Shown here: in pieces, positions 1 through 64,000 of the stretch
Numbering within the stretch: the first letter of the stretch is position 1
Layout: every line of letters starts with the position of its first letter
Assembly (NCBI GenBank): GCA_963716725.1
Contig: CAVQUB010000021.1
Coordinates: 352,001-416,000 of the forward strand
Source: an uncultured delta proteobacterium
Lineage (GTDB): Bacteria > Myxococcota_A > Polyangia > Polyangiales > Polyangiaceae
Reading direction: 5' to 3'
Length of the DNA: 64,000 nucleotides
The notes under the pieces: model-generated
Told to the model about the DNA's origin: nothing
Seen by the model: the letters and a program-made list of their open reading frames with translations, nothing else
The model's database searches: none
Translations under genes and position numbers: made by a program

Positions 1-228
1 GTAGATTTCCGCCTCATCGCCGAAAAACGCGGCGAGGGCAGGCGCCGACTCTGGCGTCAACACGTGTCGCCCGGGTCCCAGCGTCGTCACGACCTTCTCG
101 CCATCCCAGAAGACGGCGACCTCGTCGGGGTCGCAGGTGACTTGGTCACCGGCTTCGATCGCGTCGCCCTCCCACCAGCCGTACACGTCCTCGGCATCGT
201 CCTCACTCCGCGCGATTGGGTTCGACAT
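1..228 (-). CDS. SPFH/Band7-like (YdjI-type) domain protein, 5' part; runs off the left edge
   Basis: Own translation from ATG at 228: MSNPIARSEDDAEDVYGWWEGDAIEAGDQVTCDPDEVAVFWDGEKVVTTLGPGRHVLTPESAPALAAFFGDEAEIY. The AVF..G....LGPG.H.L pattern resembles the YdjI N-terminus. Confidence 0.55.
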   Translation of the reverse strand, partial: MSNPIARSEDDAEDVYGWWEGDAIEAGDQVTCDPDEVAVFWDGEKVVTTLGPGRHVLTPESAPALAAFFGDEAEIY

Positions 229-485
229 GGCCGGGAGCGTTACGGGACAGCGACCCGCGGAGCAATGGATTTCACCGCTCGCGGATCGGCTCACGGACGG
301 GCCGCGAGCACGCGAAGCTCGCGGCGCGTGGCCCGCAGCGAGTGGCCCGCGGCCTTGAACCGCAGGCGAGCAACGCTGTGGGATAGGCGCCCACAGCGTT
401 GCGACTCGTCCACGAGATTGCGCGGTGCGAAGAGGCGGAATGGGGATACACTCAAGAGGTTGGTTCAGGCACCGGAGGTCTTGTC

Positions 486-2231
486 ATGAAGAGATTCGTC
501 GCGGGTGGGTTGCTGAGTGGAGTCGCCTTGTTGATGGCGAGCGCTTGCGGCTCCGACAGCACCGGCGGCCTCGCCGGCACCGGTGGGTTGGCGGGCTCCA
601 CGTCCGGCGGAACAGGCAACGCAGCCGGCACCGGCGGTAGCGTCAACATCGGCGGCACCGGCGGCGGCATCAACCTGGGCGGCGCTGGCGGCGGCGCCGG
701 CAGCGACGGAGGCACGCAGGACTGCACGATCGGCACCAAGCAGTGCTCCGGCACCACCCCTCAGATCTGCGGTCCGGGGAGCAAGTGGATCTCGAATCCA
801 ACGTGCCCATTCGTGTGCGCCGCAGGCAACTGCGTCGGCAAGTGCGCGCCGGGCACGGCGCAGTGTCAGCTCGGCAAGACGCAGACTTGCGACAACACGG
901 GTCAGTGGGGAGCCAAGACCGCCTGCGAGTTCGGCTGCGACACCACCGGTCAGTGCAAGTCCGCGTGCACGGCGGGCAGCTTCAACTGTTACGGGAACCA
1001 GGTGCAGCAGTGCGACCCCGGCCCTCCGGCCAAGTGGGTACCGAAGGCCCCGTCCACGGTCTGCAACGCACTGAGCGGCCAGAAGTGCGACGCCGCGACG
1101 GGCACGTGCAAGACCTCACCGGTGGTCGGCAGCGCAACCCCAACGGCGGAGTACTACCAGTACGCCGTCTTCAAGAGCGGCTCCTCCGCGTTCAAGGGCG
1201 GCTACGACGTCACGAGCTGGGGCGACTACATCTACGTCAACCGGAGCGCGGCCTACCTGGACGTCTACAAAGTCACTCTGCTCGACACCGACGGAGACGG
1301 CAAGCTCGAGCCGAACCAGCACCCGAGCAACCCCAAACAGACCGGGCCCATCGAGCAGCGCACGCTCACCTTCGTCCAGACTTACAACAAGGCTTCCCCG
1401 GACAACGCTCCGACCGGCGGCGCGTCACAGTCCGAGTTCCTGGCCATGTCGAACACCGAGATCTACTCGCTCGGACCCAGCAAGACCGGGGCGATTAAGC
1501 TCTACGATTTCGCGACCAAGACCGTCACGACGCCCTTCCAACCCACGTCCTCTTCGCTGACGATGTCGTTCTTGGGCTACGCCCACGACGAGAAGATGTT
1601 CTACGCTGGCAACGAGTCGGGTCGCCGGGTGTACTCGTTCCACGAGCCCACCAAGGCCTGGGTGCTCGAGTTCACGTACCCGGACCTGATCGGCAGCCAC
1701 ATGGACGGCATGGACTGCGTCGTCTCGCCCAAGACCGGCATTCAGTACATCTACGTGAGCGACATGACGAGCGACTTCATCGGTCAGTATCGCCGCGACG
1801 ACGCGCTGGGCTGGGTCCAGGAGGAGATGTTCAAATACACCGACTCCACCTCGTCGGTCGTCGAGGGCTTCGGCTTCGGCGCGCTCAACCACTTCTGGGC
1901 CACGAGCGGCAACTATGTCTACGAGCTCGGCGGCGGCGACATCCAGGAGGATCTCGAGCCGTGCCCCAACAACCTGCCGGCCTGCGGCACGGGCAACACC
2001 TGCGCGGGCACGGACATGTGCCTCGACGGTTGCTGCTATCCCAACAACTGTCCGGGTGGCGCTCAAGTCTGCGGCAGCGGCCAGCCCGACTGCCCGGCTG
2101 GGCAGCTGTGCCAAGGCGGCTGCTGCGCCGATCAGTGCCCACCGGGCAAGCAAGCCTGCGGCACCGGACTGCCCGCCTGTTCCGGCGCCAAGTACTGCGT
2201 GGCCGGCTGCTGCTCCACCTCTCCGCAGTGA
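486..2231 (+). CDS. Secreted Cys-rich myxobacterial lipoprotein with central beta-rich domain
   Basis: GGAGG RBS before ATG 486; lipobox-like MASAC; GGTGG linker; Cys-rich repeats at both ends; DTDGDG Ca-binding-like motif. Confidence 0.75.
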   Translation: MKRFVAGGLLSGVALLMASACGSDSTGGLAGTGGLAGSTSGGTGNAAGTGGSVNIGGTGGGINLGGAGGGAGSDGGTQDCTIGTKQCSGTTPQICGPGSKWISNPTCPFVCAAGNCVGKCAPGTAQCQLGKTQTCDNTGQWGAKTACEFGCDTTGQCKSACTAGSFNCYGNQVQQCDPGPPAKWVPKAPSTVCNALSGQKCDAATGTCKTSPVVGSATPTAEYYQYAVFKSGSSAFKGGYDVTSWGDYIYVNRSAAYLDVYKVTLLDTDGDGKLEPNQHPSNPKQTGPIEQRTLTFVQTYNKASPDNAPTGGASQSEFLAMSNTEIYSLGPSKTGAIKLYDFATKTVTTPFQPTSSSLTMSFLGYAHDEKMFYAGNESGRRVYSFHEPTKAWVLEFTYPDLIGSHMDGMDCVVSPKTGIQYIYVSDMTSDFIGQYRRDDALGWVQEEMFKYTDSTSSVVEGFGFGALNHFWATSGNYVYELGGGDIQEDLEPCPNNLPACGTGNTCAGTDMCLDGCCYPNNCPGGAQVCGSGQPDCPAGQLCQGGCCADQCPPGKQACGTGLPACSGAKYCVAGCCSTSPQ

Positions 2232-2237
2232 CCTCGT

Positions 2238-3488
2238 TCAGCTTGGCTCGAGCAGCAGATAGTGAAACACGCCGCGGCCGATCAGGCGACCGTCGGCTGC
2301 GACCACGAAATCGTAGATGTAGTTCAGCGCCGGCGGCGGGGTGATGTCCTGCCAATTCTTGCCGCCGTCGCTCGAACGGAACAGGTGGGAAACCAAGAGC
2401 GCGTACGCGGTGTGCTTGCCCGCACGCGGATCCCAGGCAACCCGCCACGACGGGCTGACGTTGTCTTTGAAGGTCAGGTTGGCAGAAAACTTCTTGCCTC
2501 CGTCCTCGGACACTAGGGCCGTGAAGCTGCCGTCGTCGGAGCGGCCGATGGCGGCGACGTGCTGAGGATCCGTACCGAAACGCACGTCGACGAGAGCGTA
2601 CGCGACCGGCGATGGGGTACAGCCCGCTTTGCTGCAGAACTGAAGTGCCTTGCCACACGGGATGACGACCTGTTTACCGTCCGTCGGATTGAGGTCGAAG
2701 GCACTGACTCCGGGCTGGGTCGAGCATCCGGGCGTCGCGACGGTGTCGGTGGTGGTAGCGCCGTCAGCCGAATACACGACCGATGACCCAGTGCGGATGG
2801 CCATCAGCCCGTCGCTGGTGAACCTGAGCGCGCTGAACGCGAGCGCGTTGACCGGCAAGCTCTTGCCGAGCGGCGCGTCCGAAAACGTCTTGCCGCCATC
2901 GGTGGAGCGAAATAGATGTCCCCCGCTCTCGGGATCGCTCTGCTGCCCCTGGATCCAGACCACGGCCGCGAGTTCTTGAGGATTCTTCGGGTTGTAGGCG
3001 ATGCCCTTCGGCTCAGCCTGAGCCGTCTGCGAAAGAGCGGAGAGGTTGCCCAAGGTCGGAAACGTCGAGCCCAGATCGGTGGTCGTCGCGGCGACGACGG
3101 TCGCTCCCGTCACCGAGTACGTCTCGGCGAGCACGCTGAACTGACCGGCCACCGTCGGATGCGCCGCGAGGGCCGGACCGAACTGCAACGGGAGGGGCAA
3201 CGAGGTCCAGTCGGGGGTCGCGCTCCAGCCGTCGGCCGAGCCGCTGCCTCCACCACCGAGCGCGCCGCTCCCGCCGTCACCGGCAAATCCCGCGGCCCCG
3301 CCCGAGGCAGCTCCCCCCGCGAGGCCGCCCGCGCCGCCGGTGGCAGCACCGCCGAGGCCGGCGCCGCCACCCTGACCGGCGCTGCCGCCAGCACCACCAC
3401 CCGCACCTCCGGAAGAGCCGGACCCGCCACAAGCGAAGACGCACGCAGCCGCCATCACCCCGAGAGCACGCGATGAAAGTCGAAGCAC
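2238..3488 (-). CDS. BNR/Asp-box (beta-propeller) lipoprotein
   Basis: Signal peptide ending VFAC, Gly-rich linker, Asp-boxes FRSTDGGKTF, VSEDGGKKF and FRSSDGGKNW. Confidence 0.75.
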   Translation of the reverse strand: MLRLSSRALGVMAAACVFACGGSGSSGGAGGGAGGSAGQGGGAGLGGAATGGAGGLAGGAASGGAAGFAGDGGSGALGGGGSGSADGWSATPDWTSLPLPLQFGPALAAHPTVAGQFSVLAETYSVTGATVVAATTTDLGSTFPTLGNLSALSQTAQAEPKGIAYNPKNPQELAAVVWIQGQQSDPESGGHLFRSTDGGKTFSDAPLGKSLPVNALAFSALRFTSDGLMAIRTGSSVVYSADGATTTDTVATPGCSTQPGVSAFDLNPTDGKQVVIPCGKALQFCSKAGCTPSPVAYALVDVRFGTDPQHVAAIGRSDDGSFTALVSEDGGKKFSANLTFKDNVSPSWRVAWDPRAGKHTAYALLVSHLFRSSDGGKNWQDITPPPALNYIYDFVVAADGRLIGRGVFHYLLLEPS

Positions 3489-3565
3489 GAGCCCTTCGTT
3501 GCGCGGACCGAGTGCATGTTCAAGACCGCCGATGACGAGCGGAAAGTGCCCGTGAGCAGCGCGCG

Positions 3566-4915
3566 TCAGCGCAACACCGGCTCGAACAATATGTCCCGGC
3601 CCAGGTAGCGCACCGTGAACGGCTTGCCTGCCCGGAGTTCGGCGAAGCGCTCGGGGCTCGAGCCGATGGTCGTCTCAACCTCGAAGGGTGGCGCACGATC
3701 GGGGCAAATCCAGAGCCGGGCGGCGAACGCCACGCCGGCGGGCGACTCGGTAACGACGCTCGCGCTCTGCACGCGGCCCGGCGCGATCTCTCCCCGCGCC
3801 AGAAGCGCTCGCTCTCCCTGGGTACGGCGAAGCGCCTTCCAGAACGGAGACAGTAAGATGGCGGCAGCAAAGAACATGATGAACGAAAACGAGATCGAGA
3901 GCCCGAAGCTCACACCATCCGACGAATACAGGGACCAGAGGCCCTCGGCGATCAGCAAGACTCCGCCCAACGCCAAGTGAACGGAGATCGCGAGGATCAC
4001 CAGCATGCCCTTGGTCCAGGGAATGCGGCGGCGACCGAGAGCGCGCTGGCGCCGGCGTTCGGCCTCGGGCTCGGCCCGAGGGCACAGGTCGAGGCGCGAA
4101 CTCGCGCTCATGAAGCTTCGGGCGAGCTGCTGCCCGAACGCATCGGACTCGAACTTGTAGTGCGACAGCAGATCGACGGCAGCACCCAGGCGCCCGAGGC
4201 GCTCCCAGGCGTTGGCGCGCAGAAGCGCGCAAGCACCGCCGAGCTCGTCCACGACGGGCACCTCGACGTCGTTACCACCGAGCACGGTGAGCACCGCCCC
4301 GAGTTCGCCCTTGGCGGTGTCCACCAGCGCGCGTGCGTAGCGGTAGTAAGAATCCGTGCGCAAGTCGGCGGAGCGCGGCTCGCAGAGCCCCAGCCAAGCC
4401 TCTCCGCCCGCCGGATCGCCCATCCGCGCGGCCAGCGCCCCGAGCCCCGCGCGCAAGATCTGGGTTGCGCGCGGCGTCCTCACCAAAGTGAGCGAGCTTT
4501 CGAGCAAGCCTCGCTCGCGATACGGGTCGCCGTCGTCGGCGGCGCGCTGGGCCAACAGCCAAGCGAGCTCGGTGAGGAGCCGTTCGGCAGCGACGTCTCC
4601 GGGAGAGACCCGCGATCGGAGCGCTTGCCACTGGGCAAAGGCCTCGGTCCCGGCGTGAAGGCCGAGGCGCATGCCGGCCATGAACGGCGCCAGCGCCGGA
4701 TCGGGCGCGTAGGCCGAGCTCTGGGTGCGGAGGTGGTCGAGCCGCGCGAACTCGTCCGCGGACCACCCCTCGGAGACTGCGTCGTCGATGCGCGCGACGA
4801 CCTGGTTCTGTTCGCCGCACTTGCCGCAGCGAACCGACTCACCCCCCGCGCCGATGTCGAGGGGCGCACCGCAGCTCGAGCACAAGGTGACGCGGTCGAA
4901 GAAGCCGGTCTTCAT
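3566..4915 (-). CDS. Zn-ribbon + helical repeat + 2TM membrane protein (paralog B)
   Basis: Real start MKTGFF at 4915 overlaps the upstream stop (TGATG); CSSC...CGKC; clear homology to 4915..6276 (ALLRANAWER). Confidence 0.7.
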   Translation of the reverse strand: MKTGFFDRVTLCSSCGAPLDIGAGGESVRCGKCGEQNQVVARIDDAVSEGWSADEFARLDHLRTQSSAYAPDPALAPFMAGMRLGLHAGTEAFAQWQALRSRVSPGDVAAERLLTELAWLLAQRAADDGDPYRERGLLESSLTLVRTPRATQILRAGLGALAARMGDPAGGEAWLGLCEPRSADLRTDSYYRYARALVDTAKGELGAVLTVLGGNDVEVPVVDELGGACALLRANAWERLGRLGAAVDLLSHYKFESDAFGQQLARSFMSASSRLDLCPRAEPEAERRRQRALGRRRIPWTKGMLVILAISVHLALGGVLLIAEGLWSLYSSDGVSFGLSISFSFIMFFAAAILLSPFWKALRRTQGERALLARGEIAPGRVQSASVVTESPAGVAFAARLWICPDRAPPFEVETTIGSSPERFAELRAGKPFTVRYLGRDILFEPVLR

Positions 4916-6276
4916 CACAGCACCAAGACGAGCTGGTGAGGATCCGACGGATCGATCCGAAGCGCCACGGCGGCGCCGCGAACCAGAGCGCGGGGGTCTC
5001 GGTGGTAGAGCTCGGTGGTCGCGAGGTAGCCGGAACCAGCGTCGAGCACCAGCACGCGCACGGAGATCTCCGCCACACCCATGGTGGCGTTTCCCGTCTC
5101 CACACGATGCACGATCACGCCGAGCGCCGAACGCCCCGTCGCACAGAGCTCGACCGCACGCCGCGCATCCCGCCGGTCGGCGAGGCTGAGCAAGATGAAG
5201 GGCGGCCCGATCAACGAAAAGAGCATCACGACCAGAAGCGTGATCGGATGCAGGCCGAACCCGAGGTCGAGAACCTCGCCCACGAGTGAGCCGACGATGA
5301 CCGCAGCAGAGACCAGCACGATGAGAAAGCCGACCGCTGCGAGTGCCACCAGCACCGGCGCTCCGACTTTGGAGGCGCGCCCCGCGTAGATCCGCTGGAT
5401 TGGTACCCGGGCGGCCGGCCAGCTCTGCCGACACAGATCGAGCTCGGGGTGTCGCTCCCGGAGTTCATGAGCCCGGAGTTCGAAGAGCGGCCCCCCGTGA
5501 TCGGCGAGGTGCACCAGGAGCTCGCTGGCGCGCGCGAGGTCTCCGGAGCGCTCCCAGGCGTTGGCGCGCAGGAGCGCGGCAGCGGGATCCAAATCGTTGG
5601 GCATCGGGACGTCGGTGGGGCTGTGGCCGAGGACCAAAAGCACAGCGCCAAAGTCGCCGCGCGCGGTGTCGATGCAGGCGCGGGCCATCCGATGAGCACC
5701 GTCGGCGTCGAGCTCGGCGGCGCGCGGATCGCAGCCGTCCAGCCACGCCTGCGCCGCGGCGACGTCACCGGTGAGGGCGGCTGCGCGCGCCAGGCCCGAC
5801 CGAAGAATTTGCCGGTGCCGGGCCTCCAAGAGCCCGTCGAGCGCTCCCTCCACCAACGCTCGAAGCTCGAGCATGGCGCCCGAGGCCTCGTAGTGAACGG
5901 ACAAGACGCGAGTCAGGGCGAATAGCTCTTCGGCGGCGGCGGGGTCCTTGGCCTGGGCGAGCCGGCGGCGCGCCAGCCGCCAGCGAGCGAGCGCCTCGGG
6001 GACGTTCCACGGGATCAGCCGATCGCCCGCGCAGATCTGTGCGATCGCGCTCGGCACCCGCGGTGGCACCGCGTCCTGTCGGCGAAGCAGCGCGAGCCGC
6101 TCGGCCTCGGGCAGCCTCGGACCGATGACGAGCGGCTGGTCCTCCCGCGTTGCCAGCGTTTGTTCGTCTCGGCAATAGCGACAGATCACCGTCCCGCCGC
6201 CAGAGCGGCCTTCCAGGGGCGCTCCGCAGGTCTCGCAGGGCACGACCCTGAGGTCAAACTGGAAGAACGTCGCCAC
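4915..6276 (-). CDS. Zn-ribbon + helical repeat + 2TM membrane protein (paralog A)
   Basis: CETC...CRYC; ALLRANAWERSG; two hydrophobic helices; C-terminal beta domain. Confidence 0.7.
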   Translation of the reverse strand: MATFFQFDLRVVPCETCGAPLEGRSGGGTVICRYCRDEQTLATREDQPLVIGPRLPEAERLALLRRQDAVPPRVPSAIAQICAGDRLIPWNVPEALARWRLARRRLAQAKDPAAAEELFALTRVLSVHYEASGAMLELRALVEGALDGLLEARHRQILRSGLARAAALTGDVAAAQAWLDGCDPRAAELDADGAHRMARACIDTARGDFGAVLLVLGHSPTDVPMPNDLDPAAALLRANAWERSGDLARASELLVHLADHGGPLFELRAHELRERHPELDLCRQSWPAARVPIQRIYAGRASKVGAPVLVALAAVGFLIVLVSAAVIVGSLVGEVLDLGFGLHPITLLVVMLFSLIGPPFILLSLADRRDARRAVELCATGRSALGVIVHRVETGNATMGVAEISVRVLVLDAGSGYLATTELYHRDPRALVRGAAVALRIDPSDPHQLVLVL

Positions 6277-6534
6277 CGCTGGGCGAATCTAGCGCGAAGC
6301 GACGCGAACCAACCCGAGAATCGCCCGCGTGGGACGGGACTCACGATCCTGGTGAGCGGGTTGCAGCCGAGGGACCCGCCGCCGTCGAGCAGAGGCAATT
6401 GCCGGTGGCCTGCACGCTCTCTTCTGGCAACCCGCCCCCGCCGCCACAGCATCCTCGCCGCGCGCCCACGTTCACGCAATCGACCACCGCCGCGAGCGCG
6501 TACCGCTGCGGCGTGCTGGGCGGACCGGCGCCAC

Positions 6535-6630
6535 CCTTGGGCGGGCACCGAAGCGATCGTCTGGGGCGGCTTGCAGGACCAAAACACCTACGCAGCCGAC
6601 GGCAAGATCTACCGACCCGCGCCGCTGTGA
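6535..6630 (+). pseudogene. Remnant 3' end of a Kelch-repeat gene
   Basis: WAGTEAIVWGG...DGKIYRP resembles a myxobacterial Kelch blade; no plausible upstream coding region. Confidence 0.35.
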
Positions 6631-6694
6631 GCCGTCCAGGCGGCGAAGGTGACGCTGCTCGCCCCAGACGCGGGGGCATGGTCGCGCCGCACGC

Positions 6695-6943
6695 TCAGCT
6701 TTGCGAACGCGCTGCCCGGGCTCTCTCCCGCAGCATGAACAGATAGAGGCTCTCGACCTTCTCGCGGGCCCAGGGGGTGCGCCGGAGAAACTTGAGGCTC
6801 GAGGCAACGCTCGGATCCGCTTGGAAGCAGCGGATGTTCACCCGCGTACCGAGATCGGGAAAGCCGTAGTGCTCGACCAGATCGGTGACGATCTGCTCCA
6901 ACGTGACGCCGTGGAGCGGGTTCTTGGGTTGCTCGTCGCTCAT
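6695..6943 (-). CDS. VF530/DUF2132 family small DNA-binding protein
   Basis: [11 protein letters not shown]...INIRCF-like...[21 protein letters not shown] signature. Confidence 0.9.
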
Positions 6944-6956
6944 GCGCGGGCCGGGC

Positions 6957-7976
6957 TCACATCACCGGCCGCTCGCCGAGCCCCACCGCGGCCATCAGCG
7001 TGCGGCGCACGTAGACAGGCACCATCTCGCGTCGGTAGTCCGGATCACCAGGGATGTTCGAGAGCGGGTGGCACTGCTGGTGGGCACGCTCGGCGACTTG
7101 CGCCACTGCGGCTACGAAGTCGGCCTGGCCCGGCCTGGTGCCGCGCAGCGTCTCCGCGACGTCCTTCACGTGGAGCGGGCGTGTTTGCAACGCCACGACC
7201 GCGACGTCCGCGTCGGCGACCACGGCGCCGTCGAGATCGACCCGCACCGCGATGCCCAGCTGCGGAAAATCGAAGGAGCCGCGCTCCCGCAGCTTGCCGT
7301 AGGCGCCGCGGTGTCCGGGGTGCTGCGCCGGAACACGCACGCTCACCACCAGCTCGTCGAGCCGGGTCTTCTTGTTGAAGATGCCGTCGGCCTTCCAGAG
7401 ATCGTCGACCTTCATGCGACGCTCACCGCCGTCCCGGCTGCGGAGCACGAGCTCGCCGCCGAGGCTCATCAGCGCGGGCGCGGTGTCGTTGCTCGCAGCC
7501 GCGACGCATTTCTTCCCGCCGGCGACCACATGGCAGAGCGTGCCGTCCTTCTTGAGGCAGTAGCCCAACGCCTTGCGCCAGAAATGCGTCTGGTTGATGT
7601 AACGGCAGCGGGTGTCGAGCATCACGTTGCCGCCGAGGGTGCCCATGCGGCGGATCTGCGGGCTCGCGACGATGCTGGCCGCTTGGGCCAGCGCCGGCGC
7701 GCGCGTGATCACCTCCGAGTGGTTCGCCAGCTCGTCCAGGGGCGTCATCGCGCCGATCACCAGCGCCCCGTCGGCGTCCACCGCGATGCCGCGGAGCTCC
7801 GCGACCTTTGCCAGCGACACCAGCACCTCGGGCGCCAGCAGCTGGTGCTTGAGGTTCGGCAACAGATCGGTGCCGCCAGCGATGGGCAGCGCGCGGCCAG
7901 CGTGATCCGCGAGCAGCGCCAGGGCGCCGTCCAGCGTAGTCGGGTTCTCGACGGTGAACTCGGGCAGTCGCAGCAT
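6957..7976 (-). CDS. hcrB: Xanthine dehydrogenase family FAD subunit with Fe-S insertion (4-hydroxybenzoyl-CoA reductase beta-like)
   Basis: AGGTDL and [14 protein letters not shown] motifs, plus the Cys insert (C..INQ..WR....CLK..G..CH......C) typical of HcrB. Confidence 0.8.
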
Positions 7977-7980
7977 GGCT

Positions 7981-10341
7981 CTACTCCGCCGCCTCGACCG
8001 GGCGATCGCGCCGACGTTCGACCCGGTCGCTCTGCTCGCGCAGCGCCGCCAGGACCTTGGCCGGCCGGAACGGCAGCTCGCGCAGGCGCACGCCGACGGC
8101 GTCGAAGACCGCGTTGGCGATGGCGGGGATGGCCGAGTGCAGCGGGCCTTCGCCGGCTTCCTTCGCGCCGTAGGGCCCCTCGGGATCGATGCTCTCGACG
8201 ATCCACGACTCGATCTCGGGGGTGTCGAGGCTGGTCGGGATCGGGTAGTCGAGCAGCGACGGCCCCGCGTGCAGCCCGCGCGCGTCGACGGCGTGGTTCT
8301 CCATGACCACTTCGGCTGCGCCCATGTACACCGATCCGTCCATCTGACCCGCGACCAGCGTGGGGTTGATCGCGCGCCCGCAGTCGTGGGCGACCCAGAT
8401 CTTGTTCACGACGATGCGGCCGGTCTCGACGTCCACCCGCACGTCGGCAATGTGCGCTGTGAAGGAGTACGCGGGCGACGCGCCGATGGTGCCCCCGCGG
8501 TACTTCCCGCCCAGCTCCGGCGTGTTGTAGGAGCCCGTCGAACCGAGAGTGTCGTGCTTGGCCTCGGTGAGCTGAAACGCCTCGCGCACGCTCATCCTGT
8601 GAGTCACGTCGGCCAGATCCACCACCTCGCCCAGCGCCATCTGGATGCGCTCGGGGGCGACCTGCCACTTCTCGGCGACGGTCTCGACGATCTTGCCGCG
8701 GAGCTTGCGACAGGCGTCGATGGTGGCGTTGCCCACCATGAAGGTCACGCGACTGGAGTACGCTCCGAGATCCACCGGACACAGATCGGTGTCGGCCGCG
8801 ACGACCCGCACGTGATCCGGCGACAGCCCGAGCTCTTCGGCGACGATGCTGCGCACGACGGCGTTGCTGCCCTGCCCGATGTCGTTGCCGCCGGTGAAGA
8901 CCGTGACGATGCCCGATCGATCGAGCTTGAGCTGCACGCCCGCCTGCGGCATCTCGTTGGGATAGACCGGGTAGTTGGTGCCCGAGATGTACATGCTGCC
9001 CGCCACGCCGAGCCCACGGCCGTAGGGCAGCTTGCCCCGACGATGCTTCCACTCGCTGGCCTGCTCGACCGCCGCCAAGCACTCGAGGAAGCCGTTCGAC
9101 GTGATGCGCTGACCGTTGACAGTCTGGGTGTGCGAGCCCTGGGAGTTCTTGCGACGGACCTCGATCGGGTCGAGGCCGAGGGCGTCGGCGACCTCGTCGA
9201 GCTGCACCTCGAAGGCGAAGCGCGGCTGCACCGAGCCGTGGCCGCGCTTGGGCCCGCAGGGCGGCTTGTTGGTGAAGACCCGCGTCGAGTCGAAGCGGTA
9301 GGTCGGAAAATCGTAGGGACCGGTCAGGAGCTGCCCGGAGTAGTAGGTCGTGACCAGACCGAAGGAGCTGTAGGCGCCGCCGTCGATCAAGATTCTGGCG
9401 TCCACCCCGGTCAACCGGCCGTCTTTTTTGGCGCCGGTCTTGTAGCGCAGCTTCATCGCGTGCCGGCCGCGGTGCGCGTAGAAGACCTCTTCGCGGGTGT
9501 AGAGCATCTTCACCGGGCGTCCGGTGACCATGGCCAGCTTCGCCGCGCAGAATTCGAGGCTGAAGGGATCGCTCTTGCCGCCGAAGGCGCCGCCGAGGCA
9601 GGGCTGGATCACCCGGATCTGCTGCTCGGGGAGGCCGAGCACCTTGGCCAGCGCGCGGTGCACGTAGTGGGTGATCTGCGTCGCGCTCCAGACCGTCAGC
9701 ACGCCGTCGGGAGACAGGCGCGCGACCGCACAGTGGGGCTCGATGGCCGCGTGCGTCGTGCTGTGAAATCCGAACTCACCCTCGAGCACGACGTCGGCAC
9801 CGGCCATGGCGCCATCGACGTCGCCGAAGTCGAGCAGCACGTGCTTGCTGACGTTGTTCTTCTTGTCCTCGTGGATCTTCGGCTCTGCGTTGGCGAGGGA
9901 GTCTTCCGGCGTGAGGAAGGCGTGGAGCGGTTCGTACTCGACGACGATGGCGTCGAGCGCGCGGGTCGCCGTGTCTTCGTCCACTGCCGCTACTGCGGCC
10001 ACGGGATCGCCGACGAAGCGCACTTTGTCCACCGCCAACGCCGTCTCGTCCTCCGTCCACGGGATGACGCCGTAGCGCGCCGGCAGATCGCGGCCGGTGA
10101 TCGCCGCGTGGACGCCCGGCATCGCCAGCGCCTTCGAGACGTCGATGCTCTTGATGCGTGCGTGGGGGTGCGGGCTCCGGAGCGTCTTGGCGTGCAGCAT
10201 GCCCGGCAACTGAATGTCGTCGGTGTAGACCGCCTCACCGGTCGCCTTGGACAGACCGTCGGGCTTGCGCTGCGGCTTGCCGACGACGGAGAACCCTCCC
10301 TCCCACGGCGGGTTCGGGCCGTGGATGTCACGCGCAGCCAT
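7981..10341 (-). CDS. hcrA: Xanthine dehydrogenase family molybdopterin subunit (HcrA-like)
   Basis: LGGAFGGK, RGHG, GQGS, GAYSSR and GPYGAKEAGEG motifs; adjacent to the hcrB-like gene. Confidence 0.8.
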   Translation of the reverse strand: MAARDIHGPNPPWEGGFSVVGKPQRKPDGLSKATGEAVYTDDIQLPGMLHAKTLRSPHPHARIKSIDVSKALAMPGVHAAITGRDLPARYGVIPWTEDETALAVDKVRFVGDPVAAVAAVDEDTATRALDAIVVEYEPLHAFLTPEDSLANAEPKIHEDKKNNVSKHVLLDFGDVDGAMAGADVVLEGEFGFHSTTHAAIEPHCAVARLSPDGVLTVWSATQITHYVHRALAKVLGLPEQQIRVIQPCLGGAFGGKSDPFSLEFCAAKLAMVTGRPVKMLYTREEVFYAHRGRHAMKLRYKTGAKKDGRLTGVDARILIDGGAYSSFGLVTTYYSGQLLTGPYDFPTYRFDSTRVFTNKPPCGPKRGHGSVQPRFAFEVQLDEVADALGLDPIEVRRKNSQGSHTQTVNGQRITSNGFLECLAAVEQASEWKHRRGKLPYGRGLGVAGSMYISGTNYPVYPNEMPQAGVQLKLDRSGIVTVFTGGNDIGQGSNAVVRSIVAEELGLSPDHVRVVAADTDLCPVDLGAYSSRVTFMVGNATIDACRKLRGKIVETVAEKWQVAPERIQMALGEVVDLADVTHRMSVREAFQLTEAKHDTLGSTGSYNTPELGGKYRGGTIGASPAYSFTAHIADVRVDVETGRIVVNKIWVAHDCGRAINPTLVAGQMDGSVYMGAAEVVMENHAVDARGLHAGPSLLDYPIPTSLDTPEIESWIVESIDPEGPYGAKEAGEGPLHSAIPAIANAVFDAVGVRLRELPFRPAKVLAALREQSDRVERRRDRPVEAAE

Positions 10342-10409
10342 GCCGGTTTCCTAACGCGGAGCACCTCGACGGGCAAGAGCAGGTCTCGGCCTCGACCAGC
10401 GCCCGCGAG

Positions 10410-10650
10410 AAGAAAGACTTGGACGCTGGCCAAGGCCAACATGCCCGGCAAGCGCGACGGGCGCATCGCCTTCCGGCTGGACGGCAAGCTGAGCGCGGAT
10501 TTCCAGAACCTGCGCTTGCGCGAGATCGACAGCCTGAAGATCGACCGCTTCCAGCTCGCGCTCCAGATCGGGAGCAACAAGACCGGCGAGGCAACGAAGT
10601 GGTACGATGACGTCGTCGCCGCCAGCTCGTACATCGGCCCGATGAAGTGA
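10410..10650 (+). pseudogene. Orphan 3' fragment of a jelly-roll/polysaccharide-lyase-like gene
   Basis: ...KANMPGKRDGRIAFRLDGKL...WYDDVVAASSYIGPMK*; no room for a 5' part before the hcrA start. Confidence 0.5.
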
Positions 10651-10653
10651 GCG
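10576..10653 (+). repeat. Degenerate 78-bp direct repeat, copy 1 (copy 2 at 11815..11892)
   Basis: Manual ungapped alignment gives 63/78 identical bases. Confidence 0.8.
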
Positions 10654-10796
10654 TTTCGCTCGGCGTGGCAGCGCCGGCGCGTTCTGGGTGCGGCTCGCGG
10701 CGCCGTCCGCCGCCTCCGGCCGGCGGCGCAGATGGGCATGCCGCCCGCGCTAAATGACTCGCACAGCTCCTGGGCTCCATTCGATATGCTGTTCTG

Positions 10797-11765
10797 GTGC
10801 GCGTCCGGATCACCAAGTGTCATGCCTGCGGCGGAATGAAGCAGCTGCCGTCGGCGACCGCCTACGTGTACTGCGACTTCTGCGGCGCGCTCGCAGACTG
10901 GGACTTCAACACCGCCTGCAGCGCGGGCAACGCGCTGCCGGGACCGGCCTACGAGGCCCTCGCGCGCCAGCTCGCGCCGGCGATGAACCACGCAAAGCTC
11001 CAGCGTGACACGGCGACGCTGAAGGCGCTGTACACTCAGCTCTTCGCGCGACACGTCGAGCTCTGCCCGTCGTCGTACTCGCCGCGCATCCGAAGCCCCG
11101 GGTTTCGCGGGCGCTTCCTGGACTACTACTCGGACATGATGATCGTGCGCGACCTCGACCCGCGCGTCGCGCAGCTCTCTGGACTGCTCAACCAGCGCAT
11201 CGCCGAGCTGCGCCAAGCGCGCTCCCTAGGCTCCGGCGGGATGGCCGTGAGCTTCTTCGGCCTGGTGGTCGCCTCGCAGCCCATGAGCACGCAGTTCCCC
11301 GATGCGCAGTTCTGGGCGGTTTATCAGGCGTTCCGCCAGCAGTATCGCGCCCACATGGACGGGATGTCGCAGGTCGGAGTGATCGCCAAATACCCCGACC
11401 CGGTCAGGCCCGAGCTGCTCGAGCGCATCGGCGTGTCGGCCTTCGTGCAGGGCTGGCTGTCTTGGATTTCGCCGGCCATGCAGGGCTACCTGCTCGATGA
11501 CGCGAAGCTCCGCGACGCGTACGTCGACATCACGCCGCCGGCGCTCTTGCTCCGGCGCTGCGGGCGCTGCGGCACCCGCGTGGACACGATCACCGGCGCT
11601 TGGTGCGTGGTCTGCTTCACCTGCGGCGAGAAACTCGACGTCAAACAAGCCGAGGTCACCTGCCCCGGCTGTGGCGGACCGTCGTCGGTCGTCGACGGCA
11701 GCGAGGGCTTCGCCTGCCCGTTCTGCGGGGTGCGGGCGGAGCGGGTGCGCGGGGCCCTCGGCTGA
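10797..11765 (+). CDS. Hypothetical protein with N- and C-terminal Zn-ribbon (CxxC) motifs
   Basis: CHAC/CDFC at the N-terminus; CGRC, CFTC, CPGC and CPFC at the C-terminus. Confidence 0.65.
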   Translation: MRVRITKCHACGGMKQLPSATAYVYCDFCGALADWDFNTACSAGNALPGPAYEALARQLAPAMNHAKLQRDTATLKALYTQLFARHVELCPSSYSPRIRSPGFRGRFLDYYSDMMIVRDLDPRVAQLSGLLNQRIAELRQARSLGSGGMAVSFFGLVVASQPMSTQFPDAQFWAVYQAFRQQYRAHMDGMSQVGVIAKYPDPVRPELLERIGVSAFVQGWLSWISPAMQGYLLDDAKLRDAYVDITPPALLLRRCGRCGTRVDTITGAWCVVCFTCGEKLDVKQAEVTCPGCGGPSSVVDGSEGFACPFCGVRAERVRGALG

Positions 11766-11814
11766 CGCACGGCGTCGCTCGCTGCTCGGGTTCCGCGTTC
11801 TTCGCGCGGGCATC

Positions 11815-11892
11815 AACCACACCGGCGAAGCCGAGAGATGATACGATGACCTCGTCGCCTCCAGCTCGCACATCGGACCGATGGCGTGAGCG
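11815..11892 (+). repeat. Degenerate 78-bp direct repeat, copy 2 (decayed gene end, TGG>TGA)
   Basis: Translates NHTGEAER*YDDLVASSSHIGPMA*, versus NKTGEATKWYDDVVAASSYIGPMK* in copy 1. Confidence 0.75.
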
Positions 11893-11909
11893 GGGCGAGG
11901 CTCGGTCAG

Positions 11910-13286
11910 ATGCTTCATCGATTCGTCTGTCTATTCGCCCTCGGGCTGGTCTTCGCGGCGTGCAGCTCCGACGATGGCGCAGAGCCCAGGCCCCAGGACG
12001 CCGGCGCCGACGTCGGGAGCGACTCGGCGGTCGAGGCGAGCACCGACGGCGGCAGCGACGCAGCCCCCGATGCGAGCAGCGACGGAGCAGCCCCCAAGCT
12101 GCTCTTGCCCAAGTCGGGGCTCGCTCCCGGCGAGCTCGGTGTGCTGGTCAACCAGTCCGATCCGCAGTCGCAAGCGGTCGCCGCCCACTACGTGGCTGCC
12201 CGGAAGATCCCCGCCGCGAACGTGGTCACGCTCTCATTTCCGGTGACCGAGGTGATGACCGAGGCGGACTTCGCCATCGCCAAGGCTGCGGCCGACGCGG
12301 CGCTCGGCCCGAAGATCCAGGCGCTCGCCATCACCTGGACGACTCCGTATCGCGTGTCGTGCATGAGCGTGACGAGCGCGTTTGCGCTGGGCTTCGACAA
12401 GAAGCACTGCAACACGACCGGGGGCGCCTGTGGACCCACGGCCACCGTGCCGACCTTCGATAAAGACACGGTGGCGCCCTTCACCGATCACGGCGTCCGC
12501 CCCGCCATGATGCTGGTGGGCAAAGACGTCGCCACCGCCAAGTCCTTGATCGATCGCGGCGTGGCCTCCGACGACACCTTTCCGGCCGGCGACGGCTGGC
12601 TCGTCCGCACCACGGACACCGCGCGGAGCGTGCGCTGGCCGGCCTTCGTGGCGCTGACCGGCGAGTGGAACGATCCGAAGGTGATGAAGCTGAGCTACGT
12701 CGACAACTCGGCGGGCACGGGCAAAAACTCGATCGAGAACCAGAAGGACGTCTTCATCTATTTCACGGGGCTCGCCACCGTACCGGGCATCGATACCAAT
12801 ACCTATCGGCCCGGGGCTATCGCGGATCACCTCACCAGCTACGGCGGCAAGGTCCCTACCAGCGGACAGATGAGCGTCGCGAAGTGGATTGAAGCGGGCG
12901 TGACCGGCAGCTTCGGCACGGTGGTAGAGCCTTGCAACTACACCAGCAAGTTCCCGGACCCTCGGGTGGTGGTCCCGCGGTACTACCGCGGCGAGACGCT
13001 GATCGAGGCGTACTTCAAGAGCGTGCTCACGCCCGGCGAGGGGCTCTTCGTGGGCGAGCCGCTGGCGCGACCCTTCGGCGCCGAGCCCGTCACCTTTGCG
13101 GGCGGAGTGCTGAGCGTGCAGACGACGCACCTCGATCCGAAGCACAGCTACGCCATCGAGGCGGCAGACAGCGAGAACGGGCCCTTTTCGCCGGTCCAAA
13201 CCGGGATCACTGTGCCCAGTCATCAGCGTGTGACCTTGAGCGTCTCGCCGGCAGACAAGGCCGTGTATCGCCTCGTTCGCGAGTGA
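11910..13286 (+). CDS. TIGR03790 family lipoprotein
   Basis: Lipobox VFAAC; PGAIADHLTSYGG, GVTGSFGTVVEP, and GEGLFVGEPLARPF motifs. Confidence 0.75.
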   Translation: MLHRFVCLFALGLVFAACSSDDGAEPRPQDAGADVGSDSAVEASTDGGSDAAPDASSDGAAPKLLLPKSGLAPGELGVLVNQSDPQSQAVAAHYVAARKIPAANVVTLSFPVTEVMTEADFAIAKAAADAALGPKIQALAITWTTPYRVSCMSVTSAFALGFDKKHCNTTGGACGPTATVPTFDKDTVAPFTDHGVRPAMMLVGKDVATAKSLIDRGVASDDTFPAGDGWLVRTTDTARSVRWPAFVALTGEWNDPKVMKLSYVDNSAGTGKNSIENQKDVFIYFTGLATVPGIDTNTYRPGAIADHLTSYGGKVPTSGQMSVAKWIEAGVTGSFGTVVEPCNYTSKFPDPRVVVPRYYRGETLIEAYFKSVLTPGEGLFVGEPLARPFGAEPVTFAGGVLSVQTTHLDPKHSYAIEAADSENGPFSPVQTGITVPSHQRVTLSVSPADKAVYRLVRE

Positions 13287-13570
13287 GCACCTCCGCTCAG
13301 CACACCAGCGCGAGTCGAAGGTCGGAAACGCGCAGGCGTGCGCAGACTCCCCAGGGCAGCTCGATTCGGTCGCTCTCGATCCCGTCGCCGAAGACCACGC
13401 CGCCCGACGGGTGCTCGAGTTCGCTCGCGTCGGCGCGGCTCAGGAAGGCCGCCTCGCCGTCGGGGTCGGGCTTCTCAGGGGCTTTCTTGCTGGACTTGCC
13501 CGGGGCAACGGCGCGCGCCCCGGTGCGCGGCCGCCACCTGCTCGCCGCCTCGGAGGCCGAGTGAATCGCC

Positions 13571-14626
13571 TCACTCGTCGTCGGCGGGGCCCACGTCGCC
13601 GACCACGGCCGCGCCCCAGCGTTTGGCCGTCGGCCGCTCGATGGTGCGGGCGAGTTTGTCGCGCTGGTCCGCCTTCACTATCGCCAGCAGCGTGGAGATG
13701 TACGCCACCCGGTGGGCCATGCGCGCTCGCGGCCCGCGACCCAGATCGAGACCGGCCGCGCTGAACGTGGGCTTGTTGAACGCGGCGAGCAGGCCCCGCA
13801 TCCGCCCGGCGCGCGCTTCGCGTTGGGCTCGGTTTCTGAGCTCGACGTCGAAGCGGATCAGGATGGCCTTGACCCGCTGTTGCTGCTTTTCGTCGAGATC
13901 GAGCAGCTTGGTCACGCGGGCGAGGCGCCGCTGCGCGCGGTCGGCGCGTCGGGTTTCTTCCGCCTCCGCGTTGGCCTTGGAGGGCTTGCCCGCCTTGGAC
14001 GACTTGCCCGCCTTGGCGGCCTTGGCCTCGGCGGCGGCCTTCTCCGCGGTGCTCGGGTACTTCTTGCGAAGACCGTCCACGAGCTCCTTCCGCTGCTCGT
14101 CGTCGAGCAAGGCATGCAGATCGACCAACGCGGCGGCCTCCGCGGCGTTCCGCGTTCGCGCGATTCGATCGAGCGTGGCGTAGTGCGGTTGCAGCTTCTG
14201 CTCGGCGATCTGACCCGCCTTTACGCCCTCGAGCACGGCCGCGACGAACAGCTTCAGAGCGGCTTTCGTCTCTTCAGCCTCCTTGGGATCGGCGGCCAGG
14301 CGTTCTTCAATGGCCTCGAGTTTGCTCTTCTGCTCGTCGGAGAGCTCCACGGCGCGCGCGCGGATCATCAGCTCGCCGGCGACGTCGCGGCGCAGCACCA
14401 CCCGGGGCTTCTCGGGCGGAGCTTCGGCCGAGGCCGAAGGCCCGGGCGCGGCGGAAGGTGCGACGCTCGCCGACGACGGCGGCTCCTCGAGGTCGGGCAG
14501 CTGGGGCGCGCTCGGAGCTGCGCTCGCGCTCGCGGCGGCCGACTCCGAGGTCGTCTTCTTCCCGCAGCCGAGGGGCAGCGCGACGAGGGTCAGCACCAGC
14601 AGTGCTTGGCGTTGCAGCGACGTCAC
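13571..14626 (-). CDS. Helical lipoprotein, Spy/CpxP-like repeats
   Basis: Signal peptide LPLGC; Ala/Pro linker; LSDEQK, LDDEQR and LDEKQQ motifs. Start chosen at GTG 14626. Confidence 0.6.
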   Translation of the reverse strand: MTSLQRQALLVLTLVALPLGCGKKTTSESAAASASAAPSAPQLPDLEEPPSSASVAPSAAPGPSASAEAPPEKPRVVLRRDVAGELMIRARAVELSDEQKSKLEAIEERLAADPKEAEETKAALKLFVAAVLEGVKAGQIAEQKLQPHYATLDRIARTRNAAEAAALVDLHALLDDEQRKELVDGLRKKYPSTAEKAAAEAKAAKAGKSSKAGKPSKANAEAEETRRADRAQRRLARVTKLLDLDEKQQQRVKAILIRFDVELRNRAQREARAGRMRGLLAAFNKPTFSAAGLDLGRGPRARMAHRVAYISTLLAIVKADQRDKLARTIERPTAKRWGAAVVGDVGPADDE

Positions 14627-14687
14627 GCAGAGACGAGAGCACACACGTCGCGCCGTCGCAACGAGATGACCTATAGTTGCGACCCCG

Positions 14688-15887
14688 ATGCGCTTCGGAC
14701 GTTCAGCCACGTTGTTCCTGGCGGTGACGTGCGTTGCCGTCGGATCTGCGGCCGAACCGCGGCCCACCCTCGACGACTTCTACGACCGCACCCGCGGGCG
14801 AACGGAGGGCTTCGAAGCGTGCTTGGGCTATTGCGATGGCGAGACGCTCGCAGCGTTCCTGATCGGAGCGCAGCTGGCCGATCCGACGACCGACGCCGTA
14901 CAGCGCGCGACGGCCTATGGCGGGCGACTCGGCGTCGACCTCGGGGCGTTCTTCGGACGCTACGACGTGGCTCGCACCAAGCTGTGGGCGGACGTCCTGC
15001 GCGTGCCGGATCAAAACGAAACCGTCACGGACTTGGCCTGGAAGAACACCTGGTTCTGGTCGGCGGCGGATCCCGACCACGAAGGGCTCCACGTCTCCTT
15101 CGACTCGGTGCTCGCCAAGCGATCGGAGCTCGAGCCCTCGGATCTCGCGGAGCTTCAGCTCGTGCCGTATCAGAGCGCTGATCTCGAGCTGGAAGCGACG
15201 CCGGTCGGACCCAAGGTCGACAAGGACGCCTCACTGGCGCTGCCGATCGGCGTCGCTTCGCGCCTACGCTGGTCCGAGCAGGGACAGACCCTCGAACGCC
15301 GCCAGAGCGTCTCGGCCGCGCTGGCGTTCCGGGGCTTCTTGAAGCGCCTGCGCCACCACTACCAACTCGACGCGCTGAGGGTGAAGCGCACGGCGTGGGA
15401 AGTGGTCGGTGGCGACGCGACGTCGTGGAATGTCTCAGCGGGCTACCAGCGCCTGTCGCCGGACGTGGACTGGCTGCAGATCTGGCTGCTCGCCGGCTAC
15501 GCCTGGAACGACGGGCGGAACGCCAGCCACGGCTTCCTCGCGCAGCTCGGCGCCGAGACGCGCCTCCCCCTCGACTCGGGCGAGCTCGAGCTGGGCCCGA
15601 CCTACGAGGCGCATTTCGTGATCGACCAACGTACCGCGCGCTTCGAGCGGGTGCACGAGCTGCGCCTCTACTATCGGCAGCGGTGGGGCGTGCTGCGCTG
15701 GGGCCTCGCGTATCAGGCCGTCGCGCTCGAGGATCTCGCGAAGCTGCACGCGCTCACTCCGGAGCTCGGGGCGCGCCTCTTGGGCCTCGATCTCGGCCTG
15801 CGTTATCGCTTCGCGGTGGTGCGCGACAAGCGCTTCCCCGGTATGCCGGAGAACCGCTTCAACGCCATGGTCGACTTCGTGTTCTGA
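14688..15887 (+). CDS. Hypothetical secreted protein, possible outer-membrane beta-barrel
   Basis: Signal peptide, amphipathic beta-strands, terminal Phe (MVDFVF). Confidence 0.6.
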   Translation: MRFGRSATLFLAVTCVAVGSAAEPRPTLDDFYDRTRGRTEGFEACLGYCDGETLAAFLIGAQLADPTTDAVQRATAYGGRLGVDLGAFFGRYDVARTKLWADVLRVPDQNETVTDLAWKNTWFWSAADPDHEGLHVSFDSVLAKRSELEPSDLAELQLVPYQSADLELEATPVGPKVDKDASLALPIGVASRLRWSEQGQTLERRQSVSAALAFRGFLKRLRHHYQLDALRVKRTAWEVVGGDATSWNVSAGYQRLSPDVDWLQIWLLAGYAWNDGRNASHGFLAQLGAETRLPLDSGELELGPTYEAHFVIDQRTARFERVHELRLYYRQRWGVLRWGLAYQAVALEDLAKLHALTPELGARLLGLDLGLRYRFAVVRDKRFPGMPENRFNAMVDFVF

Positions 15888-15901
15888 TATTCTGTCGCGC
15901 G

Positions 15902-16534
15902 ATGAGCCCTCCGGACGACCGCGCAACCATCCTCAGGCGTCGAGCGCTGTTCTTGGGGTCGGCCCTCGCGACCCTCGGCAGCTGCCAGAAGACCGGCGCG
16001 CCGGCCGAGACCGCTAGCGGTCCCGTGATCTTGGTGCCAACGGGCGAAGCCGAGGACGCGGGCGCGAACAATCCGGAACCTCCCGCGGGCGACGCCGGAC
16101 CGCGACCGCGCGGCGGCATGCCGTCGCTCGAGATCCCGAGCGGCGTCAGCGAAGCGGCGCGCTCGAACTACGAGAGTCTGGTCACGCGCATGGGCCGCGT
16201 GCACGGCTTGCTCGACGAGATCGAGCGCGTTGCTCCCAAGTGCAGCATGAGCGCCTGCGAGGACCAATGGGAGCTCGTGGCCAAGAAACTCTTCGAGTTG
16301 GACGAGTCGTTCGGGTTCTCGTACGTGTGCCCGGGCAGCAGCGCAGACGCGAAGGCTTACTTTGCGCGCCAACAAGAGCATATGGATTTCTACGAAGCGC
16401 GCCGCAAAGACCAGACCGCTTGGCTCAGCGGACGACTCGGTGAGCCCGGGTGGGCGCGCCTGCAAGAGCTGGTCGAGAAGGAGCGCTACGCGAACCCGCG
16501 ACCCTGCCTGAGCTACGGCTGCGGCGACTGGTGA
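15902..16534 (+). CDS. Myxobacterial lipoprotein with RRR-type signal
   Basis: MSPPDDRATILRRRALFLGSALATLGSC; C-terminal PRPCLS motif. Confidence 0.65.
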   Translation: MSPPDDRATILRRRALFLGSALATLGSCQKTGAPAETASGPVILVPTGEAEDAGANNPEPPAGDAGPRPRGGMPSLEIPSGVSEAARSNYESLVTRMGRVHGLLDEIERVAPKCSMSACEDQWELVAKKLFELDESFGFSYVCPGSSADAKAYFARQQEHMDFYEARRKDQTAWLSGRLGEPGWARLQELVEKERYANPRPCLSYGCGDW

Positions 16535-16543
16535 CGCCTGCGC

Positions 16544-17077
16544 TCAGCCGCCGAATCGGCGCCAGGTCGGTCCTGGATGCGCTTCGCCGCAGGCCTCGGC
16601 GGCGGCGAGCTCCACGGCTTCGAGAATTTGCGTATAGCCGGTGCAGCGGCACAGGTTTCCCGACAGCGCTTGTTTGATCTCGTCGCGGGTCGGGCGCGCG
16701 TTCTTGGCCAGCAACGCCTTGGCGGACAGGATCATGCCCGGCTGGCAGAAGCCACATTGCAGCGCACCCGAGCGATCGAAGGCATCTTGCAGCGGGTCCA
16801 CGCCGCTGCCCCCGGCGCGCTTGTGCAGGGGGGTGAGCCCCTCGATGGTCACTATTTCTTTGCCCTCGGCGGTCGCCGCCAGGGTGAGGCAGGCCAGCAC
16901 CGGCTCGCCGTCCATCAGCACCGTGCACGCCCCGCAGTCGCCCTTGTCGCAGCCTTGCTTGCTGCCGGTGAGACCGAGCGAGTAGCGCAGGACCTCGAGC
17001 AAGGTCCAGTGCTCGGGCGCGGCGACGTCGACGCTGTCGCCGTTGAGTTTGAGCTTGAGGCTGCGGTGGCTCGGCAC
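16544..17077 (-). CDS. hcrC: (2Fe-2S)-binding subunit, CoxS/HcrC-like
   Basis: GSKQGCDKGDCGACTV, QCGFCQPG and GNLCRCTGY motifs. Start position is uncertain. Confidence 0.8.
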   Translation of the reverse strand: MPSHRSLKLKLNGDSVDVAAPEHWTLLEVLRYSLGLTGSKQGCDKGDCGACTVLMDGEPVLACLTLAATAEGKEIVTIEGLTPLHKRAGGSGVDPLQDAFDRSGALQCGFCQPGMILSAKALLAKNARPTRDEIKQALSGNLCRCTGYTQILEAVELAAAEACGEAHPGPTWRRFGG

Positions 17078-17196
17078 GAGTCCTTGTCTGATGCGGCGCG
17101 ACGGAGGCGTCAACTCGACTTGAGATCGGTCAACCCCGGACCGATCCGTGACACAGCGTGACCCGATGCTGGCATCGCGCCCGATAGCGTGCCGCC

Positions 17197-19056
17197 ATGG
17201 CAAACAAGCTGCTTTTGACCAGCGTCGTGCGCCCCTTCGGCGGCCCCGGAGAGGGCGACAGCGTGGGGGCCGAGCTGTTCCACGCGCAGGTCACCCGGGC
17301 GCAGGGGCCCTTCAGCTTGCGGCAGGTGGTCCGCGTCTGGGCCATCGACTACCTGGCAGAGAACGTCGAGGCGCCGACGGTCACCCTCCACTACCCATCG
17401 AAGCGGGAGCTGATCCGCGAGCTCAGGACCGGCGAGTACACTCACGTGGGCATCAACTTCGTGGTCGCCACCTTCCACAAGGTCCGCGAGATGGTGCCGC
17501 TCATCCGGCGCTACGCGCCCAAGGCCAAGATCATCCTCGGGGGCTACGGCACGGTGCTGCCCGACGAGGTGCTCGCCCCCTGGGCCGACGCCATCTGCCG
17601 CGAAGAAGGTGTCGGTTTCTTGCGCCGGAGTTTGGGCGAAGAAGTCTCGGCGCCCCTGCGACATCCGCACGCGCCCATCCCCAGCGTGCAGGTCCTGGGC
17701 TTTCAGCTCCGCGCCGTGGTTGGCCACGTGACTGCTGGGCTCGGCTGCTCCAACGGCTGTGACTTCTGCTGCACGTCGCATTTCTTCAAGCAGAAGTACG
17801 TGCCCTTCAGCAAGAGTGGTCGCGACATCTACGAATCGCTGATCGAAACCCGGCGCCGCTCGGAGGCCGAGGGCACTCCGATGAACGGCTTCATCGTCAT
17901 TGACGAGGACTTCTTCTTGCACCGTCGGCGCGCAAAGGAGTTCCTCGACTCGGTGCGCGAGGGCGGCGAGTCCCTGAGCCTGATGGGCTTTGGCAGCGTG
18001 CGCGGCCTCGCGCAGTTCAGCGCGCGTGAGATCGCCGAGATGGGCTTCGATTTGGTGTGGAACGCCTTCGAGGGCGCCAACGCAGGCTACCGAAAGCAGC
18101 AGGGCAAGAGCTTCGCGGAGCTCTACGCCGACTTGAAGAGCGTCGGTTGTGGCCAGCTCACCAGCATGATCGTCGGGTTTCCCTACCAGACCGAGGCCAC
18201 CATCTGGAGCGAGTTCGAAGAGCTGATGGCGCTCGAGCCGGGCCTCACCCAGTGTCTGATCTACTTTGCCTTCCCGGGCACTCCCTTCCACGAGCAAGTG
18301 ATCGCGGAGGGGCGCTATCGATCGAGCTTCAAGCAGGCGCCAGATCTTCGTCGCTGGGACGGCTTCGCGATGCACTTCGATCACCCACACTTCGAAAAGC
18401 CCGAGGCGGTGGAGGCCATCCAGCGCGCCATCTACGAGGAAGACTTCAAGCGCCTCGGACCGAGCCCGCTCCGCCTCGCGCGGGTCTGGCTCACCGGTTA
18501 CGAAAACCTTCGCCACGACGAGAACCCGCTGTTGAGGAAGCGCGCGGAGCGCCTGCGCCAGGACGTGCGCGGCGCGCTGCCGGTGACCACTGCGGCCATC
18601 GCCTTCGCACCCAGCGCCGAGGCGCGCGAGCGCGCGCGCCGGCTTCGATCCGACATCATCCGTCTGACGGGTGAACTCAGCGCCGAGGATCACGCCCGAA
18701 GCGCTGGAGCTCCGGTGCTCTACCTCGCCTCGCGCGCCGCCCGGGCGCTGGGCATCGGCCAGCAGCCGGGCTTGCTGCGCGCCGAACACCGGCAGGGCGG
18801 CCGCGACGGAGCCCGCGCCGACGAGGTCTTCCGGTTGCAGGGTGGCGCGTCAGGGGGACTCGGTCGAATGCTGGTGGAAGACGTGGCGGAGAACCTGCGG
18901 CGTTTCGTCGAGCGTCGGCGCGCGCAGCTGGGTCGCAAGGAGCTGATGGCGGTCACCACCCGGCCCCAGCCCATGCAGCGTTCGCTGCCGCTGGTTCCCA
19001 CCCCCCAGCCCGTGCCCTCGTGCGGCTCTGAGTGCGAAGCAGCAGCTGCAGAATAG
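17197..19056 (+). CDS. B12-binding domain radical SAM protein
   Basis: CSNGCDFC (CX3CX2C) motif; N-terminal cobalamin-binding-like region (KIILGGYG); FPGTPF. Confidence 0.8.
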   Translation: MANKLLLTSVVRPFGGPGEGDSVGAELFHAQVTRAQGPFSLRQVVRVWAIDYLAENVEAPTVTLHYPSKRELIRELRTGEYTHVGINFVVATFHKVREMVPLIRRYAPKAKIILGGYGTVLPDEVLAPWADAICREEGVGFLRRSLGEEVSAPLRHPHAPIPSVQVLGFQLRAVVGHVTAGLGCSNGCDFCCTSHFFKQKYVPFSKSGRDIYESLIETRRRSEAEGTPMNGFIVIDEDFFLHRRRAKEFLDSVREGGESLSLMGFGSVRGLAQFSAREIAEMGFDLVWNAFEGANAGYRKQQGKSFAELYADLKSVGCGQLTSMIVGFPYQTEATIWSEFEELMALEPGLTQCLIYFAFPGTPFHEQVIAEGRYRSSFKQAPDLRRWDGFAMHFDHPHFEKPEAVEAIQRAIYEEDFKRLGPSPLRLARVWLTGYENLRHDENPLLRKRAERLRQDVRGALPVTTAAIAFAPSAEARERARRLRSDIIRLTGELSAEDHARSAGAPVLYLASRAARALGIGQQPGLLRAEHRQGGRDGARADEVFRLQGGASGGLGRMLVEDVAENLRRFVERRRAQLGRKELMAVTTRPQPMQRSLPLVPTPQPVPSCGSECEAAAAE

Positions 19057-19096
19057 CTCGGAGACCCACCGGGCGGACGCATGCTCTACTGAGGGC

Positions 19097-19765
19097 ATGT
19101 CCCGCGCGCTTTGCCTGGCTGGATTCGTCGTCGCCTGTGCTGCAGCTCCGCCGCCCGCGGCCGAGCCCATCGCTCCGGCGACGGAATCGCCGACCGCGGA
19201 CTCGAAGCCGGCTCCCGATCCTGGGGCCAGCGACGTCGCGGCCCCCGAGCTTCCCGGCGCGCCGCCACCAACGGATGTCGGTTGGGACTTTCACGCTTGG
19301 TCCTACGCGCGCGAGCTCACGGTCACGCTGACGTCGGACGGTTGCGAACCCGCGAAGTTGGGGGACAAACCCGACGACACGGTCTGGTGTGCCCACCACG
19401 CCGAGAGCAAAGAGGGCGCGGTGCTGTTCAGTCGCGCGCTCTACGTCGCGCGCAACAAGCGCCTGGTGAAGCTGGCGGAGCTGCCCATCGCCGCCGGGGT
19501 GGTCGACAACCCCGAGCAGCCGAAGGACGAAAAGGACCGTCACGTCGTCCGGCTCGATCTGGTCGCGAGCAGCGACGGCAAGAAGGTCGAGGCGCGTGAG
19601 GCGCCGGGGTTCGACTGCACCAAGGCGCTCAGAGAGAACGCCGACAATCGCGACGTTGCGCGGGAATTGACCGGCGCCCTCGACGAGCGCATTCGCAAAG
19701 TATGCGCTACGCGCGGCGACTGGCGCTGGACCGCTGGCACGCTCCGGCGCGGGCCCGTGAAGTAG
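19097..19765 (+). CDS. Hypothetical lipoprotein
   Basis: Lipobox VVAC, Pro-rich linker. Confidence 0.6.
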   Translation: MSRALCLAGFVVACAAAPPPAAEPIAPATESPTADSKPAPDPGASDVAAPELPGAPPPTDVGWDFHAWSYARELTVTLTSDGCEPAKLGDKPDDTVWCAHHAESKEGAVLFSRALYVARNKRLVKLAELPIAAGVVDNPEQPKDEKDRHVVRLDLVASSDGKKVEAREAPGFDCTKALRENADNRDVARELTGALDERIRKVCATRGDWRWTAGTLRRGPVK

Positions 19766-19774
19766 CGTCCAGGC

Positions 19775-20260
19775 TCAGTCGAACCACTTGCCGCGGTTCT
19801 GCTTGCAGTGCTTCTGCGCGCTCTCGGGCGTGTGGTGCGGCCCGGTGTAGTTGACGAGCATGCCCATCATTTTGCAGGTGCCCTGAACCAACTGAGTGGG
19901 GCACTTCGGCACCACCTTCGCTTTCATCATCTTGGCGACCTCTTCCAGCTTCTTGGCGTCGAACTTGTCCTTCTCGGCCTCCTTGGCTGGAAGAACAGCG
20001 CACTGGCCTTCGTCCTTGAGGTCTTGCAGGTAGCCGACGACGACCTCGCCCGACTCGAGGCCCTCCTGGTCGTACTCCTCCTCGGCTTCGGCGCTCGCCA
20101 CTGCGCTCGGAGCCGCGCTCGGCGCTGCCGCAGCGCTGGCCACGGCGGGCGCAGCCGAAGCCGCGGGCGCTGCCGCCGACGACGCCGCGGCGGGCGCCGC
20201 GTCCTTCTTGTCGCAGCCGACGAGCATCATCAATACGACCAATGCAAAGGCTTTCTTCAT
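19775..20260 (-). CDS. Hypothetical lipoprotein with small Cys-rich domain
   Basis: MKKAF...LVGC signal, Ala-rich linker, four Cys. Confidence 0.7.
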   Translation of the reverse strand: MKKAFALVVLMMLVGCDKKDAAPAAASSAAAPAASAAPAVASAAAAPSAAPSAVASAEAEEEYDQEGLESGEVVVGYLQDLKDEGQCAVLPAKEAEKDKFDAKKLEEVAKMMKAKVVPKCPTQLVQGTCKMMGMLVNYTGPHHTPESAQKHCKQNRGKWFD

Positions 20261-20342
20261 CGTCGCTCTCCTCGGAACAGGCGGCCGAAGCCTAGCCGGA
20301 GAAGCTCTCGCAGGGGCAGGAGTTTCGCGCTACAAACCCGCC

Positions 20343-21338
20343 GTGGCTGGGTCGAAGCAGAAAAACGGCGAGCCGTACGACTGGAACCGTGCCCAGAGCG
20401 TCGCCCGGCTGATGCACGCGGGCGTCACGTTCCAAGACGAGACGCTTCGAGACGGCATCCAGAACCCGTCGGTCGTCGACCCGAAAATCGAGGACAAGCT
20501 GGAGCTGATCCGGCTCATGGCCCGCCTGGGCATCCACCTGGTGAATGTAGGGCTGCCAGCGGCCTCGCCCCGCAATTTTCAGGACTCCGAGCTCGGGTGC
20601 CGGATGATCGTGGACGAGCGGCTCGCCATTCGTCCGGTGATGGCCGCCCGCACCGTGGTCAGCGACATCGTGCCGATCGCGGAGATCCAGCAGCGGGTCG
20701 GCATTCCCTGCGTGGCCTACGCCTTCATCGGCACGAGTGAAATCCGGAAGCTGGCCGAGAGCTGGGACATCGGGCTGATCGTCGAGCGAAGCACGGAGGC
20801 CATCGCCTTCGCCGTGAAAGAAGGCGTCGAAGTCGCCTACGTGACCGAAGACACGACCCGGGCGCACCCGGAGACGCTGCGCGAGATCTGGAAGAGCGCC
20901 CTCGAGACCGGGGCCAAGCGCCTGTGCCTGGCCGACACCGTCGGACACGCGACGCGCGATGGCGTGCGCAACCTGGTCGTGTTCACCCGGGCTCTGATCG
21001 ACGAGACGGGCATCGACGACGTTGGACTCGACTGGCACGGTCACAACGATCGCGGGCTCGCCCTCGACAACGCGCTCTGGGCCCTCGAGTACGGCATCGA
21101 TCGCATTCATGGCTGCGCGCTCGGCATCGGAGAACGGACCGGCAACACGCCGATGGAGCTCTTGCTGCTGAATCTGTGGCTTCAGGGCGAACTCGAGCTC
21201 GGCGATCCGTCGGCGCTCGACCGCTACTGCGAAGTCGCGGCGCGAGGCTGCAAGTGGGCAGGCCGAAGGCTCTCGTCGGATCGCAGCGCGAGCGAGTGGC
21301 GGGGGCTGCTCGCGACGCCCGAGCCGACCCGGGGGTAG
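20343..21338 (+). CDS. LeuA/homocitrate synthase-type DRE-TIM enzyme, probably C-terminally truncated
   Basis: DETLRDGIQ, LADTVG, HGHNDRG and GIGERTGN motifs; sequence looks non-homologous after ~21,257. Start is uncertain. Confidence 0.7.
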   Translation: MAGSKQKNGEPYDWNRAQSVARLMHAGVTFQDETLRDGIQNPSVVDPKIEDKLELIRLMARLGIHLVNVGLPAASPRNFQDSELGCRMIVDERLAIRPVMAARTVVSDIVPIAEIQQRVGIPCVAYAFIGTSEIRKLAESWDIGLIVERSTEAIAFAVKEGVEVAYVTEDTTRAHPETLREIWKSALETGAKRLCLADTVGHATRDGVRNLVVFTRALIDETGIDDVGLDWHGHNDRGLALDNALWALEYGIDRIHGCALGIGERTGNTPMELLLLNLWLQGELELGDPSALDRYCEVAARGCKWAGRRLSSDRSASEWRGLLATPEPTRG

Positions 21339-21365
21339 TTGCCTTGGGCAGTGTTGGTAGCGCGG

Positions 21366-22628
21366 CTATCGCTGGGCGATTACGTGGAATTCGACGAGTT
21401 CCTTCTTCGAGTTCCGCTTGCGGATCGCGCGCGCCTCGGCGCTCTTGAAACCAGCCTTCTTCAACTGGTCGCAATAGAGCCGCTCGGCGGGGACCAGGTG
21501 GCCGTAGAACGTCGCGTTGCCGACGATGTAGTGCGCGGTTCCGCCGAGCTTCACGCGCTTCGCAGCAGCTTCGAAGTGGTGGAACATGTCGTCGAAGTAC
21601 TTGTGAACGTACTGGGCCATCAGCGGCCCATTCTTGGGGTGACCCAGACGAATGCGCTCGATGGTGGGCAGAAGGCTGCGGGGAACGAAGGCGCCCGAAG
21701 GCGCCCAGGACAGCAGCCGACTCGTCGCGATGCCCCAAGTTCCGCCAATGGCCTCCCAATCGAGTTCGCCGGCCTCCTTTGCTTCGCCGAGAAAGCCCAG
21801 CCAGTACATGTAGGGCCGCAGCTCGCGGATGTACGACATGCGGTTGGGATAGGGCGGTGACGTGATGAGCAGGTCGAATTGCCCGTCTTGGCTCCCCACC
21901 AAGCCCAGACTCCGCGCATCCGATTTCTCGATGCGTATGCTGCCCTTCGGGTTGTCGAGCATCGCATCCGCCACGACCCTGCCGTCCGAGAGAAACTGGG
22001 AGACGAACGCATTCTCCGCGACCTCCATGGGGAGTCGAATCTGATTGGTGGCTTCGGGAGCCTTGAACGACATCGATTGGTGATTGAAGGCGGCGTTCGA
22101 CAGCGCGATCATCGTGCGGCAGAAGGCGACCTTCAGGAGATCGCGCACCGGGCCTGTGGCAGCGAGCTCGACCTCGCCGCGCAGTCTCGTCACGAAATCC
22201 AACTCCGCCCGGTGCCACCATCGCTCGATGTTGGCGAGGGGAGGCAGCGGCGCAGCGGTCGCCTTCCCCTCTCTGAGAAGCTCCGCGATGGCCTCCACCG
22301 CAGCCAGAAGCTCGATCTGCTGAGAAACTCGGTAGCGCGCAGCTTTCACCCGGCCGAGCCAGATGAGGAAGGGGTTGATGTCCGTCGCGAAGGCATCGAG
22401 CCCTCGGTAGCCCGCACACAGCGGCGTGGTGCCGGTGCCAGAGAAGGGCTCGAAGACCGTCTTCGCCCCGGTCCCAAACTCGGCGAGCACTTGGTCCACG
22501 ACACGCACGGAGTAAGCAGGGGTCAACCTGAGCCAACCGTGCCGACCGTGTTCGAGGTTGTGTCTGTAGGTGAGGTCTGCCCGTTGCCGCGTCGGGCGTG
22601 AGGGGCTCGCAGTGGTCGAGTCCCTCAA
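21366..22628 (-). CDS. Site-specific amino DNA methyltransferase (probable m4C, alpha motif order), orphan
   Basis: Motif I FEPFSGTGTT precedes motif IV TSPPY; no nuclease gene adjacent. Confidence 0.85.
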   Translation of the reverse strand: MRDSTTASPSRPTRQRADLTYRHNLEHGRHGWLRLTPAYSVRVVDQVLAEFGTGAKTVFEPFSGTGTTPLCAGYRGLDAFATDINPFLIWLGRVKAARYRVSQQIELLAAVEAIAELLREGKATAAPLPPLANIERWWHRAELDFVTRLRGEVELAATGPVRDLLKVAFCRTMIALSNAAFNHQSMSFKAPEATNQIRLPMEVAENAFVSQFLSDGRVVADAMLDNPKGSIRIEKSDARSLGLVGSQDGQFDLLITSPPYPNRMSYIRELRPYMYWLGFLGEAKEAGELDWEAIGGTWGIATSRLLSWAPSGAFVPRSLLPTIERIRLGHPKNGPLMAQYVHKYFDDMFHHFEAAAKRVKLGGTAHYIVGNATFYGHLVPAERLYCDQLKKAGFKSAEARAIRKRNSKKELVEFHVIAQR

Positions 22629-22728
22629 TGGACCCCTTCCGACCTTGCGCCCGAGCTCATGAGGGAAGCGAGGCTAACAAGATCCCTGCTCCTTGTCGCC
22701 CGCGCGACTCGCGTCCTGAGCCGCCGCT

Positions 22729-25428
22729 TCACGCCGCCGCCCGGCGCGCACGCAAGACGCCGAGGGCGGCCTTTCGGAGCTCCTCGATCACGAGGATGGT
22801 CGAGGCAATTGCGGCGGCGAGCAGCCAGTCGCTGGCGGTCAACGCCACGGTGCCAAACACCGCCCGAGCCGGCGCCCACGACACGGCCACGATCTGCAGC
22901 ACCGCGACCAGCGCCAGGGAGACCCACAGCCGCCAGTTTCGGAGGCTGGCCACCGTGAGCACCGAGTCTCGTTCCGTCCGCGCGTTGAAGACATTGAAGA
23001 TCTGGAACAAGACGAAGGTCGTGAACGCCAGCGTGAGCCCCCGCTCCGCACCGCCCACCGCGAGCCCCTGCCTGAACGCGAAGAGGGTCCCAATGGCCAT
23101 GATCACCCCGTAGAAGAACAGGGCGCGGAAGCGCCGCCACGGCAAGATGACGTCGGCTCGTTTGCGGGGAGGCAGCTCCATGTTGCCGGGTCGCGGCGGA
23201 TCCACGCCCAAGGTCATGGCCGGCGGTCCGTCCATGATGATGTTGATCCAGAGCAATTGAATGGCGGTGAAGGGAGCAGGCAGATCGAGGACGGAAGCGC
23301 CCGTGACGGTGAGGACGGCGCCGATGTTCGTCGAGAGCTGGAAGCGAACGAACTTCACGATGTTGTCGTAGATGTTCCGTCCCTCTTCCACCGCGCCGAC
23401 GATGGTCGCAAAGTTGTCGTCAGCCAAGACCACAGCCGCGGCCTCTTTGGTCACCTCGGTGCCGCTGAGTCCCATGGCGATGCCGATGTCGGCCTGCTTG
23501 ACCGCGGGGGCGTCGTTTACCCCGTCGCCGGTCATTGCCACGACGTGCTGCTTGGCCTGCAGAGCCCGCACGATGCGCAGCTTGTGCTCGGGCGACACCC
23601 TCGCAAAGACGCCAACGCCCTCGGCCTTGGCAGCGAGGTCTTCGTCGCTGATCGCCTCGATCTCGGCTCCCACCATTGATTCGCCCGAGATGCCCACATC
23701 CGCTGCGATGGCCAAGGCGGTCGCCTTCTGGTCGCCGGTGATCATCTTCACGCGAATTCCGGCCCGGATGCAGCGAGTCACCGCTGCGCGGGCTTCGGGT
23801 CGCGCCGGGTCGACAATGCCTATCAACCCAATGAAGGTGAGGTCCGCCGCGTACTCGGTCGATGGCTCGTCGACCAGATCCGTGGGCGCGATGCTGCGCT
23901 CCGCAACGGCTATCACTCTCATTGCCTGCCGGGCCAAGTGATCCGACTCGGCGACAATCGCAGCGTGAGATGCTTCGTCGATCCGAGCCACACCGGTGGC
24001 CGTGAGCACGCACGAGCTTCGAGCCAAGAGCACGTCGGGGGCGCCCTTCACGAGCACGCGTACCTGCCCACCTTCCCGGTGGAAGGTCGCCATGAGCTTC
24101 GTCGCCGAGTCGAAGGGAAGCTCGTCGATCCTCGGCAACCGTTTCGAGACGGCGTCGAGGTCCATGCCCGCCTTGAGCGCGAGGCCGAGCAAGGCTCCCT
24201 CGGTTGGGTCGCCGATCAGCTTGCCGTCTCGGATCTGCGCCTCGTTGCACAGCACCGCCGGGAGCAGGAGCGCTTCCAGATCGACGGCTTCGTCGCGCTC
24301 ACCGCGGATCTCACCCCGCGCACCGTAGCTGTCCCCCGACACCATGAATCGACGACCGCGGACCCAAACGGCGCGCGCGGTCATCTGATTCATGGTCAAG
24401 GTCCCCGTCTTGTCCGAGCAGATCACCGTCGTGCACCCCAACGTCTCGACGGCGGCCAGCTTCTTGACGATGGCCCGGCTGCGCGCCATTCGCTGCATGC
24501 CCAACGCCAGCGTGATGGTCACCACGGCGGGCAGCCCCTCGGGGATGGCAGCCACCGCCAGCGCGATGGCGTCCATCACCTCTTTCACCAGCGGCTCGCC
24601 GCGCAGGAGATCGACGACCAAGACCAACACGACCACCGCCAAGGCGATCAACGCCAGACGCCTTCCCAATCGGTCGAGCTCGACTTGCAGAGGTGTTTGG
24701 CTGGTGTCGGCGGCGTCGAGCATGCCGGCGAGCCTGCCCATTTGTGTGCTCATGCCCGTGTCCGTCACCATGAGTTCGAGGCGACCGCGGGTCACGACAG
24801 TGTTCATGAACGCGAGATTCGACCGCTCGGCAAGCACCGTCTCGGGTGGCAGCACGTCGCTCGCCCGTTTCTCGACCGCATGCGATTCGCCGGTCAGAGC
24901 CGACTCGTCGATCTCCACGTGATGGCTCTCGACGACGCGCCCGTCAGCGGGGATCCGGTCGCCGCCCTCCATCAGCACGACGTCCCCCGGCACGAGCTGC
25001 TCGACGTCGATCAGCTCCACGGCCCCCGCTCGGCGGACGCGCGCCGTTCCGACGAGCATGCGTTTGAGCGCAGCGACCGCAGCTTCTGCGCGATGCTCTT
25101 GGCCGTAGCCCAGAGCGGCGTTGAGCAGAACGACGGAGAGGATTACAGCGGCGTCCTTCAGATCGCCGATGGCGGCAGCGAGCGCTGAGGCCACCAGCAG
25201 CATGACGATGAGCAGGCTCTTGAACTGTTCCAGGAACAGCACCCATCCCGACTTGGGGGGGCGCCGGGCCAGGCGGTTTGGACCCTGCTCCGACAGGCGC
25301 TTCGCCGCTTCGCCGAGGCTCAGCCCCATGGAGCGCTCGGACCCCAAGCGCTCCGCCACCCGCGCCGCGGACTCGCAATGCCAGCTCGGCGAGCTGCCTC
25401 CGGAAACCTGCATGTCTCCCCCGGGCAA
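22729..25428 (-). CDS. Cation-transporting P-type ATPase (type IIA-like)
   Basis: TGES, IPEGLP, CSDKTGTLT, KGAPD and MTGDGVND motifs. Confidence 0.95.
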   Translation of the reverse strand: MPGGDMQVSGGSSPSWHCESAARVAERLGSERSMGLSLGEAAKRLSEQGPNRLARRPPKSGWVLFLEQFKSLLIVMLLVASALAAAIGDLKDAAVILSVVLLNAALGYGQEHRAEAAVAALKRMLVGTARVRRAGAVELIDVEQLVPGDVVLMEGGDRIPADGRVVESHHVEIDESALTGESHAVEKRASDVLPPETVLAERSNLAFMNTVVTRGRLELMVTDTGMSTQMGRLAGMLDAADTSQTPLQVELDRLGRRLALIALAVVVLVLVVDLLRGEPLVKEVMDAIALAVAAIPEGLPAVVTITLALGMQRMARSRAIVKKLAAVETLGCTTVICSDKTGTLTMNQMTARAVWVRGRRFMVSGDSYGARGEIRGERDEAVDLEALLLPAVLCNEAQIRDGKLIGDPTEGALLGLALKAGMDLDAVSKRLPRIDELPFDSATKLMATFHREGGQVRVLVKGAPDVLLARSSCVLTATGVARIDEASHAAIVAESDHLARQAMRVIAVAERSIAPTDLVDEPSTEYAADLTFIGLIGIVDPARPEARAAVTRCIRAGIRVKMITGDQKATALAIAADVGISGESMVGAEIEAISDEDLAAKAEGVGVFARVSPEHKLRIVRALQAKQHVVAMTGDGVNDAPAVKQADIGIAMGLSGTEVTKEAAAVVLADDNFATIVGAVEEGRNIYDNIVKFVRFQLSTNIGAVLTVTGASVLDLPAPFTAIQLLWINIIMDGPPAMTLGVDPPRPGNMELPPRKRADVILPWRRFRALFFYGVIMAIGTLFAFRQGLAVGGAERGLTLAFTTFVLFQIFNVFNARTERDSVLTVASLRNWRLWVSLALVAVLQIVAVSWAPARAVFGTVALTASDWLLAAAIASTILVIEELRKAALGVLRARRAAA

Positions 25429-25593
25429 AGCAACCCGCGAGCCAGGCGGCCATTTTCGAGGGACGGACCCGGGGACTGCGCAACGGATGCGTGCGCTCGC
25501 TTCGGCCGGTGCACCGGCTTCGCCACGCGGCTCTCGTCGTCCCTGTCGTTGCAGCGATTCGACGCCAATACTAGACGCTTGATCGGGGTGTGA

Positions 25594-26511
25594 ATGACCA
25601 ACGACGAGAAGCGAAGATCCCTCGGCAATGTTTGTGTCGCGACGGATCTGTCAGAAGGGGCGCACAACGCCATCGAACGCGCCGCAACGTTGCCGCTCGG
25701 GGTCGGCTCGAGCGTCGCCCTGCTCCACGTGATGCCGGAGGTGAGCGACGCGAGCGAGACCGAGCAACTCGAGACCCTCACCCGCCAATGCATGGAGGAC
25801 ATTCGTCAGACGGTGGCTCGCCGCCTCGAGACTTCCGGAACCGGAGCACGCGACGTGCTGCTCTCGCTGCATCCGGGCAAGCCCTTCGTCGAGATCGTCC
25901 GGAACGCGCGCCACGGCAAGGCCGAGCTCATCGTGGTCGGTCGTCACGGCGAGCGGACCTTTCTGGACTTGTTGATCGGCTCGACGGCCGAGCGCGTGAT
26001 CCGAAAGGGAGACGTCTCCGTCCTCGTGGTCGCCGCAGAGCCCGCGTCGGCGTACCGAAAGCCGTTGGTCGCCATCGACATGTCGGACAGCTCGGGCCGA
26101 GCACTGGAGCTCACGCTCGCGATGCTCGACTCCACCGTCGAGGCCCTCGACGTGGTGCATGTCATTTCGCTACCGAGTGCGGCGCATGTCTCCAACGCGG
26201 CGCTGGTGATGGAGCTCGAGCAGCGCCGCGCCGAGAGCGTGGAACGGGCACGCGGCGAGCTCTCCGAGTTCCTCGTGAGCCGCGGCGGCGCCGCGATGAA
26301 GTGGAACGTCGTGATTCGGACCGGCGATCCGCGACAGATCATCTTGGAAGAAGCGAAGCAGCGAGGCTCGGATCTGGTTGCCCTCGGCACGCAGGGGCGC
26401 ACCGGCCTGGCTCACATCCTCGTGGGCAGCGTGGCCGAGGCCGTGCTGCGCTCCGCCAGCTGCGACGTGCTCGTCGCGCGGCTCCCCCGCGTCGACTTCA
26501 GCTTGCCTTGA
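25594..26511 (+). CDS. Universal stress protein (tandem USP domains)
   Basis: VATDLS...IGSTAERV and VAIDMS...VGSVAEAV motifs. Confidence 0.9.
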   Translation: MTNDEKRRSLGNVCVATDLSEGAHNAIERAATLPLGVGSSVALLHVMPEVSDASETEQLETLTRQCMEDIRQTVARRLETSGTGARDVLLSLHPGKPFVEIVRNARHGKAELIVVGRHGERTFLDLLIGSTAERVIRKGDVSVLVVAAEPASAYRKPLVAIDMSDSSGRALELTLAMLDSTVEALDVVHVISLPSAAHVSNAALVMELEQRRAESVERARGELSEFLVSRGGAAMKWNVVIRTGDPRQIILEEAKQRGSDLVALGTQGRTGLAHILVGSVAEAVLRSASCDVLVARLPRVDFSLP

Positions 26512-26667
26512 CCGGACGATGTGACTGGCCGCCGGGTCGCGCAGCGGCGATGATGGCCGAGATGCCCACCCGCGACACGGTCTGGAAAGCTGGCTTCTTC
26601 GCGGCCCGCAACCCCGGCGCGCCATCCACGCCCGGGGTGTATCGCTACGTATCTCGCGACTGAGCTC

Positions 26668-27588
26668 ATGCTCGCCCCTTGCCACCACGCGGGCTTCTTG
26701 GCCCAACCGATGCCAGCGCTCGGCGACGCAGAAGGCGCTCGCGTCCCGACCTCGCTGCCTCCGGTGGTGGACGCCCACGTACACGTGTTCTCCGACGGGA
26801 TGTTCGAGGCGATTTGGCGTTGGTTCGACGCCCACGGCTGGCCAGTCCGCTACCGCCTCTTCGCTCGCGACGTCATCGACTTCTTGTTGTCGCGCGGGGT
26901 CGAGCACGCGGTGCTGCTCCACTACGCCCACAAACCCGGCATCGCGCGCGGCATGAACGAGCTGGTGGCGGAGCTTGCCCGCGACGAGCCGAGAGTCACG
27001 GGACTGGCCACGGTATTTCCGGGCGAGCCCGGCGCCCGCCAGATCCTCGAGGACGCCATTGCGCTCGGCCTCGCCGGCGTGAAGCTCCACTGTCACGTCC
27101 AGTGCTTCTCGGCGGACGCGCCCGAGGTCGAAGACGTGGCTCGCACTCTGGAGGAGCACGACTTGCCTCTGGTGATCCACGCCGGGCGCGAGCCGAAGAG
27201 CCCCGCGTATCGCTGCGATCCGCACCAGATCTGCTCGGCGGATCGGACCGAAGCGCTGCTGCGTTCCTACCCGAAGTTGCGGGTCTGCGTTCCTCATCTG
27301 GGAGCCGACGAGTTTGCGGCCTACGCCCGCCTGCTCGAGCGGTACGACAACCTTTGGCTCGACACGACCATGGCGCTGGCCGGTTACTTCCCCGTGCTCG
27401 ATCCCTGGGACCTGGTGGAAATGCGCCCCGAGCGCGTGCTCTACGGCACCGACTTCCCCAACCTTCCCTTCGCCTGGGACCGAGAGCTCGCGCGCATCAC
27501 TGCGCGTGGCCTGAAAGAACCAGCGCTCGCGGCCCTGCTCGGTGAAACCGCTCGCGCCCTCTACACGAAGTCGCCGTCAGCACGCTAA
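26668..27588 (+). CDS. Amidohydrolase 2 family protein
   Basis: DAHVH, GVKLH, VIHAG, PHLG and LYGTDFP motifs. Confidence 0.9.
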   Translation: MLAPCHHAGFLAQPMPALGDAEGARVPTSLPPVVDAHVHVFSDGMFEAIWRWFDAHGWPVRYRLFARDVIDFLLSRGVEHAVLLHYAHKPGIARGMNELVAELARDEPRVTGLATVFPGEPGARQILEDAIALGLAGVKLHCHVQCFSADAPEVEDVARTLEEHDLPLVIHAGREPKSPAYRCDPHQICSADRTEALLRSYPKLRVCVPHLGADEFAAYARLLERYDNLWLDTTMALAGYFPVLDPWDLVEMRPERVLYGTDFPNLPFAWDRELARITARGLKEPALAALLGETARALYTKSPSAR

Positions 27589-27671
27589 CGCAGCCTTGGC
27601 CTCGCGCCCCGAAGTCCCGCGGGATCCGAAGCCCCGGGCGCGGGCACGCGGGTTGCTTGGCGCGCCATGCC

Positions 27672-28835
27672 ATGCGAACCCCTGTTCCCTCTCGCCTGCT
27701 CGTCCTGACGCTGCTGTGCTTCGCGACGGGCTGCGGCGACGACGCCTCGTCCAGCAGCGGAAACAACGCCGCGGGAGGTAGCGGTGGCGGAGCTAGCGGT
27801 GGCGGAGGAGGAAGCGGAAGCGGCAGCACGGGAGGCGTCGCCGGAAATCCCCAAGGCCCGTGGGCCGCCCAAGCGATCGAGCTCAGCTCTCTCACGGCGG
27901 TGTGGGGCGGCTTGGTCGCCCAAGAGTCCGCCACGCGCGCCTACTTGGCGGGTGGCCTCGCGTCGACCGGCGGAGGGGCCTCGAAGAAGGTCGTCCGGGT
28001 CGAGCAGAGCGGCTCGAGTGTCACCATCACCACCGTGAGCGAAGCGATCGCGGAGCGCTACTGCGGATGTGCGATGGTCGATCCGAAGCGCGGCGAGCTG
28101 ATCGTGCTCGGGGGTCGAGACGGCAGCTTCATGGACACTGCCACCGCGGAACTCATCGATCTCGCGAGCGGCGGCGTCTCCGTGCTCGACGCAGGCAGTG
28201 CGGCAGCGCACCCGGTGGGTTGCCACGCCGTCTTTCTCGCGGACCGCGACGAGGGTTATGTGTTCGGCGGAGCGTCGCAGTCGGCGGGCTTCGACAACAC
28301 GCTGTTCCGCTACTCACCAGGCGACCGCAGCTTCACCAAGCTCGAAATCTCGGGCGCCCTGCCCCCGGCGCGCTACGACGGCGCGTTTCGCTACCCGGCA
28401 GCCGGCGGCCCGCTCTACCTCGTGAGCGGCATGGGCTCCGGCGGCAGCGGCCCCGCGTTCTTCGGCGACGTGTGGACCTTCGATGCCGCCAGCCAACAGT
28501 GGAGCGAGATCGTACCCGCCGGCGCGACGCCGCCTGGCCGACGCTTGCCGTGGGTGACGTTCGCTGGAGACGCCAGCGCGCTCGTGATGGGCTTCGGATC
28601 CGACTCGCCCATGGGTCAGTCGATGTTGGGCGACCTGTGGCGCTTCGACCTCGCGACGAAGAGCTGGTCCGAGCCGGGGTTCTCGGGCACTGCCCCGCCC
28701 CTGCGGGGGTTCGCGCAGTGGCTTCCTGGCCCCGAGGGCACGGCGGGGCTGCTGAGCGGTGGCCTCGGAGAGATGGGCATGGTCACGCAGCAGCAGGTGT
28801 TGGCGCCGCCGACCGCCAGCGGGGGATGGCGCTGA
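27672..28835 (+). CDS. Kelch-repeat lipoprotein
   Basis: Lipobox ATGC; YVFGG, GDVWTFD and GDLWRFD blades. Confidence 0.8.
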   Translation: MRTPVPSRLLVLTLLCFATGCGDDASSSSGNNAAGGSGGGASGGGGGSGSGSTGGVAGNPQGPWAAQAIELSSLTAVWGGLVAQESATRAYLAGGLASTGGGASKKVVRVEQSGSSVTITTVSEAIAERYCGCAMVDPKRGELIVLGGRDGSFMDTATAELIDLASGGVSVLDAGSAAAHPVGCHAVFLADRDEGYVFGGASQSAGFDNTLFRYSPGDRSFTKLEISGALPPARYDGAFRYPAAGGPLYLVSGMGSGGSGPAFFGDVWTFDAASQQWSEIVPAGATPPGRRLPWVTFAGDASALVMGFGSDSPMGQSMLGDLWRFDLATKSWSEPGFSGTAPPLRGFAQWLPGPEGTAGLLSGGLGEMGMVTQQQVLAPPTASGGWR

Positions 28836-28870
28836 GCAGCCGTCCCACGATCGCGTGATAGCCTGACGGA

Positions 28871-29263
28871 ATGCGAGCTCGATACCTCCTGGTGTGTCTG
28901 CTGCTGACGACCGCGTGCAAACGGGAAGACCCTGGAGCGGGAACTGCTGCGAGCGCTTCTGCGCCGCAAGAGAAGTCGAAGCTCGGCGCCCAGCTGCTCG
29001 GCAAGTGGAACGATCAAGAGGACGGCACCCTCGCCTGGGAGTTCATGGCAGGGGGCAAGTGCAAGGCCTTCGGCAACCTGGACTGCGATTACGAGCTCGG
29101 GGCGGAGTCCGGCGCGGTGCTCCGGTTGCGCTACAAGACGACGGACAGCTGGGAGGACATCGAGCTCACCTTCGACGGCGCCGAGAAGGCGATCTGGAAG
29201 AACCTCACGGAGACCAAGTCCGATCCCGACGCGACGCCGACCAAGCTCGTGCGGACAAAATAG
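28871..29263 (+). CDS. Hypothetical lipoprotein
   Basis: Lipobox TTAC; LLGKW lipocalin-like start. Confidence 0.65.
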   Translation: MRARYLLVCLLLTTACKREDPGAGTAASASAPQEKSKLGAQLLGKWNDQEDGTLAWEFMAGGKCKAFGNLDCDYELGAESGAVLRLRYKTTDSWEDIELTFDGAEKAIWKNLTETKSDPDATPTKLVRTK

Positions 29264-29321
29264 GGGAGCGGGCTTGCGCCTCGTCGTGTCACGATGTATC
29301 ACAACGTGACTCGGAGGTCCC

Positions 29322-30287
29322 ATGGCGCTGGAAATGCTCGATTCCCCCCGATCGACTCGGATCGGCGACACGACGCTGGCTTGGACCGAGGTCGGCACCG
29401 GCCCTCCCCTGGTGCTCTTGCACGGCCTCGGCGACTGCCACCGGACCTGGCGCCGGGTGCTGCCGCTGCTTGCGCCGCACCACCGCCTGTTGATGGTGGA
29501 CCTTCCGGGACACGGTCTTTCGGGACGCCCGGACGCTCCCTACAGCTTGGCTTGGTACTCCGCGACGCTGGGCGGGTTCCTAGACTCGCTGGGCCTCGAA
29601 CGCGTGGGCATCGTCGGGCACTCCTTCGGCGGCGGCGTCGCTCAGTGGATGTTGCTCGATCACCCGGAGCGCATCGAACGCATGGTGCTCGTCGCACCCG
29701 GTGGCCTCGGGCGTGAGGTCGGCATCGGCATGCGCCTCGCCGCGTTTCCGGTGCTGGGCCCGCTGGTGACGCCCGTGGCGATGCGCCTGGGCACCCGCAT
29801 GATGATGCGCATCGCGTCGAGCGATCTCGGTAGGCCCGAGCCCGACGAGATCGATCGCCTGGCCTGGATGAACGCCGCGCCAGGAACGGGTCGCGCTTTC
29901 AACCGGACGGTGTCTGGCGCCATCGACTTGTTCGGTCAGTACATGCACACCTGGGATCGGATCCACGAGGTCTCGAGGCTGCCCCCCCTCATGCTGCATT
30001 GGGGCACGCATGATCGCGTGATCCCGTTCTCCCACGGGCTTCGAGCACGCGAGCGCCTCGAAGGCGCGGAGCTCCGGGTCTATCCCGGGGTCGGACACTT
30101 TCCGCACCTCGATCAACCCGCTCAATTCTCCGAAGCGGTCAGTCACTTCTTCGACGCGCGGGTCGAGCGCGGCCGGCCAGTGCTCCGCCAAGTCCCTGCG
30201 ACCCTCGAACGGAGGGGCGTGATAGTGCGCATGCTCGCTCGCATGGGCGGAGCGATGCGCAAGGCCCTGCGTCGCGCCGCTGCTTGA
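29322..30287 (+). CDS. Alpha/beta fold hydrolase
   Basis: LLHG, DLPGHG, GHSFGG nucleophile elbow, GHFPH. Confidence 0.9.
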   Translation: MALEMLDSPRSTRIGDTTLAWTEVGTGPPLVLLHGLGDCHRTWRRVLPLLAPHHRLLMVDLPGHGLSGRPDAPYSLAWYSATLGGFLDSLGLERVGIVGHSFGGGVAQWMLLDHPERIERMVLVAPGGLGREVGIGMRLAAFPVLGPLVTPVAMRLGTRMMMRIASSDLGRPEPDEIDRLAWMNAAPGTGRAFNRTVSGAIDLFGQYMHTWDRIHEVSRLPPLMLHWGTHDRVIPFSHGLRARERLEGAELRVYPGVGHFPHLDQPAQFSEAVSHFFDARVERGRPVLRQVPATLERRGVIVRMLARMGGAMRKALRRAAA

Positions 30288-30327
30288 CCGCACCCGACGC
30301 GCTGGCGAGGTGGCCTGACCGCCGTCG

Positions 30328-31300
30328 TCAGATGAGATCTACGCCCAGCCGCAGGGTCAGGGTCGGCAAGAAGCCGTACTTCTCGAGGCCTTCGTCGACG
30401 AAGGCGGTGGCGTCGTCGATCAGCGGTTCTTCGGCAGTGCCGCCGGTCGGTGTGGCCCGCGTCTCGGCGCTCATCACCTTGGTGGCGCCGATGGCCAACG
30501 CCAACACCACGCGCTCCGCGATTTTCCGCCTGGTAGCCCAGCTCGACGAAGCCGAAGCCCAGGGAGCTCTCGATGGCGTAGGTCCCGCCGAAACCCGGCA
30601 CGCCCCCGAGATCCGCCGTGGCGAGCTCGCCGTGCAAGTCGACTCGCGCGTAGCCCGCGTCCAAGTAGACGCCGACGTTTCGGAATGGACGCGATCCGGC
30701 GCCCACACGCCACGCTCGCCCGCCCTGAAAACCGCTCGCTAGGATCGTCGTGACGACCGGATCCGAGCTCACGGCGGCCCAGGCCCCGAGGATGCTGTCC
30801 CGATACATGCCGGGAACCCAGCCGTAGCCGCCAAAGAGGCGGAGCCCCGGCGGGGTCTCGAAGGTGACTTGCAGACCCGCGTCGATGGGCGCTCGCGTGG
30901 CGCCTTCAATCGAGAGCATCCAGCGATCGCGGTCGCGGCTCAAAGGTTCGCTCGGTGCGGTCGCGACATCGTCGGGAACTCGGGCCCACGAGCGACGCCG
31001 CGGAAACGCCACGACCTCCCAGCTGGGCTCGGCCGGTGACGTCGACTCGACGCGCGGCTGGGGCACGGCCCTGGGCTGCGCCGGGCCGCGTGCCACCGCT
31101 GCCGGCGGAGTTGCGGGCGGTGGAAGGGGGAGCGCGGCGACCGCTGTCGGACGTCTGTCCAAGCTCGACACGCGCACGGGCAATGCCGCCTCGGACTCGG
31201 TGGGCAGGGGAAAACTCGCCTTTCCCGTGGGTGGCTCGGCCGCAAGCGTCGCGCTGCTGACGGTCAGCAGGAACAGCGCGGTTTGAAGGGCTAGTCGCAT
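30328..31300 (-). CDS. Hypothetical secreted beta-barrel-like protein, frameshift near 30,525
   Basis: ORF from 31300 reads ...VELGYQA and continues in another frame as KIAERVVLAL...LRLGVDLI. Either a sequencing indel or a pseudogene. Confidence 0.55.
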
Positions 31301-31479
31301 GAGCGGTGAACACCCAGATCGATGCGGGCGCTCCGTCTGGGATTCACGGCTCGTCGCGCGGGACCTTTAGGTCGAAACCGCAAATACTCGCGCGCCGGGC
31401 CCGTGCGCCGGCCGGAGCCGCGCCAACCGCCCAGCGCCGCCATGGCGCGCATGAGCGCCCGGTGCTCTTCCGTGGTGCG

Positions 31480-32499
31480 CTACTTTGCGCAGGCGCTCTT
31501 GTCGCCCAACTTACAGGCCTTGGCGGAGAACTCGGCGGCTTTCTCTGCGTCGCGACCCACCCCGGAGCCCTTGCGGTAGGCCATGGCAGCATTGGTGCAA
31601 CCGTCTGCGTGCTCAGCCGCGCAGGCCGTCTCGAATAGTCCGGCCCCCCGCGCTGCGTCCTTCTTCATGCCAAGGCCATCGAAACAGATGGCCCCGGCCA
31701 GGTTGCAGGCCATGCCGCGCTTGCTGAACGCGGCGTCGTCGCAGCTCGCTGCTAGATGACCCAGGGCGGCGGCGTAGTCCTTCTTCGCTCGGAAGAGCGC
31801 CACCCCGAGCACGAAGCAACCGTCATCGAATTTCGCGGTGCAGGCCTTCTGTGCGAGCGGCACGGCTGCTGCGGGGTCGCCCGGCTCCTTGTCGAGCAGC
31901 ACTCCCGCAGCAGCACGACAACCGCGCATGGACAACTTCTCGCAGGCCTTCTTGGCCAGTTCGAGGGCCGCTTCCGGGTTCTTCTCGGTGCCCAGACCGT
32001 CAGATTCTGTCTTACTCAATCGAGCGCAGGCCTCACCGTCGCCGAGATCGCAGCCCTGCTGGGAGAACTCGCGCACCTTGTCCCAGTTCTTGTCGATCTC
32101 TTCGAACTCGCCCGCGCGCGCACAAGCGTGCGCGTGTTTGTCGGTGCAGGCGGTTCGGTACATCTCCGCCGCACGCGTCGGAAACACCTTGGCTTGCTGT
32201 CTGTAGAGCTCTTCCGCCAGGTTCACGCATACGGCGGCGGCGCCTGGTTTGCAGGCACTCGTATCGCGTTCGCAGAACGTGGTGAGCGACTGCTGGGTGG
32301 ACCCCAGTCCCTTCTTGATGGACAGCGTGCCGGTGCAGATGTCGTCGCCCTTTTTGGCCGTGTAGCTGAAGACGCCCGCCTTCTTCTCGAGCTTGGTGAC
32401 GGTCATGCCCTCCGACTCCAGGTGGGCGCGCGCGTCCGCTTCGGTCGCGCCGCAGGCGAGCATGAGCAGAGGGGTTCCGAAAAGCATGCGACGATTCAT
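31480..32499 (-). CDS. Sel1-like repeat lipoprotein
   Basis: Lipobox MLAC; repeated KAC..G....C and G.G..KD...A units. Confidence 0.85.
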   Translation of the reverse strand: MNRRMLFGTPLLMLACGATEADARAHLESEGMTVTKLEKKAGVFSYTAKKGDDICTGTLSIKKGLGSTQQSLTTFCERDTSACKPGAAAVCVNLAEELYRQQAKVFPTRAAEMYRTACTDKHAHACARAGEFEEIDKNWDKVREFSQQGCDLGDGEACARLSKTESDGLGTEKNPEAALELAKKACEKLSMRGCRAAAGVLLDKEPGDPAAAVPLAQKACTAKFDDGCFVLGVALFRAKKDYAAALGHLAASCDDAAFSKRGMACNLAGAICFDGLGMKKDAARGAGLFETACAAEHADGCTNAAMAYRKGSGVGRDAEKAAEFSAKACKLGDKSACAK

Positions 32500-32623
32500 G
32501 AGGCTCCTTTCGATGGCTGCCTGGCGAACGTGAAGTCGTACTACGAGGCGCTCGGTAGCGTCCAGGGGGCGCGAGTCCCCGACCGGACGCGCTTCGCGAT
32601 ACCCAGCAGGGCGGGGCTTCGAC

Positions 32624-34717
32624 TCAACGCGGCGCCACGGCGACCCACTGTACGATCTCGTCCACCAAGATGTGACCCCAGTTGGCCTCCACCAGATCCA
32701 CCACCTCGAGCTGCGCCTCTTTGCCTTTGAGAGCGCTCACGTCCCACTCGCGCCGGCCGAAGGTCTCGCTGCGCGCGCCGGTCTCGGAAAACCGCCGCTC
32801 GCCGTCCACGATCAGGCTCACGCGCAACAGGTCGGGCTCGTGGCCGCCGGCGACCATCAACAGGATGCGGTCGCCGATCAGCGTGAACGGTGGGCTCTTC
32901 AGCGTGCCAGTCGCGCGATCGCCGAGGGTCGGGTGGAACGACGACAGGAAGAAGCCCTCGGAGTAGCTGATGCTCATCTGCCCGGGAGCGGGCCAATCCG
33001 TGGGCCAAAGCTCAAAGGCGTTGCCGCTGGCGATCCAGCCTGGGTAGCGCTGGTTGGTGAAACGAAATGAGCTCGCTTCGTCGATGCTGCCTCGGCCCCG
33101 GAGATCGTCCCGCACCCAGAGGCCGGGCATGCCGACGTCCATCGGGATCGACGTGTCGAAGTAGTAGCCGTTCGCCCAGAACACGCCGGGCAAGTAGCCC
33201 CACTTGATGTACTTGGGGCGCCGGCTCAAGACGTACTCGACGTCGGCCATCTTCTCGTGGCCGGCCTTGCCGCGCCCGAGGCTCGGGTTGTCGCGGTGCG
33301 CGACGTAGGCGTCGATCACGCCAAAGTAATCGATCACGCGCAGGTTCGCGTAGAGCCCAGCCACGCCGATATCGCCCACGCAGATGTATTCGTCGGGTGA
33401 GCTGTGCTTGGACAGCCAGCTCATGTAGCGCCGTTGCTCGTCCACCTTGTGGCGCCAACCGCGGATCTCCTGGACGATGGGACCTCGCCGAAGGCCCAAG
33501 CTCAAGAGCTCGCTCAGACCGCCGCCAGCATAGAGCACGAGCAGCGTCCCGATGGCCCAGGTCCCGGAGGCTCGCTCGAGCACGCTTCGCACGCGCGGAC
33601 GGCGCGCGAAGTCGCCGATCGCGAACACCACCTGCCCGACGAGCAACCCCAGCGCCGGGATCAGCTGCACCAGGAATCGATGCCCCGAGTAGAAGTCGCC
33701 ACCGGCCTTGACCACGTAGGCCAGGTGGGCAACCGACCAGAGCGCCAGGACGCGGAGCGTCGGGTTGCGGAGGAAGGGCAGGGCGAGCAGCGCGACGAAG
33801 GGCAGCCCGGCGCGTTCGTCGAAGAAGGCGGTCACGTACTCGACGCCGCGCTTGGTCCCGTCGAAGCTCGAGCTGCCGACCTTCAGGTAGTAGGTGTTGG
33901 GGAAGGGCCAGCCGTAGTATCGCCACTTCCACGCGAAATAGAAGCCGAAGATCAGCGCCGCCACGGCGCCCACCACGGTGAGCGCCACCAGTCGATGTCG
34001 AACGAGCGCGCGGTCTCTTCGCAGCAGCGGCGCCATGGCGTGCAGCCCCTCGCTCAGCGCGAACGCGGCGACGAACAACGCCCCGTCGGGGCGGGCCATC
34101 GGGACGGCGGCCAGGCACACGCCTGTCACGATCGCTCGATGGCGCAGGGTCGACGTCCAGGCCGCCAACGTCGCCAGGACCCAGAGCGCGACGTAGTGGC
34201 TCTCCAGCGCCATCATCGCCCAGACCGTGTAGGAGTTGTCGAGCACGCACCATCCGATGGCGACGGCGATGGGCAAGACGCGGTCACCCCAGAGACGCCG
34301 GCCGATCACGGCGACGAGTGCGAGGTCGATAGCAGACACCAACACGCTGGTGCCGACGCACCAGCTGACGAACTCCCCGCGGAACAGGCGCGAGAGCCAG
34401 TAGACGGGCGCGAGGGTCACGGTCCAGAGGAAGTTCGTGTAGCCCTCGACGCGTTCGCCCGGGTTGAAGACCAGCCCGTCGCCGAGCGCGAGCCGGCGCG
34501 CGTAGACCATGGAGATCAGGGCGTCGTCGACGACGTTGCGGTGGTACTCGACGAACCAGCGCCACGAGAGCGCCGAGGTCGCGATCATTCCGACCAGTAC
34601 GACCGCAAGCACGGCAGCCCGCCGGGCTCGGGCCCAACGCTCGGCGGACAGCTCGGCCCTGACCTTCATCCTCGCCGGCAGGATACGTCGGTTGACAGGC
34701 GACTCCACACGAGGCAC
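32624..34717 (-). CDS. GT-C-type membrane glycosyltransferase (AftB-like) with C-terminal beta-sandwich
   Basis: DDALISMVYARRL...GLVFNPGERVEGYTNFLW, RPDG, PNTYY.K and GGDF motifs; C-terminal TGTLKSPPF...WGHILVD. Confidence 0.75.
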   Translation of the reverse strand: MPRVESPVNRRILPARMKVRAELSAERWARARRAAVLAVVLVGMIATSALSWRWFVEYHRNVVDDALISMVYARRLALGDGLVFNPGERVEGYTNFLWTVTLAPVYWLSRLFRGEFVSWCVGTSVLVSAIDLALVAVIGRRLWGDRVLPIAVAIGWCVLDNSYTVWAMMALESHYVALWVLATLAAWTSTLRHRAIVTGVCLAAVPMARPDGALFVAAFALSEGLHAMAPLLRRDRALVRHRLVALTVVGAVAALIFGFYFAWKWRYYGWPFPNTYYLKVGSSSFDGTKRGVEYVTAFFDERAGLPFVALLALPFLRNPTLRVLALWSVAHLAYVVKAGGDFYSGHRFLVQLIPALGLLVGQVVFAIGDFARRPRVRSVLERASGTWAIGTLLVLYAGGGLSELLSLGLRRGPIVQEIRGWRHKVDEQRRYMSWLSKHSSPDEYICVGDIGVAGLYANLRVIDYFGVIDAYVAHRDNPSLGRGKAGHEKMADVEYVLSRRPKYIKWGYLPGVFWANGYYFDTSIPMDVGMPGLWVRDDLRGRGSIDEASSFRFTNQRYPGWIASGNAFELWPTDWPAPGQMSISYSEGFFLSSFHPTLGDRATGTLKSPPFTLIGDRILLMVAGGHEPDLLRVSLIVDGERRFSETGARSETFGRREWDVSALKGKEAQLEVVDLVEANWGHILVDEIVQWVAVAPR

Positions 34718-34751
34718 AGTGGCTCAGCCACTCACTCACCGGACCTTGTCG

Positions 34752-35489
34752 ATGCCCGCAGAAACCTCGGAAAACAACGTCGAGCCGCTGGAACGGCAGA
34801 GCTTGGTGGACCGGCTCACGGCTCGGCTCGGCGAGGCCATCCTCGCGGGGCGCTACGACCGCGGAGCCACCCTGCCCCCCGAGCGGGACCTGGCGAAGTC
34901 GCTGCAGGTCAACCGGACCTCGCTCAAGCACGCGCTGCAACGGTTGGAGTTGCTCGGCTTCATCACGACCCGGCACGGCATCGGCTCCGAGGTGCTCGAT
35001 CCCACCGAGACCGCCGGCGCGCGCCTGCTCTCGTATCTCGTGTTCCGCGCCTCGGGCATCGACACCGCGGTGCTCTCCGATCTGATCGAAGCGCGGACCT
35101 TGCTCGGCGGGTTTCTCACTCGGCTCGCGGCAGAGCGGCGCACCGACGCCGATCTGAAGCAGCTCGAGCAGCTCCTCACGGAGCTCGACCGCGTGGGTGA
35201 CGACCCGGACGAAGTGCAGCGGCTCGAGCTCGGGTTCTTCCGCAACATCATGCGTGCAACGAAGAACCAGATCTTCGTGACCCTCGCCAGCTCGATGTTC
35301 GCGGTGTACCTCGGACGCGCGCACGTCTTCCGCGACGCGTTTGCGGATCGAGCCGCGATCCGCCGAGCCCTTGCCGGCGTGCTCGACCGAGTTCGGGCGC
35401 GCGACGCCGACGCGGCCGAGAAGGCCACGCATGACTACTTGAAGAAGAACGGCAAGGCGCTGCTCGACGCAGCCAATCGATCGCTCTGA
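34752..35489 (+). CDS. FadR/GntR family transcriptional regulator
   Basis: LPPERDLA...VNRTSLKHAL wHTH, followed by an FCD domain. Confidence 0.9.
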   Translation: MPAETSENNVEPLERQSLVDRLTARLGEAILAGRYDRGATLPPERDLAKSLQVNRTSLKHALQRLELLGFITTRHGIGSEVLDPTETAGARLLSYLVFRASGIDTAVLSDLIEARTLLGGFLTRLAAERRTDADLKQLEQLLTELDRVGDDPDEVQRLELGFFRNIMRATKNQIFVTLASSMFAVYLGRAHVFRDAFADRAAIRRALAGVLDRVRARDADAAEKATHDYLKKNGKALLDAANRSL

Positions 35490-35508
35490 TCTCTGAGAGA
35501 GGTGTGGG

Positions 35509-35976
35509 ATGAACATTCCGCTTTATGGATTCACCGAGACGATGCGCGGCACCTGGACGCCGCTGGACGGCAGTGGCCGAAAGACCATGTGGTTTCGCGC
35601 CGAGGCCGACGCGAGCGACGCGGCGGGCACCCTGTCGCGCGGCGCGCTCACGCTGACGGGCAAGATGCACGCTGAGGGCCTCGCCGACGGGGCGCCCGCG
35701 ACGGGACGCATGGAAATCCAGCCGCTCTCGCGGCGGATCGGCTACGAGCTCGAGTTCACCGCCGACGACGGCCGGCGCTGCCGCTTCGTGGGCGAGAAGT
35801 CGCCGAGCCTGCGCTCGCCGCTGAGGTCCATGACCACGCTCCCGGGCGAGGTGCTGGACCCGGAGGGCAAGCGGCTCGGGACGGCGCTGCTTTACTTCGA
35901 TCTGAAGAATGATCTGATCCCCTTCCTCGGAACCTTTCGGCGAGGCCGCCGGGTGCCGATGGAGGTCGAGCCATGA
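35509..35976 (+). CDS. Hypothetical protein resembling a cholesterol-oxidase-associated domain
   Basis: FTETMRG...F.GEK...MTTL; overlaps the start of the GMC gene. Confidence 0.55.
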   Translation: MNIPLYGFTETMRGTWTPLDGSGRKTMWFRAEADASDAAGTLSRGALTLTGKMHAEGLADGAPATGRMEIQPLSRRIGYELEFTADDGRRCRFVGEKSPSLRSPLRSMTTLPGEVLDPEGKRLGTALLYFDLKNDLIPFLGTFRRGRRVPMEVEP

Positions 35977-37620
35977 TGAGCCTGCCCGTAGTCGATAACG
36001 CGCCGCCGCCGCGACGCTCCCAGCCCTCGTCGCAGTCCCCCGCTGGCATCATCGCCCGCGACGCCTTCGGCTCGCGTCACGTCGAGACCGCCCGCGCCTT
36101 GATGGAGGCCGTGGTCCCCGGCGGACGCCTGCTGCCGCGAGCCGACGACGCGGCGGTGGATCGCCTGGCGCGACTGCTCGGCTCCTTCGACTCTCGCGCG
36201 CTGGGTCACTATCAGAGGCTTCTCGGCGTGCTCGACGCCATCGCCTTCACGCGCCACGCGCGGCGCTTCGCCGCTCTCGATCTCGAGCGGCGCTCGGCGC
36301 TGATCTGGTCGCTGCACTCCGGCGACGATCCGGTGCGGCGCGCGTTGTTTCTGGCCTTCACCTACCCGGTGAAGATCGCCTACTTCGACGCCCCAGGCAT
36401 CCACCAGACCCTGGGCTGCGTGTGGGAGAAGCCCGTGGCCGCCGAGAAGCCCGCGGCTTGGCTGCGCCAGATCACCGCCGCGCGCGATCTTCCCGCGGGA
36501 GAGGTCCTCGAGTGCGACGTGATCGTGGTCGGCACCGGCGCCGGCGGCGCCGTCGTCGCCAACGAGCTCGCCGAGCAGGGCATCGCGGTCTTGATGGTCG
36601 AAGAGGGCGAGCTGCACCAGCGGCAGGACTTCACCCGGCGGTCCATTCCCGCCACGCAGCAGCTCTACCGCAACGCGGGGCTCACGGGCGTGATCGGCAA
36701 CTCGGTGATCCCGATCCCGCTCGGACGCGCGGTGGGTGGCTCGACGGTGATCAACTCGGGCACCTGCTTCCGAGTGCCCGAGTGGATCCTGGAGAACTGG
36801 CGCCACGATCTGGGCCTGCTCGAGCTGACCGAGGATCACTTGGCCCCCTTCTACGAGAAGGTCGAGCGCACGCTGGAGATCGCTCCTTCGACCAAGGAGG
36901 CCCGCGGACCGGTGAGCGACGTGATCGCGCAGGGCGCCGAGGCGCTGGGTTGGAGTCACTTTCCGGTGCGCCGCAACGCGCCGGGCTGCGACGGTCAGGG
37001 CGTGTGTCAGTGGGGCTGCCCGACGGACGCCAAGAAGAGCATGAACGTCTCCTATGTGCCGATGGCGCTCTCGAAGGGGGCGCAGCTCATCACCGGTCTC
37101 GCCGTCACCGAGGTCATGGTCGAGGGCGGACGCGCGGTGGGCGTGCGCGGGCGAGCGGCGCCCGACGGCCGGCGGGTCGAGGTGCGCGCGCGCGCGGTGA
37201 TCTTGGCCTGCGGCGCGCTCCTGACCCCGGCGTTGCTGTTGAAGAACGGCATCGCGAACCACAGCGGGCAGGTTGGGAGGAACCTCTCGGTGCACCCGGC
37301 CACCAGCGTGAGCGCGGTCTTCGATCGACCAATCCGCGGCTACAACCACGTACCGCAGGGCCACGGCGTCGATCAGTTTCATCGCGAGGGCATGCTGATG
37401 CTCGGCGCCAGCGCGCCCCTCGACATGGGATCGACGTTGTTCCCCTTCGTGGGCCAGCGCTTCGTCGAGGCGATGGAGAGCTACGACAAGGTCGCTTCGT
37501 TCGGCGTGATGGTCGAGGACGGCCCCAACGGTCGCATCGTGCTCGGCCCGGGCCGGCGCCCGATCACGCTCTACCACCTCGGGACCCGCGAGCGGCGGCT
37601 GCTCGCCAGAGGCAGCGCCG
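35973..37620 (+). CDS. GMC family oxidoreductase, truncated at the segment junction
   Basis: VVGTGAGG and [13 protein letters not shown] motifs; the C-terminal catalytic His region is missing. Confidence 0.85.
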
Positions 37621-38693
37621 CCAGACGCGGGCCTTTTACGGCCTGCAGTTTCATCCGGAGGTGACCCACACGCGCCAGGGCGGGCGCATCCTCGAGCGTT
37701 TCCTGTTCGAGATCTGCGGCTGCGAGGCCTGTGGAATCCGCGCAGCATCATCGATGACGGCATCCAGCAGCATGCGCGAGCAGATCGGCGACGGCCGCGT
37801 GGTTCTCGGCCTGTCCGGCGGCGTCGATTCGTCGGTGGTGGCGGCGATGCTGCACCGGGCAGTCGGCGACCGACTGGTCTGCGTGTTCGTCGACAACGGC
37901 CTGCTGCGCCTGCACGAGGGCGACCAGGTGATGGCGACCTTCGCCGAGCACATGGGCGTTAATGTCATCCGGGTGAATGCCGAGGACCGCTTCCTCAAGG
38001 GCCTCAAGGGCGTGGCCGATCCGGAGCAGAAGCGCAAGATCATCGGCAACCTGTTCATCGATATCTTCGAGGAGGAGGCGGCCAAGCTCGAGGACGTGGC
38101 ACTTCCTGGCACAGGGCACCATCTACCCGGACGTGATCGAGTCGGCCGGCGCCGCATCGGGCAAGGCGCACGTGATCAAGTCGCATCACAATGTCGGCGG
38201 TCTGCCGGACTACATGAAACTCCAGCTGGTCGAGCCGCTGCGCGAGCTGTTCAAGGACGAGGTGCGGCGGATCGGCGTCGAGCTGGGCCTGCCCTCCGAG
38301 ATGATCTACCGCCATCCGTTCCCGGGCCCTGGGCTGGGCGTGCGCATCCTCGGCGAGGTGCAACAAGGAGTACGCCGACATGCTGCGCCGGGCGGATGCG
38401 ATCTTCATCGAGGAACTGCGCAAGGCCGATCTGTACGACGAGGTCAGCCAGGCCTTCGCGGTGTTTCTGCCGGTCAAGTCGGTCGGCGTGGTCGGTGACG
38501 CACGGCGCTACGAGTACGTGATCACGCTGCGCGCGGTGAAGACCGTCGATTTCATGACCGCGCAGCTTCGCCCATCTGCCGTTCGAGTTTCTCGAGCAGG
38601 TTTCGCAGCCGCATCATCAACGAGGTGAACGGCGTCTCGCGCGTGGCCTACGATATCTCGAGCAAGCCGCCGGCCACGATCGAGTGGGAGTGA
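37621..38693 (+). CDS. guaA: GMP synthase (glutamine-hydrolysing), 3' part, with several indels
   Basis: [55 protein letters not shown] and [10 protein letters not shown] are spread over several frames. Confidence 0.95.
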
Positions 38694-38845
38694 CCGGAAT
38701 TTTTAACACATTGATTTAAAACGATAAAATAAATCCAATTGATAATATAATCTGCATCGTCAATGGTATTTTTCATGGTATTTCCGAGTGCTGTAAGGCA
38801 GAAAGCAGCAATACCATGAGTGGCAGATTGGCGTAATCATGGTAT
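38676..38845 (+). repeat. att site 1 (attL-like): guaA core + right arm
   Basis: ACGATCGAGTGGGAGTGA; IHF-like TAACACATTGATT; AATGGTATTTTTCATGGTATT at 38762; ATACCATG-N19-CATGGTAT at 38811-38845. Confidence 0.9.
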
Positions 38846-38882
38846 CAGCGGTCGGCACTCAGATATCGCGTTCTGAACGAGC

Positions 38883-38958
38883 ATGGCGTGATTTAGGGCT
38901 TTAAGCACGCCAAATATGACTATAATGTGGCGTGAATAAGTGCTAGAATCGCGCCATG
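38883..38958 (+). promoter_or_regulatory. Tandem TGGCGTG...CACGCCA inverted-repeat operators upstream of fic
   Basis: Two palindromes flank a TATAAT; the same arrangement recurs at ~63,586-63,661. Confidence 0.6.
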
Positions 38959-40102
38959 AAGTGGATATGGCAACAGCCCGACTGGCCAGATTTTCGCTAT
39001 GACAATCGCGCGCTCAATGATCGGGAACTTGAATTTCGCCTGAACTCAGAGCGCCTGGCGGGCAGCTTTGATGCGCTACCGATGGCGTCCCAAGAGGATG
39101 CCACGATTGACTTGATGCTTTCCGAGGCCATCAAAACCAGCGCCATTGAGGGCGAGGATCTGGACAGAGAGTCGGTCAGGTCATCGCTGCTCTCTTTAAT
39201 TACATCGGATACGCTACCGGACAACTCAGACCAGAAAGCTGCTGGGGCTGCATCGCTGCTGGTGGACGTTCGCAAGAACTGGCAAACATCCCTGACGCAT
39301 GACCTGCTGGGCAAGTGGCAGTCCATGGCTGTCCCGGAGCAGCGCTACACGTCTATTCTGCGTGGCGCATACCGCAACGATCCTTCACCGATGCAAATAG
39401 TGAGCGGGCCTTACGGGCGGGAAAAGGTTCACTATGAGGCCCCGCCAGCGACTCAGGTGCCTGATGAAATGGCGAAGGCTTATCGACTGGTACAACCAAA
39501 CCAGTCCTTTGAGCGGGGATAAGACAATACACGGGATCGCAAGAGCAGGTATTGCTCATCTCTGGTTCGAGGTGATTCACCCCTTCGATGATGGTAATGG
39601 TCGAGTCGGCAGGGCGATCGCTGACCATGCGCTTTCGCAGTCTCTCGGCTATCCAACCACGGCTTGTCTTGCCACGGCGATAGAGGGGGATAAAAAAACC
39701 TATTACCTGCAACTGGAGAAAGCGAGTCGTGGAAGCCTGGATGTTAACGTTTGGCTGGATTATTTCGCAGACACAATAATCAAGGCACAGGAAATTGCCA
39801 GGGAAGAAGTGGACTTTGTACTGGCCAAGACACGTTTCTACGAAGCCTATGGCGACCAGCTGAATGACCGGCAGGCCAGGATGGTATCGCGGGTATTCGC
39901 TGAAGGTCGAAAGGGCTTTGAAGGCGGAATAACGACTAAAAAATATGAAGCGATTACCAAGTGTCCCAATCGAACGGCCAGCCGTGATCTTTCTGACCTG
40001 GTTGCCAAGGGTATCATCATCCCGTTACCAGGTGGTGGCAGAACAACCCGATATGAGTTGACGATTGTTGAACCGGCTCAGTCTGGTCTGATGAGGAAAT
40101 GA
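38956..40102 (+). CDS. Fic family protein (DUF4172-like N-terminus, Fic motif, C-terminal HTH); frameshift near 39,480
   Basis: MKWIWQQPDWP; HPFDDGNGRVGR; TASRDLSDL; split over two ORFs. Confidence 0.85.
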
Positions 40103-40174
40103 TTTTCTTCGCTCTGGAGCGAGCGATTTTATCTGCACAAGCCTGAACGATTTAATGAATTTCCATTTTGTCCT

Positions 40175-41551
40175 ATGAACGTCGATACACTCAAAGAAAA
40201 ACTGGCTGATATCGATGCAGATACCTTGCGGAATTTTATATTCGACCTCTACCTCCGCTATCCGGAGTTGAGCGACAAGATCGAAGCATTGACATTGGCA
40301 AATGATCCGGTCGCCCTGTCCAGGGTGCTGCGCAAGCGTATTGCATCGCTGAAACGAGGGCGGAGGTTTATCGATTATCGGGCGAGTTTTGATTTTGCAC
40401 GCGAACTGGAAGCGACCCTCGCCGACATTGAAAGCGGACTGCTGGAGCGCTCACCGGAACATGCGTTTGATTTGGTCGACCGGTTCCTGGCGACGGCAGA
40501 ATCGGTGCTCAACCGTGTCGATGATTCTGGCGGGGCAGTGGGCGAGGTATATCGCCAAGCCGTACTGTTGTGGTTGACGGCGGCTAAAGGCTGGCGGGAT
40601 GCCAACGTCGACTGGCTCGAGCGGATATATCAGCTGTATCAGCAGAATGATTATGGTGTGCTTGATCCGCTATTGCCAAATGCCAACCTGCTGTTGACGC
40701 CGGATCAGCTGAAGCAACTTGCCTGGCGGTACGAAAACGCGTTGCGCAAGGCGTTAAAATCTCCCGAACAAGAAGACAAACTCAATCTCGTGGCCTTGCG
40801 TAGCGGCGTGGCATTAGGACAGATAGCCGATGCCTTGCGTGATCCTGCCTTATACGAGCGATCGGTATTGATACATTCGCCACAGCCAAACAATCTGCAA
40901 ATGAAATCGATTTGTGAAAAATATTTGCAGTATGAGCAGCCCGAGACGGCAATGCGTTATCTGAACCAGGCATGGGAGGACCGTTTTGAGCGTGATCGTC
41001 TGGAATTGCTGGATAAGGTCTGTGTGAAAACGGGTGACCGGAAACAGCTTAAAGTGATTCGTTCTCGGCTGTTTCAGAGCGAGCAGAGCTACCCCAGTTT
41101 CACGCGATATCTGGAGGCCTTGGACGAGGATGAGAAAGAGAAAGCGTGTAGCTCAGCAATCAAGCAAGCCGAACAGAGTGGCAATATCGTACTCAGCGCA
41201 GATCTGTTATTAAACCTGAGCCAGACGGAGAGAGCTCAGGCCTTAGTCTTAGCTCGGCATCAGGAGTTGGCGGAGTGTTTTTATGACAGTCTGCTGAGGC
41301 TGGCCAAGGCGTTTGAAAAAGCGGATTGCAATCTGGCGGCTACGGCGTGCTACCGCGCCTTGTTGCTGGATATCCTGGCACAGGCGCGCAGTAAGGCTTA
41401 CGGCCATGGTGCACGGTACTATAAAAAGCTGGAAGCGCTGGCGAAGCGGATCAAGGAATTCAAACCACTGCCAACACATCACGCCTTCGTGCAGCAATTG
41501 CACTCGGCGCATGGGCGAAAGAAAAGTTTTTGGGCGCGACTGGAATCATGA
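40175..41551 (+). CDS. All-helical hypothetical protein (DUF6880-like)
   Basis: RVDDSGG motif; C-terminal KAYGHGARY...HGRKKSFW. Confidence 0.7.
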   Translation: MNVDTLKEKLADIDADTLRNFIFDLYLRYPELSDKIEALTLANDPVALSRVLRKRIASLKRGRRFIDYRASFDFARELEATLADIESGLLERSPEHAFDLVDRFLATAESVLNRVDDSGGAVGEVYRQAVLLWLTAAKGWRDANVDWLERIYQLYQQNDYGVLDPLLPNANLLLTPDQLKQLAWRYENALRKALKSPEQEDKLNLVALRSGVALGQIADALRDPALYERSVLIHSPQPNNLQMKSICEKYLQYEQPETAMRYLNQAWEDRFERDRLELLDKVCVKTGDRKQLKVIRSRLFQSEQSYPSFTRYLEALDEDEKEKACSSAIKQAEQSGNIVLSADLLLNLSQTERAQALVLARHQELAECFYDSLLRLAKAFEKADCNLAATACYRALLLDILAQARSKAYGHGARYYKKLEALAKRIKEFKPLPTHHAFVQQLHSAHGRKKSFWARLES

Positions 41552-41616
41552 TGTGCCGAAGCCTGCAGCACGGCATGGGGTGGCTTCTCGACATTTCCGG
41601 TGAGTATCAGCAGCAA

Positions 41617-41717
41617 TTTCTGAACATGGTATTTTTCATGGTATTACCGATTAGCAGGAAAATAAGCCATTGAATATAAAAGATAAAAATGGCTCGTTTA
41701 CAATCGAGTGGGAGTGA
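41617..41717 (+). repeat. att site 2: left arm + core; right arm absent
   Basis: CATGGTATTTTTCATGGTATT at 41625; ACAATCGAGTGGGAGTGA at 41700-41717; no ATGGTAT boxes downstream. Confidence 0.9.
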
Positions 41718-41898
41718 CTGGCACTCGCAGGCAACTACAGGAACCAAAAGCACAAAAACTTGCGTAATTCATCAGTCGGCTGGAACTATCTCTGGAATAT
41801 CGGCGAGCGGAACAGAGGGTGACAGCCCCATCTTCCAAATCCTGACGTGGACGTCGGCGAAGCGTTTTGACGTCTGTAAGTGCGGATTTCTTGCTCAT
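41718..41898 (-). pseudogene. Decayed N-terminus of a ferritin-like/bacterioferritin gene
   Basis: MSKKSALTDVKTLRRRPRQDLEDGAVT...RLMN...CLR resembles the LTDV.TLR.RARQ..E.GAVT N-terminus of proteobacterial ferritin-like proteins. Confidence 0.5.
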
Positions 41899-42197
41899 GA
41901 GTCCCCTTGTTGAATCGGGCCGTCGTGATCGACGCTCACGACGATCTTGTGCAGCGGCACGCTGGTCTCCCCGGCGCTCCGTGAAAAGAGTCCGCGTAAC
42001 ATTGGAGCTCCAGTCTGTACGCCAGCGCACCGTAGCGACTTCGCCCCGCGGTCGTTGCGAGAGCAGTGTGCAAGATTGTCGCGCTCGAGGCCGAAGAATT
42101 CGACGTTCTGACGGGCATCGGTGAGCAAGCGACGATGAAAACTAAGCTGAATTTCGATCTGCAAGCACACCGGTATTGTCAGGCTGGCTGAATACAC

Positions 42198-43835
42198 CTA
42201 GCGGGCCAAAGCACGTGCAACTGCAATGGACGTGAGCGGGTGGTACTGCCCGAAATACATCGGCGGCGGCACCAGCGACGGTTTGACGAATTTTTTCACC
42301 GCCTGGATCGCGCCCAACACACTGTACTCCGTGGTGAACACAATCCCCTTGGGAATCTCTACAAACTGCCCAAGGAGCGCGAAGTTCTTTGAACCCGCCG
42401 GCACCACCGCGGGCCGGTCGCCCTTAGCTCTGCTGAGAAACTGGCTGGTGCTGTAGGGCAGCAGGCAAGGGATGCAGGTGGAGGTGTCGAGGATCTCATT
42501 TTTCTCCCCCTCGTCCTGGTCGAACTGCAGGTGACCCAACAACTCCTCCAGAATCTCGCGACCTGTGCACTCGGGCATGGTCTTCTTCACGAACGTGCCA
42601 ATGTTGTCGCCGCCTAGTGCCGTCACCCAGATGACGCACGTATCGCGGGGTTGGTCGGGGAACAGGGGCTGGCGGTACGTGTGCAGGTGCAGGATCCACG
42701 GGGACGCTGTGATGGGCAGCGGGCTCTGACGACCCATCTGGCGCTCCACCAACCACTCGAACTTGCGCTGGAACAATCCGCCGCGAAAGGTGACGGTGAA
42801 GGTCATCATCGTGGACTGCGAGATGTCGCGCAGGAACTGGTCGGGGCGGCCGAAGTCGGGCTGCTTGGCGGCAATCTTCTTCCACAGCGTCCACGCTCCG
42901 CCCAGGTTCTGGCTGCCGACCGCGGGCTTGTCCACCGGGCGGTCATGGGCACCGAACGAGGCGTTGCTGACGATGGAGCCGATGGTCAGGAAGACGAGGT
43001 CGGTGTCGCGCACCTGGATAGAGGGCTTTGCCTTGCCGCTCTCAGTCTCGAGGTGGATGCGCTCAATCCACCTCTCCTTGCCGCCGGAGTGCATTTTGAA
43101 GTCTACGTCTGAGATCCTGCAGTTGTAGTGGAAGTTCACGCCCTTCTTCTGCATGAAGCGCAGGGCGGGCAGTATAAAAGAATGGAAGTTGGTATAGCGA
43201 GTACGCTCCAAAGCGACCATCGTGTTCATGTTTGGCATCTCGTGAAAGAAGAGGTGCATGTAGCGCTTCATCTCGACCGCTGAATGCCACGGCTGGAAGG
43301 CAAAAAGTGCCCGCCACATGTACCAGTAATTGCTGGTGAAAAAGGCTTCTCCAAAGATGTCCGTAATCTTTGCACCGTCTGGAATCAAGAACTCTGGTGT
43401 GACCAGAAGTCTTGCCATCTTCAATTTTTCAGCAGTGTTGAGACCAAGTTGATATCCGGTGTCCTTCTTACCATTCTCATGCAGAAGGCGAACGACAGTG
43501 TGAACTCTGCATTCTTCACGGTTCTTCTGATGGTCTTGTAGACACGATTCATCATCGTTGTACGGAATAATGGACCACAGTTCTTTGGTGCAGGGATATA
43601 CCTTGTCTTCAAACATGCGACTGCCTTGCATAAAGTACGCCGGTTGGTCGTTCACTATCATCTCTGAGGCATCACAGCTTCCTCCAACAAGGTCCTTGTC
43701 GCCCTTTTGCTCAAAGATATGGATATTGGATGGATTAAAGTCTGCCTTCTGGATCAAATACATTGCAGCAGCAATGGAGCCCAAGCCGAGACCATTAAGA
43801 TAAACGTTGACGGAAGAATCTTCTTTGTTTTTCAT
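42198..43835 (-). CDS. Oleate hydratase (MCRA family), divergent
   Basis: GLGLGSIAAAMYL, FAFQPWHSAVE, GDRPAVVPAGSKNFALLGQFVE and FTTEYSV motifs. Confidence 0.85.
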   Translation of the reverse strand: MKNKEDSSVNVYLNGLGLGSIAAAMYLIQKADFNPSNIHIFEQKGDKDLVGGSCDASEMIVNDQPAYFMQGSRMFEDKVYPCTKELWSIIPYNDDESCLQDHQKNREECRVHTVVRLLHENGKKDTGYQLGLNTAEKLKMARLLVTPEFLIPDGAKITDIFGEAFFTSNYWYMWRALFAFQPWHSAVEMKRYMHLFFHEMPNMNTMVALERTRYTNFHSFILPALRFMQKKGVNFHYNCRISDVDFKMHSGGKERWIERIHLETESGKAKPSIQVRDTDLVFLTIGSIVSNASFGAHDRPVDKPAVGSQNLGGAWTLWKKIAAKQPDFGRPDQFLRDISQSTMMTFTVTFRGGLFQRKFEWLVERQMGRQSPLPITASPWILHLHTYRQPLFPDQPRDTCVIWVTALGGDNIGTFVKKTMPECTGREILEELLGHLQFDQDEGEKNEILDTSTCIPCLLPYSTSQFLSRAKGDRPAVVPAGSKNFALLGQFVEIPKGIVFTTEYSVLGAIQAVKKFVKPSLVPPPMYFGQYHPLTSIAVARALAR

Positions 43836-43903
43836 TTTGGTGTACCTTTCCTTTATTTATCCTTCTCGGTAAAAATCACAAGACTGACATTGAAGAAGCG
43901 TGG

Positions 43904-45673
43904 TCAATCGCCCGTGACAAGCCCGAACTCGCGCAGCAGTGCGCCGATCTGGGTCTTGTCAAGCTTGTTCATCAGCAGGTTACGCAGGAACGCAGGCCCC
44001 GGGACGTCGATCTCCTTGCCGTCGCGTAAGCGGCCGGTCGCACCCAGAAGCATGCGGATGTCGTAGGTGGAGTTGAAGACCTCCGGCACGCCACGCTCGA
44101 CGTCAAGCAAGGTATAGACAGCTTCCATCGGCGTTCGCACGGAATACTCAGTTGTGAAGATGCAGTCGCGCTCCCTGGACTCCGCGAACTGACCAATGAA
44201 GGCGAAGTTGACCGCGCCCTCGGGCACCACGTCTGGACGATCGCCAGCCTGGCGTGGCATGAAGAAGGCCGTCACGTACGGCATCATCACCGGAATGGTG
44301 ATGGCGCCGGTTGCGGCCAGCTCAGGGATGTCCTCGACCGGTACGCCCAGATGGTAGAGCCATTCCTGGGTGATTTCCTCGCCCGTGCAGTCCTGCATGG
44401 GCTTCTTCACGTAGTCACCCGGCTTCTCGACGAACAGCCCGTAAACCCACACCACGATCTGGTCCTTGGGCTGGGCCTTGAAGTGCGGCTGTCGGTTTAC
44501 CGTCCAACTGAGCAGCCAGGATGAGTCCCTCGCGGTCACGATGCCGCCAGTCACCACCTTGCCGCTGAACGGATCGCGCTTGGCGATCTTCTGGATGTAC
44601 TTCGGGATGCGCGCATCGAGCGTGGTGACGGTGGCCGACTCCCATTTGGTCTCGGGGATGTGCGCGCCGAACACCTCCGGGCGCCCGAACGCCGGATCCT
44701 TTGCGGCGATGCGCCGCCAAAGATCCCACGCCGGTGCAGGACCCACATTGAGATTTGGCGGTGTGTGGTGGTCGCCGTTGTCGGAGTTCTCGGTGAGCGA
44801 GCCGATGGTCATGAACACCAGGTCGTCCGGGCCAAGATCGACGCCGCCTTCAACGGCGTCCCTGCGCCAGTGGATGCGCTTGGCCTGTTTGCGTCCGGGT
44901 GCGATGTCGAAGTCGACATCGGTCACCTCGGTGCCGTAATGGAACACCACGCCGTGATCAAGCAGCCACTTAACCAGCGGCAGCACCAGCGATTCGTACT
45001 GGTTGTACTTGGTGAACTTCAGCGTGGAGAAGTCCGGCATGCCTTTGATTTGGTGTATGAAACGGTGCAGGTACAGCTTCATCTCCAGCGCCGAGTGCCA
45101 CTCCTCGAAGGCAAACATCGTGCGCCAGTACAGCCAGAAATTGCTGTTCAGGAATTCCTGACCGAACACCTCATTAATGCGCTTGTTCTCCATTTCTTCG
45201 CGGGTGGCCAGGAAGAGCTTGACGATCTCTTTTTGCGCCTGCTCGCTGAGCGTGAACAGGCCGTCGGTATGCGCGTCCTCGCCCCGATTCATGGTGGCGC
45301 GCTGCAAAGAGGAGTTCGGATCGTCCTTGTCGAGCCAATAGAACTCGTCGAGTACACTGGCACCCTCGATCTCCAGCGACGGGATTGACCGGTACAAATC
45401 CCACAGGCATTCGAAGTGCTCTTCCATCTCGCGCCCGCCCCGGATGACAAAGCCCTTCTCCGGCTCCTTGATGCCGTCCAGCGCGCCACCGGGCAAGTGT
45501 TGCTGCTCCAGGATGGTGATTTGCTTGCCGGGCATCTGACCGTCGCGGATCAGAAAGGCCGCGCCCGCCAGTGCCGCCAGACCCGAGCCGACGAACCAGG
45601 CCGTTTTGTTCTCTACGCCTTTGGGTTTGCGCGGGCGGGCGAACGCTTCGTAGTTGCCGTTGCTGTAGTACAT
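43904..45673 (-). CDS. ohyA: Oleate hydratase (myosin-cross-reactive antigen)
   Basis: MYYSNGNYEAFARP, GSGLA, RGGREME, KFTKYNQYES and FTTEYSVRT motifs. Confidence 0.92.
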   Translation of the reverse strand: MYYSNGNYEAFARPRKPKGVENKTAWFVGSGLAALAGAAFLIRDGQMPGKQITILEQQHLPGGALDGIKEPEKGFVIRGGREMEEHFECLWDLYRSIPSLEIEGASVLDEFYWLDKDDPNSSLQRATMNRGEDAHTDGLFTLSEQAQKEIVKLFLATREEMENKRINEVFGQEFLNSNFWLYWRTMFAFEEWHSALEMKLYLHRFIHQIKGMPDFSTLKFTKYNQYESLVLPLVKWLLDHGVVFHYGTEVTDVDFDIAPGRKQAKRIHWRRDAVEGGVDLGPDDLVFMTIGSLTENSDNGDHHTPPNLNVGPAPAWDLWRRIAAKDPAFGRPEVFGAHIPETKWESATVTTLDARIPKYIQKIAKRDPFSGKVVTGGIVTARDSSWLLSWTVNRQPHFKAQPKDQIVVWVYGLFVEKPGDYVKKPMQDCTGEEITQEWLYHLGVPVEDIPELAATGAITIPVMMPYVTAFFMPRQAGDRPDVVPEGAVNFAFIGQFAESRERDCIFTTEYSVRTPMEAVYTLLDVERGVPEVFNSTYDIRMLLGATGRLRDGKEIDVPGPAFLRNLLMNKLDKTQIGALLREFGLVTGD

Positions 45674-45899
45674 GGGGGACTCCCTTGGTTGAGGTTGCAG
45701 CGACAGCCGTGGCGCGCGGGGTCTGCTGCGTGTAGGCGATGGCACCGACGCGGCGCTTGAACTTCGCGCCGAAGTTGAGCCCGTCCTGCACATGACATGT
45801 GCGCGACAACTCTTTCGCAGCAAGTTTACGACCGAGCCTGCGTGTGCGTCTGTGCGGTGCCGTACGTCTTCAGCCAAGCTGGAGCGCAGGCTCTGGCCA

Positions 45900-46700
45900 C
45901 CCTAGTTCGACAGCAACCGTCGTAATTCCCTGATTTGCATAGAGGCGACCCTGCCGGCTGCCACTACAACAAGGACAGTTGGGTATCTTGTGTCGGCTTC
46001 TTCAGGATCAGCGCGGCCAGGACGCCGGCCTGTTGGGTGTTGATGGCGGTGATGCCCGAGATCGGCGCCGCCTGGTTGATGCTCACGCGGTGGCGTTGAA
46101 TGCGTCGCAGCGAGCCAGTGCCTTTTCGGGACTGAGATCGCTCTTGGTTAGCTTCAGTCGCTGGCGCATCACCCGGTAGATGATCAACGCCATGAAGCAC
46201 AGCATGGCGTGCGCGCGGATCCGCTCGGCAGCCGGTGGTACACCGGAGCGATCTCGATTTCGGACTTGAGCACGCGGAACCCGCGGAACCCGCGTTCGAT
46301 GTCGGCCAGCGCCTTGTAGGGCTGCACGACCTTGGCCGGCGTCAGGTCGGCCACATTGGAAACCAGCAGCAGCTTGCCGTCCATCAGCTCGGCCTGCGCC
46401 AGTGCTGGCTCGTCCACCGTATAGCTGAACAGCTCGCTCTTCAGGTCGACCTTCACGATCCGCACCTGGTGGGCGTCACAGACCTCGTGATACAGCCGCG
46501 CCTTCGCGCCACTGCCCGACAGCTTGCGGCACCGGGCCTTCACGCCTAGGTCTTGTCCGTCGAGCTTGCCGGCCCAGTGGTTGGCCTTTTCCTGCAGCGC
46601 GGCGATGGGCTCGCGCCGCAGCACCGTCTACTCCTTCGCACTCTCTGGGTGATGCGCCATCACCAAGCGCAGTCCTTGCCAGCAACGCCCGCTTGCGCAC
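45900..46700 (-). mobile_element. IS1634-like DDE transposase remnant
   Basis: YKALADIERGFRVLKSEIEIAPVYHRL and IRAHAMLCFMAL in shifted frames; probable terminus CCTAGTTCGACA near 45,900. Confidence 0.7.
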
Positions 46701-47021
46701 AAAGCGAAGTTAGACCTGGTCAGAAGTCGACTGACCAGTGTTCAGGCGTAATGAAACCGGGTGCTAATGATGATAACAAAGATGGATCGCCGCAAACTCA
46801 TTCTGAGTACTTGAGTATCGTCGTTGTGAATGATTTAGACCTCTTTAGGCGGTGCGGGATAGATACTGTAAAATAGTTTGCGCCAGCTTTTGACCTTTTA
46901 ATGGTTAGATGCGGGGAGGGCGTTTTCGCAGGGGCGGCCGTATTTTGTCCCGGTCGGTTTGATTCTCGACCCTGTTCGCCAGAGCTCTCAGCCAAAGAAA
47001 TAGGGAAAATTTTTTAAGAAA

Positions 47022-47275
47022 TTTCTGAGCATGGTATTTCACATGGCACTAAGATACATGACCGATATTAACTACATGAAAATAATAGAAAATAATTGCT
47101 TATTTACCATCGAGTGGGAGTGACAGGAATTTTTAAAACATTGATATAAAACGATAAAATTAATCCAATTGATAATGTAATCTGCATCGTCAATGGTATT
47201 TTTCATGGTATTTCCGAGTGCTGTAAGGCAGAAAGCAGCAATACCATGAGTGGCAGATTGGCGCAATCATGGTAT
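47022..47275 (+). repeat. att site 3: left arm + core + right arm (attP-like junction)
   Basis: Core at 47109-47123; right side nearly identical to 38694-38892. Confidence 0.92.
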
Positions 47276-47384
47276 CAGCGGTCGGCACTCAGATATCGCC
47301 TTTTGAACGAGCGTGGCGTGATTATACTGGTGGGCACTGTTGATCACGGTGCCTACCCCCATTTCCGAAAGGCGTGTCCTTGTG

Positions 47385-48637
47385 TTATTTCAGTGCCTGC
47401 CAACCAGGTACGGCCTTGGTGAACTCTTCTTGAAATGCCGGACGTTTGATGTTGTCCTTTTTGACTTCGAGTGCGAAGTCACGCCAGCGAGATGGATCAC
47501 GCAGCACATCAACCAACACATGGTGGACCTTCTTCATTACCTGTGCCTTGCGGGTGTATTCCCTGCGCGTGGCGTTGGTCTTGAGGTTGCCCAGTCCTGA
47601 TATATAGTATTTTAATATTGCCTCGGGATACCTGCCTTCAAGACGCTTGGCGGTCTGCAGTTCATAGGCGCTGTCCCAAGCGTAGAGGGGGTAACGGCTT
47701 CGGGTCAGCACCGCCACCGCTTCCTCGTACTCCTTGCGGTGCATGCGGATACGAAGTTGCTCCGTGTCCCGGGCGTTTTCCAGCCGTGCAAGGATTTTCG
47801 CTTCGTAACACTTCCACTCAGTGACCGTGCATAGTTTCCCAAATGTCTTGTACTTGTCGCAGGTCAGAGAATCGATCGCCTGATCAAACTGTAGTGCCAG
47901 GTAGCGTTCACGATTGCCGGCGGATTTGACACGCTTGGCAACGAACTGACGCAATTCATCCATGCGGCCTTTTCCCTTGAGTAGTCCTGTTTCCGCGACC
48001 TCCATGGCCTTCTGTTTTTCACCGGCCTTCCAGTGGAAATCCGCCAAGTCGAAATAGTCGGTGCCAGTGGCCAGTTTACGCTGGCGCAGCTCGAGATATT
48101 TTCCACGGTCACCGAGGCGGCGATAAATGCGGCGGGCATGGTCGAGTTTCCAGTCCCCTCCCATGGTCTCGAAGGCTTGCGCCAGTGCGCGCCAATCGGC
48201 GTCGGTGTAACAGGCCGCATAGGCCAGGTCGTAGAGGTCGTCGTCAAGTCCAGCATTACCGCTTTCGATATAGGGCAGGGCATTGTCGAGAAGTTTTTGC
48301 CGGTAGTCTGAATCGATCTTTTTCGTGAAAGCCCCTGTGCGATCTCTTGCAACAGGCTCGAAGCATGGATGTCGGCATCATAATCGCCGCCACCGTATGC
48401 ATCCAGCTCGTCCAGATCTGGCGCGAGTTCGGCCCACAGGGCAAGCAGTTTTTCACTCTCGGACTGCTTCTTCCGACTGGGTGACAGGGCAGTATGCCTG
48501 TTCAGGTAGTCGAGGCACTCACGCCGGACATCGGGGCGTGAGGATGCCACGCGTACGATCAGATCGACCAGCTTTGCTTTCGGCGCGGTCTCCGGCAAAG
48601 CGGCCAGTGGATCATCCTGTTTACGTTTTCCCGCCAT
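47385..48637 (-). CDS. All-helical hypothetical protein, frameshift near 48,320
   Basis: ORFs 47864..48637 and 47385..48164 join into one protein ending ...W...VKKDNIKRPAFQEEF. Confidence 0.6.
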
Positions 48638-48646
48638 AACGAACTG

Positions 48647-49670
48647 TTACCTGGGAAGCTGAAATTGAACGATCTGGTCCAGTAACGGCAAGGCCTTTAC
48701 CCGGTACTCGTGACACAGGAGCTCGTCGGAAACCGGCTCCACCGTCGCTAAACCCATAAAGTCTGCGAAATGCACCAGCGAACGCCAGGTGTAACCGCGA
48801 CGCATTGTCTCATCGGGGGAAATTACCTGGCTCGGTGGCACTTCATCCAATAGCCGCGGAAAGGCGCCCAGGAAGGCATTTTCATAAAATGCCTGCGGTC
48901 GCCAGGCGTCACCGTAGCGGGTGAGCAGGCAAAGTGTGAACAGGAAGGCGCTCTGCATGAATCTCAACTCAGGATAGCCGTCTCTGTGTGCCCAGTTGAA
49001 CTGTTCGACATAGGCCCTGAACAATTTGGGGTAGATGGCAGTCATGCCGTCCCCTGCCTGCAGCTGGCGACAATCGCGGCTGAGGATAAATCGGCCCTTG
49101 TATTTGCGAATCAACCCCGCCAGTTCGGCCACAAGCCGGGTGACATGCAGATCGTCAAAATCCTCCTCCCGATTGATGCCGCCATATCGGGTCCGCTCCT
49201 GATATTTCTCTTTACCCAAGTAGGTCAGGGCGGCCTCGCGGCAGAAGTTGCGCGGCAGATTGCCCTTGGCGGTCGGTTTGAGGCCCTGCTCGCCGATGGC
49301 GTCGGTCAATAGCTCGAACAGGGTCAGTATTGGCGCGACCGGGTTGCTGTGGAGCACCTCCGGAAAACGGACCAGCCCCTGTGATGCGAACGGAAAATTC
49401 AGTATCCGGTGCATCTGCTCGGGCGATAAACCGTGAAACTCGTCCAGCTGCCGACGGTTTTGCTGTTGGGTAATCTGGTCTAGAAATGCCTGGGGACTCT
49501 TGCAGCGAGTTGAATTGCCGGCCTTCGAATGTTTCGCGCAAGGCTTCGGAAGTGCTTACCGCGTCAGGGTTGGATGCCGTGCTGTTCTCCTTGCCCAGGC
49601 AGCAGTGCTTGAATTTCTTTCCGCTGCCGCAAGGGCACGGATCATTGCGTCCGATGCCTGGTGTTTTTAT
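48647..49670 (-). pseudogene. SEC-C motif protein, frameshifted, start codon apparently ATA
   Basis: [23 protein letters not shown] near 49,600-49,665; frameshift near 49,495; continues into [11 protein letters not shown]. Confidence 0.65.
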
Positions 49671-50842
49671 ATCACGATCTGCACAGAGTCGATTTCATGC
49701 CACGATAGTACAGTGACATCGGAACGTGTCTGTCGACTGTCGCCGCCGTAAACCAGCCATGCCTGTCCGGCGGTTCCGCCTGCCAGATTTTGCCAGAACT
49801 CCAGCCCTTTGAAGTAATCCTTGTTGATGGTTTGCCCAGATTTGATTTCCAGCGGTGACAGATGGGTTCCGTGGTCAATCAGCAGATCCACCTCGTGTCC
49901 CGAACGATCACGCCAGAAGTAGAGGTTCGAGGTTTCGCCTGCGTTATAACGGGCCTTAAGCAATTCACTGATAACCCAGGTTTCAAACAAGGCACCCCGT
50001 TGAACGTGGGTAGCCAATTGCTCGTTGTTTTGGATGCCGAGGAGCCAGGTGGCAAGACCCGTATCCAGAAAATAGAGTTTGGGTGTTTTGACTAAACGCT
50101 TGTTGAAATTCTGGTGATGCGGTGGCAACAGATGCACGATATAACTGGCTTCCAGTACGGATATCCAGGCTTTGGCTGTGTTGTGTGTAATGCCACAGTC
50201 ATTGGCCAGCGAGGAAAGATTGAGGAGTTGTCCGGTCCGGCCCGCGCACAATTTTAGAAAGCGTTGAAATGTGCCCAGATCCTGTACCTTGATCAATTGC
50301 CGGACGTCTCGTTCCAGGTAAGTGCGCACATAGTTTCCATACCAGGGGTGCGGTTCGAGTCCGCGGTCGAAGATGGGGGGATACGCCCCATCAAAGAGTA
50401 TCTTGTCGACGCTCTTGCCAATTTTTCCTGAGCCTTGTAACTCGCCGTAGGTCATGGGTAACAGCGTCAACAATGCGGCTCTGCCTGCCAGACTCTGCGT
50501 GATGCCTGTTAACAGACCAAACTGCTGAGATCCCGTCAGAATAAATTCGCCGGGTTGTTGCCTTTCATCGACGCGTGTCTGTAGATAGGAAAACAGGGCA
50601 GGGCAGCGTTGCGCCTCGTCCAGGATGGCGCCCCCACTGAATTGATTCAAAAAACCACGCGGATCCGTTTCTGCAAATTCCCTTTGGTCGAGATCTTCGA
50701 GTGATACATAACGGTGGTCGGGAAAGGCATGCCTCACCAGAGTGGACTTGCCAGACTGGCGTGGACCTGTGACCACAACCACTGGATAGCCGCTGGCGAA
50801 GTGTTGAAGTCTGGATTCTGCGTTCCGGGGGATGTAGGTCAC
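49667..50842 (-). CDS. AAA_14 ATPase with DUF4143 (PD-(D/E)XK-like) C-terminus
   Basis: [27 protein letters not shown] and EVDLL...LEIK motifs. Confidence 0.9.
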
Positions 50843-50886
50843 GGTGGTTTCTGGTTGCTTTACACGCCTGTATTATGAGAGATAAT

Positions 50887-50917
50887 GGCTAATTGTCAAT
50901 GTTATTGCCAATTAGCC
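50887..50917. promoter_or_regulatory. Palindromic operator upstream of the AAA ATPase
   Basis: GGCTAATTGTCAAT-gtt-ATTGCCAATTAGCC (13/14 inverted match). Confidence 0.5.
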
Positions 50918-50936
50918 TATATTGCGCCTGGTACGT

Positions 50937-51001
50937 TGATCCATTACCTGTAGGAGCAGGAGGGGATACAGCTGAAAGTCAACGCACGGAAGGTGGCTCA
51001 G
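50937..51001 (+). pseudogene. Remnant 3' end of the antitoxin gene seen intact at 62915..63241
   Basis: IHYL*EQEGIQLKVNARKVA versus INYLQEQEGVRLEVKARKVA*. Confidence 0.8.
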
Positions 51002-51053
51002 GGTGCTGTGTGGCAGTGTTCAATCGGCAATTTTTTCGAGCATTTTCAAGGAT

Positions 51054-51307
51054 TTTCTGAGCATGGTATTTTTCATGGTATTACCAATGAGCAGGAGAAT
51101 AAGCAATTGAATATAAAAGATAAAAATGGCCTGTTTACAATCGAGTGGGAGTGACTGGGATTTTTAACCTATTGATTATTAAAAATAAAAAAGATCTAAT
51201 TTATAATATAATCCGCATCATCAATGGCATATTTCATGGTATTTGTTCCGTGTGGCAAGGCAGAACACATCGATACCATGATAATAAAATTGAGTTTGGC
51301 ATGGTAT
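51054..51307 (+). repeat. att site 4: left arm + core + right arm
   Basis: Core at 51140-51154; arm boxes at 51062, 51223, 51273 and 51300. Confidence 0.92.
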
Positions 51308-51334
51308 CAGGGCAATCGAGCGGCGTATTCGTAA

Positions 51335-51496
51335 CTATTTGTCTTCGTGCCAGACAGTATGCCTCTAACGACAGAGGCACACGTTTCCACAAGTGATCGG
51401 TCAATGGAAAACATGATCTTCGGCGAGGTGCCGGATATCGAGCCGATTCTGGTGGTGCTCCAGACGCTTCAGGAAGAAATCAATCATGACGAGTGA
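51335..51496 (+). pseudogene. C-terminal remnant of an AbiEii/AbiGii-type nucleotidyltransferase
   Basis: MENMIFGEVPDIEPILVVLQTLQEEIN* resembles the M..MIFGE.P....IL..L..LE..IN tail of that family. Confidence 0.5.
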
Positions 51497-51509
51497 TGCG
51501 ATCATGAAG

Positions 51510-51873
51510 GCCTGTATGTGGGAGTAGCGTTGAGTCATCCGAGTAGAGTTTTCTGCCAGTCACAAGGGCGGGGGATGACAGGGATGACAGGGATGACTTT
51601 GGCGGAGCCTTCAGCATGATGCTCAAGCGCCCGTTTCATCTCAATGTCGTAGGCGTAGTGAGAATGCAGAAAGTCTGAACTCACGAGCAGCAGCACGATG
51701 TTGACCGCCGACTCCTGTTGGTTGCTGATCTCTCAGTCGAATTCGTCACCTGGGCCGATCCGGCGGTCTTGCCAGATATCAATCAGATCATCCCGTCGAA
51801 GAGCTGCAAGGTGCTTTCCCACCTCTTTCCGCAGATCTTCATCTTGATGTGAGTACAACGTACTTTCGCCCAT
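51510..51873 (-). pseudogene. TIR domain pseudogene
   Basis: YSHQDEDLRKEVGKHLAALRR..IDIWQDRRIGPGDEFD*EI..IVLLLVSSDFLHSHYAYDIEMKRAL..VIPVI..RPCDW; stops at 51733 and 51535. Confidence 0.85.
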
Positions 51874-52066
51874 CAGTGTGGTCATTTCACAGCGCTCTTG
51901 CGCTGAGCTTCTTGACGCAGGTCAGTGCATAATTGGGTTGATTACATTAGATTATATACGATTCTATCCCGTTTTATTGGACAGGGCGTCACGGCAGTAG
52001 CTTTGATGGTCGTACCTGTCGAAATCGCTTTTTATTGAAAATCGGTTGGAGCCAGAGGGCGAACAA

Positions 52067-52249
52067 ATGATTGAAGACCGCTGGTTGTCGGTAGAGGAAA
52101 TCGCGGCTTATCTCGGGGTCAAGCGCGACACCGTCTACAAGTGGATCGAGCGCAAGGCCATGCCGGCTCACAAGGTTGGCCGACTATGGAAATTTAGAAA
52201 AGACGAAGTCGACCAATGGGTCAGGCACGGCGGCGCGAGCGAGGGCTAA
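52067..52249 (+). CDS. Excisionase-like helix-turn-helix (HTH_17) protein
   Basis: DRWLSVEEIAAYLGVKRDTVYKWI...MPAHKVGRLWKF. Confidence 0.85.
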   Translation: MIEDRWLSVEEIAAYLGVKRDTVYKWIERKAMPAHKVGRLWKFRKDEVDQWVRHGGASEG

Positions 52250-52473
52250 TGCATGTGTGACAAGGTGACAACAGAGGAAGAGGTGAAGGATCGAATGGCT
52301 GAAAAGCAGGGTGCGGATAGGTTTGTGAACGCGATATTCACGATGACCATACCGTCGATGCTGCCAGCCTGGGCCGGGAGAGGCGCATGCGCAATGAATC
52401 AATGCAGGGTTGGCCGTGATAGCGCTGCGACTGGTACGAGTTCCGTGAACTCACATAGAGAAGAGCGACCAAC

Positions 52474-55191
52474 ATGAAACCCTTGCTGGAAAAACACTGG
52501 CACCACCTGCCTCGGGACGAGGTGCTGGACCTGCTCGACACCGATGCGAAGAAAGGCCTGGACCGTTTCGAGGTCGAGGAGCGACAGCAGAACTTCGGTC
52601 CCAACGTTCTGACGCAGCGCAAGGGCAAGGGGCCACTGCTGCGTTTCCTGCTGCAGTTTCACCAGGCGCTGGTCTATATCCTGCTGGCCGCGGTCGTGAT
52701 CAAACTCATGCTGGGCGCCTGGGTGGATGCCAGCGTGATTTTCGGCGTGGTCCTGCTCAATTCCATCATCGGCTTCGTGCAGGAGGGCAAGGCCCTGAGC
52801 GCACTGGCGGCGCTGGCAAGCGCGCTGACCACGGCTGCCACTGTGGTGCGCGCCGGCGAGAAGCATCGCATAGACGCCCGTGAACTGGTGCCCGGCGATA
52901 TTGTTTTACTGGCCTCCGGCGACAAGGTACCGGCGGACCTGCGCCTGCTGCACGACCGTAACCTGCAGATCGACGAATCCGCCTTGACCGGCGAGTCAGT
53001 GCCGGTGGAGAAGTGTTTGGGCGAACTGGCCCACGACGCCGTGCTGGCGGAGCGCGCCAACATGGCCTATTCCTCCACCCTGGTGACCTATGGCACCGGG
53101 GTCGGCGTAGTCACCGAAACCGGCGACAGCACCGAGATCGGCCGCATCTCAGAACTGATCGCCGGCGCCGAAGTGTTGGCCACGCCGCTGACCCGCAAGA
53201 TTGCCCGCTTCAGTCACGTACTGCTCTATGCGATTATCGTGCTGGCAGGCCTGACCTTCGCCGTAGGCCTGTGGCACGGGGGCTCGGCGGTGGACATGTT
53301 TATGGCCGCCGTAGCGATGGCTGTCGCCATGATCCCGGAAGGACTACCCGCCGTCCTTACCATCACCCTGGCCATCGGTGTAGCACGCATGGCCAAACGC
53401 CATGCCATCATCCGCCATCTACCTGCAGTCGAGACCCTCGGCAGCACAACCGTGATCTGCTCGGACAAGACCGGCACCCTGACCCGCAACGAGATGACAG
53501 TGCAGCGTCTCTGGGCGGGTAACAAAATGGTCGAGGTCACCGGCGTGGGTAACACGCCGCAAGGCGAACTGTCGCAAAATGGCCAGGCGCTGGCGCTCAG
53601 CGATCACACTGCCCTATCGGAATTGCTACGTGCTGGCCTGCTATGCAACGACGCAGTGCTCAAGCAGGAGAATGGCGCCTGGAAGATAGAAGGTGACCCC
53701 ACCGAAGCTGCACTGCTGGTCGCGGCCGGCAAGGCCGGGGTCGATGCGGAAAAAACACATGAAGCCTACCCCAGACTCGATGCAATTCCCTTCGAGTCAC
53801 AGCACCAGTACATGGCCACCCTGCATGGCGGTGACAAACCGGTTATCTATCTCAAGGGCTCGGTCGAGAGCCTGCTTGCACGCTGTGCCGATGTCCTGAG
53901 CGCCGACGGTGAGAGCCGGCCGCTGGACACTGCCGAGGTGCATGCCCAGGTCGAGGCAATGGCGCGTCAGGGCATGCGGGTGCTGGCATTCGCCCGTCTC
54001 AATGTTCAACCGGATACCACAGCAGTCGATCACCCACAGGTTGAGGGCGGCCTCACCTTTATCGGGCTGCAGGGCATGATCGATCCACCACGCGAGGAGG
54101 CCATCCTCGCAGTCAAAGAATGTCAATCGGCAGGCATCCAGGTCAAGATGATCACTGGTGATCACGCCACAACGGCGGCAGCCATCGCGGGTCAGATCGG
54201 TTTGGGCGGCCCGCTGCCAGATGGCGAGGTCCCGGACGTGCTAACCGGTAGTGAACTGGCGGCGCTGAGCGACGCCGAACTTATAGACGCTGCCGCCGAT
54301 ATCGAGGTGTTCGCCCGCGTTACGCCGGAACAGAAGCTGCGCCTGGTGGAAGCCCTGCAAGCACGCGGCGAGGTGGCGGCCATGACCGGCGACGGGGTCA
54401 ACGATGCCCCGGCCCTGCGCCGCGCTGATATCGGCGTGGCCATGGGCATCAACGGTACCGAGGTGTCGAAGGAGGCCGCCGACATGATACTTACCGACGA
54501 CAACTTTGCCACCATCGGAGCGGCGGTGGAGGAAGGCCGTGGTGTATTCGCCAATCTAACCAAGTTCATCACCTGGATCCTGCCGACCAACGCCGGCCAG
54601 GGACTGGTGATTATCGTCGCGGTGATGGCGGCCCAGCCGTTGCCGGTATTGCCGGTGCAGGCGCTATGGATCAACATGACGACCGCCGTGCTGCTCGGCC
54701 TAGCCCTGGCCTTCGAGCCCAGGGAGCCGGGCATTATGCGGCGCCCGCCGCGCCGGCCGGATGTGCCTATCCTCGGCGGTGAACTGATTGTCCGCATCCT
54801 GCTGGTGGGTCTGCTGCTGCTGATCGGCGGCTTCGGTCTGTTCGAATGGGCCCTGTACCGGGGCGCCAGCGAAGACGAGGCGCGCACTATCGCGGTCAAT
54901 GTGTTTGCCGTGGGGCAGTCCTTCTACCTGCTCAACTGCCGCTCGCTGCGCTTTTCGATGTTTCGCCTCGGTTTGTTCAGCAACCCGTGGATCTGGGCCG
55001 GTATCGCCGCCATGATAGTGGCGCAACTCCTGTTCACCTATCTGCCGGTGATGAACTGGCTGTTCCATACCGCGCCAATCGGCTGGATGGACTGGCTGCA
55101 CATCGTGTTGGTCGGACTGGTGATCTATCTGGCCATCGGTGCGGAAAAGGCGTGGCGGCTGCGGCGTGAGGCGGGTGACAGTGAAACATGA
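52474..55191 (+). CDS. Cation-transporting P-type ATPase
   Basis: TGES, IPEGLP, CSDKTGTLT and MTGDGVND motifs. Confidence 0.95.
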   Translation: MKPLLEKHWHHLPRDEVLDLLDTDAKKGLDRFEVEERQQNFGPNVLTQRKGKGPLLRFLLQFHQALVYILLAAVVIKLMLGAWVDASVIFGVVLLNSIIGFVQEGKALSALAALASALTTAATVVRAGEKHRIDARELVPGDIVLLASGDKVPADLRLLHDRNLQIDESALTGESVPVEKCLGELAHDAVLAERANMAYSSTLVTYGTGVGVVTETGDSTEIGRISELIAGAEVLATPLTRKIARFSHVLLYAIIVLAGLTFAVGLWHGGSAVDMFMAAVAMAVAMIPEGLPAVLTITLAIGVARMAKRHAIIRHLPAVETLGSTTVICSDKTGTLTRNEMTVQRLWAGNKMVEVTGVGNTPQGELSQNGQALALSDHTALSELLRAGLLCNDAVLKQENGAWKIEGDPTEAALLVAAGKAGVDAEKTHEAYPRLDAIPFESQHQYMATLHGGDKPVIYLKGSVESLLARCADVLSADGESRPLDTAEVHAQVEAMARQGMRVLAFARLNVQPDTTAVDHPQVEGGLTFIGLQGMIDPPREEAILAVKECQSAGIQVKMITGDHATTAAAIAGQIGLGGPLPDGEVPDVLTGSELAALSDAELIDAAADIEVFARVTPEQKLRLVEALQARGEVAAMTGDGVNDAPALRRADIGVAMGINGTEVSKEAADMILTDDNFATIGAAVEEGRGVFANLTKFITWILPTNAGQGLVIIVAVMAAQPLPVLPVQALWINMTTAVLLGLALAFEPREPGIMRRPPRRPDVPILGGELIVRILLVGLLLLIGGFGLFEWALYRGASEDEARTIAVNVFAVGQSFYLLNCRSLRFSMFRLGLFSNPWIWAGIAAMIVAQLLFTYLPVMNWLFHTAPIGWMDWLHIVLVGLVIYLAIGAEKAWRLRREAGDSET

Positions 55192-55321
55192 AATGGTCCT
55201 GGACACTAAGCTGCCTGTCCGCGGTCATCAACGACCAAAGGATTTCAAAGCGGGTCGCGCGACATGGCGAGGTGATGGAGTTTAGGAAAGACAACAAGTT
55301 TGTTGAAAAGGTAACTGATAG

Positions 55322-55501
55322 ATGAATGAGAATCCCATCTTAATATCAGACCCGTCCGTTATGGACTGGGTAGTCGGACTCATGCTTCCAGCTGGTCTTG
55401 GGATTGTAGGTGCCATAGTGGTATGGCGCACCGCCCGAATGCTCAAGCGCTTAAGCAGAAAATCGAATCGGAAAGGAAGGTCGTCTGGAGAGAAGCCATG
55501 A
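55322..55501 (+). CDS. Possible small single-TM protein
   Basis: MNENPILISDPSVMDWVVGLMLPAGLGIVGAIVVWRTARMLKRLSRK...: hydrophobic helix followed by a basic tail. Confidence 0.35.
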   Translation: MNENPILISDPSVMDWVVGLMLPAGLGIVGAIVVWRTARMLKRLSRKSNRKGRSSGEKP

Positions 55502-55559
55502 GAAATCAGCAATGCGCGTCGCGGCGATCGATATTAGCTCTGTGGGATTGGCGATGGAA

Positions 55560-55747
55560 ATTATGTGCCGTTCATCGAACGGTTCTTTGACACCCGGACG
55601 GTGGACTTCGTACATGGCGTGGAAATCATTGCGCTGGGCATGGCGCTTTTTATGATTCTTGAACTGGAAAAACTCGCACTGCGCAAGTGGCGCAGGAAGC
55701 ACGATGGCCGCCACGGCAGTGCAGGGCGGAGCGAGGCCAAATCATGA
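55560..55747 (+). pseudogene. C-terminal remnant of another P-type ATPase
   Basis: YVPFIERFFDTRTV...GMALFMILELEK parallels YLPVMNWLFHTAPI...GLVIYLAIGAEK of the upstream ATPase. Confidence 0.55.
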
Positions 55748-57411
55748 CGGTGTTCCCGGACGTGTTCACTGAGATGGCGGTGCTGCTGCTGTTTGCCGCG
55801 GCGGTGGGTGCTCTGGGCGTACGCCTGCGCCAGCCCTTGATCGTCGCCTTTATCGCTGTGGGAATAATGGTTGGCCCGTCGGTGCTCGGTTGGGTCAGTG
55901 CGAACGACAAGGTCGATTTGCTGGCAAAGTTCGGGATCACGCTGCTGCTGTTCGTCGTTGGCTTGAAACTGGACCTGCACATTATCCGCACCATGGGGCC
56001 GGTCGCCCTGGCGACGGGACTCGGCCAGGTGATATTCACCAGCGTCGTCGGCTACCTGATCGGTTACGCCTTTGGCATGACGCCGGTCACGGCCCTGTAT
56101 GTAGCGGTCGCGTTGACATTCTCCAGCACCATCATCATCGTCAAATTGCTTTCCGACAAACGCGAGGTGGATACGCTGCACGGTCGAATCGCCCTGGGTT
56201 TCCTGATCGTGCAGGATCTGGTCGTCGTGTTGGTCATGATTGGCCTGAATGCCCTGGGTGCCAGCGGTGATGTCTCGTGGACCCAAGCGGCATTCGCCGT
56301 ACTAGTCAAGGGTGTGGGGTTTCTTCTGCTGGTCGGGTTGGCGATGCGGTACCTGCTACCGCGGCTGCTCCACATGCTGTCACGCTCCCAGGAATTGCTG
56401 GTGTTGTTCGGCATTGCCTGGGGATTAGCCTTGGCGGCCCTTGGGGTGACGCTCGGTTTCAGCAAGGAGGTGGGTGCCTTTGTCGCCGGCGTGTCACTGG
56501 CCTCCACGCCTTACCGGGACGCCCTCGGCGCGCGCCTGACGAGCGTGCGCGACTTTCTGTTGCTGTTCTTCTTTCTCGACCTGGGGGCGCAACTCGACCT
56601 GGGGCTGCTGGGTGCCCAACTGGTGGAGTCGCTGGTGTTCTCGCTGTTCGTCCTGATCGGTAATCCCCTCATCGTCATGGTCATCATGGGCGTACTGGGT
56701 TATCGCAGTCGTACCGGGTTCCTGGCCGGGCTCACGGTGGCGCAGATCAGCGAATTCTCCTTGATCCTGGGGGCGCTGGGTCTGAGCCTCGGCCACATAA
56801 GCGCCGAGACCATGGGCCTGATAACCCTGGTCGGGTTGATCACCATCAGCGCCTCTACGTACATGATCATCTATTCTCATCCGCTGTATGAGCGCCTGGC
56901 GCCCTGGCTCGGGGTCTTCGAGCGCCGACAGCCTCATCGGGAGGCCGTGCAGGATAGCGTGCCGGATGATGCGGTGCCATTGGTCGTGTTGTTCGGGCTG
57001 GGGCGTTACGGCAACGGCATCGCCCGGACGTTGCGTGAAAGGGGCTGGCGGGTGCTCGGCGTCGATTTCAACCCGGACCTGGTTCGCGCGGGAGACGCCA
57101 CGGGACACCCGGTCATGTTCGGAGATGCCGAAGATCCCGAGTACATCGCAACGTTGCCGCTTGGACGAACACATTGGGTAGTGAGTACAGCGCGTGAACG
57201 CCACGTCAATCTATCGCTTATCCACTCGCTGCGCAGTCTCGGTTACAGCCGCCGGATCGCTATTACGGTGCAATCGCCGGATGACGCGGCCAGACTGGAA
57301 CATGCGGGCGCCGATCTGATTCTGGTGCCGTATGCGGACGCCGCCCGCGAGGCGGCTGATCGTATCATGGGGCCGGGATATGAGCCGCAACCGTTACAGG
57401 AGGCGCAATGA
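55744..57411 (+). CDS. CPA2 cation:proton antiporter with TrkA-N domain (Kef-like)
   Basis: Multi-TM; QISEFS; GLGRYG...GDAED motifs. Confidence 0.9.
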   Translation: MTVFPDVFTEMAVLLLFAAAVGALGVRLRQPLIVAFIAVGIMVGPSVLGWVSANDKVDLLAKFGITLLLFVVGLKLDLHIIRTMGPVALATGLGQVIFTSVVGYLIGYAFGMTPVTALYVAVALTFSSTIIIVKLLSDKREVDTLHGRIALGFLIVQDLVVVLVMIGLNALGASGDVSWTQAAFAVLVKGVGFLLLVGLAMRYLLPRLLHMLSRSQELLVLFGIAWGLALAALGVTLGFSKEVGAFVAGVSLASTPYRDALGARLTSVRDFLLLFFFLDLGAQLDLGLLGAQLVESLVFSLFVLIGNPLIVMVIMGVLGYRSRTGFLAGLTVAQISEFSLILGALGLSLGHISAETMGLITLVGLITISASTYMIIYSHPLYERLAPWLGVFERRQPHREAVQDSVPDDAVPLVVLFGLGRYGNGIARTLRERGWRVLGVDFNPDLVRAGDATGHPVMFGDAEDPEYIATLPLGRTHWVVSTARERHVNLSLIHSLRSLGYSRRIAITVQSPDDAARLEHAGADLILVPYADAAREAADRIMGPGYEPQPLQEAQ

Positions 57412-57432
57412 TTCTGAACCGGGAGGGAGCAT

Positions 57433-57939
57433 ATGAATAAGACGGATCAAGGTCTTGATTGGTCGACGGTCGTGTCGCGGGCGCTGCTGTTCTCAATCAT
57501 GTGGTGGGCGCTCACCGATGGTACGGCCGGGTCCTTGTGGATCGGTGTGCCGGCGGTGATATGTGCGACGGTCGTCAGTGTGGCGCTGGTACCGCCGTTA
57601 GGTCTTGTCTGGAGGGAAGTGATGGGATTTGTACCCTTCTTCCTTTGGCATTCGCTGAAAGGGGGCGTGGATGTGGCGTGGCGGGCGTTTCATCCGCGTC
57701 TGCCAATCACGCCGGAACTTATTGAGTACCCGCTTCGACTGCCGCCAGGCCTGCCAAGGGTGATCCTGGTCAATACGGTGAGCTTGCTGCCGGGTACGCT
57801 AAGCGCGGAACTGGGTGGCCAAGTATTGAAGGCTCATGTATTGGATAGTCTGGGAGACTTTCTGGCTGAACTGGAGACTTTGGAACAACGCGTGGGGTGC
57901 ATGTTTAGAAGCGCCTCTGATGATTTCCCGCGGAGGTGA
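57433..57939 (+). CDS. mnhE: Mrp/Mnh Na+/H+ antiporter subunit E
   Basis: GGVDVAWRAFHP...NTVSLLPGTLS...HVLD. Confidence 0.85.
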   Translation: MNKTDQGLDWSTVVSRALLFSIMWWALTDGTAGSLWIGVPAVICATVVSVALVPPLGLVWREVMGFVPFFLWHSLKGGVDVAWRAFHPRLPITPELIEYPLRLPPGLPRVILVNTVSLLPGTLSAELGGQVLKAHVLDSLGDFLAELETLEQRVGCMFRSASDDFPRR

Positions 57940-58928
57940 ATGAGATGCAACGATTCAAAAAGATTCTTTGTGTAATGGAACATGGGGAGGCCAGTAAGCC
58001 CGCATTGGAAAGGGCGGTGGCACTGGCCGAGAACAACCAGGCTGAACTGATGGTTGTGGATGTGATTCCACGCTTATCGGCCGGTATCGGTATGCCCGAT
58101 GGCAGCCCGATCTCTCGAGACTACCAGGCGGCAATGGTGAGCGAGCATGAAGCGCGGATAGCGGCCCTTGTTGAACCATACCTTCAACGACTTGATATCC
58201 AGCACAAGGTGTTGCTGGGGACATCCTTTCTCGAGGTCATCCGAGCGGTATTGCGCAACGGGCATGATCTGGTGATCAAGTGTCCCGAATCGCCGAGCTG
58301 GCTGGATCGCTTTTTCTCCGGTGACGACATGCACCTGCTGCGTAAGTGTCCCTGCCCCGTCTGGCTTGTCAAACCTGAGGCACCCAGATCCTATAAACGC
58401 ATCCTGGCAGCCGTGGATGTGGATGAATCGTATTTGCCAACGGAGCTGGCGACACGGCACGCATTGAACGTTCAAATTCTGGAAATGGCGGCCTCCCTGG
58501 CGCTCTCGGAGTTCGCCGATCTGCATGTTGTGCATGTCTGGGATTCTGTTTACGAATCAATCAGCGGTTTTGTTATTTCATCAGATATATCGCCAGAGAA
58601 AGAAGCCTTGAATGTTGAACAAGAGCGGAGACAGCATCAACAGTGGCTGGACACATTTTTGCGCAACAGTGGGAACAAAGCGACCCGGGATGCCCTGGGC
58701 TATCTCAAGTCCCAAACCCACCTGATAAAAGGGGGAGCCCGCAAGGAAATCCCGGCGCTGGCCAAACGTTTGCAGGTCGACTGCATCGTCATGGGGACCG
58801 TGGCACGTACGGGTATTCGCGGCTTCTTCATGGGCAATACTGCGGAGACCATTCTCGAGCAGATCGATTGCTCGGTGCTGGCGATCAAACCGCCCGGCTT
58901 CGTCACCCCCGTCGCTCTGGAGGATTGA
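57936..58928 (+). CDS. Universal stress protein (UspE-like, tandem domains)
   Basis: DMHLLRKCPCPVWLVK and MGTVARTGIRGFFMGNTAE motifs. Confidence 0.9.
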   Translation: MNEMQRFKKILCVMEHGEASKPALERAVALAENNQAELMVVDVIPRLSAGIGMPDGSPISRDYQAAMVSEHEARIAALVEPYLQRLDIQHKVLLGTSFLEVIRAVLRNGHDLVIKCPESPSWLDRFFSGDDMHLLRKCPCPVWLVKPEAPRSYKRILAAVDVDESYLPTELATRHALNVQILEMAASLALSEFADLHVVHVWDSVYESISGFVISSDISPEKEALNVEQERRQHQQWLDTFLRNSGNKATRDALGYLKSQTHLIKGGARKEIPALAKRLQVDCIVMGTVARTGIRGFFMGNTAETILEQIDCSVLAIKPPGFVTPVALED

Positions 58929-58934
58929 TCGGGC

Positions 58935-59660
58935 ATGCAGCCTCTTTACCTGGCACTGTTTCTGCTGCTGAACCTGGGTGCCGGCATGTGGCGGGTCTTA
59001 CGTGGTCCGACCGCCGCTGATCGTATGCTGGCCGCGCAGCTGTTAGCGATGGCGCCGCTCGGCCTGGTTTGGGTAATGGCCGGGCTGGTGCCGGCGATAA
59101 CGATCTTGTTGGCTATGGCGGTCATCGCCTTGCTGGCGGGTAACAGTCTTTTTCATGGGGATATCGACTTGTCGGCTGAATCGGTAGGGAAATACGCACC
59201 TTCAGCAGCACCGGCTTCACGCCCTTGTAAGGCCCCGTTCATTTCAACATGGGTGGTTGCTGCACTGATCGTGGTCGCGACGCTTGCAGCAGGTTACCAA
59301 CTCTTCCACGTCACAATAGGGGAAGCCGTCATGGGCCGCTTTATTGTCCTGGCGTCCATATCAATGGCAGTTCTGAACGCGAGATGGCGCGTGCTTCGAC
59401 TGCCGGTCTTTGCTCCAGGTGATGTCCTGGTACCCATCACCCAAGGTTTGGTGCTGGCCAGAGAAGGGGCTGGCCGATTACTTGCCCACTGTGTGGAACG
59501 CTGGACTGAAATCACGCAGGCACTGGATCGGCATGTGCGATCCCTCATGACGAGAAGCGATATCGCCGGATTGCTGGAAGAGATGCTCCTTCGTTGGAGC
59601 CCTGCGCTGTCGCTGTTGTTGCTGCTGGGGTTATTGGTTGCATGGTTGGCGGCATCATGA
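58935..59660 (+). pseudogene. Fusion of an MnhF N-terminus to the tail of a large Mrp-type subunit (deletion product)
   Basis: WRVLRGPTAADRMLAAQL is MnhF-like and is abruptly followed by an unrelated membrane sequence with a PGD motif. Confidence 0.55.
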
Positions 59661-59838
59661 TGTGTTTCGGAAAGTCGTTCATCTGGCAGAAGGCATCGAT
59701 AATGAAACACCCGTTCGCACCACACTGCTGCTCTACAAGGCGAAAACCTTGCACGGTGTCGGGCTTCTGGCGTGATCCTTTGAGCCTGTTCGACTTTACC
59801 GTTATGGCGATCGCGCAATCCGACGCGGGGCGAGCTCG

Positions 59839-62523
59839 ATGAAGCTTGAACTTGACTTGGAAAGGCAAGCAATTACTGCCTGGCACACCTTGAAGGCGGA
59901 CGAGTGCGCCTCGCGGTTGCAAGTGGAGGCCGCGAACGGGCTGGATCCGGCGGAGGTGCAGGAGCGCCTGGAGCACCATGGCGAAAACCGTCTTGCCGAG
60001 AAGCCACCACGGCCCAAATGGCTCGCCTTCCTTGATCAGTTCAAGAGCCTTCTGATCCTGGTGTTGGTCGGGGCCGCCTGGCTGGCGGGCGCCATCGGCG
60101 ATATCAAGGACGCGGTGGTGATCATGATCGTGGTATTGTTCAATGCGTTGCTCGGCTTCTGGCAGGAACGCCGGGCCGAGCAAACATTGGCGGCGCTTAA
60201 GAAAATGCTCTCGCCAGCGGCCCGTGTGCGCCGCGGAGGCCGTGTCGAGGAGATCGACGCCAGGTATCTGGTGCCGGGAGACGTCGCGTTACTGGTAGCG
60301 GGTGGCCGGGTGCCGGCGGATGGTCGGCTGCTGGTCACCCACAATGCCGAGGTCGACGAGTCCGCGCTCACTGGCGAGTCCCACCCGGTGGGCAAAGAGG
60401 CGTACGGGCTGCTCCCGGACAAGGCACCGCTGGCTGAACGCACCAACATGGCCTTCATGAACACGGTAGTTACCCGTGGACGGGCGGAATTGCTGGTGAC
60501 CGGCACCGGTATGGCCACCGAGATGGGGCGGCTCTCCGATATGTTGGCCGAGGCGGAGCCCGGCCCCACCCCGCTTCAGGTCCAGCTCGACGGGCTTGGT
60601 CACCGGCTGGCGCTAATCGCCGGCGTGGTGATCACGCTGATCTTCTCCCTGGGATTGCTACGGGGCGAGCCATTGGTGCAGACCGTCCTCACCTCTATCG
60701 CATTGGCGGTGGCCGCCATACCGGAAGGTTTGCCGGCCGTGGTGACGTTGACACTCGCCATCGGCATGCACCGCATGGCCCGGCACCGTGCCATCGTCAA
60801 GAAGTTGGCTGCGGTGGAAACCCTCGGCTGCACCACGGTTATCTGCTCGGACAAGACCGGCACCCTCACCCTGAACCAGATGACCGCGCGCGCCCTGGTC
60901 TACGGAGGACGGCGTTTTGCGGTCTCCGGTGAGGGTTACGCCGCAGAGGGAATGATCGAAGCAGAGGACGGCAGCCTGCTGCCGGCTCTCGAGCCGCTAC
61001 TGCATCCAGCGGCGCTGGCTAATGACAGCCGCATTCGCGACGGGCAGCTGATCGGTGATCCCACCGAAGGGGCATTGCTAGCACTGGTGGCCAAAGGCGG
61101 GCTGGATGTTGAGTCACTAGCGGCGCACCATCCGCGCATCGCCGAGATCCCCTTCGATTCAGCACACAAATTCCAGGCCACCTTCCACCAAGATGGCGAA
61201 TTGGTGCACCTCTACGTGAAAGGCGCGCCGGACGTGCTGCTCGCCCGCGCAAGCCGCCAGCTCGAACCCGACGGTGCCCGCCCGCTGGATGCGGGTTACT
61301 GGCAGGCCGAGAACGAACGGCTCGCCGGCAGCGCCATGCGGGTCTTGGCGGTGGCCGCCAAGACCCTCCCGGCAAAGGCGTTCGACCCGGCTGGCGATTT
61401 GATGGTCCATGTGGCCGAGCTCGATTTTGCCGCGCTGATCGGCATCATCGACCCGCCGCGCCCGGAGGCACGCGATGCCATCGCCCTGTGCCGACGCGCC
61501 GGGATTGAGGTCAAGATGATCACCGGCGACCACAAGATTACCGCCGCCGCTATCGCCCGGGAACTGGGGCTGGAGGGCGAGGTGATCGAGGGGTGGGAGC
61601 TGGATGCGCTTTCGGCAGAGACGCTGGCTACGAAGATCAAAGACATTGCTGTGTTTGCTCGTGTCGCCCCAGAGCACAAGGTGCGCATCGTGCAGGCGCT
61701 GAAGGCCGACGGCCACGTCACTGCCATGACCGGCGATGGGGTCAACGACGCCCCGGCGCTGAAACACGCCGATATCGGTGTGGCCATGGGCGTAACCGGT
61801 ACCGAGGTGACCAAGGAAGCGGCCACCATGGTACTGACCGACGACAACTTCGCCACCATTGTGCGGGCGGTCAGGGAGGGACGCGCCATCTACGACAACA
61901 TCGTCAAGTTCGTGCGCTTCCAGCTCTCCACCAACATGGGTGCCATCCAGACCGTGCTGGGCGCGAGCCTGCTGGGCTGGTCCACGCCATTCACCGCGAT
62001 CCAGATCTTGTGGATCAACATCATCATGGACGGCCCGCCGGCCATGAGCCTGGGCGTGGAGCCCGCGCGCGACGGGATCATGGACGAGCCGCCGCGACAG
62101 ACTGATGCCCGCATACTGACCGGGCCGAGGCTGGGGCGCCTGCTTGTTTACGGTCTGACCATGGCGGTCGGCACGCTGGGTCTGTTCCACTACGCCCAGC
62201 CCCGGGGCGAGGCCTATGCCCTGACGCTGGCCTTTACCACCTTCGTGCTGTTCCAGTTCTTCAACCTGTTTAATGCCCGCGCCGAGCACGGTTCGGCGTT
62301 CAATGGTCACTTCTTCCGTAACCGCTGGATATGGCTCTCCTTGGCGGCGGTGCTGACGCTGCAGGCATTGGTTGTCCATTGGGCGCCCTTGCAAGACGTA
62401 TTCGGCACCGCCGACCTGCAGCTTTCGGACTGGGGTTTATCAGCGTTGGTCGCTTCAAGCGTGCTGCTGCTGGACGAGGGACGCAAGCTGATTCTGCGGC
62501 TGTCCACAGGTGGTTCGCGATGA
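59839..62523 (+). CDS. Cation-transporting P-type ATPase (close relative of 22729..25428)
   Basis: DKTGTLT, YDNIVKFVRFQLSTN and INIIMDGPPAM motifs. Confidence 0.95.
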   Translation: MKLELDLERQAITAWHTLKADECASRLQVEAANGLDPAEVQERLEHHGENRLAEKPPRPKWLAFLDQFKSLLILVLVGAAWLAGAIGDIKDAVVIMIVVLFNALLGFWQERRAEQTLAALKKMLSPAARVRRGGRVEEIDARYLVPGDVALLVAGGRVPADGRLLVTHNAEVDESALTGESHPVGKEAYGLLPDKAPLAERTNMAFMNTVVTRGRAELLVTGTGMATEMGRLSDMLAEAEPGPTPLQVQLDGLGHRLALIAGVVITLIFSLGLLRGEPLVQTVLTSIALAVAAIPEGLPAVVTLTLAIGMHRMARHRAIVKKLAAVETLGCTTVICSDKTGTLTLNQMTARALVYGGRRFAVSGEGYAAEGMIEAEDGSLLPALEPLLHPAALANDSRIRDGQLIGDPTEGALLALVAKGGLDVESLAAHHPRIAEIPFDSAHKFQATFHQDGELVHLYVKGAPDVLLARASRQLEPDGARPLDAGYWQAENERLAGSAMRVLAVAAKTLPAKAFDPAGDLMVHVAELDFAALIGIIDPPRPEARDAIALCRRAGIEVKMITGDHKITAAAIARELGLEGEVIEGWELDALSAETLATKIKDIAVFARVAPEHKVRIVQALKADGHVTAMTGDGVNDAPALKHADIGVAMGVTGTEVTKEAATMVLTDDNFATIVRAVREGRAIYDNIVKFVRFQLSTNMGAIQTVLGASLLGWSTPFTAIQILWINIIMDGPPAMSLGVEPARDGIMDEPPRQTDARILTGPRLGRLLVYGLTMAVGTLGLFHYAQPRGEAYALTLAFTTFVLFQFFNLFNARAEHGSAFNGHFFRNRWIWLSLAAVLTLQALVVHWAPLQDVFGTADLQLSDWGLSALVASSVLLLDEGRKLILRLSTGGSR

Positions 62524-62557
62524 TCTGTACTGTTGCGTTATGTGGGTATTGCATAAG

Positions 62558-62573
62558 GTAACATAAATGCTAC
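62558..62573. promoter_or_regulatory. Palindromic operator of the TA operon
   Basis: GTAACAT-aa-ATGCTAC just upstream of the toxin start. Confidence 0.45.
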
Positions 62574-62585
62574 TATATAGGTCAT

Positions 62586-62918
62586 ATGATAGAGGTTAGA
62601 GAATACCTCGATGCTGAGGGAAACAGTCCTTATGCCAAATGGTTCGATCGTCTGAATGTGACCGCTGCGGTCAAGGTGGCGACGGCAGTTCATCGGATGG
62701 AGCTGGGTAACTTATCTAATGTTAAAGGTGTGGGTGCCGGCGTCTATGAGTACCGAATCGATTTTGGTCCTGGCTATCGAATCTACTTTGGCAAGGACGG
62801 AGACCGCTTGGTGATATTGCTCGCGGGTGGTACCAAGAAGCGGCAGGACGCAGACATTGCTGCTGCAAAAGAGCACTGGCGCGGCTATAAGCGCCGCAAA
62901 CGGCAAGAGGTGACATGA
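62586..62918 (+). CDS. Type II toxin, RelE/ParE (HigB-like addiction module killer)
   Basis: GVYEYRIDFGPGYRIYF...LLAGGTKKRQDADI. Confidence 0.9.
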   Translation: MIEVREYLDAEGNSPYAKWFDRLNVTAAVKVATAVHRMELGNLSNVKGVGAGVYEYRIDFGPGYRIYFGKDGDRLVILLAGGTKKRQDADIAAAKEHWRGYKRRKRQEVT

Positions 62919-63241
62919 TGGCTCTGACGAAAGATTTTAAGGACACCATACAGGCACGTGCCCAACGGGATCCCGCGTTTCGCAAGGCCCTGCTACAAGA
63001 AGGGGTCGAATGCCTGCTCGCTGGTGATGTCGATACCGGCAAGGCGGTATTGCGCGACTATATCAACGCGACGATCGGGTTCGAGGAACTCTCCCGGGTC
63101 TTCGACAAGTCGAGTAAGAGTTTGATGCGTATGTTCGGGCCGAAAGGGAATCCCCAGGCGAGTAACCTGTTTGCGGTGATCAATTACCTGCAGGAGCAGG
63201 AGGGGGTACGCCTGGAAGTCAAAGCCCGGAAAGTGGCCTAG
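62915..63241 (+). CDS. HTH antitoxin (toxin-first organisation)
   Basis: Overlaps the toxin stop; GFEELS...KSLMRMFGPKGNP. Confidence 0.85.
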   Translation: MMALTKDFKDTIQARAQRDPAFRKALLQEGVECLLAGDVDTGKAVLRDYINATIGFEELSRVFDKSSKSLMRMFGPKGNPQASNLFAVINYLQEQEGVRLEVKARKVA

Positions 63242-63293
63242 GGTGTTGTTTAGAAGTGTTCAAGCGGCAATTTTTTCGAGTATTTTGAAGGAT

Positions 63294-63547
63294 TTTCTGA
63301 GCATGGTATATTTCATGGTATTAACAATTAGCAGGAAAAAAAGTCATTGAAAATGAAAGACAAAAATGGCTTGTTTACAATCGAGTGGGAGTAGGGTGTA
63401 TTAGCAACTCATTGAAATATAGCGATAAAACAACTCTAATTAATAATATAATCTGCATCATCAATGGTATTTTTTATGGTATTTTCTGCGGCTGGCAGAG
63501 CTAAAATCAGCGATACCATGAGAGGCGAACTGATGCAGTCATGGTAT
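63294..63547 (+). repeat. att site 5: left arm + core (TAG variant) + right arm
   Basis: ACAATCGAGTGGGAGTAG at 63377-63394; arm boxes at 63302, 63463, 63513 and 63540. Confidence 0.92.
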
Positions 63548-63658
63548 TTTCAAAGCGCCGTTTAGATTCCAGTCTTTGATCCAGGATGGCGTTATTGCGG
63601 GCTATAATCGCGCCATATATCCATGTAATATGGCGTGAATAAGTGCTAGAATCACGCC

Positions 63659-64000
63659 ATGAGATGGATATGGCAACAATCCTATTGGCCCGATTTCTGC
63701 TACGACGTGCTTGCTCTCGAACACCGGGAGCTTGAGTTTCGCCTGAACTCAGAGCGTCTGGCGGGCAGCTATGATGCACTTCCTGTGGCATCTCAAAAGG
63801 ATGCCACGATCGACTTGATGCTTTCCGAGGCCATCAAAACAAGCGCCATTGAGGGCGAGAAATTGGACAGAGAGTCGGTCAGGTCGTCGCTGCTCTCATT
63901 AATTACATCTGATACGCTACCGGACAACTCAGACCAGAAAGCTGCTGGGGCAGCTTTGCTTCTGGTGGATGTTCGCAAGAACTGGCAAACATCCCTGTCA
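63659..64000 (+). CDS. Second Fic family gene (start of cassette 5), runs off the right edge
   Basis: MRWIWQQSYWPDF...DLMLSEAIKTSAIEGE...; open to the window end and highly similar to the gene at 38956. Confidence 0.85.
   Translation, partial: MRWIWQQSYWPDFCYDVLALEHRELEFRLNSERLAGSYDALPVASQKDATIDLMLSEAIKTSAIEGEKLDRESVRSSLLSLITSDTLPDNSDQKAAGAALLLVDVRKNWQTSLS

Follow-up and report, generated by a model that had tools for sequence, protein, structure and literature searches.

A probable accretion array of integrase-less gene cassettes behind a guaA relic, with attachment sites akin to those of GIsul2

The right-hand part of the 64-kb stretch of DNA analysed here (hereafter the window) is likely a genuine accretion array of non-autonomous gene cassettes mobilised in trans, four of them complete and a fifth cut by the window end. 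This reading draws on the anatomy of the attachment sites, on the absence of recombinase genes and relics from what was scanned, and on reordered relatives of the cassettes in other genomes with breakpoints at the core. The 13-mer ATCGAGTGGGAGT occurs five times, always on the forward strand, at 38679, 41703, 47109, 51140 and 63380 (0.04 copies expected from shuffles, with none of 100 shuffles reaching five), which are exactly the positions given for guaA-terminal repeats in the preliminary description. Core-to-core spacing was 3,024, 5,406, 4,031 and 12,240 bp with 621 bp remaining before the window end, and the unit lengths reported earlier (the last as >620 bp) were thereby reproduced. The 8-bp crossover core, GAGTGGGA, is present five times in direct orientation, the first copy ending the guaA relic, and all 18 CATGGTAT octamers found in 64 kb fall inside att modules (0.42 expected). 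The arms have a G+C content of 30–42%, the cargo of ~50–66%, and the DNA to the left of 38.5 kb of 63–73%.

Judged by its sequence, each core copy is the centre of a GIsul2-family attachment site of the lambda/P4 type. The P (left) arm holds two CATGGTAT sites at −80 and −68, and the P' (right) arm holds four at +81, +93, +130 (inverted) and +158, a geometry that is constant across genomes. An IHF-like site lies in the P' arm at core+22; the IHF consensus occurs five times in the window against 0.32 expected, with three of the five at this position in P' arms. Screened with nhmmer profiles built from other genomes only (52 P arms and 31 P' arms), the window proved to contain exactly four arms of each kind, P and P' (E from 1e-18 to 2e-63), with no hidden further sites, the remaining matches of the two profiles being cross-hits within the same modules. 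The fixed arm-core geometry and these profile matches bear out the earlier claim that lambda/P4-type att sites cut the region into units.

All five sites lie on the forward strand. Site 1 (38679..38917) is of attL type and consists of the guaA end, the core (38682-38689) and a P' arm (P' profile E = 2.1e-63) with CATGGTAT at 38774, 38811 (inverted) and 38838, the near-copy AATGGTAT at 38762, and the IHF-like site at 38704-38716. Site 2 (41587..41775) carries the P arm of unit 1 (41587-41717; CATGGTAT at 41625 and 41637; P profile E = 1e-35) and a core at 41706-41713, and on its right flank the P' arm is replaced by a 'class B' left end (GTGACTGGCACTCGCAGGCAAC...), of a type that shows conservation over ~60 bp among 13 sequences. 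A conserved module had been described at every repeat; at site 2 this is true of the left arm, but the P' arm is missing. The other three sites are attP-like. Site 3 (47005..47340) joins the P arm of unit 2 through a core at 47112-47119 to the P' arm of unit 3, with an IHF-like site at 47134-47146 (P E = 1.2e-18, P' E = 1.4e-58), site 4 (51015..51365) joins the P arm of unit 3 through a core at 51143-51150 to the P' arm of unit 4, with an IHF-like site at 51165-51177 (P E = 3.5e-37, P' E = 6.5e-49), and site 5 (63256..63622) joins the P arm of unit 4 through a core at 63383-63390 to the P' arm of unit 5 (P E = 1.2e-34, P' E = 5.2e-48), the core being followed here by GTAG instead of GTGA.

The array does stack on a guaA 3' end as had been proposed, with core 1 contained in the last guaA codons (IEWE-stop), but this guaA is a truncated and frameshifted relic rather than a working gene (37634..38693, forward strand). 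It covers GuaA residues ~193-543 only, is 5'-truncated with at least three frameshifts, and is fused behind a truncated GMC oxidoreductase gene (frames 2, 3, 1, 3). The Pfam GATase, NAD_synthase and GMP_synt_C fragments of the relic fall in different frames, tblastn of the GuaA from another array locus (L012) gave HSPs in frames 2 and 3, and DNA identity to the guaA genes of nine other loci was 72.6–80.1%.

The number of genes per cassette ranges from one to about nine, on either strand, which presumably means that each cassette has its own promoters. The cargo of unit 1 (38956..41551, forward; Pfam, PADLOC) comprises a Fic/DUF4172 gene (PADLOC SoFic) split into 38956-39522 and 39434-40102 and a DUF6880 gene (40175-41551). 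Unit 2 (42198..46627, reverse) contains two oleate hydratase genes (42198-43835 and 43904-45877; Pfam MCRA), a pair with 90% DNA identity to plasmid pTs417 of Ca. Thiodictyon syntrophicum, and an IS1634-family transposase fragment (46187-46627; NCBIfam). Unit 3 (47385..50842, reverse; Pfam, PADLOC) holds ORFs with no assigned function (47385-48164, 47864-48637 and 48647-49414), a SEC-C-motif ORF (49212-49541), and an AAA_14/DUF4143 ATPase (49667-50842) that matches the PADLOC candidate system PDC-S01 (E = 1.2e-108). The 12.2-kb unit 4 (52046..63241, forward; Pfam, NCBIfam) encodes a small excisionase-family HTH protein (52046-52249; TIGR01764 'excise', E = 3.5e-21), two P-type cation ATPases (52474-55191 and 59839-62523), a CPA2 antiporter with a TrkA-N domain (55687-57411), a MnhE-like protein (57433-57939), a tandem Usp protein (57936-58928), an ORF with no assigned function (58935-59660), and a RelE/ParE-type toxin (62586-62918; TIGR02683) directly followed by a 108-aa ORF (62915-63241). 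Unit 5 (63659..64000, forward), cut by the window end, contains the start of a second Fic/DUF4172 gene (Pfam DUF4172). Cargo had been called unrelated between units, which applies to most of them but not to units 1 and 5, which both open with the Fic gene and share 82% DNA identity over 595 bp at their starts.

Pfam scans of 21 long ORFs and of 95 of the 143 stop-to-stop ORFs of at least 75 aa between 38.2 and 64 kb detected no tyrosine or serine recombinase domain (the other 48 ORFs are 8 long genes scanned before and 40 that overlap long genes with clear Pfam matches). Among the Pfam-scanned ORFs of the units there were no Phage_integrase, Arm-DNA-bind_3 or Phage_AlpA domains, and among their Pfam matches no relaxase or rep relics; no integrase was present among the ORFs scanned across 1–64 kb. 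A tblastn search with three GIsul2-family integrases and AlpA gave no match below E = 0.2 anywhere in the window, the excisionase-family HTH ORF of unit 4 being unrelated, and thus no sign of a recombinase relic. The preliminary description, which had reported no recombinase in these ~25 kb and had counted a recombinase relic inside each unit as evidence against its own reading, is upheld by both searches.

Relatives of the window cassettes occur in other genomes at 90–98% identity, in other positions and orders and with their own arms attached; homologues were found of unit 1, unit 3 and the right end of unit 4, with the breakpoint at the core. This agrees with the earlier expectation of independent cassettes in variable order, for which a profile scan of related genomes had been suggested. 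The MAG contig CAWEET010000020 (L019/L020) carries a 98.3–98.4% identical copy of unit 1 as the last unit before a host deaminase gene, and homologues of unit 3 at 92–98% are present in CAVROQ010000019 and CAVRBK010000130. In CAVROQ010000019, a unit-3-type P arm (0.88 to site 4) is joined to a unit-1-type P' arm (0.97 to site 1), and in CAVRBK010000130 a unit-3-type P' arm (0.98) directly follows guaA. A genome scan seeded with a motif from integrase-less arms, which would miss GIsul2-like elements because their arms do not fit the pattern, recovered the arm-core geometry in 78 of 138 pattern loci among the matches listed. The census of sites came to at least 83 on at least 64 contigs (the window and one E. 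coli locus included), with at least 18 attP-like inner junctions on at least 14 contigs outside the window. Cargo in the related arrays includes TOTE, Wadjet, AbiE, HipA, PIN, Fic and PDC-S01 genes together with several unknowns.

These loci were also inspected for integrases. Among the matches listed, none of the 18 P' sites outside the window with at least 1.9 kb of right flank has an integrase ORF after the P' arm, and cargo begins right behind the arm. No integrase lies on either side of the single unit in the three E. coli genomes inspected of the 82 that carry the P' arm, and the far end of two other arrays (L012, L020) is a host deaminase gene, not an integrase. Only two integrases stand beside family sites among the matches listed (L008, L028); they are 56% identical to GIsul2 Int, and the repeat in their own P' regions is another one, GACGGTAAA. 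Neither the window nor the surroundings of any cassette among the matches listed yielded an integrase with CATGGTAT arms, and the helper is therefore hypothetical for the source organism.

We propose that circular integrase-less cassettes accumulated one behind the other, through site-specific recombination, at the 3' end of a guaA copy, which would have decayed since. Site 1 is an attL (guaA-core-P') and the inner sites are attP-like hybrids of the left cassette's P arm and the right cassette's P' arm, exactly the outcome expected if circular cassettes repeatedly insert into an existing att site. Excision and insertion would be the work of a tyrosine integrase of the GIsul2 family, probably aided by a directionality factor of AlpA type, and the integrase would come in trans from an integrative mobilisable element located further along the array or at another place in the genome. 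The identity of this helper, present-day excision and the route of transfer between cells are parts of the proposal that we infer. Mobilisation by one integrase in trans, as envisaged in the preliminary description, finds a direct experimental precedent within this att family: excerpts from Zhang et al. 2022 (PMC9376610) report that the CR2-sul2 unit, which lacks an integrase of its own, is cut out and inserted by GIsul2 Int via attLR × attR.

The signs of decay, namely the guaA relic, the split Fic gene of unit 1 and the IS1634 fragment of unit 2, could mean that the array is a fossil. The units would then be once-autonomous guaA islands that have lost int and alpA through deletion, form a CIME array, and are now immobile and inherited vertically. 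The lack of an integrase within 25 kb is also in keeping with this, and the consulted sections of PMC5704250 outline how CIMEs arise, in the textbook view, when decayed elements accrete in tandem. We nevertheless consider it unlikely, since no int or alpA relic was detected down to E = 0.2, all eight arms retain the full constellation of sites (E <= 1e-18 against profiles from other genomes), and cargo rather than an integrase ORF starts at once behind the 18 outside P' sites among the matches listed. Moreover, the cassettes that are 90–98% identical and differently placed elsewhere imply movement more recent than any decay.

A model in which the conserved arms (~120 and ~230 bp) let homologous recombination do most of the cassette shuffling, for instance once foreign DNA has been taken up, and in which no site-specific integrase takes part, is less probable still. 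Pairwise identity between cassettes is 61–89% for the P arms (sites 2–5) and 63–87% for the P' arms (sites 1, 3, 4 and 5), and sites 1 and 3 have 86 exact bases in common. In the unit 1 copy of CAWEET010000020 the P' arm is 93% identical and the cargo 98.4%, which makes homologous exchange inside the arms likely to some extent. However, the longest exact match between most modules is only 16–26 bp, a poor substrate for RecA, junctions elsewhere mix P and P' arms of different cassette types and switch at the core, and the constant arm-site geometry with an IHF-like site is a feature of intasomes.

The same short matches bear on the tandem arrangement itself. An assembler might have strung together single cassettes of strain variants via the att module that they share, giving a spurious tandem, and the source is apparently an uncultured assembly in which several frameshifted genes hint at imperfect sequence. 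We regard such an artefact as very improbable, given exact matches (including the 86 bp common to sites 1 and 3) that are not long enough to confuse an assembler at common k-mer sizes, the attP-like inner junctions on independent contigs of other assemblies, and the two tandem CR2-sul2 units at the guaA island of an Aeromonas caviae isolate (cited in excerpts from PMC9376610). Least probable of all, and hardly to be expected, is a true integron-type platform whose resident integrase, primary attI and common promoter lie just beyond the window, for even though the array continues past the right end of the window, its genes are found on both strands, each with an upstream region of its own, the module at site 4 (the one of the five that was folded) has no attC-like hairpin (z = −0.84, 44 of 200 shuffles folding as well), and the deaminase ends of two other arrays and the single units of three E. 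coli genomes lack an integrase, so that the integron-like platform of the preliminary description is retained as an analogy only.

Both CIMEs, att-flanked elements that lack an integrase and accrete in tandem, and the CR2-sul2 unit have been published before, and the accretion array proposed here is no new category. We suggest, as a tentative possibility, that the cassettes nonetheless form a distinct and widespread class of 'att-only' cassettes rather than decayed islands, with a conserved ~350-bp attP of 2 + 4 arm sites and one to about nine genes, parasitising guaA-targeting P4-type integrases and, in environmental Pseudomonadota, assembling defence, toxin-antitoxin and stress genes into integron-like arrays. 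If such a class exists, the sul2-adjacent sequence on roughly 3,900 sequenced plasmids would be one of its arms, and the CR2-sul2 unit would be a clinical branch of a cassette system from the environment. Should the cassettes move in the way proposed, a pool of recombinase-less cassettes can draw on the site-specific integrases of genomic islands, which would offer a second, integron-independent route to build and reshuffle adaptive gene arrays at a fixed chromosomal site. The widespread flank of sul2 is now set in a family context with the right arms of environmental cassettes, and related arrays would be a promising hunting ground for new defence genes.

Several known systems resemble this array in part. 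Tycheposon satellites in Prochlorococcus islands are likewise integrase-less cargo units in arrays, flanked by repeated partial target-gene sequences, but their targets are tRNA genes and their recombinase belongs to another family. Chromosomal integrons also assemble small, exchangeable, recombinase-less cassettes at one locus, frequently with toxin-antitoxin cassettes; in contrast, the array described here has no IntI, attI or Pc, is headed by a guaA relic, and uses ~350-bp double-stranded lambda-type att sites rather than folded attC. CIMEs of the ICESt1 family in Streptococcus thermophilus are, according to the sections of PMC5704250 consulted, att-flanked, devoid of recombination and transfer genes, and accreted in tandem at one target gene, and are decayed ICEs or IMEs moving in cis with a neighbouring element. 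The window units share the flanking att sites and the lack of recombination and transfer genes. Descent by deletion from an ICE or IME might be expected to leave parental relics, and no relics were seen of int or alpA down to E = 0.2, nor of relaxase or rep genes among the Pfam matches, complete loss being indistinguishable from original absence; the cassettes also differ in that their arms make up a separate conserved family found in many genera and in that up to five units are stacked with no autonomous element in view.

GIsul2 and other P4-integrase guaA islands (PIMEs, the IncP island, ICERspD18B) share the guaA 3' end as target and the core with the cassettes, yet int, alpA and genes for replication or transfer are present in those islands and absent from the cassettes. 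GIsul2 attLR and attR carry CATGGTAT at −80/−68 as in the cassettes, and attL in an E. coli chromosome has sites at +140, +152, +189 (inverted) and +217, with the same 0/+12/+49/+77 spacing as in cassette P' arms, where the sites lie 59 bp nearer the core.

The cassettes also closely resemble the CR2-sul2 unit, which is likewise without an integrase and has a GAGTGGGA core at each end at guaA. The right arm of this unit corresponds to the cassette P arm (86–94% identical, CATGGTAT at −80/−68), the P arm of site 2 being 94% identical to the sul2-side arm of GIsul2, and the arm beside sul2, with the same architecture as the cassette right arm, is present on 3,940 of 72,556 plasmid records. At its left end the CR2-sul2 unit has the class B sequence, as does unit 2, and 17 of 19 bases of the right flank of site 2 match the CR2 terIS/attLR sequence printed in PMC9376610. 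The two differ in that the window cassettes carry neither ISCR2 nor sul2 and have only the arms in common, Pfam finding no IS91/Y2 transposase or Pterin_bind domain in the window units. Four of the five units (1, 3, 4 and 5) have instead a full P' arm with four arm-type sites at the left end, for which no description was found in the portions of the literature surveyed. Unlike the CR2-sul2 unit, the cassettes carry defence, toxin-antitoxin, lipid and ion-transport genes, and their hosts are environmental Pseudomonadota.

The window contains five copies of the 13-mer ATCGAGTGGGAGT, all on the plus strand, at 38679, 41703, 47109, 51140 and 63380 (sites 1 to 5; 0.04 copies in shuffles). Core-to-core distances are 3,024, 5,406, 4,031 and 12,240 bp, with 621 bp from the last core to the window end, reproducing exactly the coordinates and unit lengths of the preliminary description. 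By aligning the five neighbourhoods, we found AT-rich conservation over ~120 bp on the left of sites 2–5 (the P arm) and over ~230 bp on the right of sites 1, 3, 4 and 5 (the P' arm). The AT-rich module earlier reported around every site thus holds for these flanks but not for the right flank of site 2, where P and core are followed by a different conserved sequence, GTGACTGGCACTCGCAGGCAAC (the class B end). G+C content is 30–42% in the arms, ~50–66% in the cargo and 63–73% in the DNA left of 38.5 kb. The octamer CATGGTAT is found 18 times in 64 kb versus 0.42 expected, and all 18 copies lie inside att modules, as two direct sites in the P arm and as two direct, one inverted and one direct site, in that order, in the P' arm. 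Numbered from the first base of the core GAGTGGGA, these positions are constant in 52 P arms (−80/−68) and 31 P' arms (+81/+93/+130 inverted/+158) from other genomes. The sequence WATCAANNNNTTR, which we take to be the IHF consensus, occurs five times in the window versus 0.32 expected; three of the five sit at core+22, one each in the P' arm of site 1, site 3 and site 4, and an exact consensus is at core+22 in 11 of the 31 P' arms of other genomes.

Profile HMMs of the arms, trained solely on other genomes with the window excluded, recovered exactly four P arms (41587–41717, 47005–47123, 51015–51154 and 63256–63393; E = 1e-18 to 4e-37) and exactly four P' arms (38679–38917, 47109–47340, 51139–51365 and 63379–63622; E = 5e-48 to 2e-63). 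They found no further arms in the window; the only other scores came from arm sites of those modules matching one another over short stretches. Because nothing beyond these eight arms scored, the 12-kb unit 4 contains no hidden junction; nhmmer found no degenerate sites either there or upstream of guaA. Site 1 is guaA-core-P', an attL, and sites 3–5 are P-core-P' and attP-like, which is the pattern predicted if circles insert one after another at an att site already present. The class B end is conserved over ~60 bp, with many TGGCA repeats, in 13 sequences of related loci (our class B search pattern narrowly failed to capture site 2 itself), and at site 2 it agrees at 17 of 19 bases with the CR2 terIS/attLR sequence printed in PMC9376610.

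Core 1 lies at the guaA end, as previously described, but the guaA on which the array was said to be stacked is a 5'-truncated, frameshifted relic. Only GuaA residues ~193–543 are encoded (37634–38693), with at least three frame changes, and a GMC oxidoreductase gene without its C-terminal domain passes directly into the fragment (35973–38693), a fusion that is the product of deletion or rearrangement. Sequencing error alone is an unlikely cause of the frameshifts because the same window has intact long genes: three ATPase genes of ~900 aa and one xanthine dehydrogenase-family gene of 786 aa. The organism must have a second, working guaA elsewhere; the array may have been displaced along with part of guaA, or there may have been two guaA copies, of which one decayed.

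The array encodes no recombinase that we could detect. Pfam searches found no tyrosine or serine recombinase or AlpA domain in 21 long ORFs, nor in 95 of the 143 ORFs (stop to stop, 75 aa or longer) that overlap 38.2–64 kb; the other 48 comprise eight long genes covered by the first search and 40 ORFs that overlap long genes with clear matches. No integrase was found among ORFs of at least 200 aa in 1–38.5 kb. Using as tblastn queries the Int and AlpA proteins of GIsul2, a guaA island encoding int and alpA, and two related integrases (from L028 and L008, below), we found no recombinase relic in the whole window, with nothing below E = 0.2. The lack of a tyrosine or serine recombinase noted from sequence inspection was therefore upheld, and the units contain no recombinase relic that we could find. 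A small excisionase-family HTH ORF in unit 4 (52046–52249; TIGR01764, E = 3.5e-21, with the MADS1 defence HTH model also matched) lies ~0.9 kb inside the unit, upstream of a P-type ATPase, and has no tblastn match to GIsul2 AlpA; it could be a directionality factor, a transport-gene regulator or neither. We consider an accretion array of non-autonomous cassettes, belonging to the GIsul2 att family, to be the best-supported reading. The rival that survives best is a fossil array of CIMEs (cis-mobilisable elements), which would lack the present-day activity that we suppose for the accreted cassettes. CIMEs and tandem accretion were reportedly treated by Pavlovic in 2004.

Genome contigs were scanned with the pattern ATGGYATNTTTYATGGTAT, giving at least 138 loci, with 2-kb flanks for 80 of the loci listed. 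The arm-core geometry was present in 78 of the 138 loci among the matches listed, and the remaining 60, largely from unrelated phyla, were taken as chance matches. All but one of the 78 are Pseudomonadota by record title, mostly Gammaproteobacteria (Chromatiales, Competibacter, Thiodiazotropha, Porticoccaceae and others) with some Beta- and Alphaproteobacteria. A census including the window and one Escherichia coli locus comprised at least 83 sites on at least 64 contigs; among the matches listed, 16 were guaA-core-P', 21 were P-core-P' (18 of these on 14 contigs other than the window) and 46 were P-core-other. Many of the P-core-other sites terminate in GAGTGGGAATAA, GAGTGGGAATGA or GAGTGGGAATAG beside host genes, and a terminal P-core junction with the native guaA end beside a host gene was seen in loci L012, L020 and L023. 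On the accretion model, the window array would continue past its right end with further cassettes and close with such a junction, and any integrase there would be expected to have CATGGTAT sites in its P' region. Since the E. coli locus L004 has GAGTGGGAGTGA as attL and GAGTGGGAATAA as attR, these ends together suggest that an incoming element would bring a new guaA end and push the native end to the far side of the array.

The same cassettes were found in other orders in other genomes, with breakpoints at the core; an att profile and a scan of related genomes for such variation had been proposed as a check. Contig CAWEET010000020 carries a copy of unit 1 (98.3–98.4% identical, starting just past the P' arm and ending one base beyond the site 2 core) with another unit before it and a host deaminase gene after it; 98.4% is also the closest match of the window among the matches listed, which do not include the window's own genome. 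On CAVROQ010000019, a unit-3 homologue (92–94% identical, without window positions 47451–48494) is followed directly by a unit-1 homologue (90%), and the junction between them combines a P arm of unit-3 type (0.88 to site 4) with a P' arm of unit-1 type (0.97 to site 1). CAVRBK010000130 has a P' arm of unit-3 type (0.98) directly after guaA, and a Halioglobus MAG has a homologue of the unit 4 right end followed by a unit-3 homologue. The arms thus move together with their own cargo, with neighbours swapped at the core. Shuffling by homologous recombination through the arms is a further, unlikely rival; the exchanges between genomes fall at the core.

A true integron is very improbable. Lambda/P4-type att sites had been proposed here instead of attC hairpins, and folding of the site 4 module as an attC-like hairpin was no better than in shuffles. 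No tRNA or tmRNA was found in the window, and no Rfam family reached its gathering score over 38–64 kb. An assembly artefact, with strain variants chained into a false tandem, is very improbable, because the longest exact matches between modules (16–26 bp, or 86 bp for sites 1 and 3) are too short for chaining at usual k-mer sizes, and inner junctions are found on 14 independent contigs among the matches listed.

To place the accreted cassettes among known elements, we compared their arms with GIsul2. The window P arm is 86–94% identical to a sequence on 3,940 of 72,556 plasmid records, and in pHH1107, in pAB3 and according to PMC9376610 this sequence forms the sul2-side attR arm of GIsul2. 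In GIsul2 on pAB3, the inner junction attLR has CATGGTAT/CATGGCAC at −80/−68 from its core, and the sul2-side arm has the same CATGGTAT/CATGGCAC pair. An E. coli chromosome with GIsul2 at guaA (L146) has ATGG sites, from core to int, at +140, +152, +171 inverted, +189 inverted, +217 and +285. Four of these, +140/+152/+189/+217, are spaced 0/+12/+49/+77, as are the cassette P' sites (+81/+93/+130/+158), although the entire P' site block is 59 bp farther from the core in GIsul2 than in the cassettes. Since both the −80/−68 pair and the P' spacing agree, the cassettes share GIsul2's arrangement of arm sites, and the GIsul2 integrase contains a P4-type arm-binding domain. The GIsul2 attL (L146, 385–700) has TGGCA repeats beside the core and CATGG sites farther out. 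Class B left ends of cassettes carry the first of these elements, the TGGCA part, and class A left ends the second, the CATGG part, as though each had retained one half. Matches to the site 1 P' arm were limited to seven plasmid records, chiefly matching the guaA end or core, and 11 E. coli genomes, via a 44-bp stretch. The site 4 module matched eight phage records, none extending to the P' arm: seven cover P arm and core only, and the eighth is a weak 38-bp match around the core in a Streptococcus phage.

The family loci contain 177 ORFs of 150 aa or more, and the 172 that were scanned (all but five ORFs of L061) include two P4-type integrases, one in Halioxenophilus aromaticivorans (L008) and one in a Competibacter MAG (L028). 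Each lies just right of a P-core junction whose P arm is identical to the sul2-side arm (the stretches concerned are L008 1640–2080, minus strand, and L028 1940–3575). Both show 56% identity to GIsul2 Int and have the same three Pfam domains (Arm-DNA-bind_3, Phage_int_M and Phage_integrase). Their own P' regions carry the repeat GACGGTAAA in place of CATGGTAT, and we read each as part of another guaA element that was stacked after a cassette; GACGGTAAA is a second arm-site type with the same core. Outside the window, 18 P' sites have a right flank of 1.9 kb or more, and none of them is followed by an integrase ORF. The genome contig scan is biased against finding a helper integrase, because its motif was derived from integrase-less arms and GIsul2's own arms do not match it. 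In E. coli, a version of the P' arm (95.7–100% identity) is present in 82 of 5,426 complete genomes, and the GIsul2 int gene in 454 of the 5,426, at full length in 38. Of the three genomes inspected (L004, L144 and L145), each carries a single unit between guaA and yfgI, which contains two DUF262 genes and no integrase. In L004 the unit has the same arm architecture at both ends, and plasmid pLGP4 carries the DUF262 unit together with guaA.

The cargo differs from unit to unit. Unit 1 contains a split SoFic-type Fic/DUF4172 gene and a DUF6880 gene; the Fic gene (38956–40102) is interrupted by a frameshift, and its 98% copy (L019 on CAWEET010000020, 2429–3166) is interrupted elsewhere, which may result from independent decay or from indel errors in both assemblies. 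Unit 2 contains two oleate hydratase genes whose DNA is 90% identical to that of a gene pair on Ca. Thiodictyon syntrophicum plasmid pTs417; the match is limited to these genes, and their annotated neighbours on the plasmid are unrelated, none being an integrase. An IS1634-family transposase fragment on the right side of unit 2 (46187–46627), between these genes and the P arm, may mark the route by which the cargo was captured. In unit 3, three ORFs without family match and a SEC-C-motif ORF (47385–49541) adjoin an AAA_14/DUF4143 ATPase of the PADLOC candidate type PDC-S01 (E = 1.2e-108), possibly forming an undescribed defence module; the ORFs at 47385–48164 and 47864–48637 overlap. Unit 4 encodes two P-type ATPases, a CPA2 antiporter, MnhE-like and Usp proteins, one unknown protein, and a RelE/ParE toxin followed by a small ORF. 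Another P-type ATPase outside the array (22729–25428) is 60% identical in protein to the second unit 4 ATPase (59839–62523) and 42% to the first. Unit 5 starts with a second Fic gene. Cargo of other arrays includes TOTE primase-helicase pairs, Wadjet JetC/JetD, HipA, AbiE, PIN, PLD and Fic genes, and PDC-S01 ATPases. A 1,043-bp unit in a Competibacterales MAG (L012, 1920–2970), running from P' to P arm between guaA and a host deaminase gene, has only two small ORFs, a putative ParE/RelE-like toxin and antitoxin as read from their translations; other very short units (822–1,273 bp) are in three more contigs.

The above analyses suggest that a GIsul2-family Int supplied in trans would excise and integrate the cassettes, with AlpA assisting by analogy. 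Passage between cells could occur by a ride in cis with an IME or ICE, as for CIMEs in PMC5704250, or by DNA uptake followed by Int-mediated insertion. Already published are the guaA hotspot for islands with P4 integrases, AlpA and the GAGTGGGA core (Song 2012, as cited in PMC7775301), GIsul2 and CR2-sul2 (PMC9376610), PIMEs (preprint 10.64898/2026.01.12.698999), and CIMEs with tandem accretion (PMC5704250). Searches of the full-text literature outside subscription journals and supplements returned GIsul2/CR2-sul2, PIMEs, CIMEs and single guaA islands, and no paper on this arm family or its arrays; within that scope, we found no conserved two-armed attP common to many integrase-less cassettes, no arrays holding up to five or more of them, no defence and toxin-antitoxin cargo of such cassettes in environmental Pseudomonadota, and no link of the sul2 flank to the cassette arm family. 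According to PMC9376610, the integrase-less CR2-sul2 unit is excised and integrated by GIsul2 Int in trans; the paper also cites an Aeromonas caviae guaA island at which two CR2-sul2 units stand in tandem. The CR2-sul2 unit and the window array have both the P arm and the class B end in common.

Follow-up and report, generated by a model that had tools for sequence, protein, structure and literature searches.

The 64,000-nt stretch analysed here (the window) most probably enters a 58 kb array of integrase-less, att-bounded cassettes which sits on the 3′ end of guaA, the GMP synthase gene, of a Chromatiales-like sediment gammaproteobacterium, was mis-joined to its contig at about 37,625, and is moved by visiting ICE/IME. 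The array is genuine, resembles a CIME and belongs to an integrase system already known, but it stands in the wrong genome.

The ATCGAGTGGGA repeat on which the array was first recognised is present at 38679, 41703, 47109, 51140 and 63380, always on the + strand and with no other copy in the window. The unit sizes of 3,024, 5,406, 4,031 and 12,240 bp were correct on recount. For a 13-mer repeat, the chance expectation is 0.0004 per strand across the 25 kb of array in the window. Rightward extension of the contig (C21) by 32 kb, carried out as a check, raised the total to 11 sites on the same strand, and no recombinase was found in it. No terminal attR is reached on the contig; counted from 38,679 to where the contig stops, the array spans 58 kb and has at least 11 sites.

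A site is composed of a left arm, the GAGTGGGA core representing the guaA 3′ end, and a right arm. The conserved module that the original prediction placed at each copy is complete at sites 3, 4 and 5, where both arms are present and the right arm is of the kind termed type A; site 1, however, has the right arm only, and site 2 a different, short right side. Site 1 (attL; 38679..38845, +) consists of the core at the guaA stop and a type A right arm carrying an IHF-like box at 38704, an ATGGTAT tandem at 38763, an inverted copy at 38811 and a distal copy at 38838. At site 2 (41617..41750, +), a left arm 93% identical to GIsul2 attR is followed by the core at 41703 and a short right side of CTGGCA type. 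Sites 3 (47022..47275, core 47109), 4 (51054..51307, core 51140) and 5 (63294..63547, core 63380), likewise on the + strand, all end in type A right arms; the left arms of sites 4 and 5 are 92% and 89% identical to GIsul2 attR. The site repeats, of about 250 bp, are 75–95% identical to one another.

Arm anatomy, IHF-like boxes and homology to GIsul2 agree with the earlier view of lambda/P4-type att sites rather than attC hairpins. When attC-like hairpins were sought, six of six folds were no better than those of shuffled sequences (z −0.84 to +1.32). Left arms are 68–93% identical to GIsul2 attR at all 10 internal sites (94 of 101 positions at 41703). The GIsul2-type left arm, that of CR2-sul2, has matches in 3,959 plasmid records and in 1,619 of 5,426 E. 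coli genomes. Of 38 type A right arms, 36 contain the IHF-like box (5% in shuffles), as do 68 of 82 left arms (3% in shuffles). ATGGTAT spacings of +49 and +27 are found in 28 and 31 of the 38 type A arms, and in 13 and 12 of 16 ICE-type arms. The CTGGCA repeats of ICE arms occur in none of the 38 type A arms, and the type A right arm has no match in plasmids. Nor does it stand ahead of an integrase at any of 31 metagenome loci (24 with at least 800 nt downstream; three integrase queries), and hence its tie to the GIsul2-family integrase is through shared arm motifs only. No parent ICE/IME for type A arms was found in plasmids or metagenome loci. One exact arm-plus-core pattern gave 0 matches in viral contigs, a weak test of phage origin; genome-wide, the exact pattern was too strict and returned 2 loci only.

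The cargo between the sites is mostly unrelated, as predicted, but units 1 and 5 share a Fic gene at their start, its two copies being 84.6% identical. In unit 1, this DUF4172-Fic gene (38956..40102, +) carries a 1-nt indel near 39,475 that breaks it in two, while homologues are intact at 381 aa; it is followed by a Pfam DUF6880 protein (40175..41551, +). Unit 2 has two genes of the MCRA/oleate hydratase family (42198-43835 and 43904-45877) and an IS1634 transposase relic (45964..46624), all on the − strand. Unit 3 (47385..50842, −) carries an AAA_14/DUF4143 ATPase (49667-50842) and two genes without a Pfam family, which are frameshifted in the window and intact in genome G295. Unit 4 begins with a small HTH protein bearing a MAD1/excisionase-family domain (52046..52249, +). 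Then comes an ion-transport block (52474..62523, +) comprising a P-type ATPase (52474-55191), a Na+/H+ exchanger-TrkA protein (55687-57411), MnhE, Usp, an MnhF-like protein and a second P-type ATPase (59839-62523). The unit closes with a RelE/ParE-family toxin and a probable antitoxin, so named from its position (62586..63241, +). Unit 5 is a 1,551 bp unit with a single DUF4172-Fic gene (63659..64000 at the window edge, +) and continues to its right end at site 6, at window-equivalent 64,931. The HTH protein at 52046 was considered as a directionality factor and rejected; its MAD1 score is 84 bits against a cut-off of 80, it also scores as excisionase-family, and helper elements use AlpA. Relaxase and conjugation Pfam families were absent from the array ORFs scanned.

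Units 1, 3, 5 and 7 occur whole in other genomes. Unit 1 was recovered att-to-att in L119, L123 and L130 at 93–95%; unit 3 is 91% identical to unit 2 of G295 and 87% to unit 1 of G043; and unit 5 matches unit 3 of G180, unit 1 of G120 and unit 2 of G043 at 82–87%. Att-to-att, whole cassettes thus reappear in distant hosts at differing positions of the array. One unit of 2,483 bp is 99.9% identical in G002, where it is internal, and G085, where it holds first position, and the guaA genes of these hosts are only 68% identical. Such whole-unit recurrence bears out the proposal that integrase-less units move as units. The first part of the unit 4 ion-transport block adjoins guaA directly in G281 (93% over 3.5 kb), and the neighbour switches at the 41703 core among public contigs (4 records). 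Joints of 41715 to 38724 in runs X2 and X6 were rejected as a unit 1 circle; their 32 differing letters assign them to another cassette's arm. No unit was seen here as a circle, excising or being transferred. Type A arms come first in 13 of 15 integrase-less arrays, compared with 13 of 29 sites further along (Fisher p=0.01). The genomes counted were best hits of a type-A-containing query, related genomes are not independent, and each stretch was counted without its last site. A polarity with type A nearest guaA is therefore only suggestive.

Each unit could instead be a decayed ICE/IME which lost its integrase in place and is rarely or never mobile again. Some right arms correspond to ICE attL arms that have lost internal sequence (the last site of G085; the B-full and B-short arms), a route also reported for CIMEs in the accessible part of PMC5704250, and IS relics and fused sites lie within units (the 31 stretches scanned include 5 with core-less fused sites, seven such sites in all). 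The right side of the terminal attR of G008 is host DNA before tadA and not a 'B-short' arm. Wholesale decay is nevertheless unlikely, since unit ends are preserved whole across distant hosts, type A arms are intact and evenly spaced, and no relic of a GIsul2-type Int or AlpA was found in any integrase-less unit scanned. A recombinase relic inside each unit had been named as the finding that would count against mobile cassettes; the relics that are present in units are of IS1634 transposases.

For the favoured reading, movement by visiting ICE/IME, the recombinase has to be sought outside the units. The original prediction noted no tyrosine or serine recombinase in the array within the window, and of 19 PF00589 matches genome-wide none is on C21; a serine resolvase or a P4 arm-binding domain was found nowhere in the genome. 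C21 has no ICE, nor the P4-type integrase and AlpA that guaA ICE/IME carry beside guaA. In the Sedimenticola order, 74 of 301 genomes have the att module and only 6 of these 74 have a GIsul2-type integrase. Where its context was seen, this integrase is on an ICE/IME directly behind guaA; the ICE integrase at Sedimenticola guaA is 85.5% identical to GIsul2-type Int, and G041 has ICE and cassette in tandem. No PF00589 match was located inside the arrays of five out of five genomes tested, two of them single-contig, and in G043 and G008, whose arrays are closed at both ends, the array holds no tyrosine recombinase. Tyrosine recombinases near the arrays of G001 (C12:103,541, which is 28 kb beyond the last arm) and G002 (C26:58,606) were rejected as cognates, neither being GIsul2-type and both lying outside the array. 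Action of the integrase from outside the units, on an ICE/IME, is thus supported. An integrase might also lie further along the C21 array, whose terminal attR is beyond the end of the contig.

The outside enzyme may, with low probability, be a different recombinase specific for type A arms, located elsewhere in the chromosome or past the contig end, which would make the array a true integron-like platform. The absence of CTGGCA repeats and of plasmid matches, the type A opening of most integrase-less arrays and the 68 of 74 module-bearing genomes without a GIsul2-type integrase all fit such an enzyme, and P4-type integrases of other kinds elsewhere in G048, G008 and G043 could serve the array. 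Against it, the left arms and the distal motifs of the right arms are of GIsul2-family type, and closed arrays contain no recombinase.

The GIsul2 system provides the precedent for movement by a visiting element. According to the available text of PMC9376610, the GIsul2 integrase excises and integrates CR2-sul2, an integrase-less unit between two att sites like those described here. The target guaA 3′ end, the GAGTGGGA core, left arms up to 93% identical to attR and a cognate integrase at 85.5% are shared, and a comparison by eye of site 2 with the CR2 'terIS' as published gives 17 of 19 matching nt. GIsul2, in contrast, has three sites and an adjoining integrase, whereas the present array has at least 11 sites, lacks an integrase, has mostly right arms of the type absent from plasmids and carries cargo other than antibiotic resistance. 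By the proposed mechanism, an ICE/IME would insert at guaA and bring Int and AlpA. Cassettes would leave as circles or, by cis-mobilisation, excise together with the ICE and travel with its conjugative transfer; in the recipient they would enter the guaA-proximal site and remain after ICE loss. Every insertion would leave an attP-like junction of left arm, core and right arm, with both arms probably bent by IHF. Older units would shift outward and decay by right-arm shortening or, alternatively, by deletion between two CATGGTAT tandems, with loss of the core and fusion of neighbours. The model is strained by the part of PMC9376610 available, since it needs either attL × attLR excision, in which the island leaves without the cassette and which went undetected there, or another way of ICE loss; recombination by a GIsul2-family integrase is shown there only on GIsul2's own sites. 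The left arm of GIsul2 attLR is divergent (42 bits versus 92 for attR).

Likely helpers are the guaA islands of the ICERspD18B (PMC7775301), ICE6775 (PMC7419628) and PIME (bioRxiv 10.64898/2026.01.12.698999) type, which use the same site with a P4-type integrase and AlpA. In the accessible portions of these sources each encodes its own integrase, and long integrase-less arrays are not described; that of the iOriT preprint (10.64898/2026.01.13.699239) holds nothing bearing on att anatomy.

CIME accretion with a GIsul2 integrase is, by analogy, the nearest counterpart of the array. Pavlovic 2004 and Bellanger 2011 reportedly worked on CIMEs and site-specific tandem accretion, and Song et al. 2012 is said to have dealt with a guaA island. 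As far as the available text of PMC5704250 goes, CIMEs keep attL and attR, lack integration and transfer genes, stand in tandem at the 3′ terminus of a gene and are open to cis-mobilisation by an ICE; the array units likewise have att sites at both ends and no integrase or transfer genes. CIMEs as described there are, however, decayed ICEs, few per locus and mostly streptococcal, whereas the units here are many, small, recurring and intact, in genomes without the cognate ICE.

The original prediction spoke of an integron-like platform of minimal cassettes mobilised in trans; the lambda/P4 sites, the mobile integrase-less units and the outside integrase stand, but 'platform' is overstated, a resident integrase, an attI and a cassette promoter all being absent. 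Integrons and integrase-less attC clusters are rows of small cassettes in variable order, with toxin-antitoxin, defence-like and stress cargo. The array resembles them in its rows of small cassettes, comparable cargo, variable order and hint of polarity. It differs in having double-stranded lambda-type sites with arms in place of attC hairpins, IntI, attI and cassette promoter, and in carrying cargo on both strands. In the literature searched, subscription papers and supplements excepted, no paper on long integrase-less guaA arrays was found, nor were the array length, its spread, the type A arm or the polarity; the excepted material may describe such tandems.

A clinically important unit, CR2-sul2, falls within a far larger environmental family of integrase-less cassettes, the docking sites being those of the element through which the sul2 resistance gene spreads. 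Many sediment Gammaproteobacteria retain cassette arrays while lacking the enzyme needed to build them; island finders dependent on an integrase would presumably miss these, and an att profile offers a direct route to their cargo, defence candidates included. More tentatively, type A cassettes may be a dedicated class of minimal mobile units and not remnants of ICEs, in which the right arm swaps CTGGCA repeats for an IHF box, captured by preference guaA-proximally when GIsul2-family ICEs pass, with CR2-sul2 as one escapee. Were this so, guaA would hold a time-ordered, integron-analogous cassette library across sediment Gammaproteobacteria.

The original prediction missed a chimeric join: the guaA is neither intact nor the source genome's own, and the array is another organism's. 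The gene is headless: the 3′ two-thirds of a gammaproteobacterial guaA (37626..38693, +), with several 1-nt indels (sequencing errors), starts mid-gene at 37,626, fused to a host GMC oxidoreductase (Pfam GMC_oxred_N; 35973..37621, +) cut about 110 residues short of its C-terminal end. All five same-genus loci align to 37,621-37,640 and then carry the C-terminus missing here. The window guaA has 74–85% nt identity to 19 gammaproteobacterial guaA genes but 68%, over 228 nt, to the separate guaA that the host genome has on contig C20, and four of its indels are absent from public contigs. Positions 37622..37626 are thus a probable chimeric join, mid-gene to mid-gene, between 68%-GC host DNA and a gammaproteobacterial segment; tetranucleotide composition shifts across it, and no public contig among the matches listed bridges it.

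The segment shares one contig with host DNA, as a true horizontal acquisition by the high-GC host would. This is quite improbable, given that two genes are cut mid-frame at the join with neither an att site nor an IS, indels crowd just past it, the segment continues to the contig end, and none of 200 other genomes from the host's order gave the att module. Cover by four public runs is present right of the join and slight on its left; low cover on the left alone is no proof, as the runs were chosen by words shared with the stretch. About 59 kb of C21 is therefore foreign DNA not creditable to the host. That the tandem itself is an assembly artefact stacking strain variants of one guaA island is hardly credible: the contig is already chimeric, its tail has frameshifting indels and its unit order is unconfirmed by the public contigs examined, all short-read, but repeats of about 250 bp at 75–95% identity should be spanned if the assembly is long-read, as the indel pattern suggests, and the same architecture recurs in the single-contig genomes G048 (7 sites) and G008 and in arrays closed by tadA in G043, G008 and G033.

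The att core ATCGAGTGGGA, the 3'-terminal sequence of guaA, was found on the forward strand only and at all five positions in the window named by the original prediction; 0.0004 occurrences of this 13-mer are expected by chance. When the contig (C21 of the source genome G000, with the window at 352001-416000) was extended rightwards, as had been proposed, it continued for 32 kb beyond the window and carried six more cores (window-equivalent 64,931; 72,921; 77,190; 84,940; 91,406 and 93,097), and no terminal attR was seen on C21 before the contig end. A fused site without core lies near window-equivalent 86,066 (G000:C21:438066), and six more such sites are present in an uncultured gammaproteobacterium (G001), Sedimenticola sp. 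BM503 (G002) and a third genome (G004). At core-less sites, deletion between the CATGGTAT tandems of left and right arm takes out the core and welds two cassettes.

An internal site is built from a left arm, the core and a right arm of one of several types. The left arm holds the CATGGTAT tandem at about -78 and an IHF-like box. In the type A right arm an IHF-like box is joined by an ATGGTAT tandem at +84, followed after 49 nt by an inverted copy and after another 27 nt by a direct one; the ICE-type arm carries this trio of motifs at +142 to +150 along with CTGGCA repeats, and the B-short arm some CTGGCA repeats only. IHF-like boxes, scored against the consensus with one mismatch permitted, occurred in 36/38 type A arms and 68/82 left arms (shuffles, 5% and 3% respectively). 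Lambda and P4 biology is the model by which such arm repeats are read, and by analogy the integrase may use the ATGGTAT repeats as its arm sites, and AlpA may have its sites in the CTGGCA repeats. All six sites folded into hairpins no better than their shuffles, in line with the att sites, rather than attC hairpins, originally predicted. A repeated inverted motif, possibly an operator, lies upstream of both Fic genes (38882-38955 and 63585-63661).

The array had been described as free of recombinases. This held for the whole of C21, including the 32 kb past the window, where none of the 19 genome-wide tyrosine recombinase matches fell. G000, a genome 84% complete, yielded neither a resolvase nor a P4 arm-binding domain, and no GIsul2-type integrase or AlpA either. 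Two pairs of neighbouring tyrosine recombinase genes in the host, with equal scores (G000 C1:194,758-196,452 and C33:135,307-137,001) are possibly a duplicated element.

Several observations strongly suggest, short of proof, that C21 is chimeric, a gammaproteobacterial segment having been mis-joined to the host contig. Left of 37,621, in what its genes suggest is a myxobacterial host, the GC content is 64–71% and the contig is colinear with five genomes of the same genus, in which the oxidoreductase at this place is ~110 residues longer. The guaA fragment starts at 37,626, near codon 172, and is 74–85% identical to 19 gammaproteobacterial guaA genes; the host's own complete guaA is on C20 with another gene directly downstream. 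Alignment of the fragment to G001 shows 10 single-base gaps in 1,070 nt and alignment to G002 shows 6; four of its gaps are absent from public contigs. Tetranucleotide distance rises from ~0.1 to 0.3–0.6 at the join. In four runs from sediment or soil, each belonging to a different study, depth was 5–254 in most bins right of the join and 0–2.4 left of it, and none of the contigs listed from these runs crossed it. Among 200 further genomes from the order of the host, none was found to have the module. The ~59 kb of gammaproteobacterial DNA, from 37622–37626 to the end of C21 (448,439), is the sole low-GC run of at least 20 kb in G000.

A pattern scan for the module gave 14 matches in G001 and 26 in G002. 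Two G002 contigs open at the end of guaA and run through an ICE-type arm into genes for a P4-type integrase and a PFGI-1 ParB, and this integrase is 85.5% identical to that of A. baumannii records carrying GIsul2, a known guaA island. In one locus (L036), assigned to GIsul2 by int, sul2 and the published terIS, the island occupies a secondary site; compared with its attR, the window's left arms reach 93%, 68%, 92% and 89% identity. Within a single MAG, G002, contigs C84 and C30 (L027, L028) each carry a PFGI-1-class ICE head at guaA, and the two heads are nearly identical; one of them encodes a protein of 1,794 aa that partially matches Avs4, below the cut-off.

The originally proposed scan of related genomes revealed the module in other genomes, with units at varying array positions. 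With two candidates scored per genome, the module was present in 74/301 genomes of the order of G002 and 32/400 of its class. The integrase, at 84% identity or above, was present in 13 of the 301, six of them module-bearing; many of these genomes are fragmented. Among 21 further stretches from 20 genomes, picked from best hits and larger contigs, guaA was followed directly by a cassette arm, without GIsul2-type integrase, in 13; in four (G081, G041, G242 and G045) an ICE-type arm and an integrase come next, with AlpA close by, and four had no guaA inside. PF00589 had no match inside the arrays of G048, G043, G180, G295 and G008, and tadA closes the array in G043, G008 and G033. In G037, att modules ~1.4 Mb from guaA on the opposite strand (C1:2,768,600-2,770,700, L050) may represent a second or displaced array.

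A helper ICE or IME of the GIsul2 family probably drives the guaA cassette array, the cassettes outlasting the helper. Such an element would arrive at guaA and provide Int and AlpA; cassettes would excise alone or together with it, travel by presumed cis-mobilisation, integrate adjoining guaA and stay once the helper has gone. The parts of the model that we infer are the route of transfer, circles, polarity and the use of IHF. PMC9376610 shows excision and integration of the integrase-less CR2-sul2 unit by the GIsul2 integrase. It also describes attL x attLR excision in GIsul2 as not detected, which counts against one step of the model.

The cassettes appear to move as units. The 73 units compared have a median of 4,150 bp, two being ICE-sized, and several turn up elsewhere, whole from one att site to the next, in other genomes and at different array positions. 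Unit 3 takes second place in the G295 array and first in that of G043; unit 5 occupies the first, second and third places in three genomes; and G048 holds unit 7 with a different arm type. Unit 1 lies at guaA in L119 and L123, and at an internal position in L130. Among the loci compared unit 2 had no whole homologue and unit 4 a partial one only. A unit of 2,483 bp is shared at 99.9% identity by G002, where mis-binning is possible, and G085, with different neighbours on both sides and guaA genes 68% identical. In public contigs the neighbours change at the 41703 core. In a biased sample, type A arms open 13/15 integrase-less arrays, against 13/29 of later sites, and in 31 metagenome loci no integrase lay behind the type A arm. 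The model and its rivals are not strictly exclusive of one another. That the units are immobile ICE ruins seems unlikely, service of the type A arms by another recombinase less likely still, and a false tandem least likely of all.

The array functions like CR2-sul2 and matches the definition of a CIME in PMC5704250 (att sites, with integration and transfer genes absent); it is neither an IME nor an integron. Of the integron-like platform originally predicted, the integrase-less att-bounded units stand, and the likeness to an integron overstates the case. Site, integrase and helper principle are already known, and PMC7775301, PMC7419628 and the PIME preprint describe guaA islands with their own integrase. 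Array length, prevalence, the type A arm and whole cassettes crossing hosts are new; the freely available literature searched gave no description of long guaA arrays lacking an integrase.

Further cargo on C21 (L001, L002; window-equivalent 64,931-96,439) comprises a helicase, a zinc ABC transporter, phospholipase D, AsmA, a beta-lactamase-fold/META protein, HigBA, an arsenic operon and a second AAA/DUF4143 gene, together with IS66, ISKra4 and DDE transposases. The start of unit 4 (51535-52249) holds a MAD1/excisionase-type HTH and fragments, without family match, that presumably resemble a TIR domain. On G085:C1 past 996,507 (L043), an internally deleted ICE-type attL precedes a block of four genes, which we take to resemble Wadjet JetABCD.

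Follow-up and report, generated by a model that had tools for sequence, protein, structure and literature searches.

The question raised by this locus is what kind of site is formed by a short core that recurs with flanking ATGGTAT boxes at almost fixed distances, and whether selection has kept this geometry. The window, meaning the whole 64,000-nt stretch of DNA that was analysed, corresponds to positions 352001-416000 of contig C21 (genome G000), and distances in the array of sites are counted from the A of the core ATC.

Core and box positions along the contig

The core ATCGAGTGGGAGT is common to all five sites of the window and starts at 38679, 41703, 47109, 51140, and 63380. The box CATGGTAT is present in 18 copies in the window against 0.42 expected, a number reached in 0 of 100 shuffles, and the 21-nt box pair, when up to three mismatches are allowed, in 7 copies against 0 expected. 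The sites and their parts are as follows.

38679..38845, plus strand: site 1, attL type, with core 38679-38693
38704-38716: IHF-like box of site 1
38762-38769 and 38774-38781, 38811-38818, 38838-38845: direct pair, inverted box, and last box of site 1
41625..41760, plus strand: site 2, with P pair 41625-41632 and 41637-41644, IHF-like box 41663-41674, and core 41703-41717
47030..47275, plus strand: site 3, first annotated as 47022-47275, with core 47109-47123, which reads ATCGAGTGGGAGTGA
47030-47037 and 47042-47049: left boxes of site 3, CATGGTAT and a degenerate second box, CATGGCAC
47134-47146: IHF-like box of site 3, right of the core
47192-47199, 47204-47211, 47241-47248, and 47268-47275: P' boxes of site 3, namely AATGGTAT, CATGGTAT, inverted ATACCATG, and last CATGGTAT
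51062..51307, plus strand: site 4, a complete P-core-P' junction, with P pair at 51062 and 51074, IHF-like box at -40, and core 51140-51154
51165-51177, 51223 and 51235, 51273-51280, 51300-51307: right side of site 4, with IHF-like box, P' pair, inverted box, and last box
63302..63547, plus strand: site 5, a complete P-core-P' junction, with core at 63380 in the variant ...GGGAGTAG

When the window coordinates were recomputed, the spacings asserted by the first-pass annotation came out as it had given them. The left pair starts at -78, -79, -78, and -78 in sites 2, 3, 4, and 5, and the right pair lies at +83/+95, with the +83 start in sites 1, 3, 4, and 5. In the same four sites the inverted arrangement ATACCATG-N19-CATGGTAT follows the right pair, at +132/+159 in sites 1 and 3 and at +133/+160 in sites 4 and 5. 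The IHF-like boxes that had been placed between core and arms are also real, and matches to YAANNNNTTGAW in the array sites occur only at -40/-39 and at +25 (TAACACATTGATT at 38704 is the +25 box of site 1), but the left one is missing from site 3, in which the second left box is degenerate as well (CATGGCAC). On the right side of site 2 there is a TGGCA-repeat segment resembling the CR2 end of GIsul2 attLR, with no ATGGTAT boxes in it.

The core coincides with the end of guaA, since ATCGAGTGGGAGT(GA/AG) after ...PPAT encodes IEWE and the stop codon at site 1. The last GMP synthase codons are thus repeated at each site, which is the target of the GIsul2 family, though guaA itself is present here as a remnant:

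37589..38693, plus strand: guaA remnant, the 3'-terminal ~1.1 kb of the gene for GMP synthase, ending ...PPATIEWE and a stop codon

No tRNA genes were found in the window, so no tRNA target is seen, and an Rfam scan of 36000-64000 gave no family at the gathering score, which indicates that the ATGGTAT repeat is not a known RNA.

All five sites reported for the window are real, but they are part of a longer array of 12 sites over 55 kb of C21, which extends beyond the window as far as the end of the contig. Additional cores, whole or as remnants, lie at contig positions 416931, 424921, 429190, 436940, 443405, and 445097, and at 438074 the left pair is fused straight to right-arm context with the core deleted. 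In these extra sites the left pair starts at -77 to -80 and the right pair at +83, except for +82 after loss of a core base and +85 in site 7. The N19 spacing was found in all nine sites that have both the inverted and the last box (one-mismatch boxes counted). Of the 12 sites, 7 are defective. Besides site 3 with its degenerate left box, site 7 is 12 nt short, having lost one box of the right pair; at site 10 the core is deleted and the P pair runs directly into the P' pair; the core of site 11 is short of one base; and sites 2, 8, and 12 lack the P' arm, having no ATGGTAT boxes on the right. Sites 4, 5, 6, and 9 and the attL are complete in their boxes, none of which has more than one mismatch. 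Beyond the last site the contig continues for 3.3 kb and ends in DNA whose GC content is still 0.44-0.60, compared with ~0.68 in the host, and the pattern of P arm plus core was found in none of 100 relatives, 60 of them from the same family and 6 from the same genus.

Conservation of boxes and spacers

The P' arms within the array were compared among sites 1, 4, 5, 6, 9, and 11. Site 3 was dropped, its P' arm being 96% identical to that of site 1, and sites 2, 7, 8, 10, and 12 were excluded, as their arms are incomplete. The six P' arms had overall pairwise identities of 0.61-0.72; the value was 0.95 for the four boxes, 0.51 for the distal spacers together with the 27 nt beyond, and 0.70 for the core-proximal segment (+15 to +82). 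The statement of the first-pass annotation that spacers differ at constant length therefore describes the distal spacers well, but not the stretch from the core to the right pair, which is itself well kept and likewise constrained. Spacers as conserved as the boxes, as a simple recent duplication would give, were not found, the boxes standing at 0.95 and the distal spacers at 0.51; the exception is sites 1 and 3, which, judging from their sequences, are a recent duplicate pair.

When one genome per species was scanned with the pattern ATGGTAT-N(20-34)-ATACCATG-N19-CATGGTAT, the P' module was detected in at least 129 stretches, and the matches listed comprise at least 78 loci, mainly in gammaproteobacterial MAGs of marine and sediment origin, with some in Beta- and Alphaproteobacteria. 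Since three of the four P' boxes were set by the search pattern, and hence are conserved by construction in loci from other genomes, we took evidence only from the parts that the pattern left free. First, the pattern permitted 15 module lengths, and of the 79 distinct arms among the matches listed, 69 have a module of 72 nt, 6 of 71 nt, 3 of 73 nt, and 1 of 76 nt. Second, the first right-pair box, which the pattern left free, lies exactly 12 nt before the second among the matches listed; 26 sites have a box at +84 and 26 have one at +96, and the less common offsets there also match in pairs. Third, the P arms lie outside the search pattern. Among the matches listed, 85 distinct core sites have enough left flank, and 41 of these flanks read as the guaA end while 44 do not. 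The exact 12-nt pair is present in 35 of the 44 non-guaA flanks, with ATGGYAT at -77 in 27, at -78 in 6, at -79 in 1, and at -75 in 1; the others among the matches listed have one exact box at -64 to -66 (5 flanks) or none (4 flanks). In the consensus of 45 non-redundant P arms, whose mean ungapped identity is 0.55, the pair is retained together with TAAGccATTGA and the last 20 nt ahead of the core. Finally, of 79 sites of other genomes among the matches listed, 31 have the IHF-like box at -40 and 31 have it at +25, and no other position is used three times or more in these 79 sites. The distance from GAGTGGGA to the second box of the pair falls into classes of 93 nt, as in the array, 152-154 nt, and 158 nt, and in the longer arm classes TGGCA repeats stand in place of the IHF-like segment.

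Based on the retention of the boxes over the distal spacers and on the same geometry in at least 78 loci of other Proteobacteria, the conservation of the boxes fits a selective one that does not stem from recent duplication, except in sites 1 and 3, and the selection most likely acted while the cassettes between such sites circulated in other hosts. It had been proposed from the spacing that an intasome architecture is under selection and that the sites are thus functional. The first part of this proposal agrees with the contrast between boxes and distal spacers and with positions that recur within 1 nt elsewhere. For the second part the present genome is unfavourable, as a GIsul2-type integrase was not found in the 84%-complete assembly, 7 of the 12 sites are defective, and guaA is truncated and frameshifted.

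Relationship to GIsul2 and its integrase

The GIsul2 integrase was shown by Zhang et al. 2022 (PMC9376610) to act in excision as well as integration, not only on GIsul2 itself but also on the CR2-sul2 unit, which has no integrase of its own. In that paper, recombination is described as running through 19-bp att cores that share GAGTGGGA, the attL, attLR, and attR of GIsul2/CR2-sul2 are placed at the guaA 3' end, and two CR2-sul2 units are described as accreted at one attR in Aeromonas (PMC9376610).

The P arm and core of site 4 matched 3,939 plasmid records with ~90% identity over ~113 nt, and in the plasmid record that was examined the match adjoins sul2 and an IS91-like ISVsa3 transposase. 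On sequence grounds, the matched segment is the end on the sul2 side, both in GIsul2 and in the CR2-sul2 unit. The phage collection gave 7 matching records, all of them with the sul2-side P arm, and the P' arm had 7 chance-level matches among the plasmid records (E of at least 0.04), so that the short P' type was not found there. In the GIsul2 attR of the A. baumannii ATCC 17978 plasmid, the pair CATGGTATTTTTCATGGTATT lies 78 nt before ATAGAGTGGG. Upstream of the GIsul2 int gene we read by eye a degenerate pair, N30, ATACCATG, N19, and CATGGTAT, as well as an additional CATGGTAT 24 nt before the int start codon. The GIsul2 attLR ahead of rcr2 shows the pair, the core, and then TGGCA-type repeats, which are common to sites 2 and 8. 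GIsul2 encodes AlpA, RepA, and RepC, and its integrase has the domains Arm-DNA-bind_3, Phage_int_M, and Phage_integrase.

Taken with the box conservation, these features show the sites to be att sites of the GIsul2 family, belonging to guaA-targeting integrative elements, and make it likely that the ATGGTAT boxes are arm-type sites. Site 1 is then an attL, with the guaA end, core, and P' arm, and the other sites are attP-like, with P arm, core, and P' arm. Such junctions would be produced by circular elements integrating one after another into an existing att site, that is, by accretion, and each unit would consist of a P' arm, cargo, and a P arm without an integrase; a unit of this kind would be a cis-mobilisable cassette, like the published CR2-sul2 unit. 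By analogy, the ATGGTAT boxes may be bound by the N-terminal Arm-DNA-bind_3 domain of a GIsul2-type, P4-like integrase, the putative arm boxes being two direct repeats 12 nt apart on each arm and an inverted pair with 19 nt between on P'. The boxes at -40 and +25 could likewise bind IHF, which would bend the arms back to the core. Strand exchange is predicted to take place inside GAGTGGGA, and the fixed distances would mirror the geometry of the intasome. An excised unit would be a circle with a single P-core-P' site, able to enter attB or a resident att site, and the integrase would be supplied in trans by a GIsul2-type element, such as stands first after guaA in 12 of the loci listed.

A cognate integrase, as expected for a member of the GIsul2 family, was found neither in the contig nor in the assembly, which is 84% complete. 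None of the 19 PF00589 matches of the genome lies on C21, so no tyrosine recombinase was seen on this contig. GIsul2 Int had 0 matches to the assembly in a protein search and a best tblastn hit of E=0.44, and PF13356 (Arm-DNA-bind_3) had 0 matches; with the assembly at 84% completeness, these results do not prove that the integrase is absent. In five other array-bearing genomes, a close GIsul2 Int homologue was present in none, the best being 31% identical. In 12 of the 78 loci listed, an integrase of full length begins 94-96 nt beyond the module and shares 82-91% identity with GIsul2 Int, and all 11 of these loci for which the core-to-arm distance is given (L061 lacks it) are of the 152-154 class and lie directly at guaA. 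Integrase fragments were present in 3 more of the loci listed, and the remaining 63 had no integrase in the retrieved flank, some of which end a few hundred bases from the arm. These absences count against present activity and leave an unassembled integrase, a transient integrase, or relic arrays as their source. Since no integrase was found in the assembly, the array would at present be an orphan.

Cassettes, origin of the array, and known systems

The cargo between the sites of the window is as follows.

38956..41551, plus strand: cargo of cassette 1, a Fic/DUF4172 gene split in two ORFs and a DUF6880 gene (Pfam)
42198..45877, minus strand: cargo between sites 2 and 3, two MCRA-family (oleate hydratase-like) genes (Pfam)
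47385..50842, minus strand: cargo of cassette 3, three ORFs without a Pfam family and an AAA_14/DUF4143 ATPase (PADLOC PDC-S01)
52474..63241, plus strand: cargo of cassette 4, two P-type cation ATPases and a Na+/H+ exchanger with TrkA_N (Pfam)
52474..63241, plus strand: remainder of the cassette 4 cargo, MnhE-like, Usp, a Gp49-like toxin, and a small partner ORF
63659..64000, plus strand: start of the next cassette (Fic/DUF4172), with which the array continues past the window

A Pfam scan of 24 ORFs of the window and 27 further ORFs of the array detected no integrase, relaxase, or conjugation/mating-pair gene. The cargo of the array also comprises further items, namely AAA_14/DUF4143 ATPases, a HigB toxin, a ResIII helicase, a DruA-transposase fusion, IS66, ZnuA/ABC-3, PLD, a beta-lactamase-fold protein, arsR-arsC-acr3, OprB, and mannitol dehydrogenase. 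Most of the cargo ORFs are intact; the Fic gene is split here, and its relatives are single ORFs of 381-391 aa.

Whole cassettes of the array were found at 88-98% identity in the arrays of other genomes. Cassette 1 (C21 390955-393718) is 98.3% identical over 2,765 nt to a cassette in loci L018/L019 and 95.9% identical to one in L076-L078, and cassette 3 matches L077/L078 at 95.6% identity along 3,728 nt and L060 at 91% along 4,312 nt. Pieces of cassettes 4, 5, and 11 are also found in other loci, with 79-94% identity. The same units in differing hosts and at differing array positions are what mobile cassettes would give. In 9 of the 13 other array loci, for which 48 of 89 ORFs, each of at least 230 aa, were searched with Pfam, the order was guaB-guaA-attL-cassettes, and the cargo included Fic/DUF6880, AAA_14/DUF4143, HipA, AbiEii, a helicase, an IS91-type gene, and OprB; no integrase was detected by Pfam in these 48 ORFs. 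Parts of 46000-52000 were present in 20 public runs from 10 studies, and runs from sediment, soil, and sludge contain pieces, on short contigs, that are 92-100% alike to cassette DNA. None of these short contigs convincingly bridges a cassette boundary, the joints in them having short sides of 20-41 nt inside repeated boxes, and none spans the junction at 37.6 kb.

This junction bears on how the array came into the genome. The guaA remnant is 5'-truncated, with the first ~500 nt gone, and at least four frame changes are needed in its three-frame translation, with the GMP_synt_C domain split across two frames. Its likeness to the guaA of other loci begins at 37589-37634, and the best match, with 88% nucleotide identity, is that of L018, which belongs to a gammaproteobacterial MAG; the guaA genes of the hosts that share cassettes are 68-88% identical to the remnant. 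Upstream of the junction there is a GMC oxidoreductase ORF in which no C-terminal domain was found, and the GC content falls from ~0.68 to 0.46-0.65 into the island DNA. A second, more divergent guaA-like gene of 617 aa lies on contig C20, without arms. The 37.6-kb junction, together with the match of guaA at 88% and of cassette 1 at 98% to the same MAG, suggests that the array entered together with a piece of the donor's guaA, and it was probably built in, or imported with the guaA fragment from, a gammaproteobacterial donor.

Here, we need to consider that the sites may be inert scars of an array that was imported en bloc or has decayed in place, with a geometry that was inherited and is under no selection in this genome, and we give this explanation nearly an even chance. 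It would account for the failure to find the cognate integrase in contig or assembly, for the damage to 7 of the 12 sites, which includes fused pairs with a deleted core, the 1-nt core deletion, and the lost 12-nt box, for the truncated and frameshifted guaA whose closest relative (88%) is in a gammaproteobacterial MAG, and for a Fic gene split where relatives have single ORFs of 381-391 aa. However, sites 4, 5, 6, and 9 and the attL retain all boxes with no more than one mismatch in each, most cargo ORFs are intact, and with 84% completeness and a contig that ends in the low-GC island an integrase-bearing element may lie beyond. The explanation concerns present activity alone and leaves the identity of the boxes undisputed.

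It is improbable that an assembly or binning artefact joined a gammaproteobacterial guaA and its array to a 68% GC contig of another organism. The cut of both the GMC oxidoreductase and guaA at ~37.6 kb, the GC drop from ~0.68 to 0.46-0.65 with the array at the contig end, the best matches of guaA (88%) and cassette 1 (98%) in one MAG, and the pattern seen in 0 of 100 relatives would all agree with such a join, but a guaA remnant with several frame changes beside intact long cargo ORFs fits a pseudogene better than a clean chimera, and the nature of the sites is unaffected either way. Least of all do we expect the ATGGTAT boxes to be bound by another protein of the element, such as an AlpA-type directionality factor or a RepA/RepC-type initiator acting on iterons, because, although the 12-nt period of the direct repeats is reminiscent of iterons or Xis sites, AlpA, RepA, and RepC are encoded by GIsul2, and the second repeat type (TGGCA) of the integrase-linked arm class is also without an assigned binder, the boxes flank the core on both sides in direct and inverted orientation at fixed distances, which is the arm-type pattern, they persist in cassettes without genes for any of these proteins, the cognate integrase carries an arm-binding domain, and the module lies directly upstream of int in 12 of the loci listed.

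With the sites read as GIsul2-family att sites, a broader picture can be put forward tentatively. There may be a pan-proteobacterial pool of integrase-less cassettes, each carrying a complete lambda-type attP split into P' arm, cargo, and P arm, which would stack behind guaA and be shuffled by a single, highly conserved GIsul2-type integrase (82-91% identity across classes) of transient presence. Such a pool would be an integron-like capture system on a complex att site, without a resident integrase, and CR2-sul2 would be one of its cassettes. Identical cassettes at differing array positions and in differing hosts are compatible with it, as is a close integrase homologue in 0 of 6 array-bearing genomes.

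In an integron, the integrase IntI with its attI site stands beside a row of promoter-poor, integrase-less cassettes that recombine through folded attC hairpins. The array is similar in that integrase-less cassettes, each with its own recombination site, are collected at one chromosomal locus, but it has no IntI or attI, its sites are double-stranded arm/core sites of ~250 nt rather than attC hairpins, and a resident integrase was not found. An integron as such is ruled out, there being no tyrosine recombinase on the contig and the sites being homologous to the att sites of GIsul2.

The attP of phage lambda has a core, arm-type sites, and IHF sites at fixed distances. This layout is found again in the array, where the core is flanked by arms with repeated boxes on both sides and by boxes with the IHF consensus, at fixed distances from the core. 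Unlike lambda attP, the array points to a P4-like type of integrase, the box sequence and layout are different, and the cassettes do not encode the integrase.

PIMEs, BcenGI2, and the IncP island share with the array an attB beside guaA, and their int-alpA modules are related to those of GIsul2, but, as far as the available text of the sources goes, they are complete IMEs with an integrase, unlike the cassettes of the array (10.64898/2026.01.12.698999; PMC5704250). In the accessible text of the 2026 preprint on guaA-integrating IMEs (10.64898/2026.01.12.698999), the words 'tandem' and 'arm' are absent. Literature on guaA, accretion, and integrases, searched by titles and abstract starts, was mostly streptococcal, with a general IME review, and none of it treats this system. 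CIME accretion at ICE/IME att sites, as far as it is covered in the available part of PMC5704250, resembles the array in that attL and attR are kept, integration and transfer genes are lacking, and units are stacked in tandem; the array likewise has att-flanked units with no integration or transfer genes by Pfam in its 24 and 27 ORFs. The CIMEs described there are mostly streptococcal, usually with one beside an ICE or IME (PMC5704250), whereas the array has at least 11 stacked units with no intact partner in view, and its units recur at 88-98% identity in unrelated hosts.

The closest relatives are GIsul2 and CR2-sul2. They share with the array the guaA-end target, the core GAGTGGGA, a P arm that is ~90% identical, a P' module of pair, N30, inverted box, N19, and box, and integrase-less units between att sites. 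The array differs in that it has no integrase, alpA, rep, trb, sul2, or rcr2 and carries 12 sites in a row; and while the pair of GIsul2 is at ~+143 with TGGCA repeats, most P' arms of the array are shorter, with the pair at +83 and an IHF-like box. The recombination of GIsul2/CR2-sul2 combined with accretion of the CIME type is a mechanism of a known kind. Neither the arm architecture nor the widely shared cassette pool was found in print: no paper joining GIsul2 with arm-type sites was found in a literature search of article texts, the words 'arm' and 'IHF' are absent from the accessible text of PMC9376610, and in the literature covered the description of the GIsul2 att sites stops at a 19-bp core. 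In clinical bacteria, sul2 and other resistance genes borne with the CR2-sul2 unit are spread by the GIsul2 integrase system, and the aligned diverged sites turn the 19-bp core into a testable map with two arm pairs, an inverted pair, two IHF-like boxes, and three core-to-arm classes. The same recombination sites also delimit the cassettes of a large environmental pool, whose cargo is of toxin-antitoxin, defence-like, ion-transport, and arsenic-resistance type; these cassettes recur nearly unchanged in bacteria of sediment, soil, and sludge, and this pool bears on the origin of units like CR2-sul2.

Arm repeats, the box before int and a core-less site

Features of the att arms were as follows:
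window 41718-41760; L001:13205-13290 (array DNA beyond the window); class 153/158 arms in L022, L028, L038 and other loci of other genomes: TGGCA-type repeats
L012:6300-6380 (a locus with the GIsul2 int) and int-bearing loci (L022, L028 and others): fifth CATGGTAT box
G000:C21:438040-438160 (L002:6040-6160, array DNA beyond the window): fused att site without core

In the longer P' arm classes, the stretch next to the core is occupied by a second repeat type, (C/T)TGGCA(C/A/T), in 4-6 copies. These repeats are also present in attLR of GIsul2, where they overlap the published CR2 terIS, and they could be a candidate array for the RDF (AlpA) or a candidate core-type array for the integrase. The start codon of the GIsul2 int is preceded at 24 nt by a fifth CATGGTAT box, and this position suggests that the integrase autoregulates the int promoter through an arm box.

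At the fused site, a single ATGGTAT pair links the left-arm context to the right-arm context, and the core together with ~160 nt is gone. This loss looks like the product of homologous recombination of one direct pair with the other. In the public sequencing run X1, one contig has a fused site of a similar kind.

The guaA junction and the split Fic gene

Two features of the window concern interrupted reading frames:
window 35973-38693, join at ~37.6 kb: GMC oxidoreductase ORF / guaA junction
window 38956-40102: split Fic/DUF4172 gene of cassette 1

The GMC oxidoreductase ORF lacks its C-terminal domain and adjoins a guaA remnant, of which the first ~500 nt are missing and which needs at least four frame changes to be read. 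Either the join is genuine and marks a deletion or an insertion, or it is chimeric. The other guaA-like gene of the genome, on contig C20, encodes 617 aa with a weaker GMP_synt_C match.

The Fic/DUF4172 gene consists of two overlapping ORFs of 188 and 222 aa; in other arrays, each of its relatives is one ORF of 381-391 aa. A one-base difference is seen at 39474-39477 in metagenome contigs.

Cargo of the cassettes

The cargo genes of note were as follows:
window 49667-50842; L002:11610-12848: AAA_14/DUF4143 ATPase genes of two cassettes
L017:11328-12326: class A beta-lactamase-family gene in one of the array loci, from an uncultured gammaproteobacterium
L002:6839-8920: arsR-arsC-acr3 module

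Both ATPases match PDC-S01, a candidate defence family (E 1e-108 and 2e-166), and the DUF6880 protein shows a weak match to PDC-S62. In the arrays of other genomes, much of the cargo is TA or defence-like (HipA, AbiEii, TOTE primase-helicase and SNF2).

The arsR-arsC-acr3 module adjoins higB and an HTH gene within its cassette, and its DNA is 72% identical to the arsenic module of GIsul2. Integrase-less units that carry pieces of the GIsul2 backbone are thus also in circulation.
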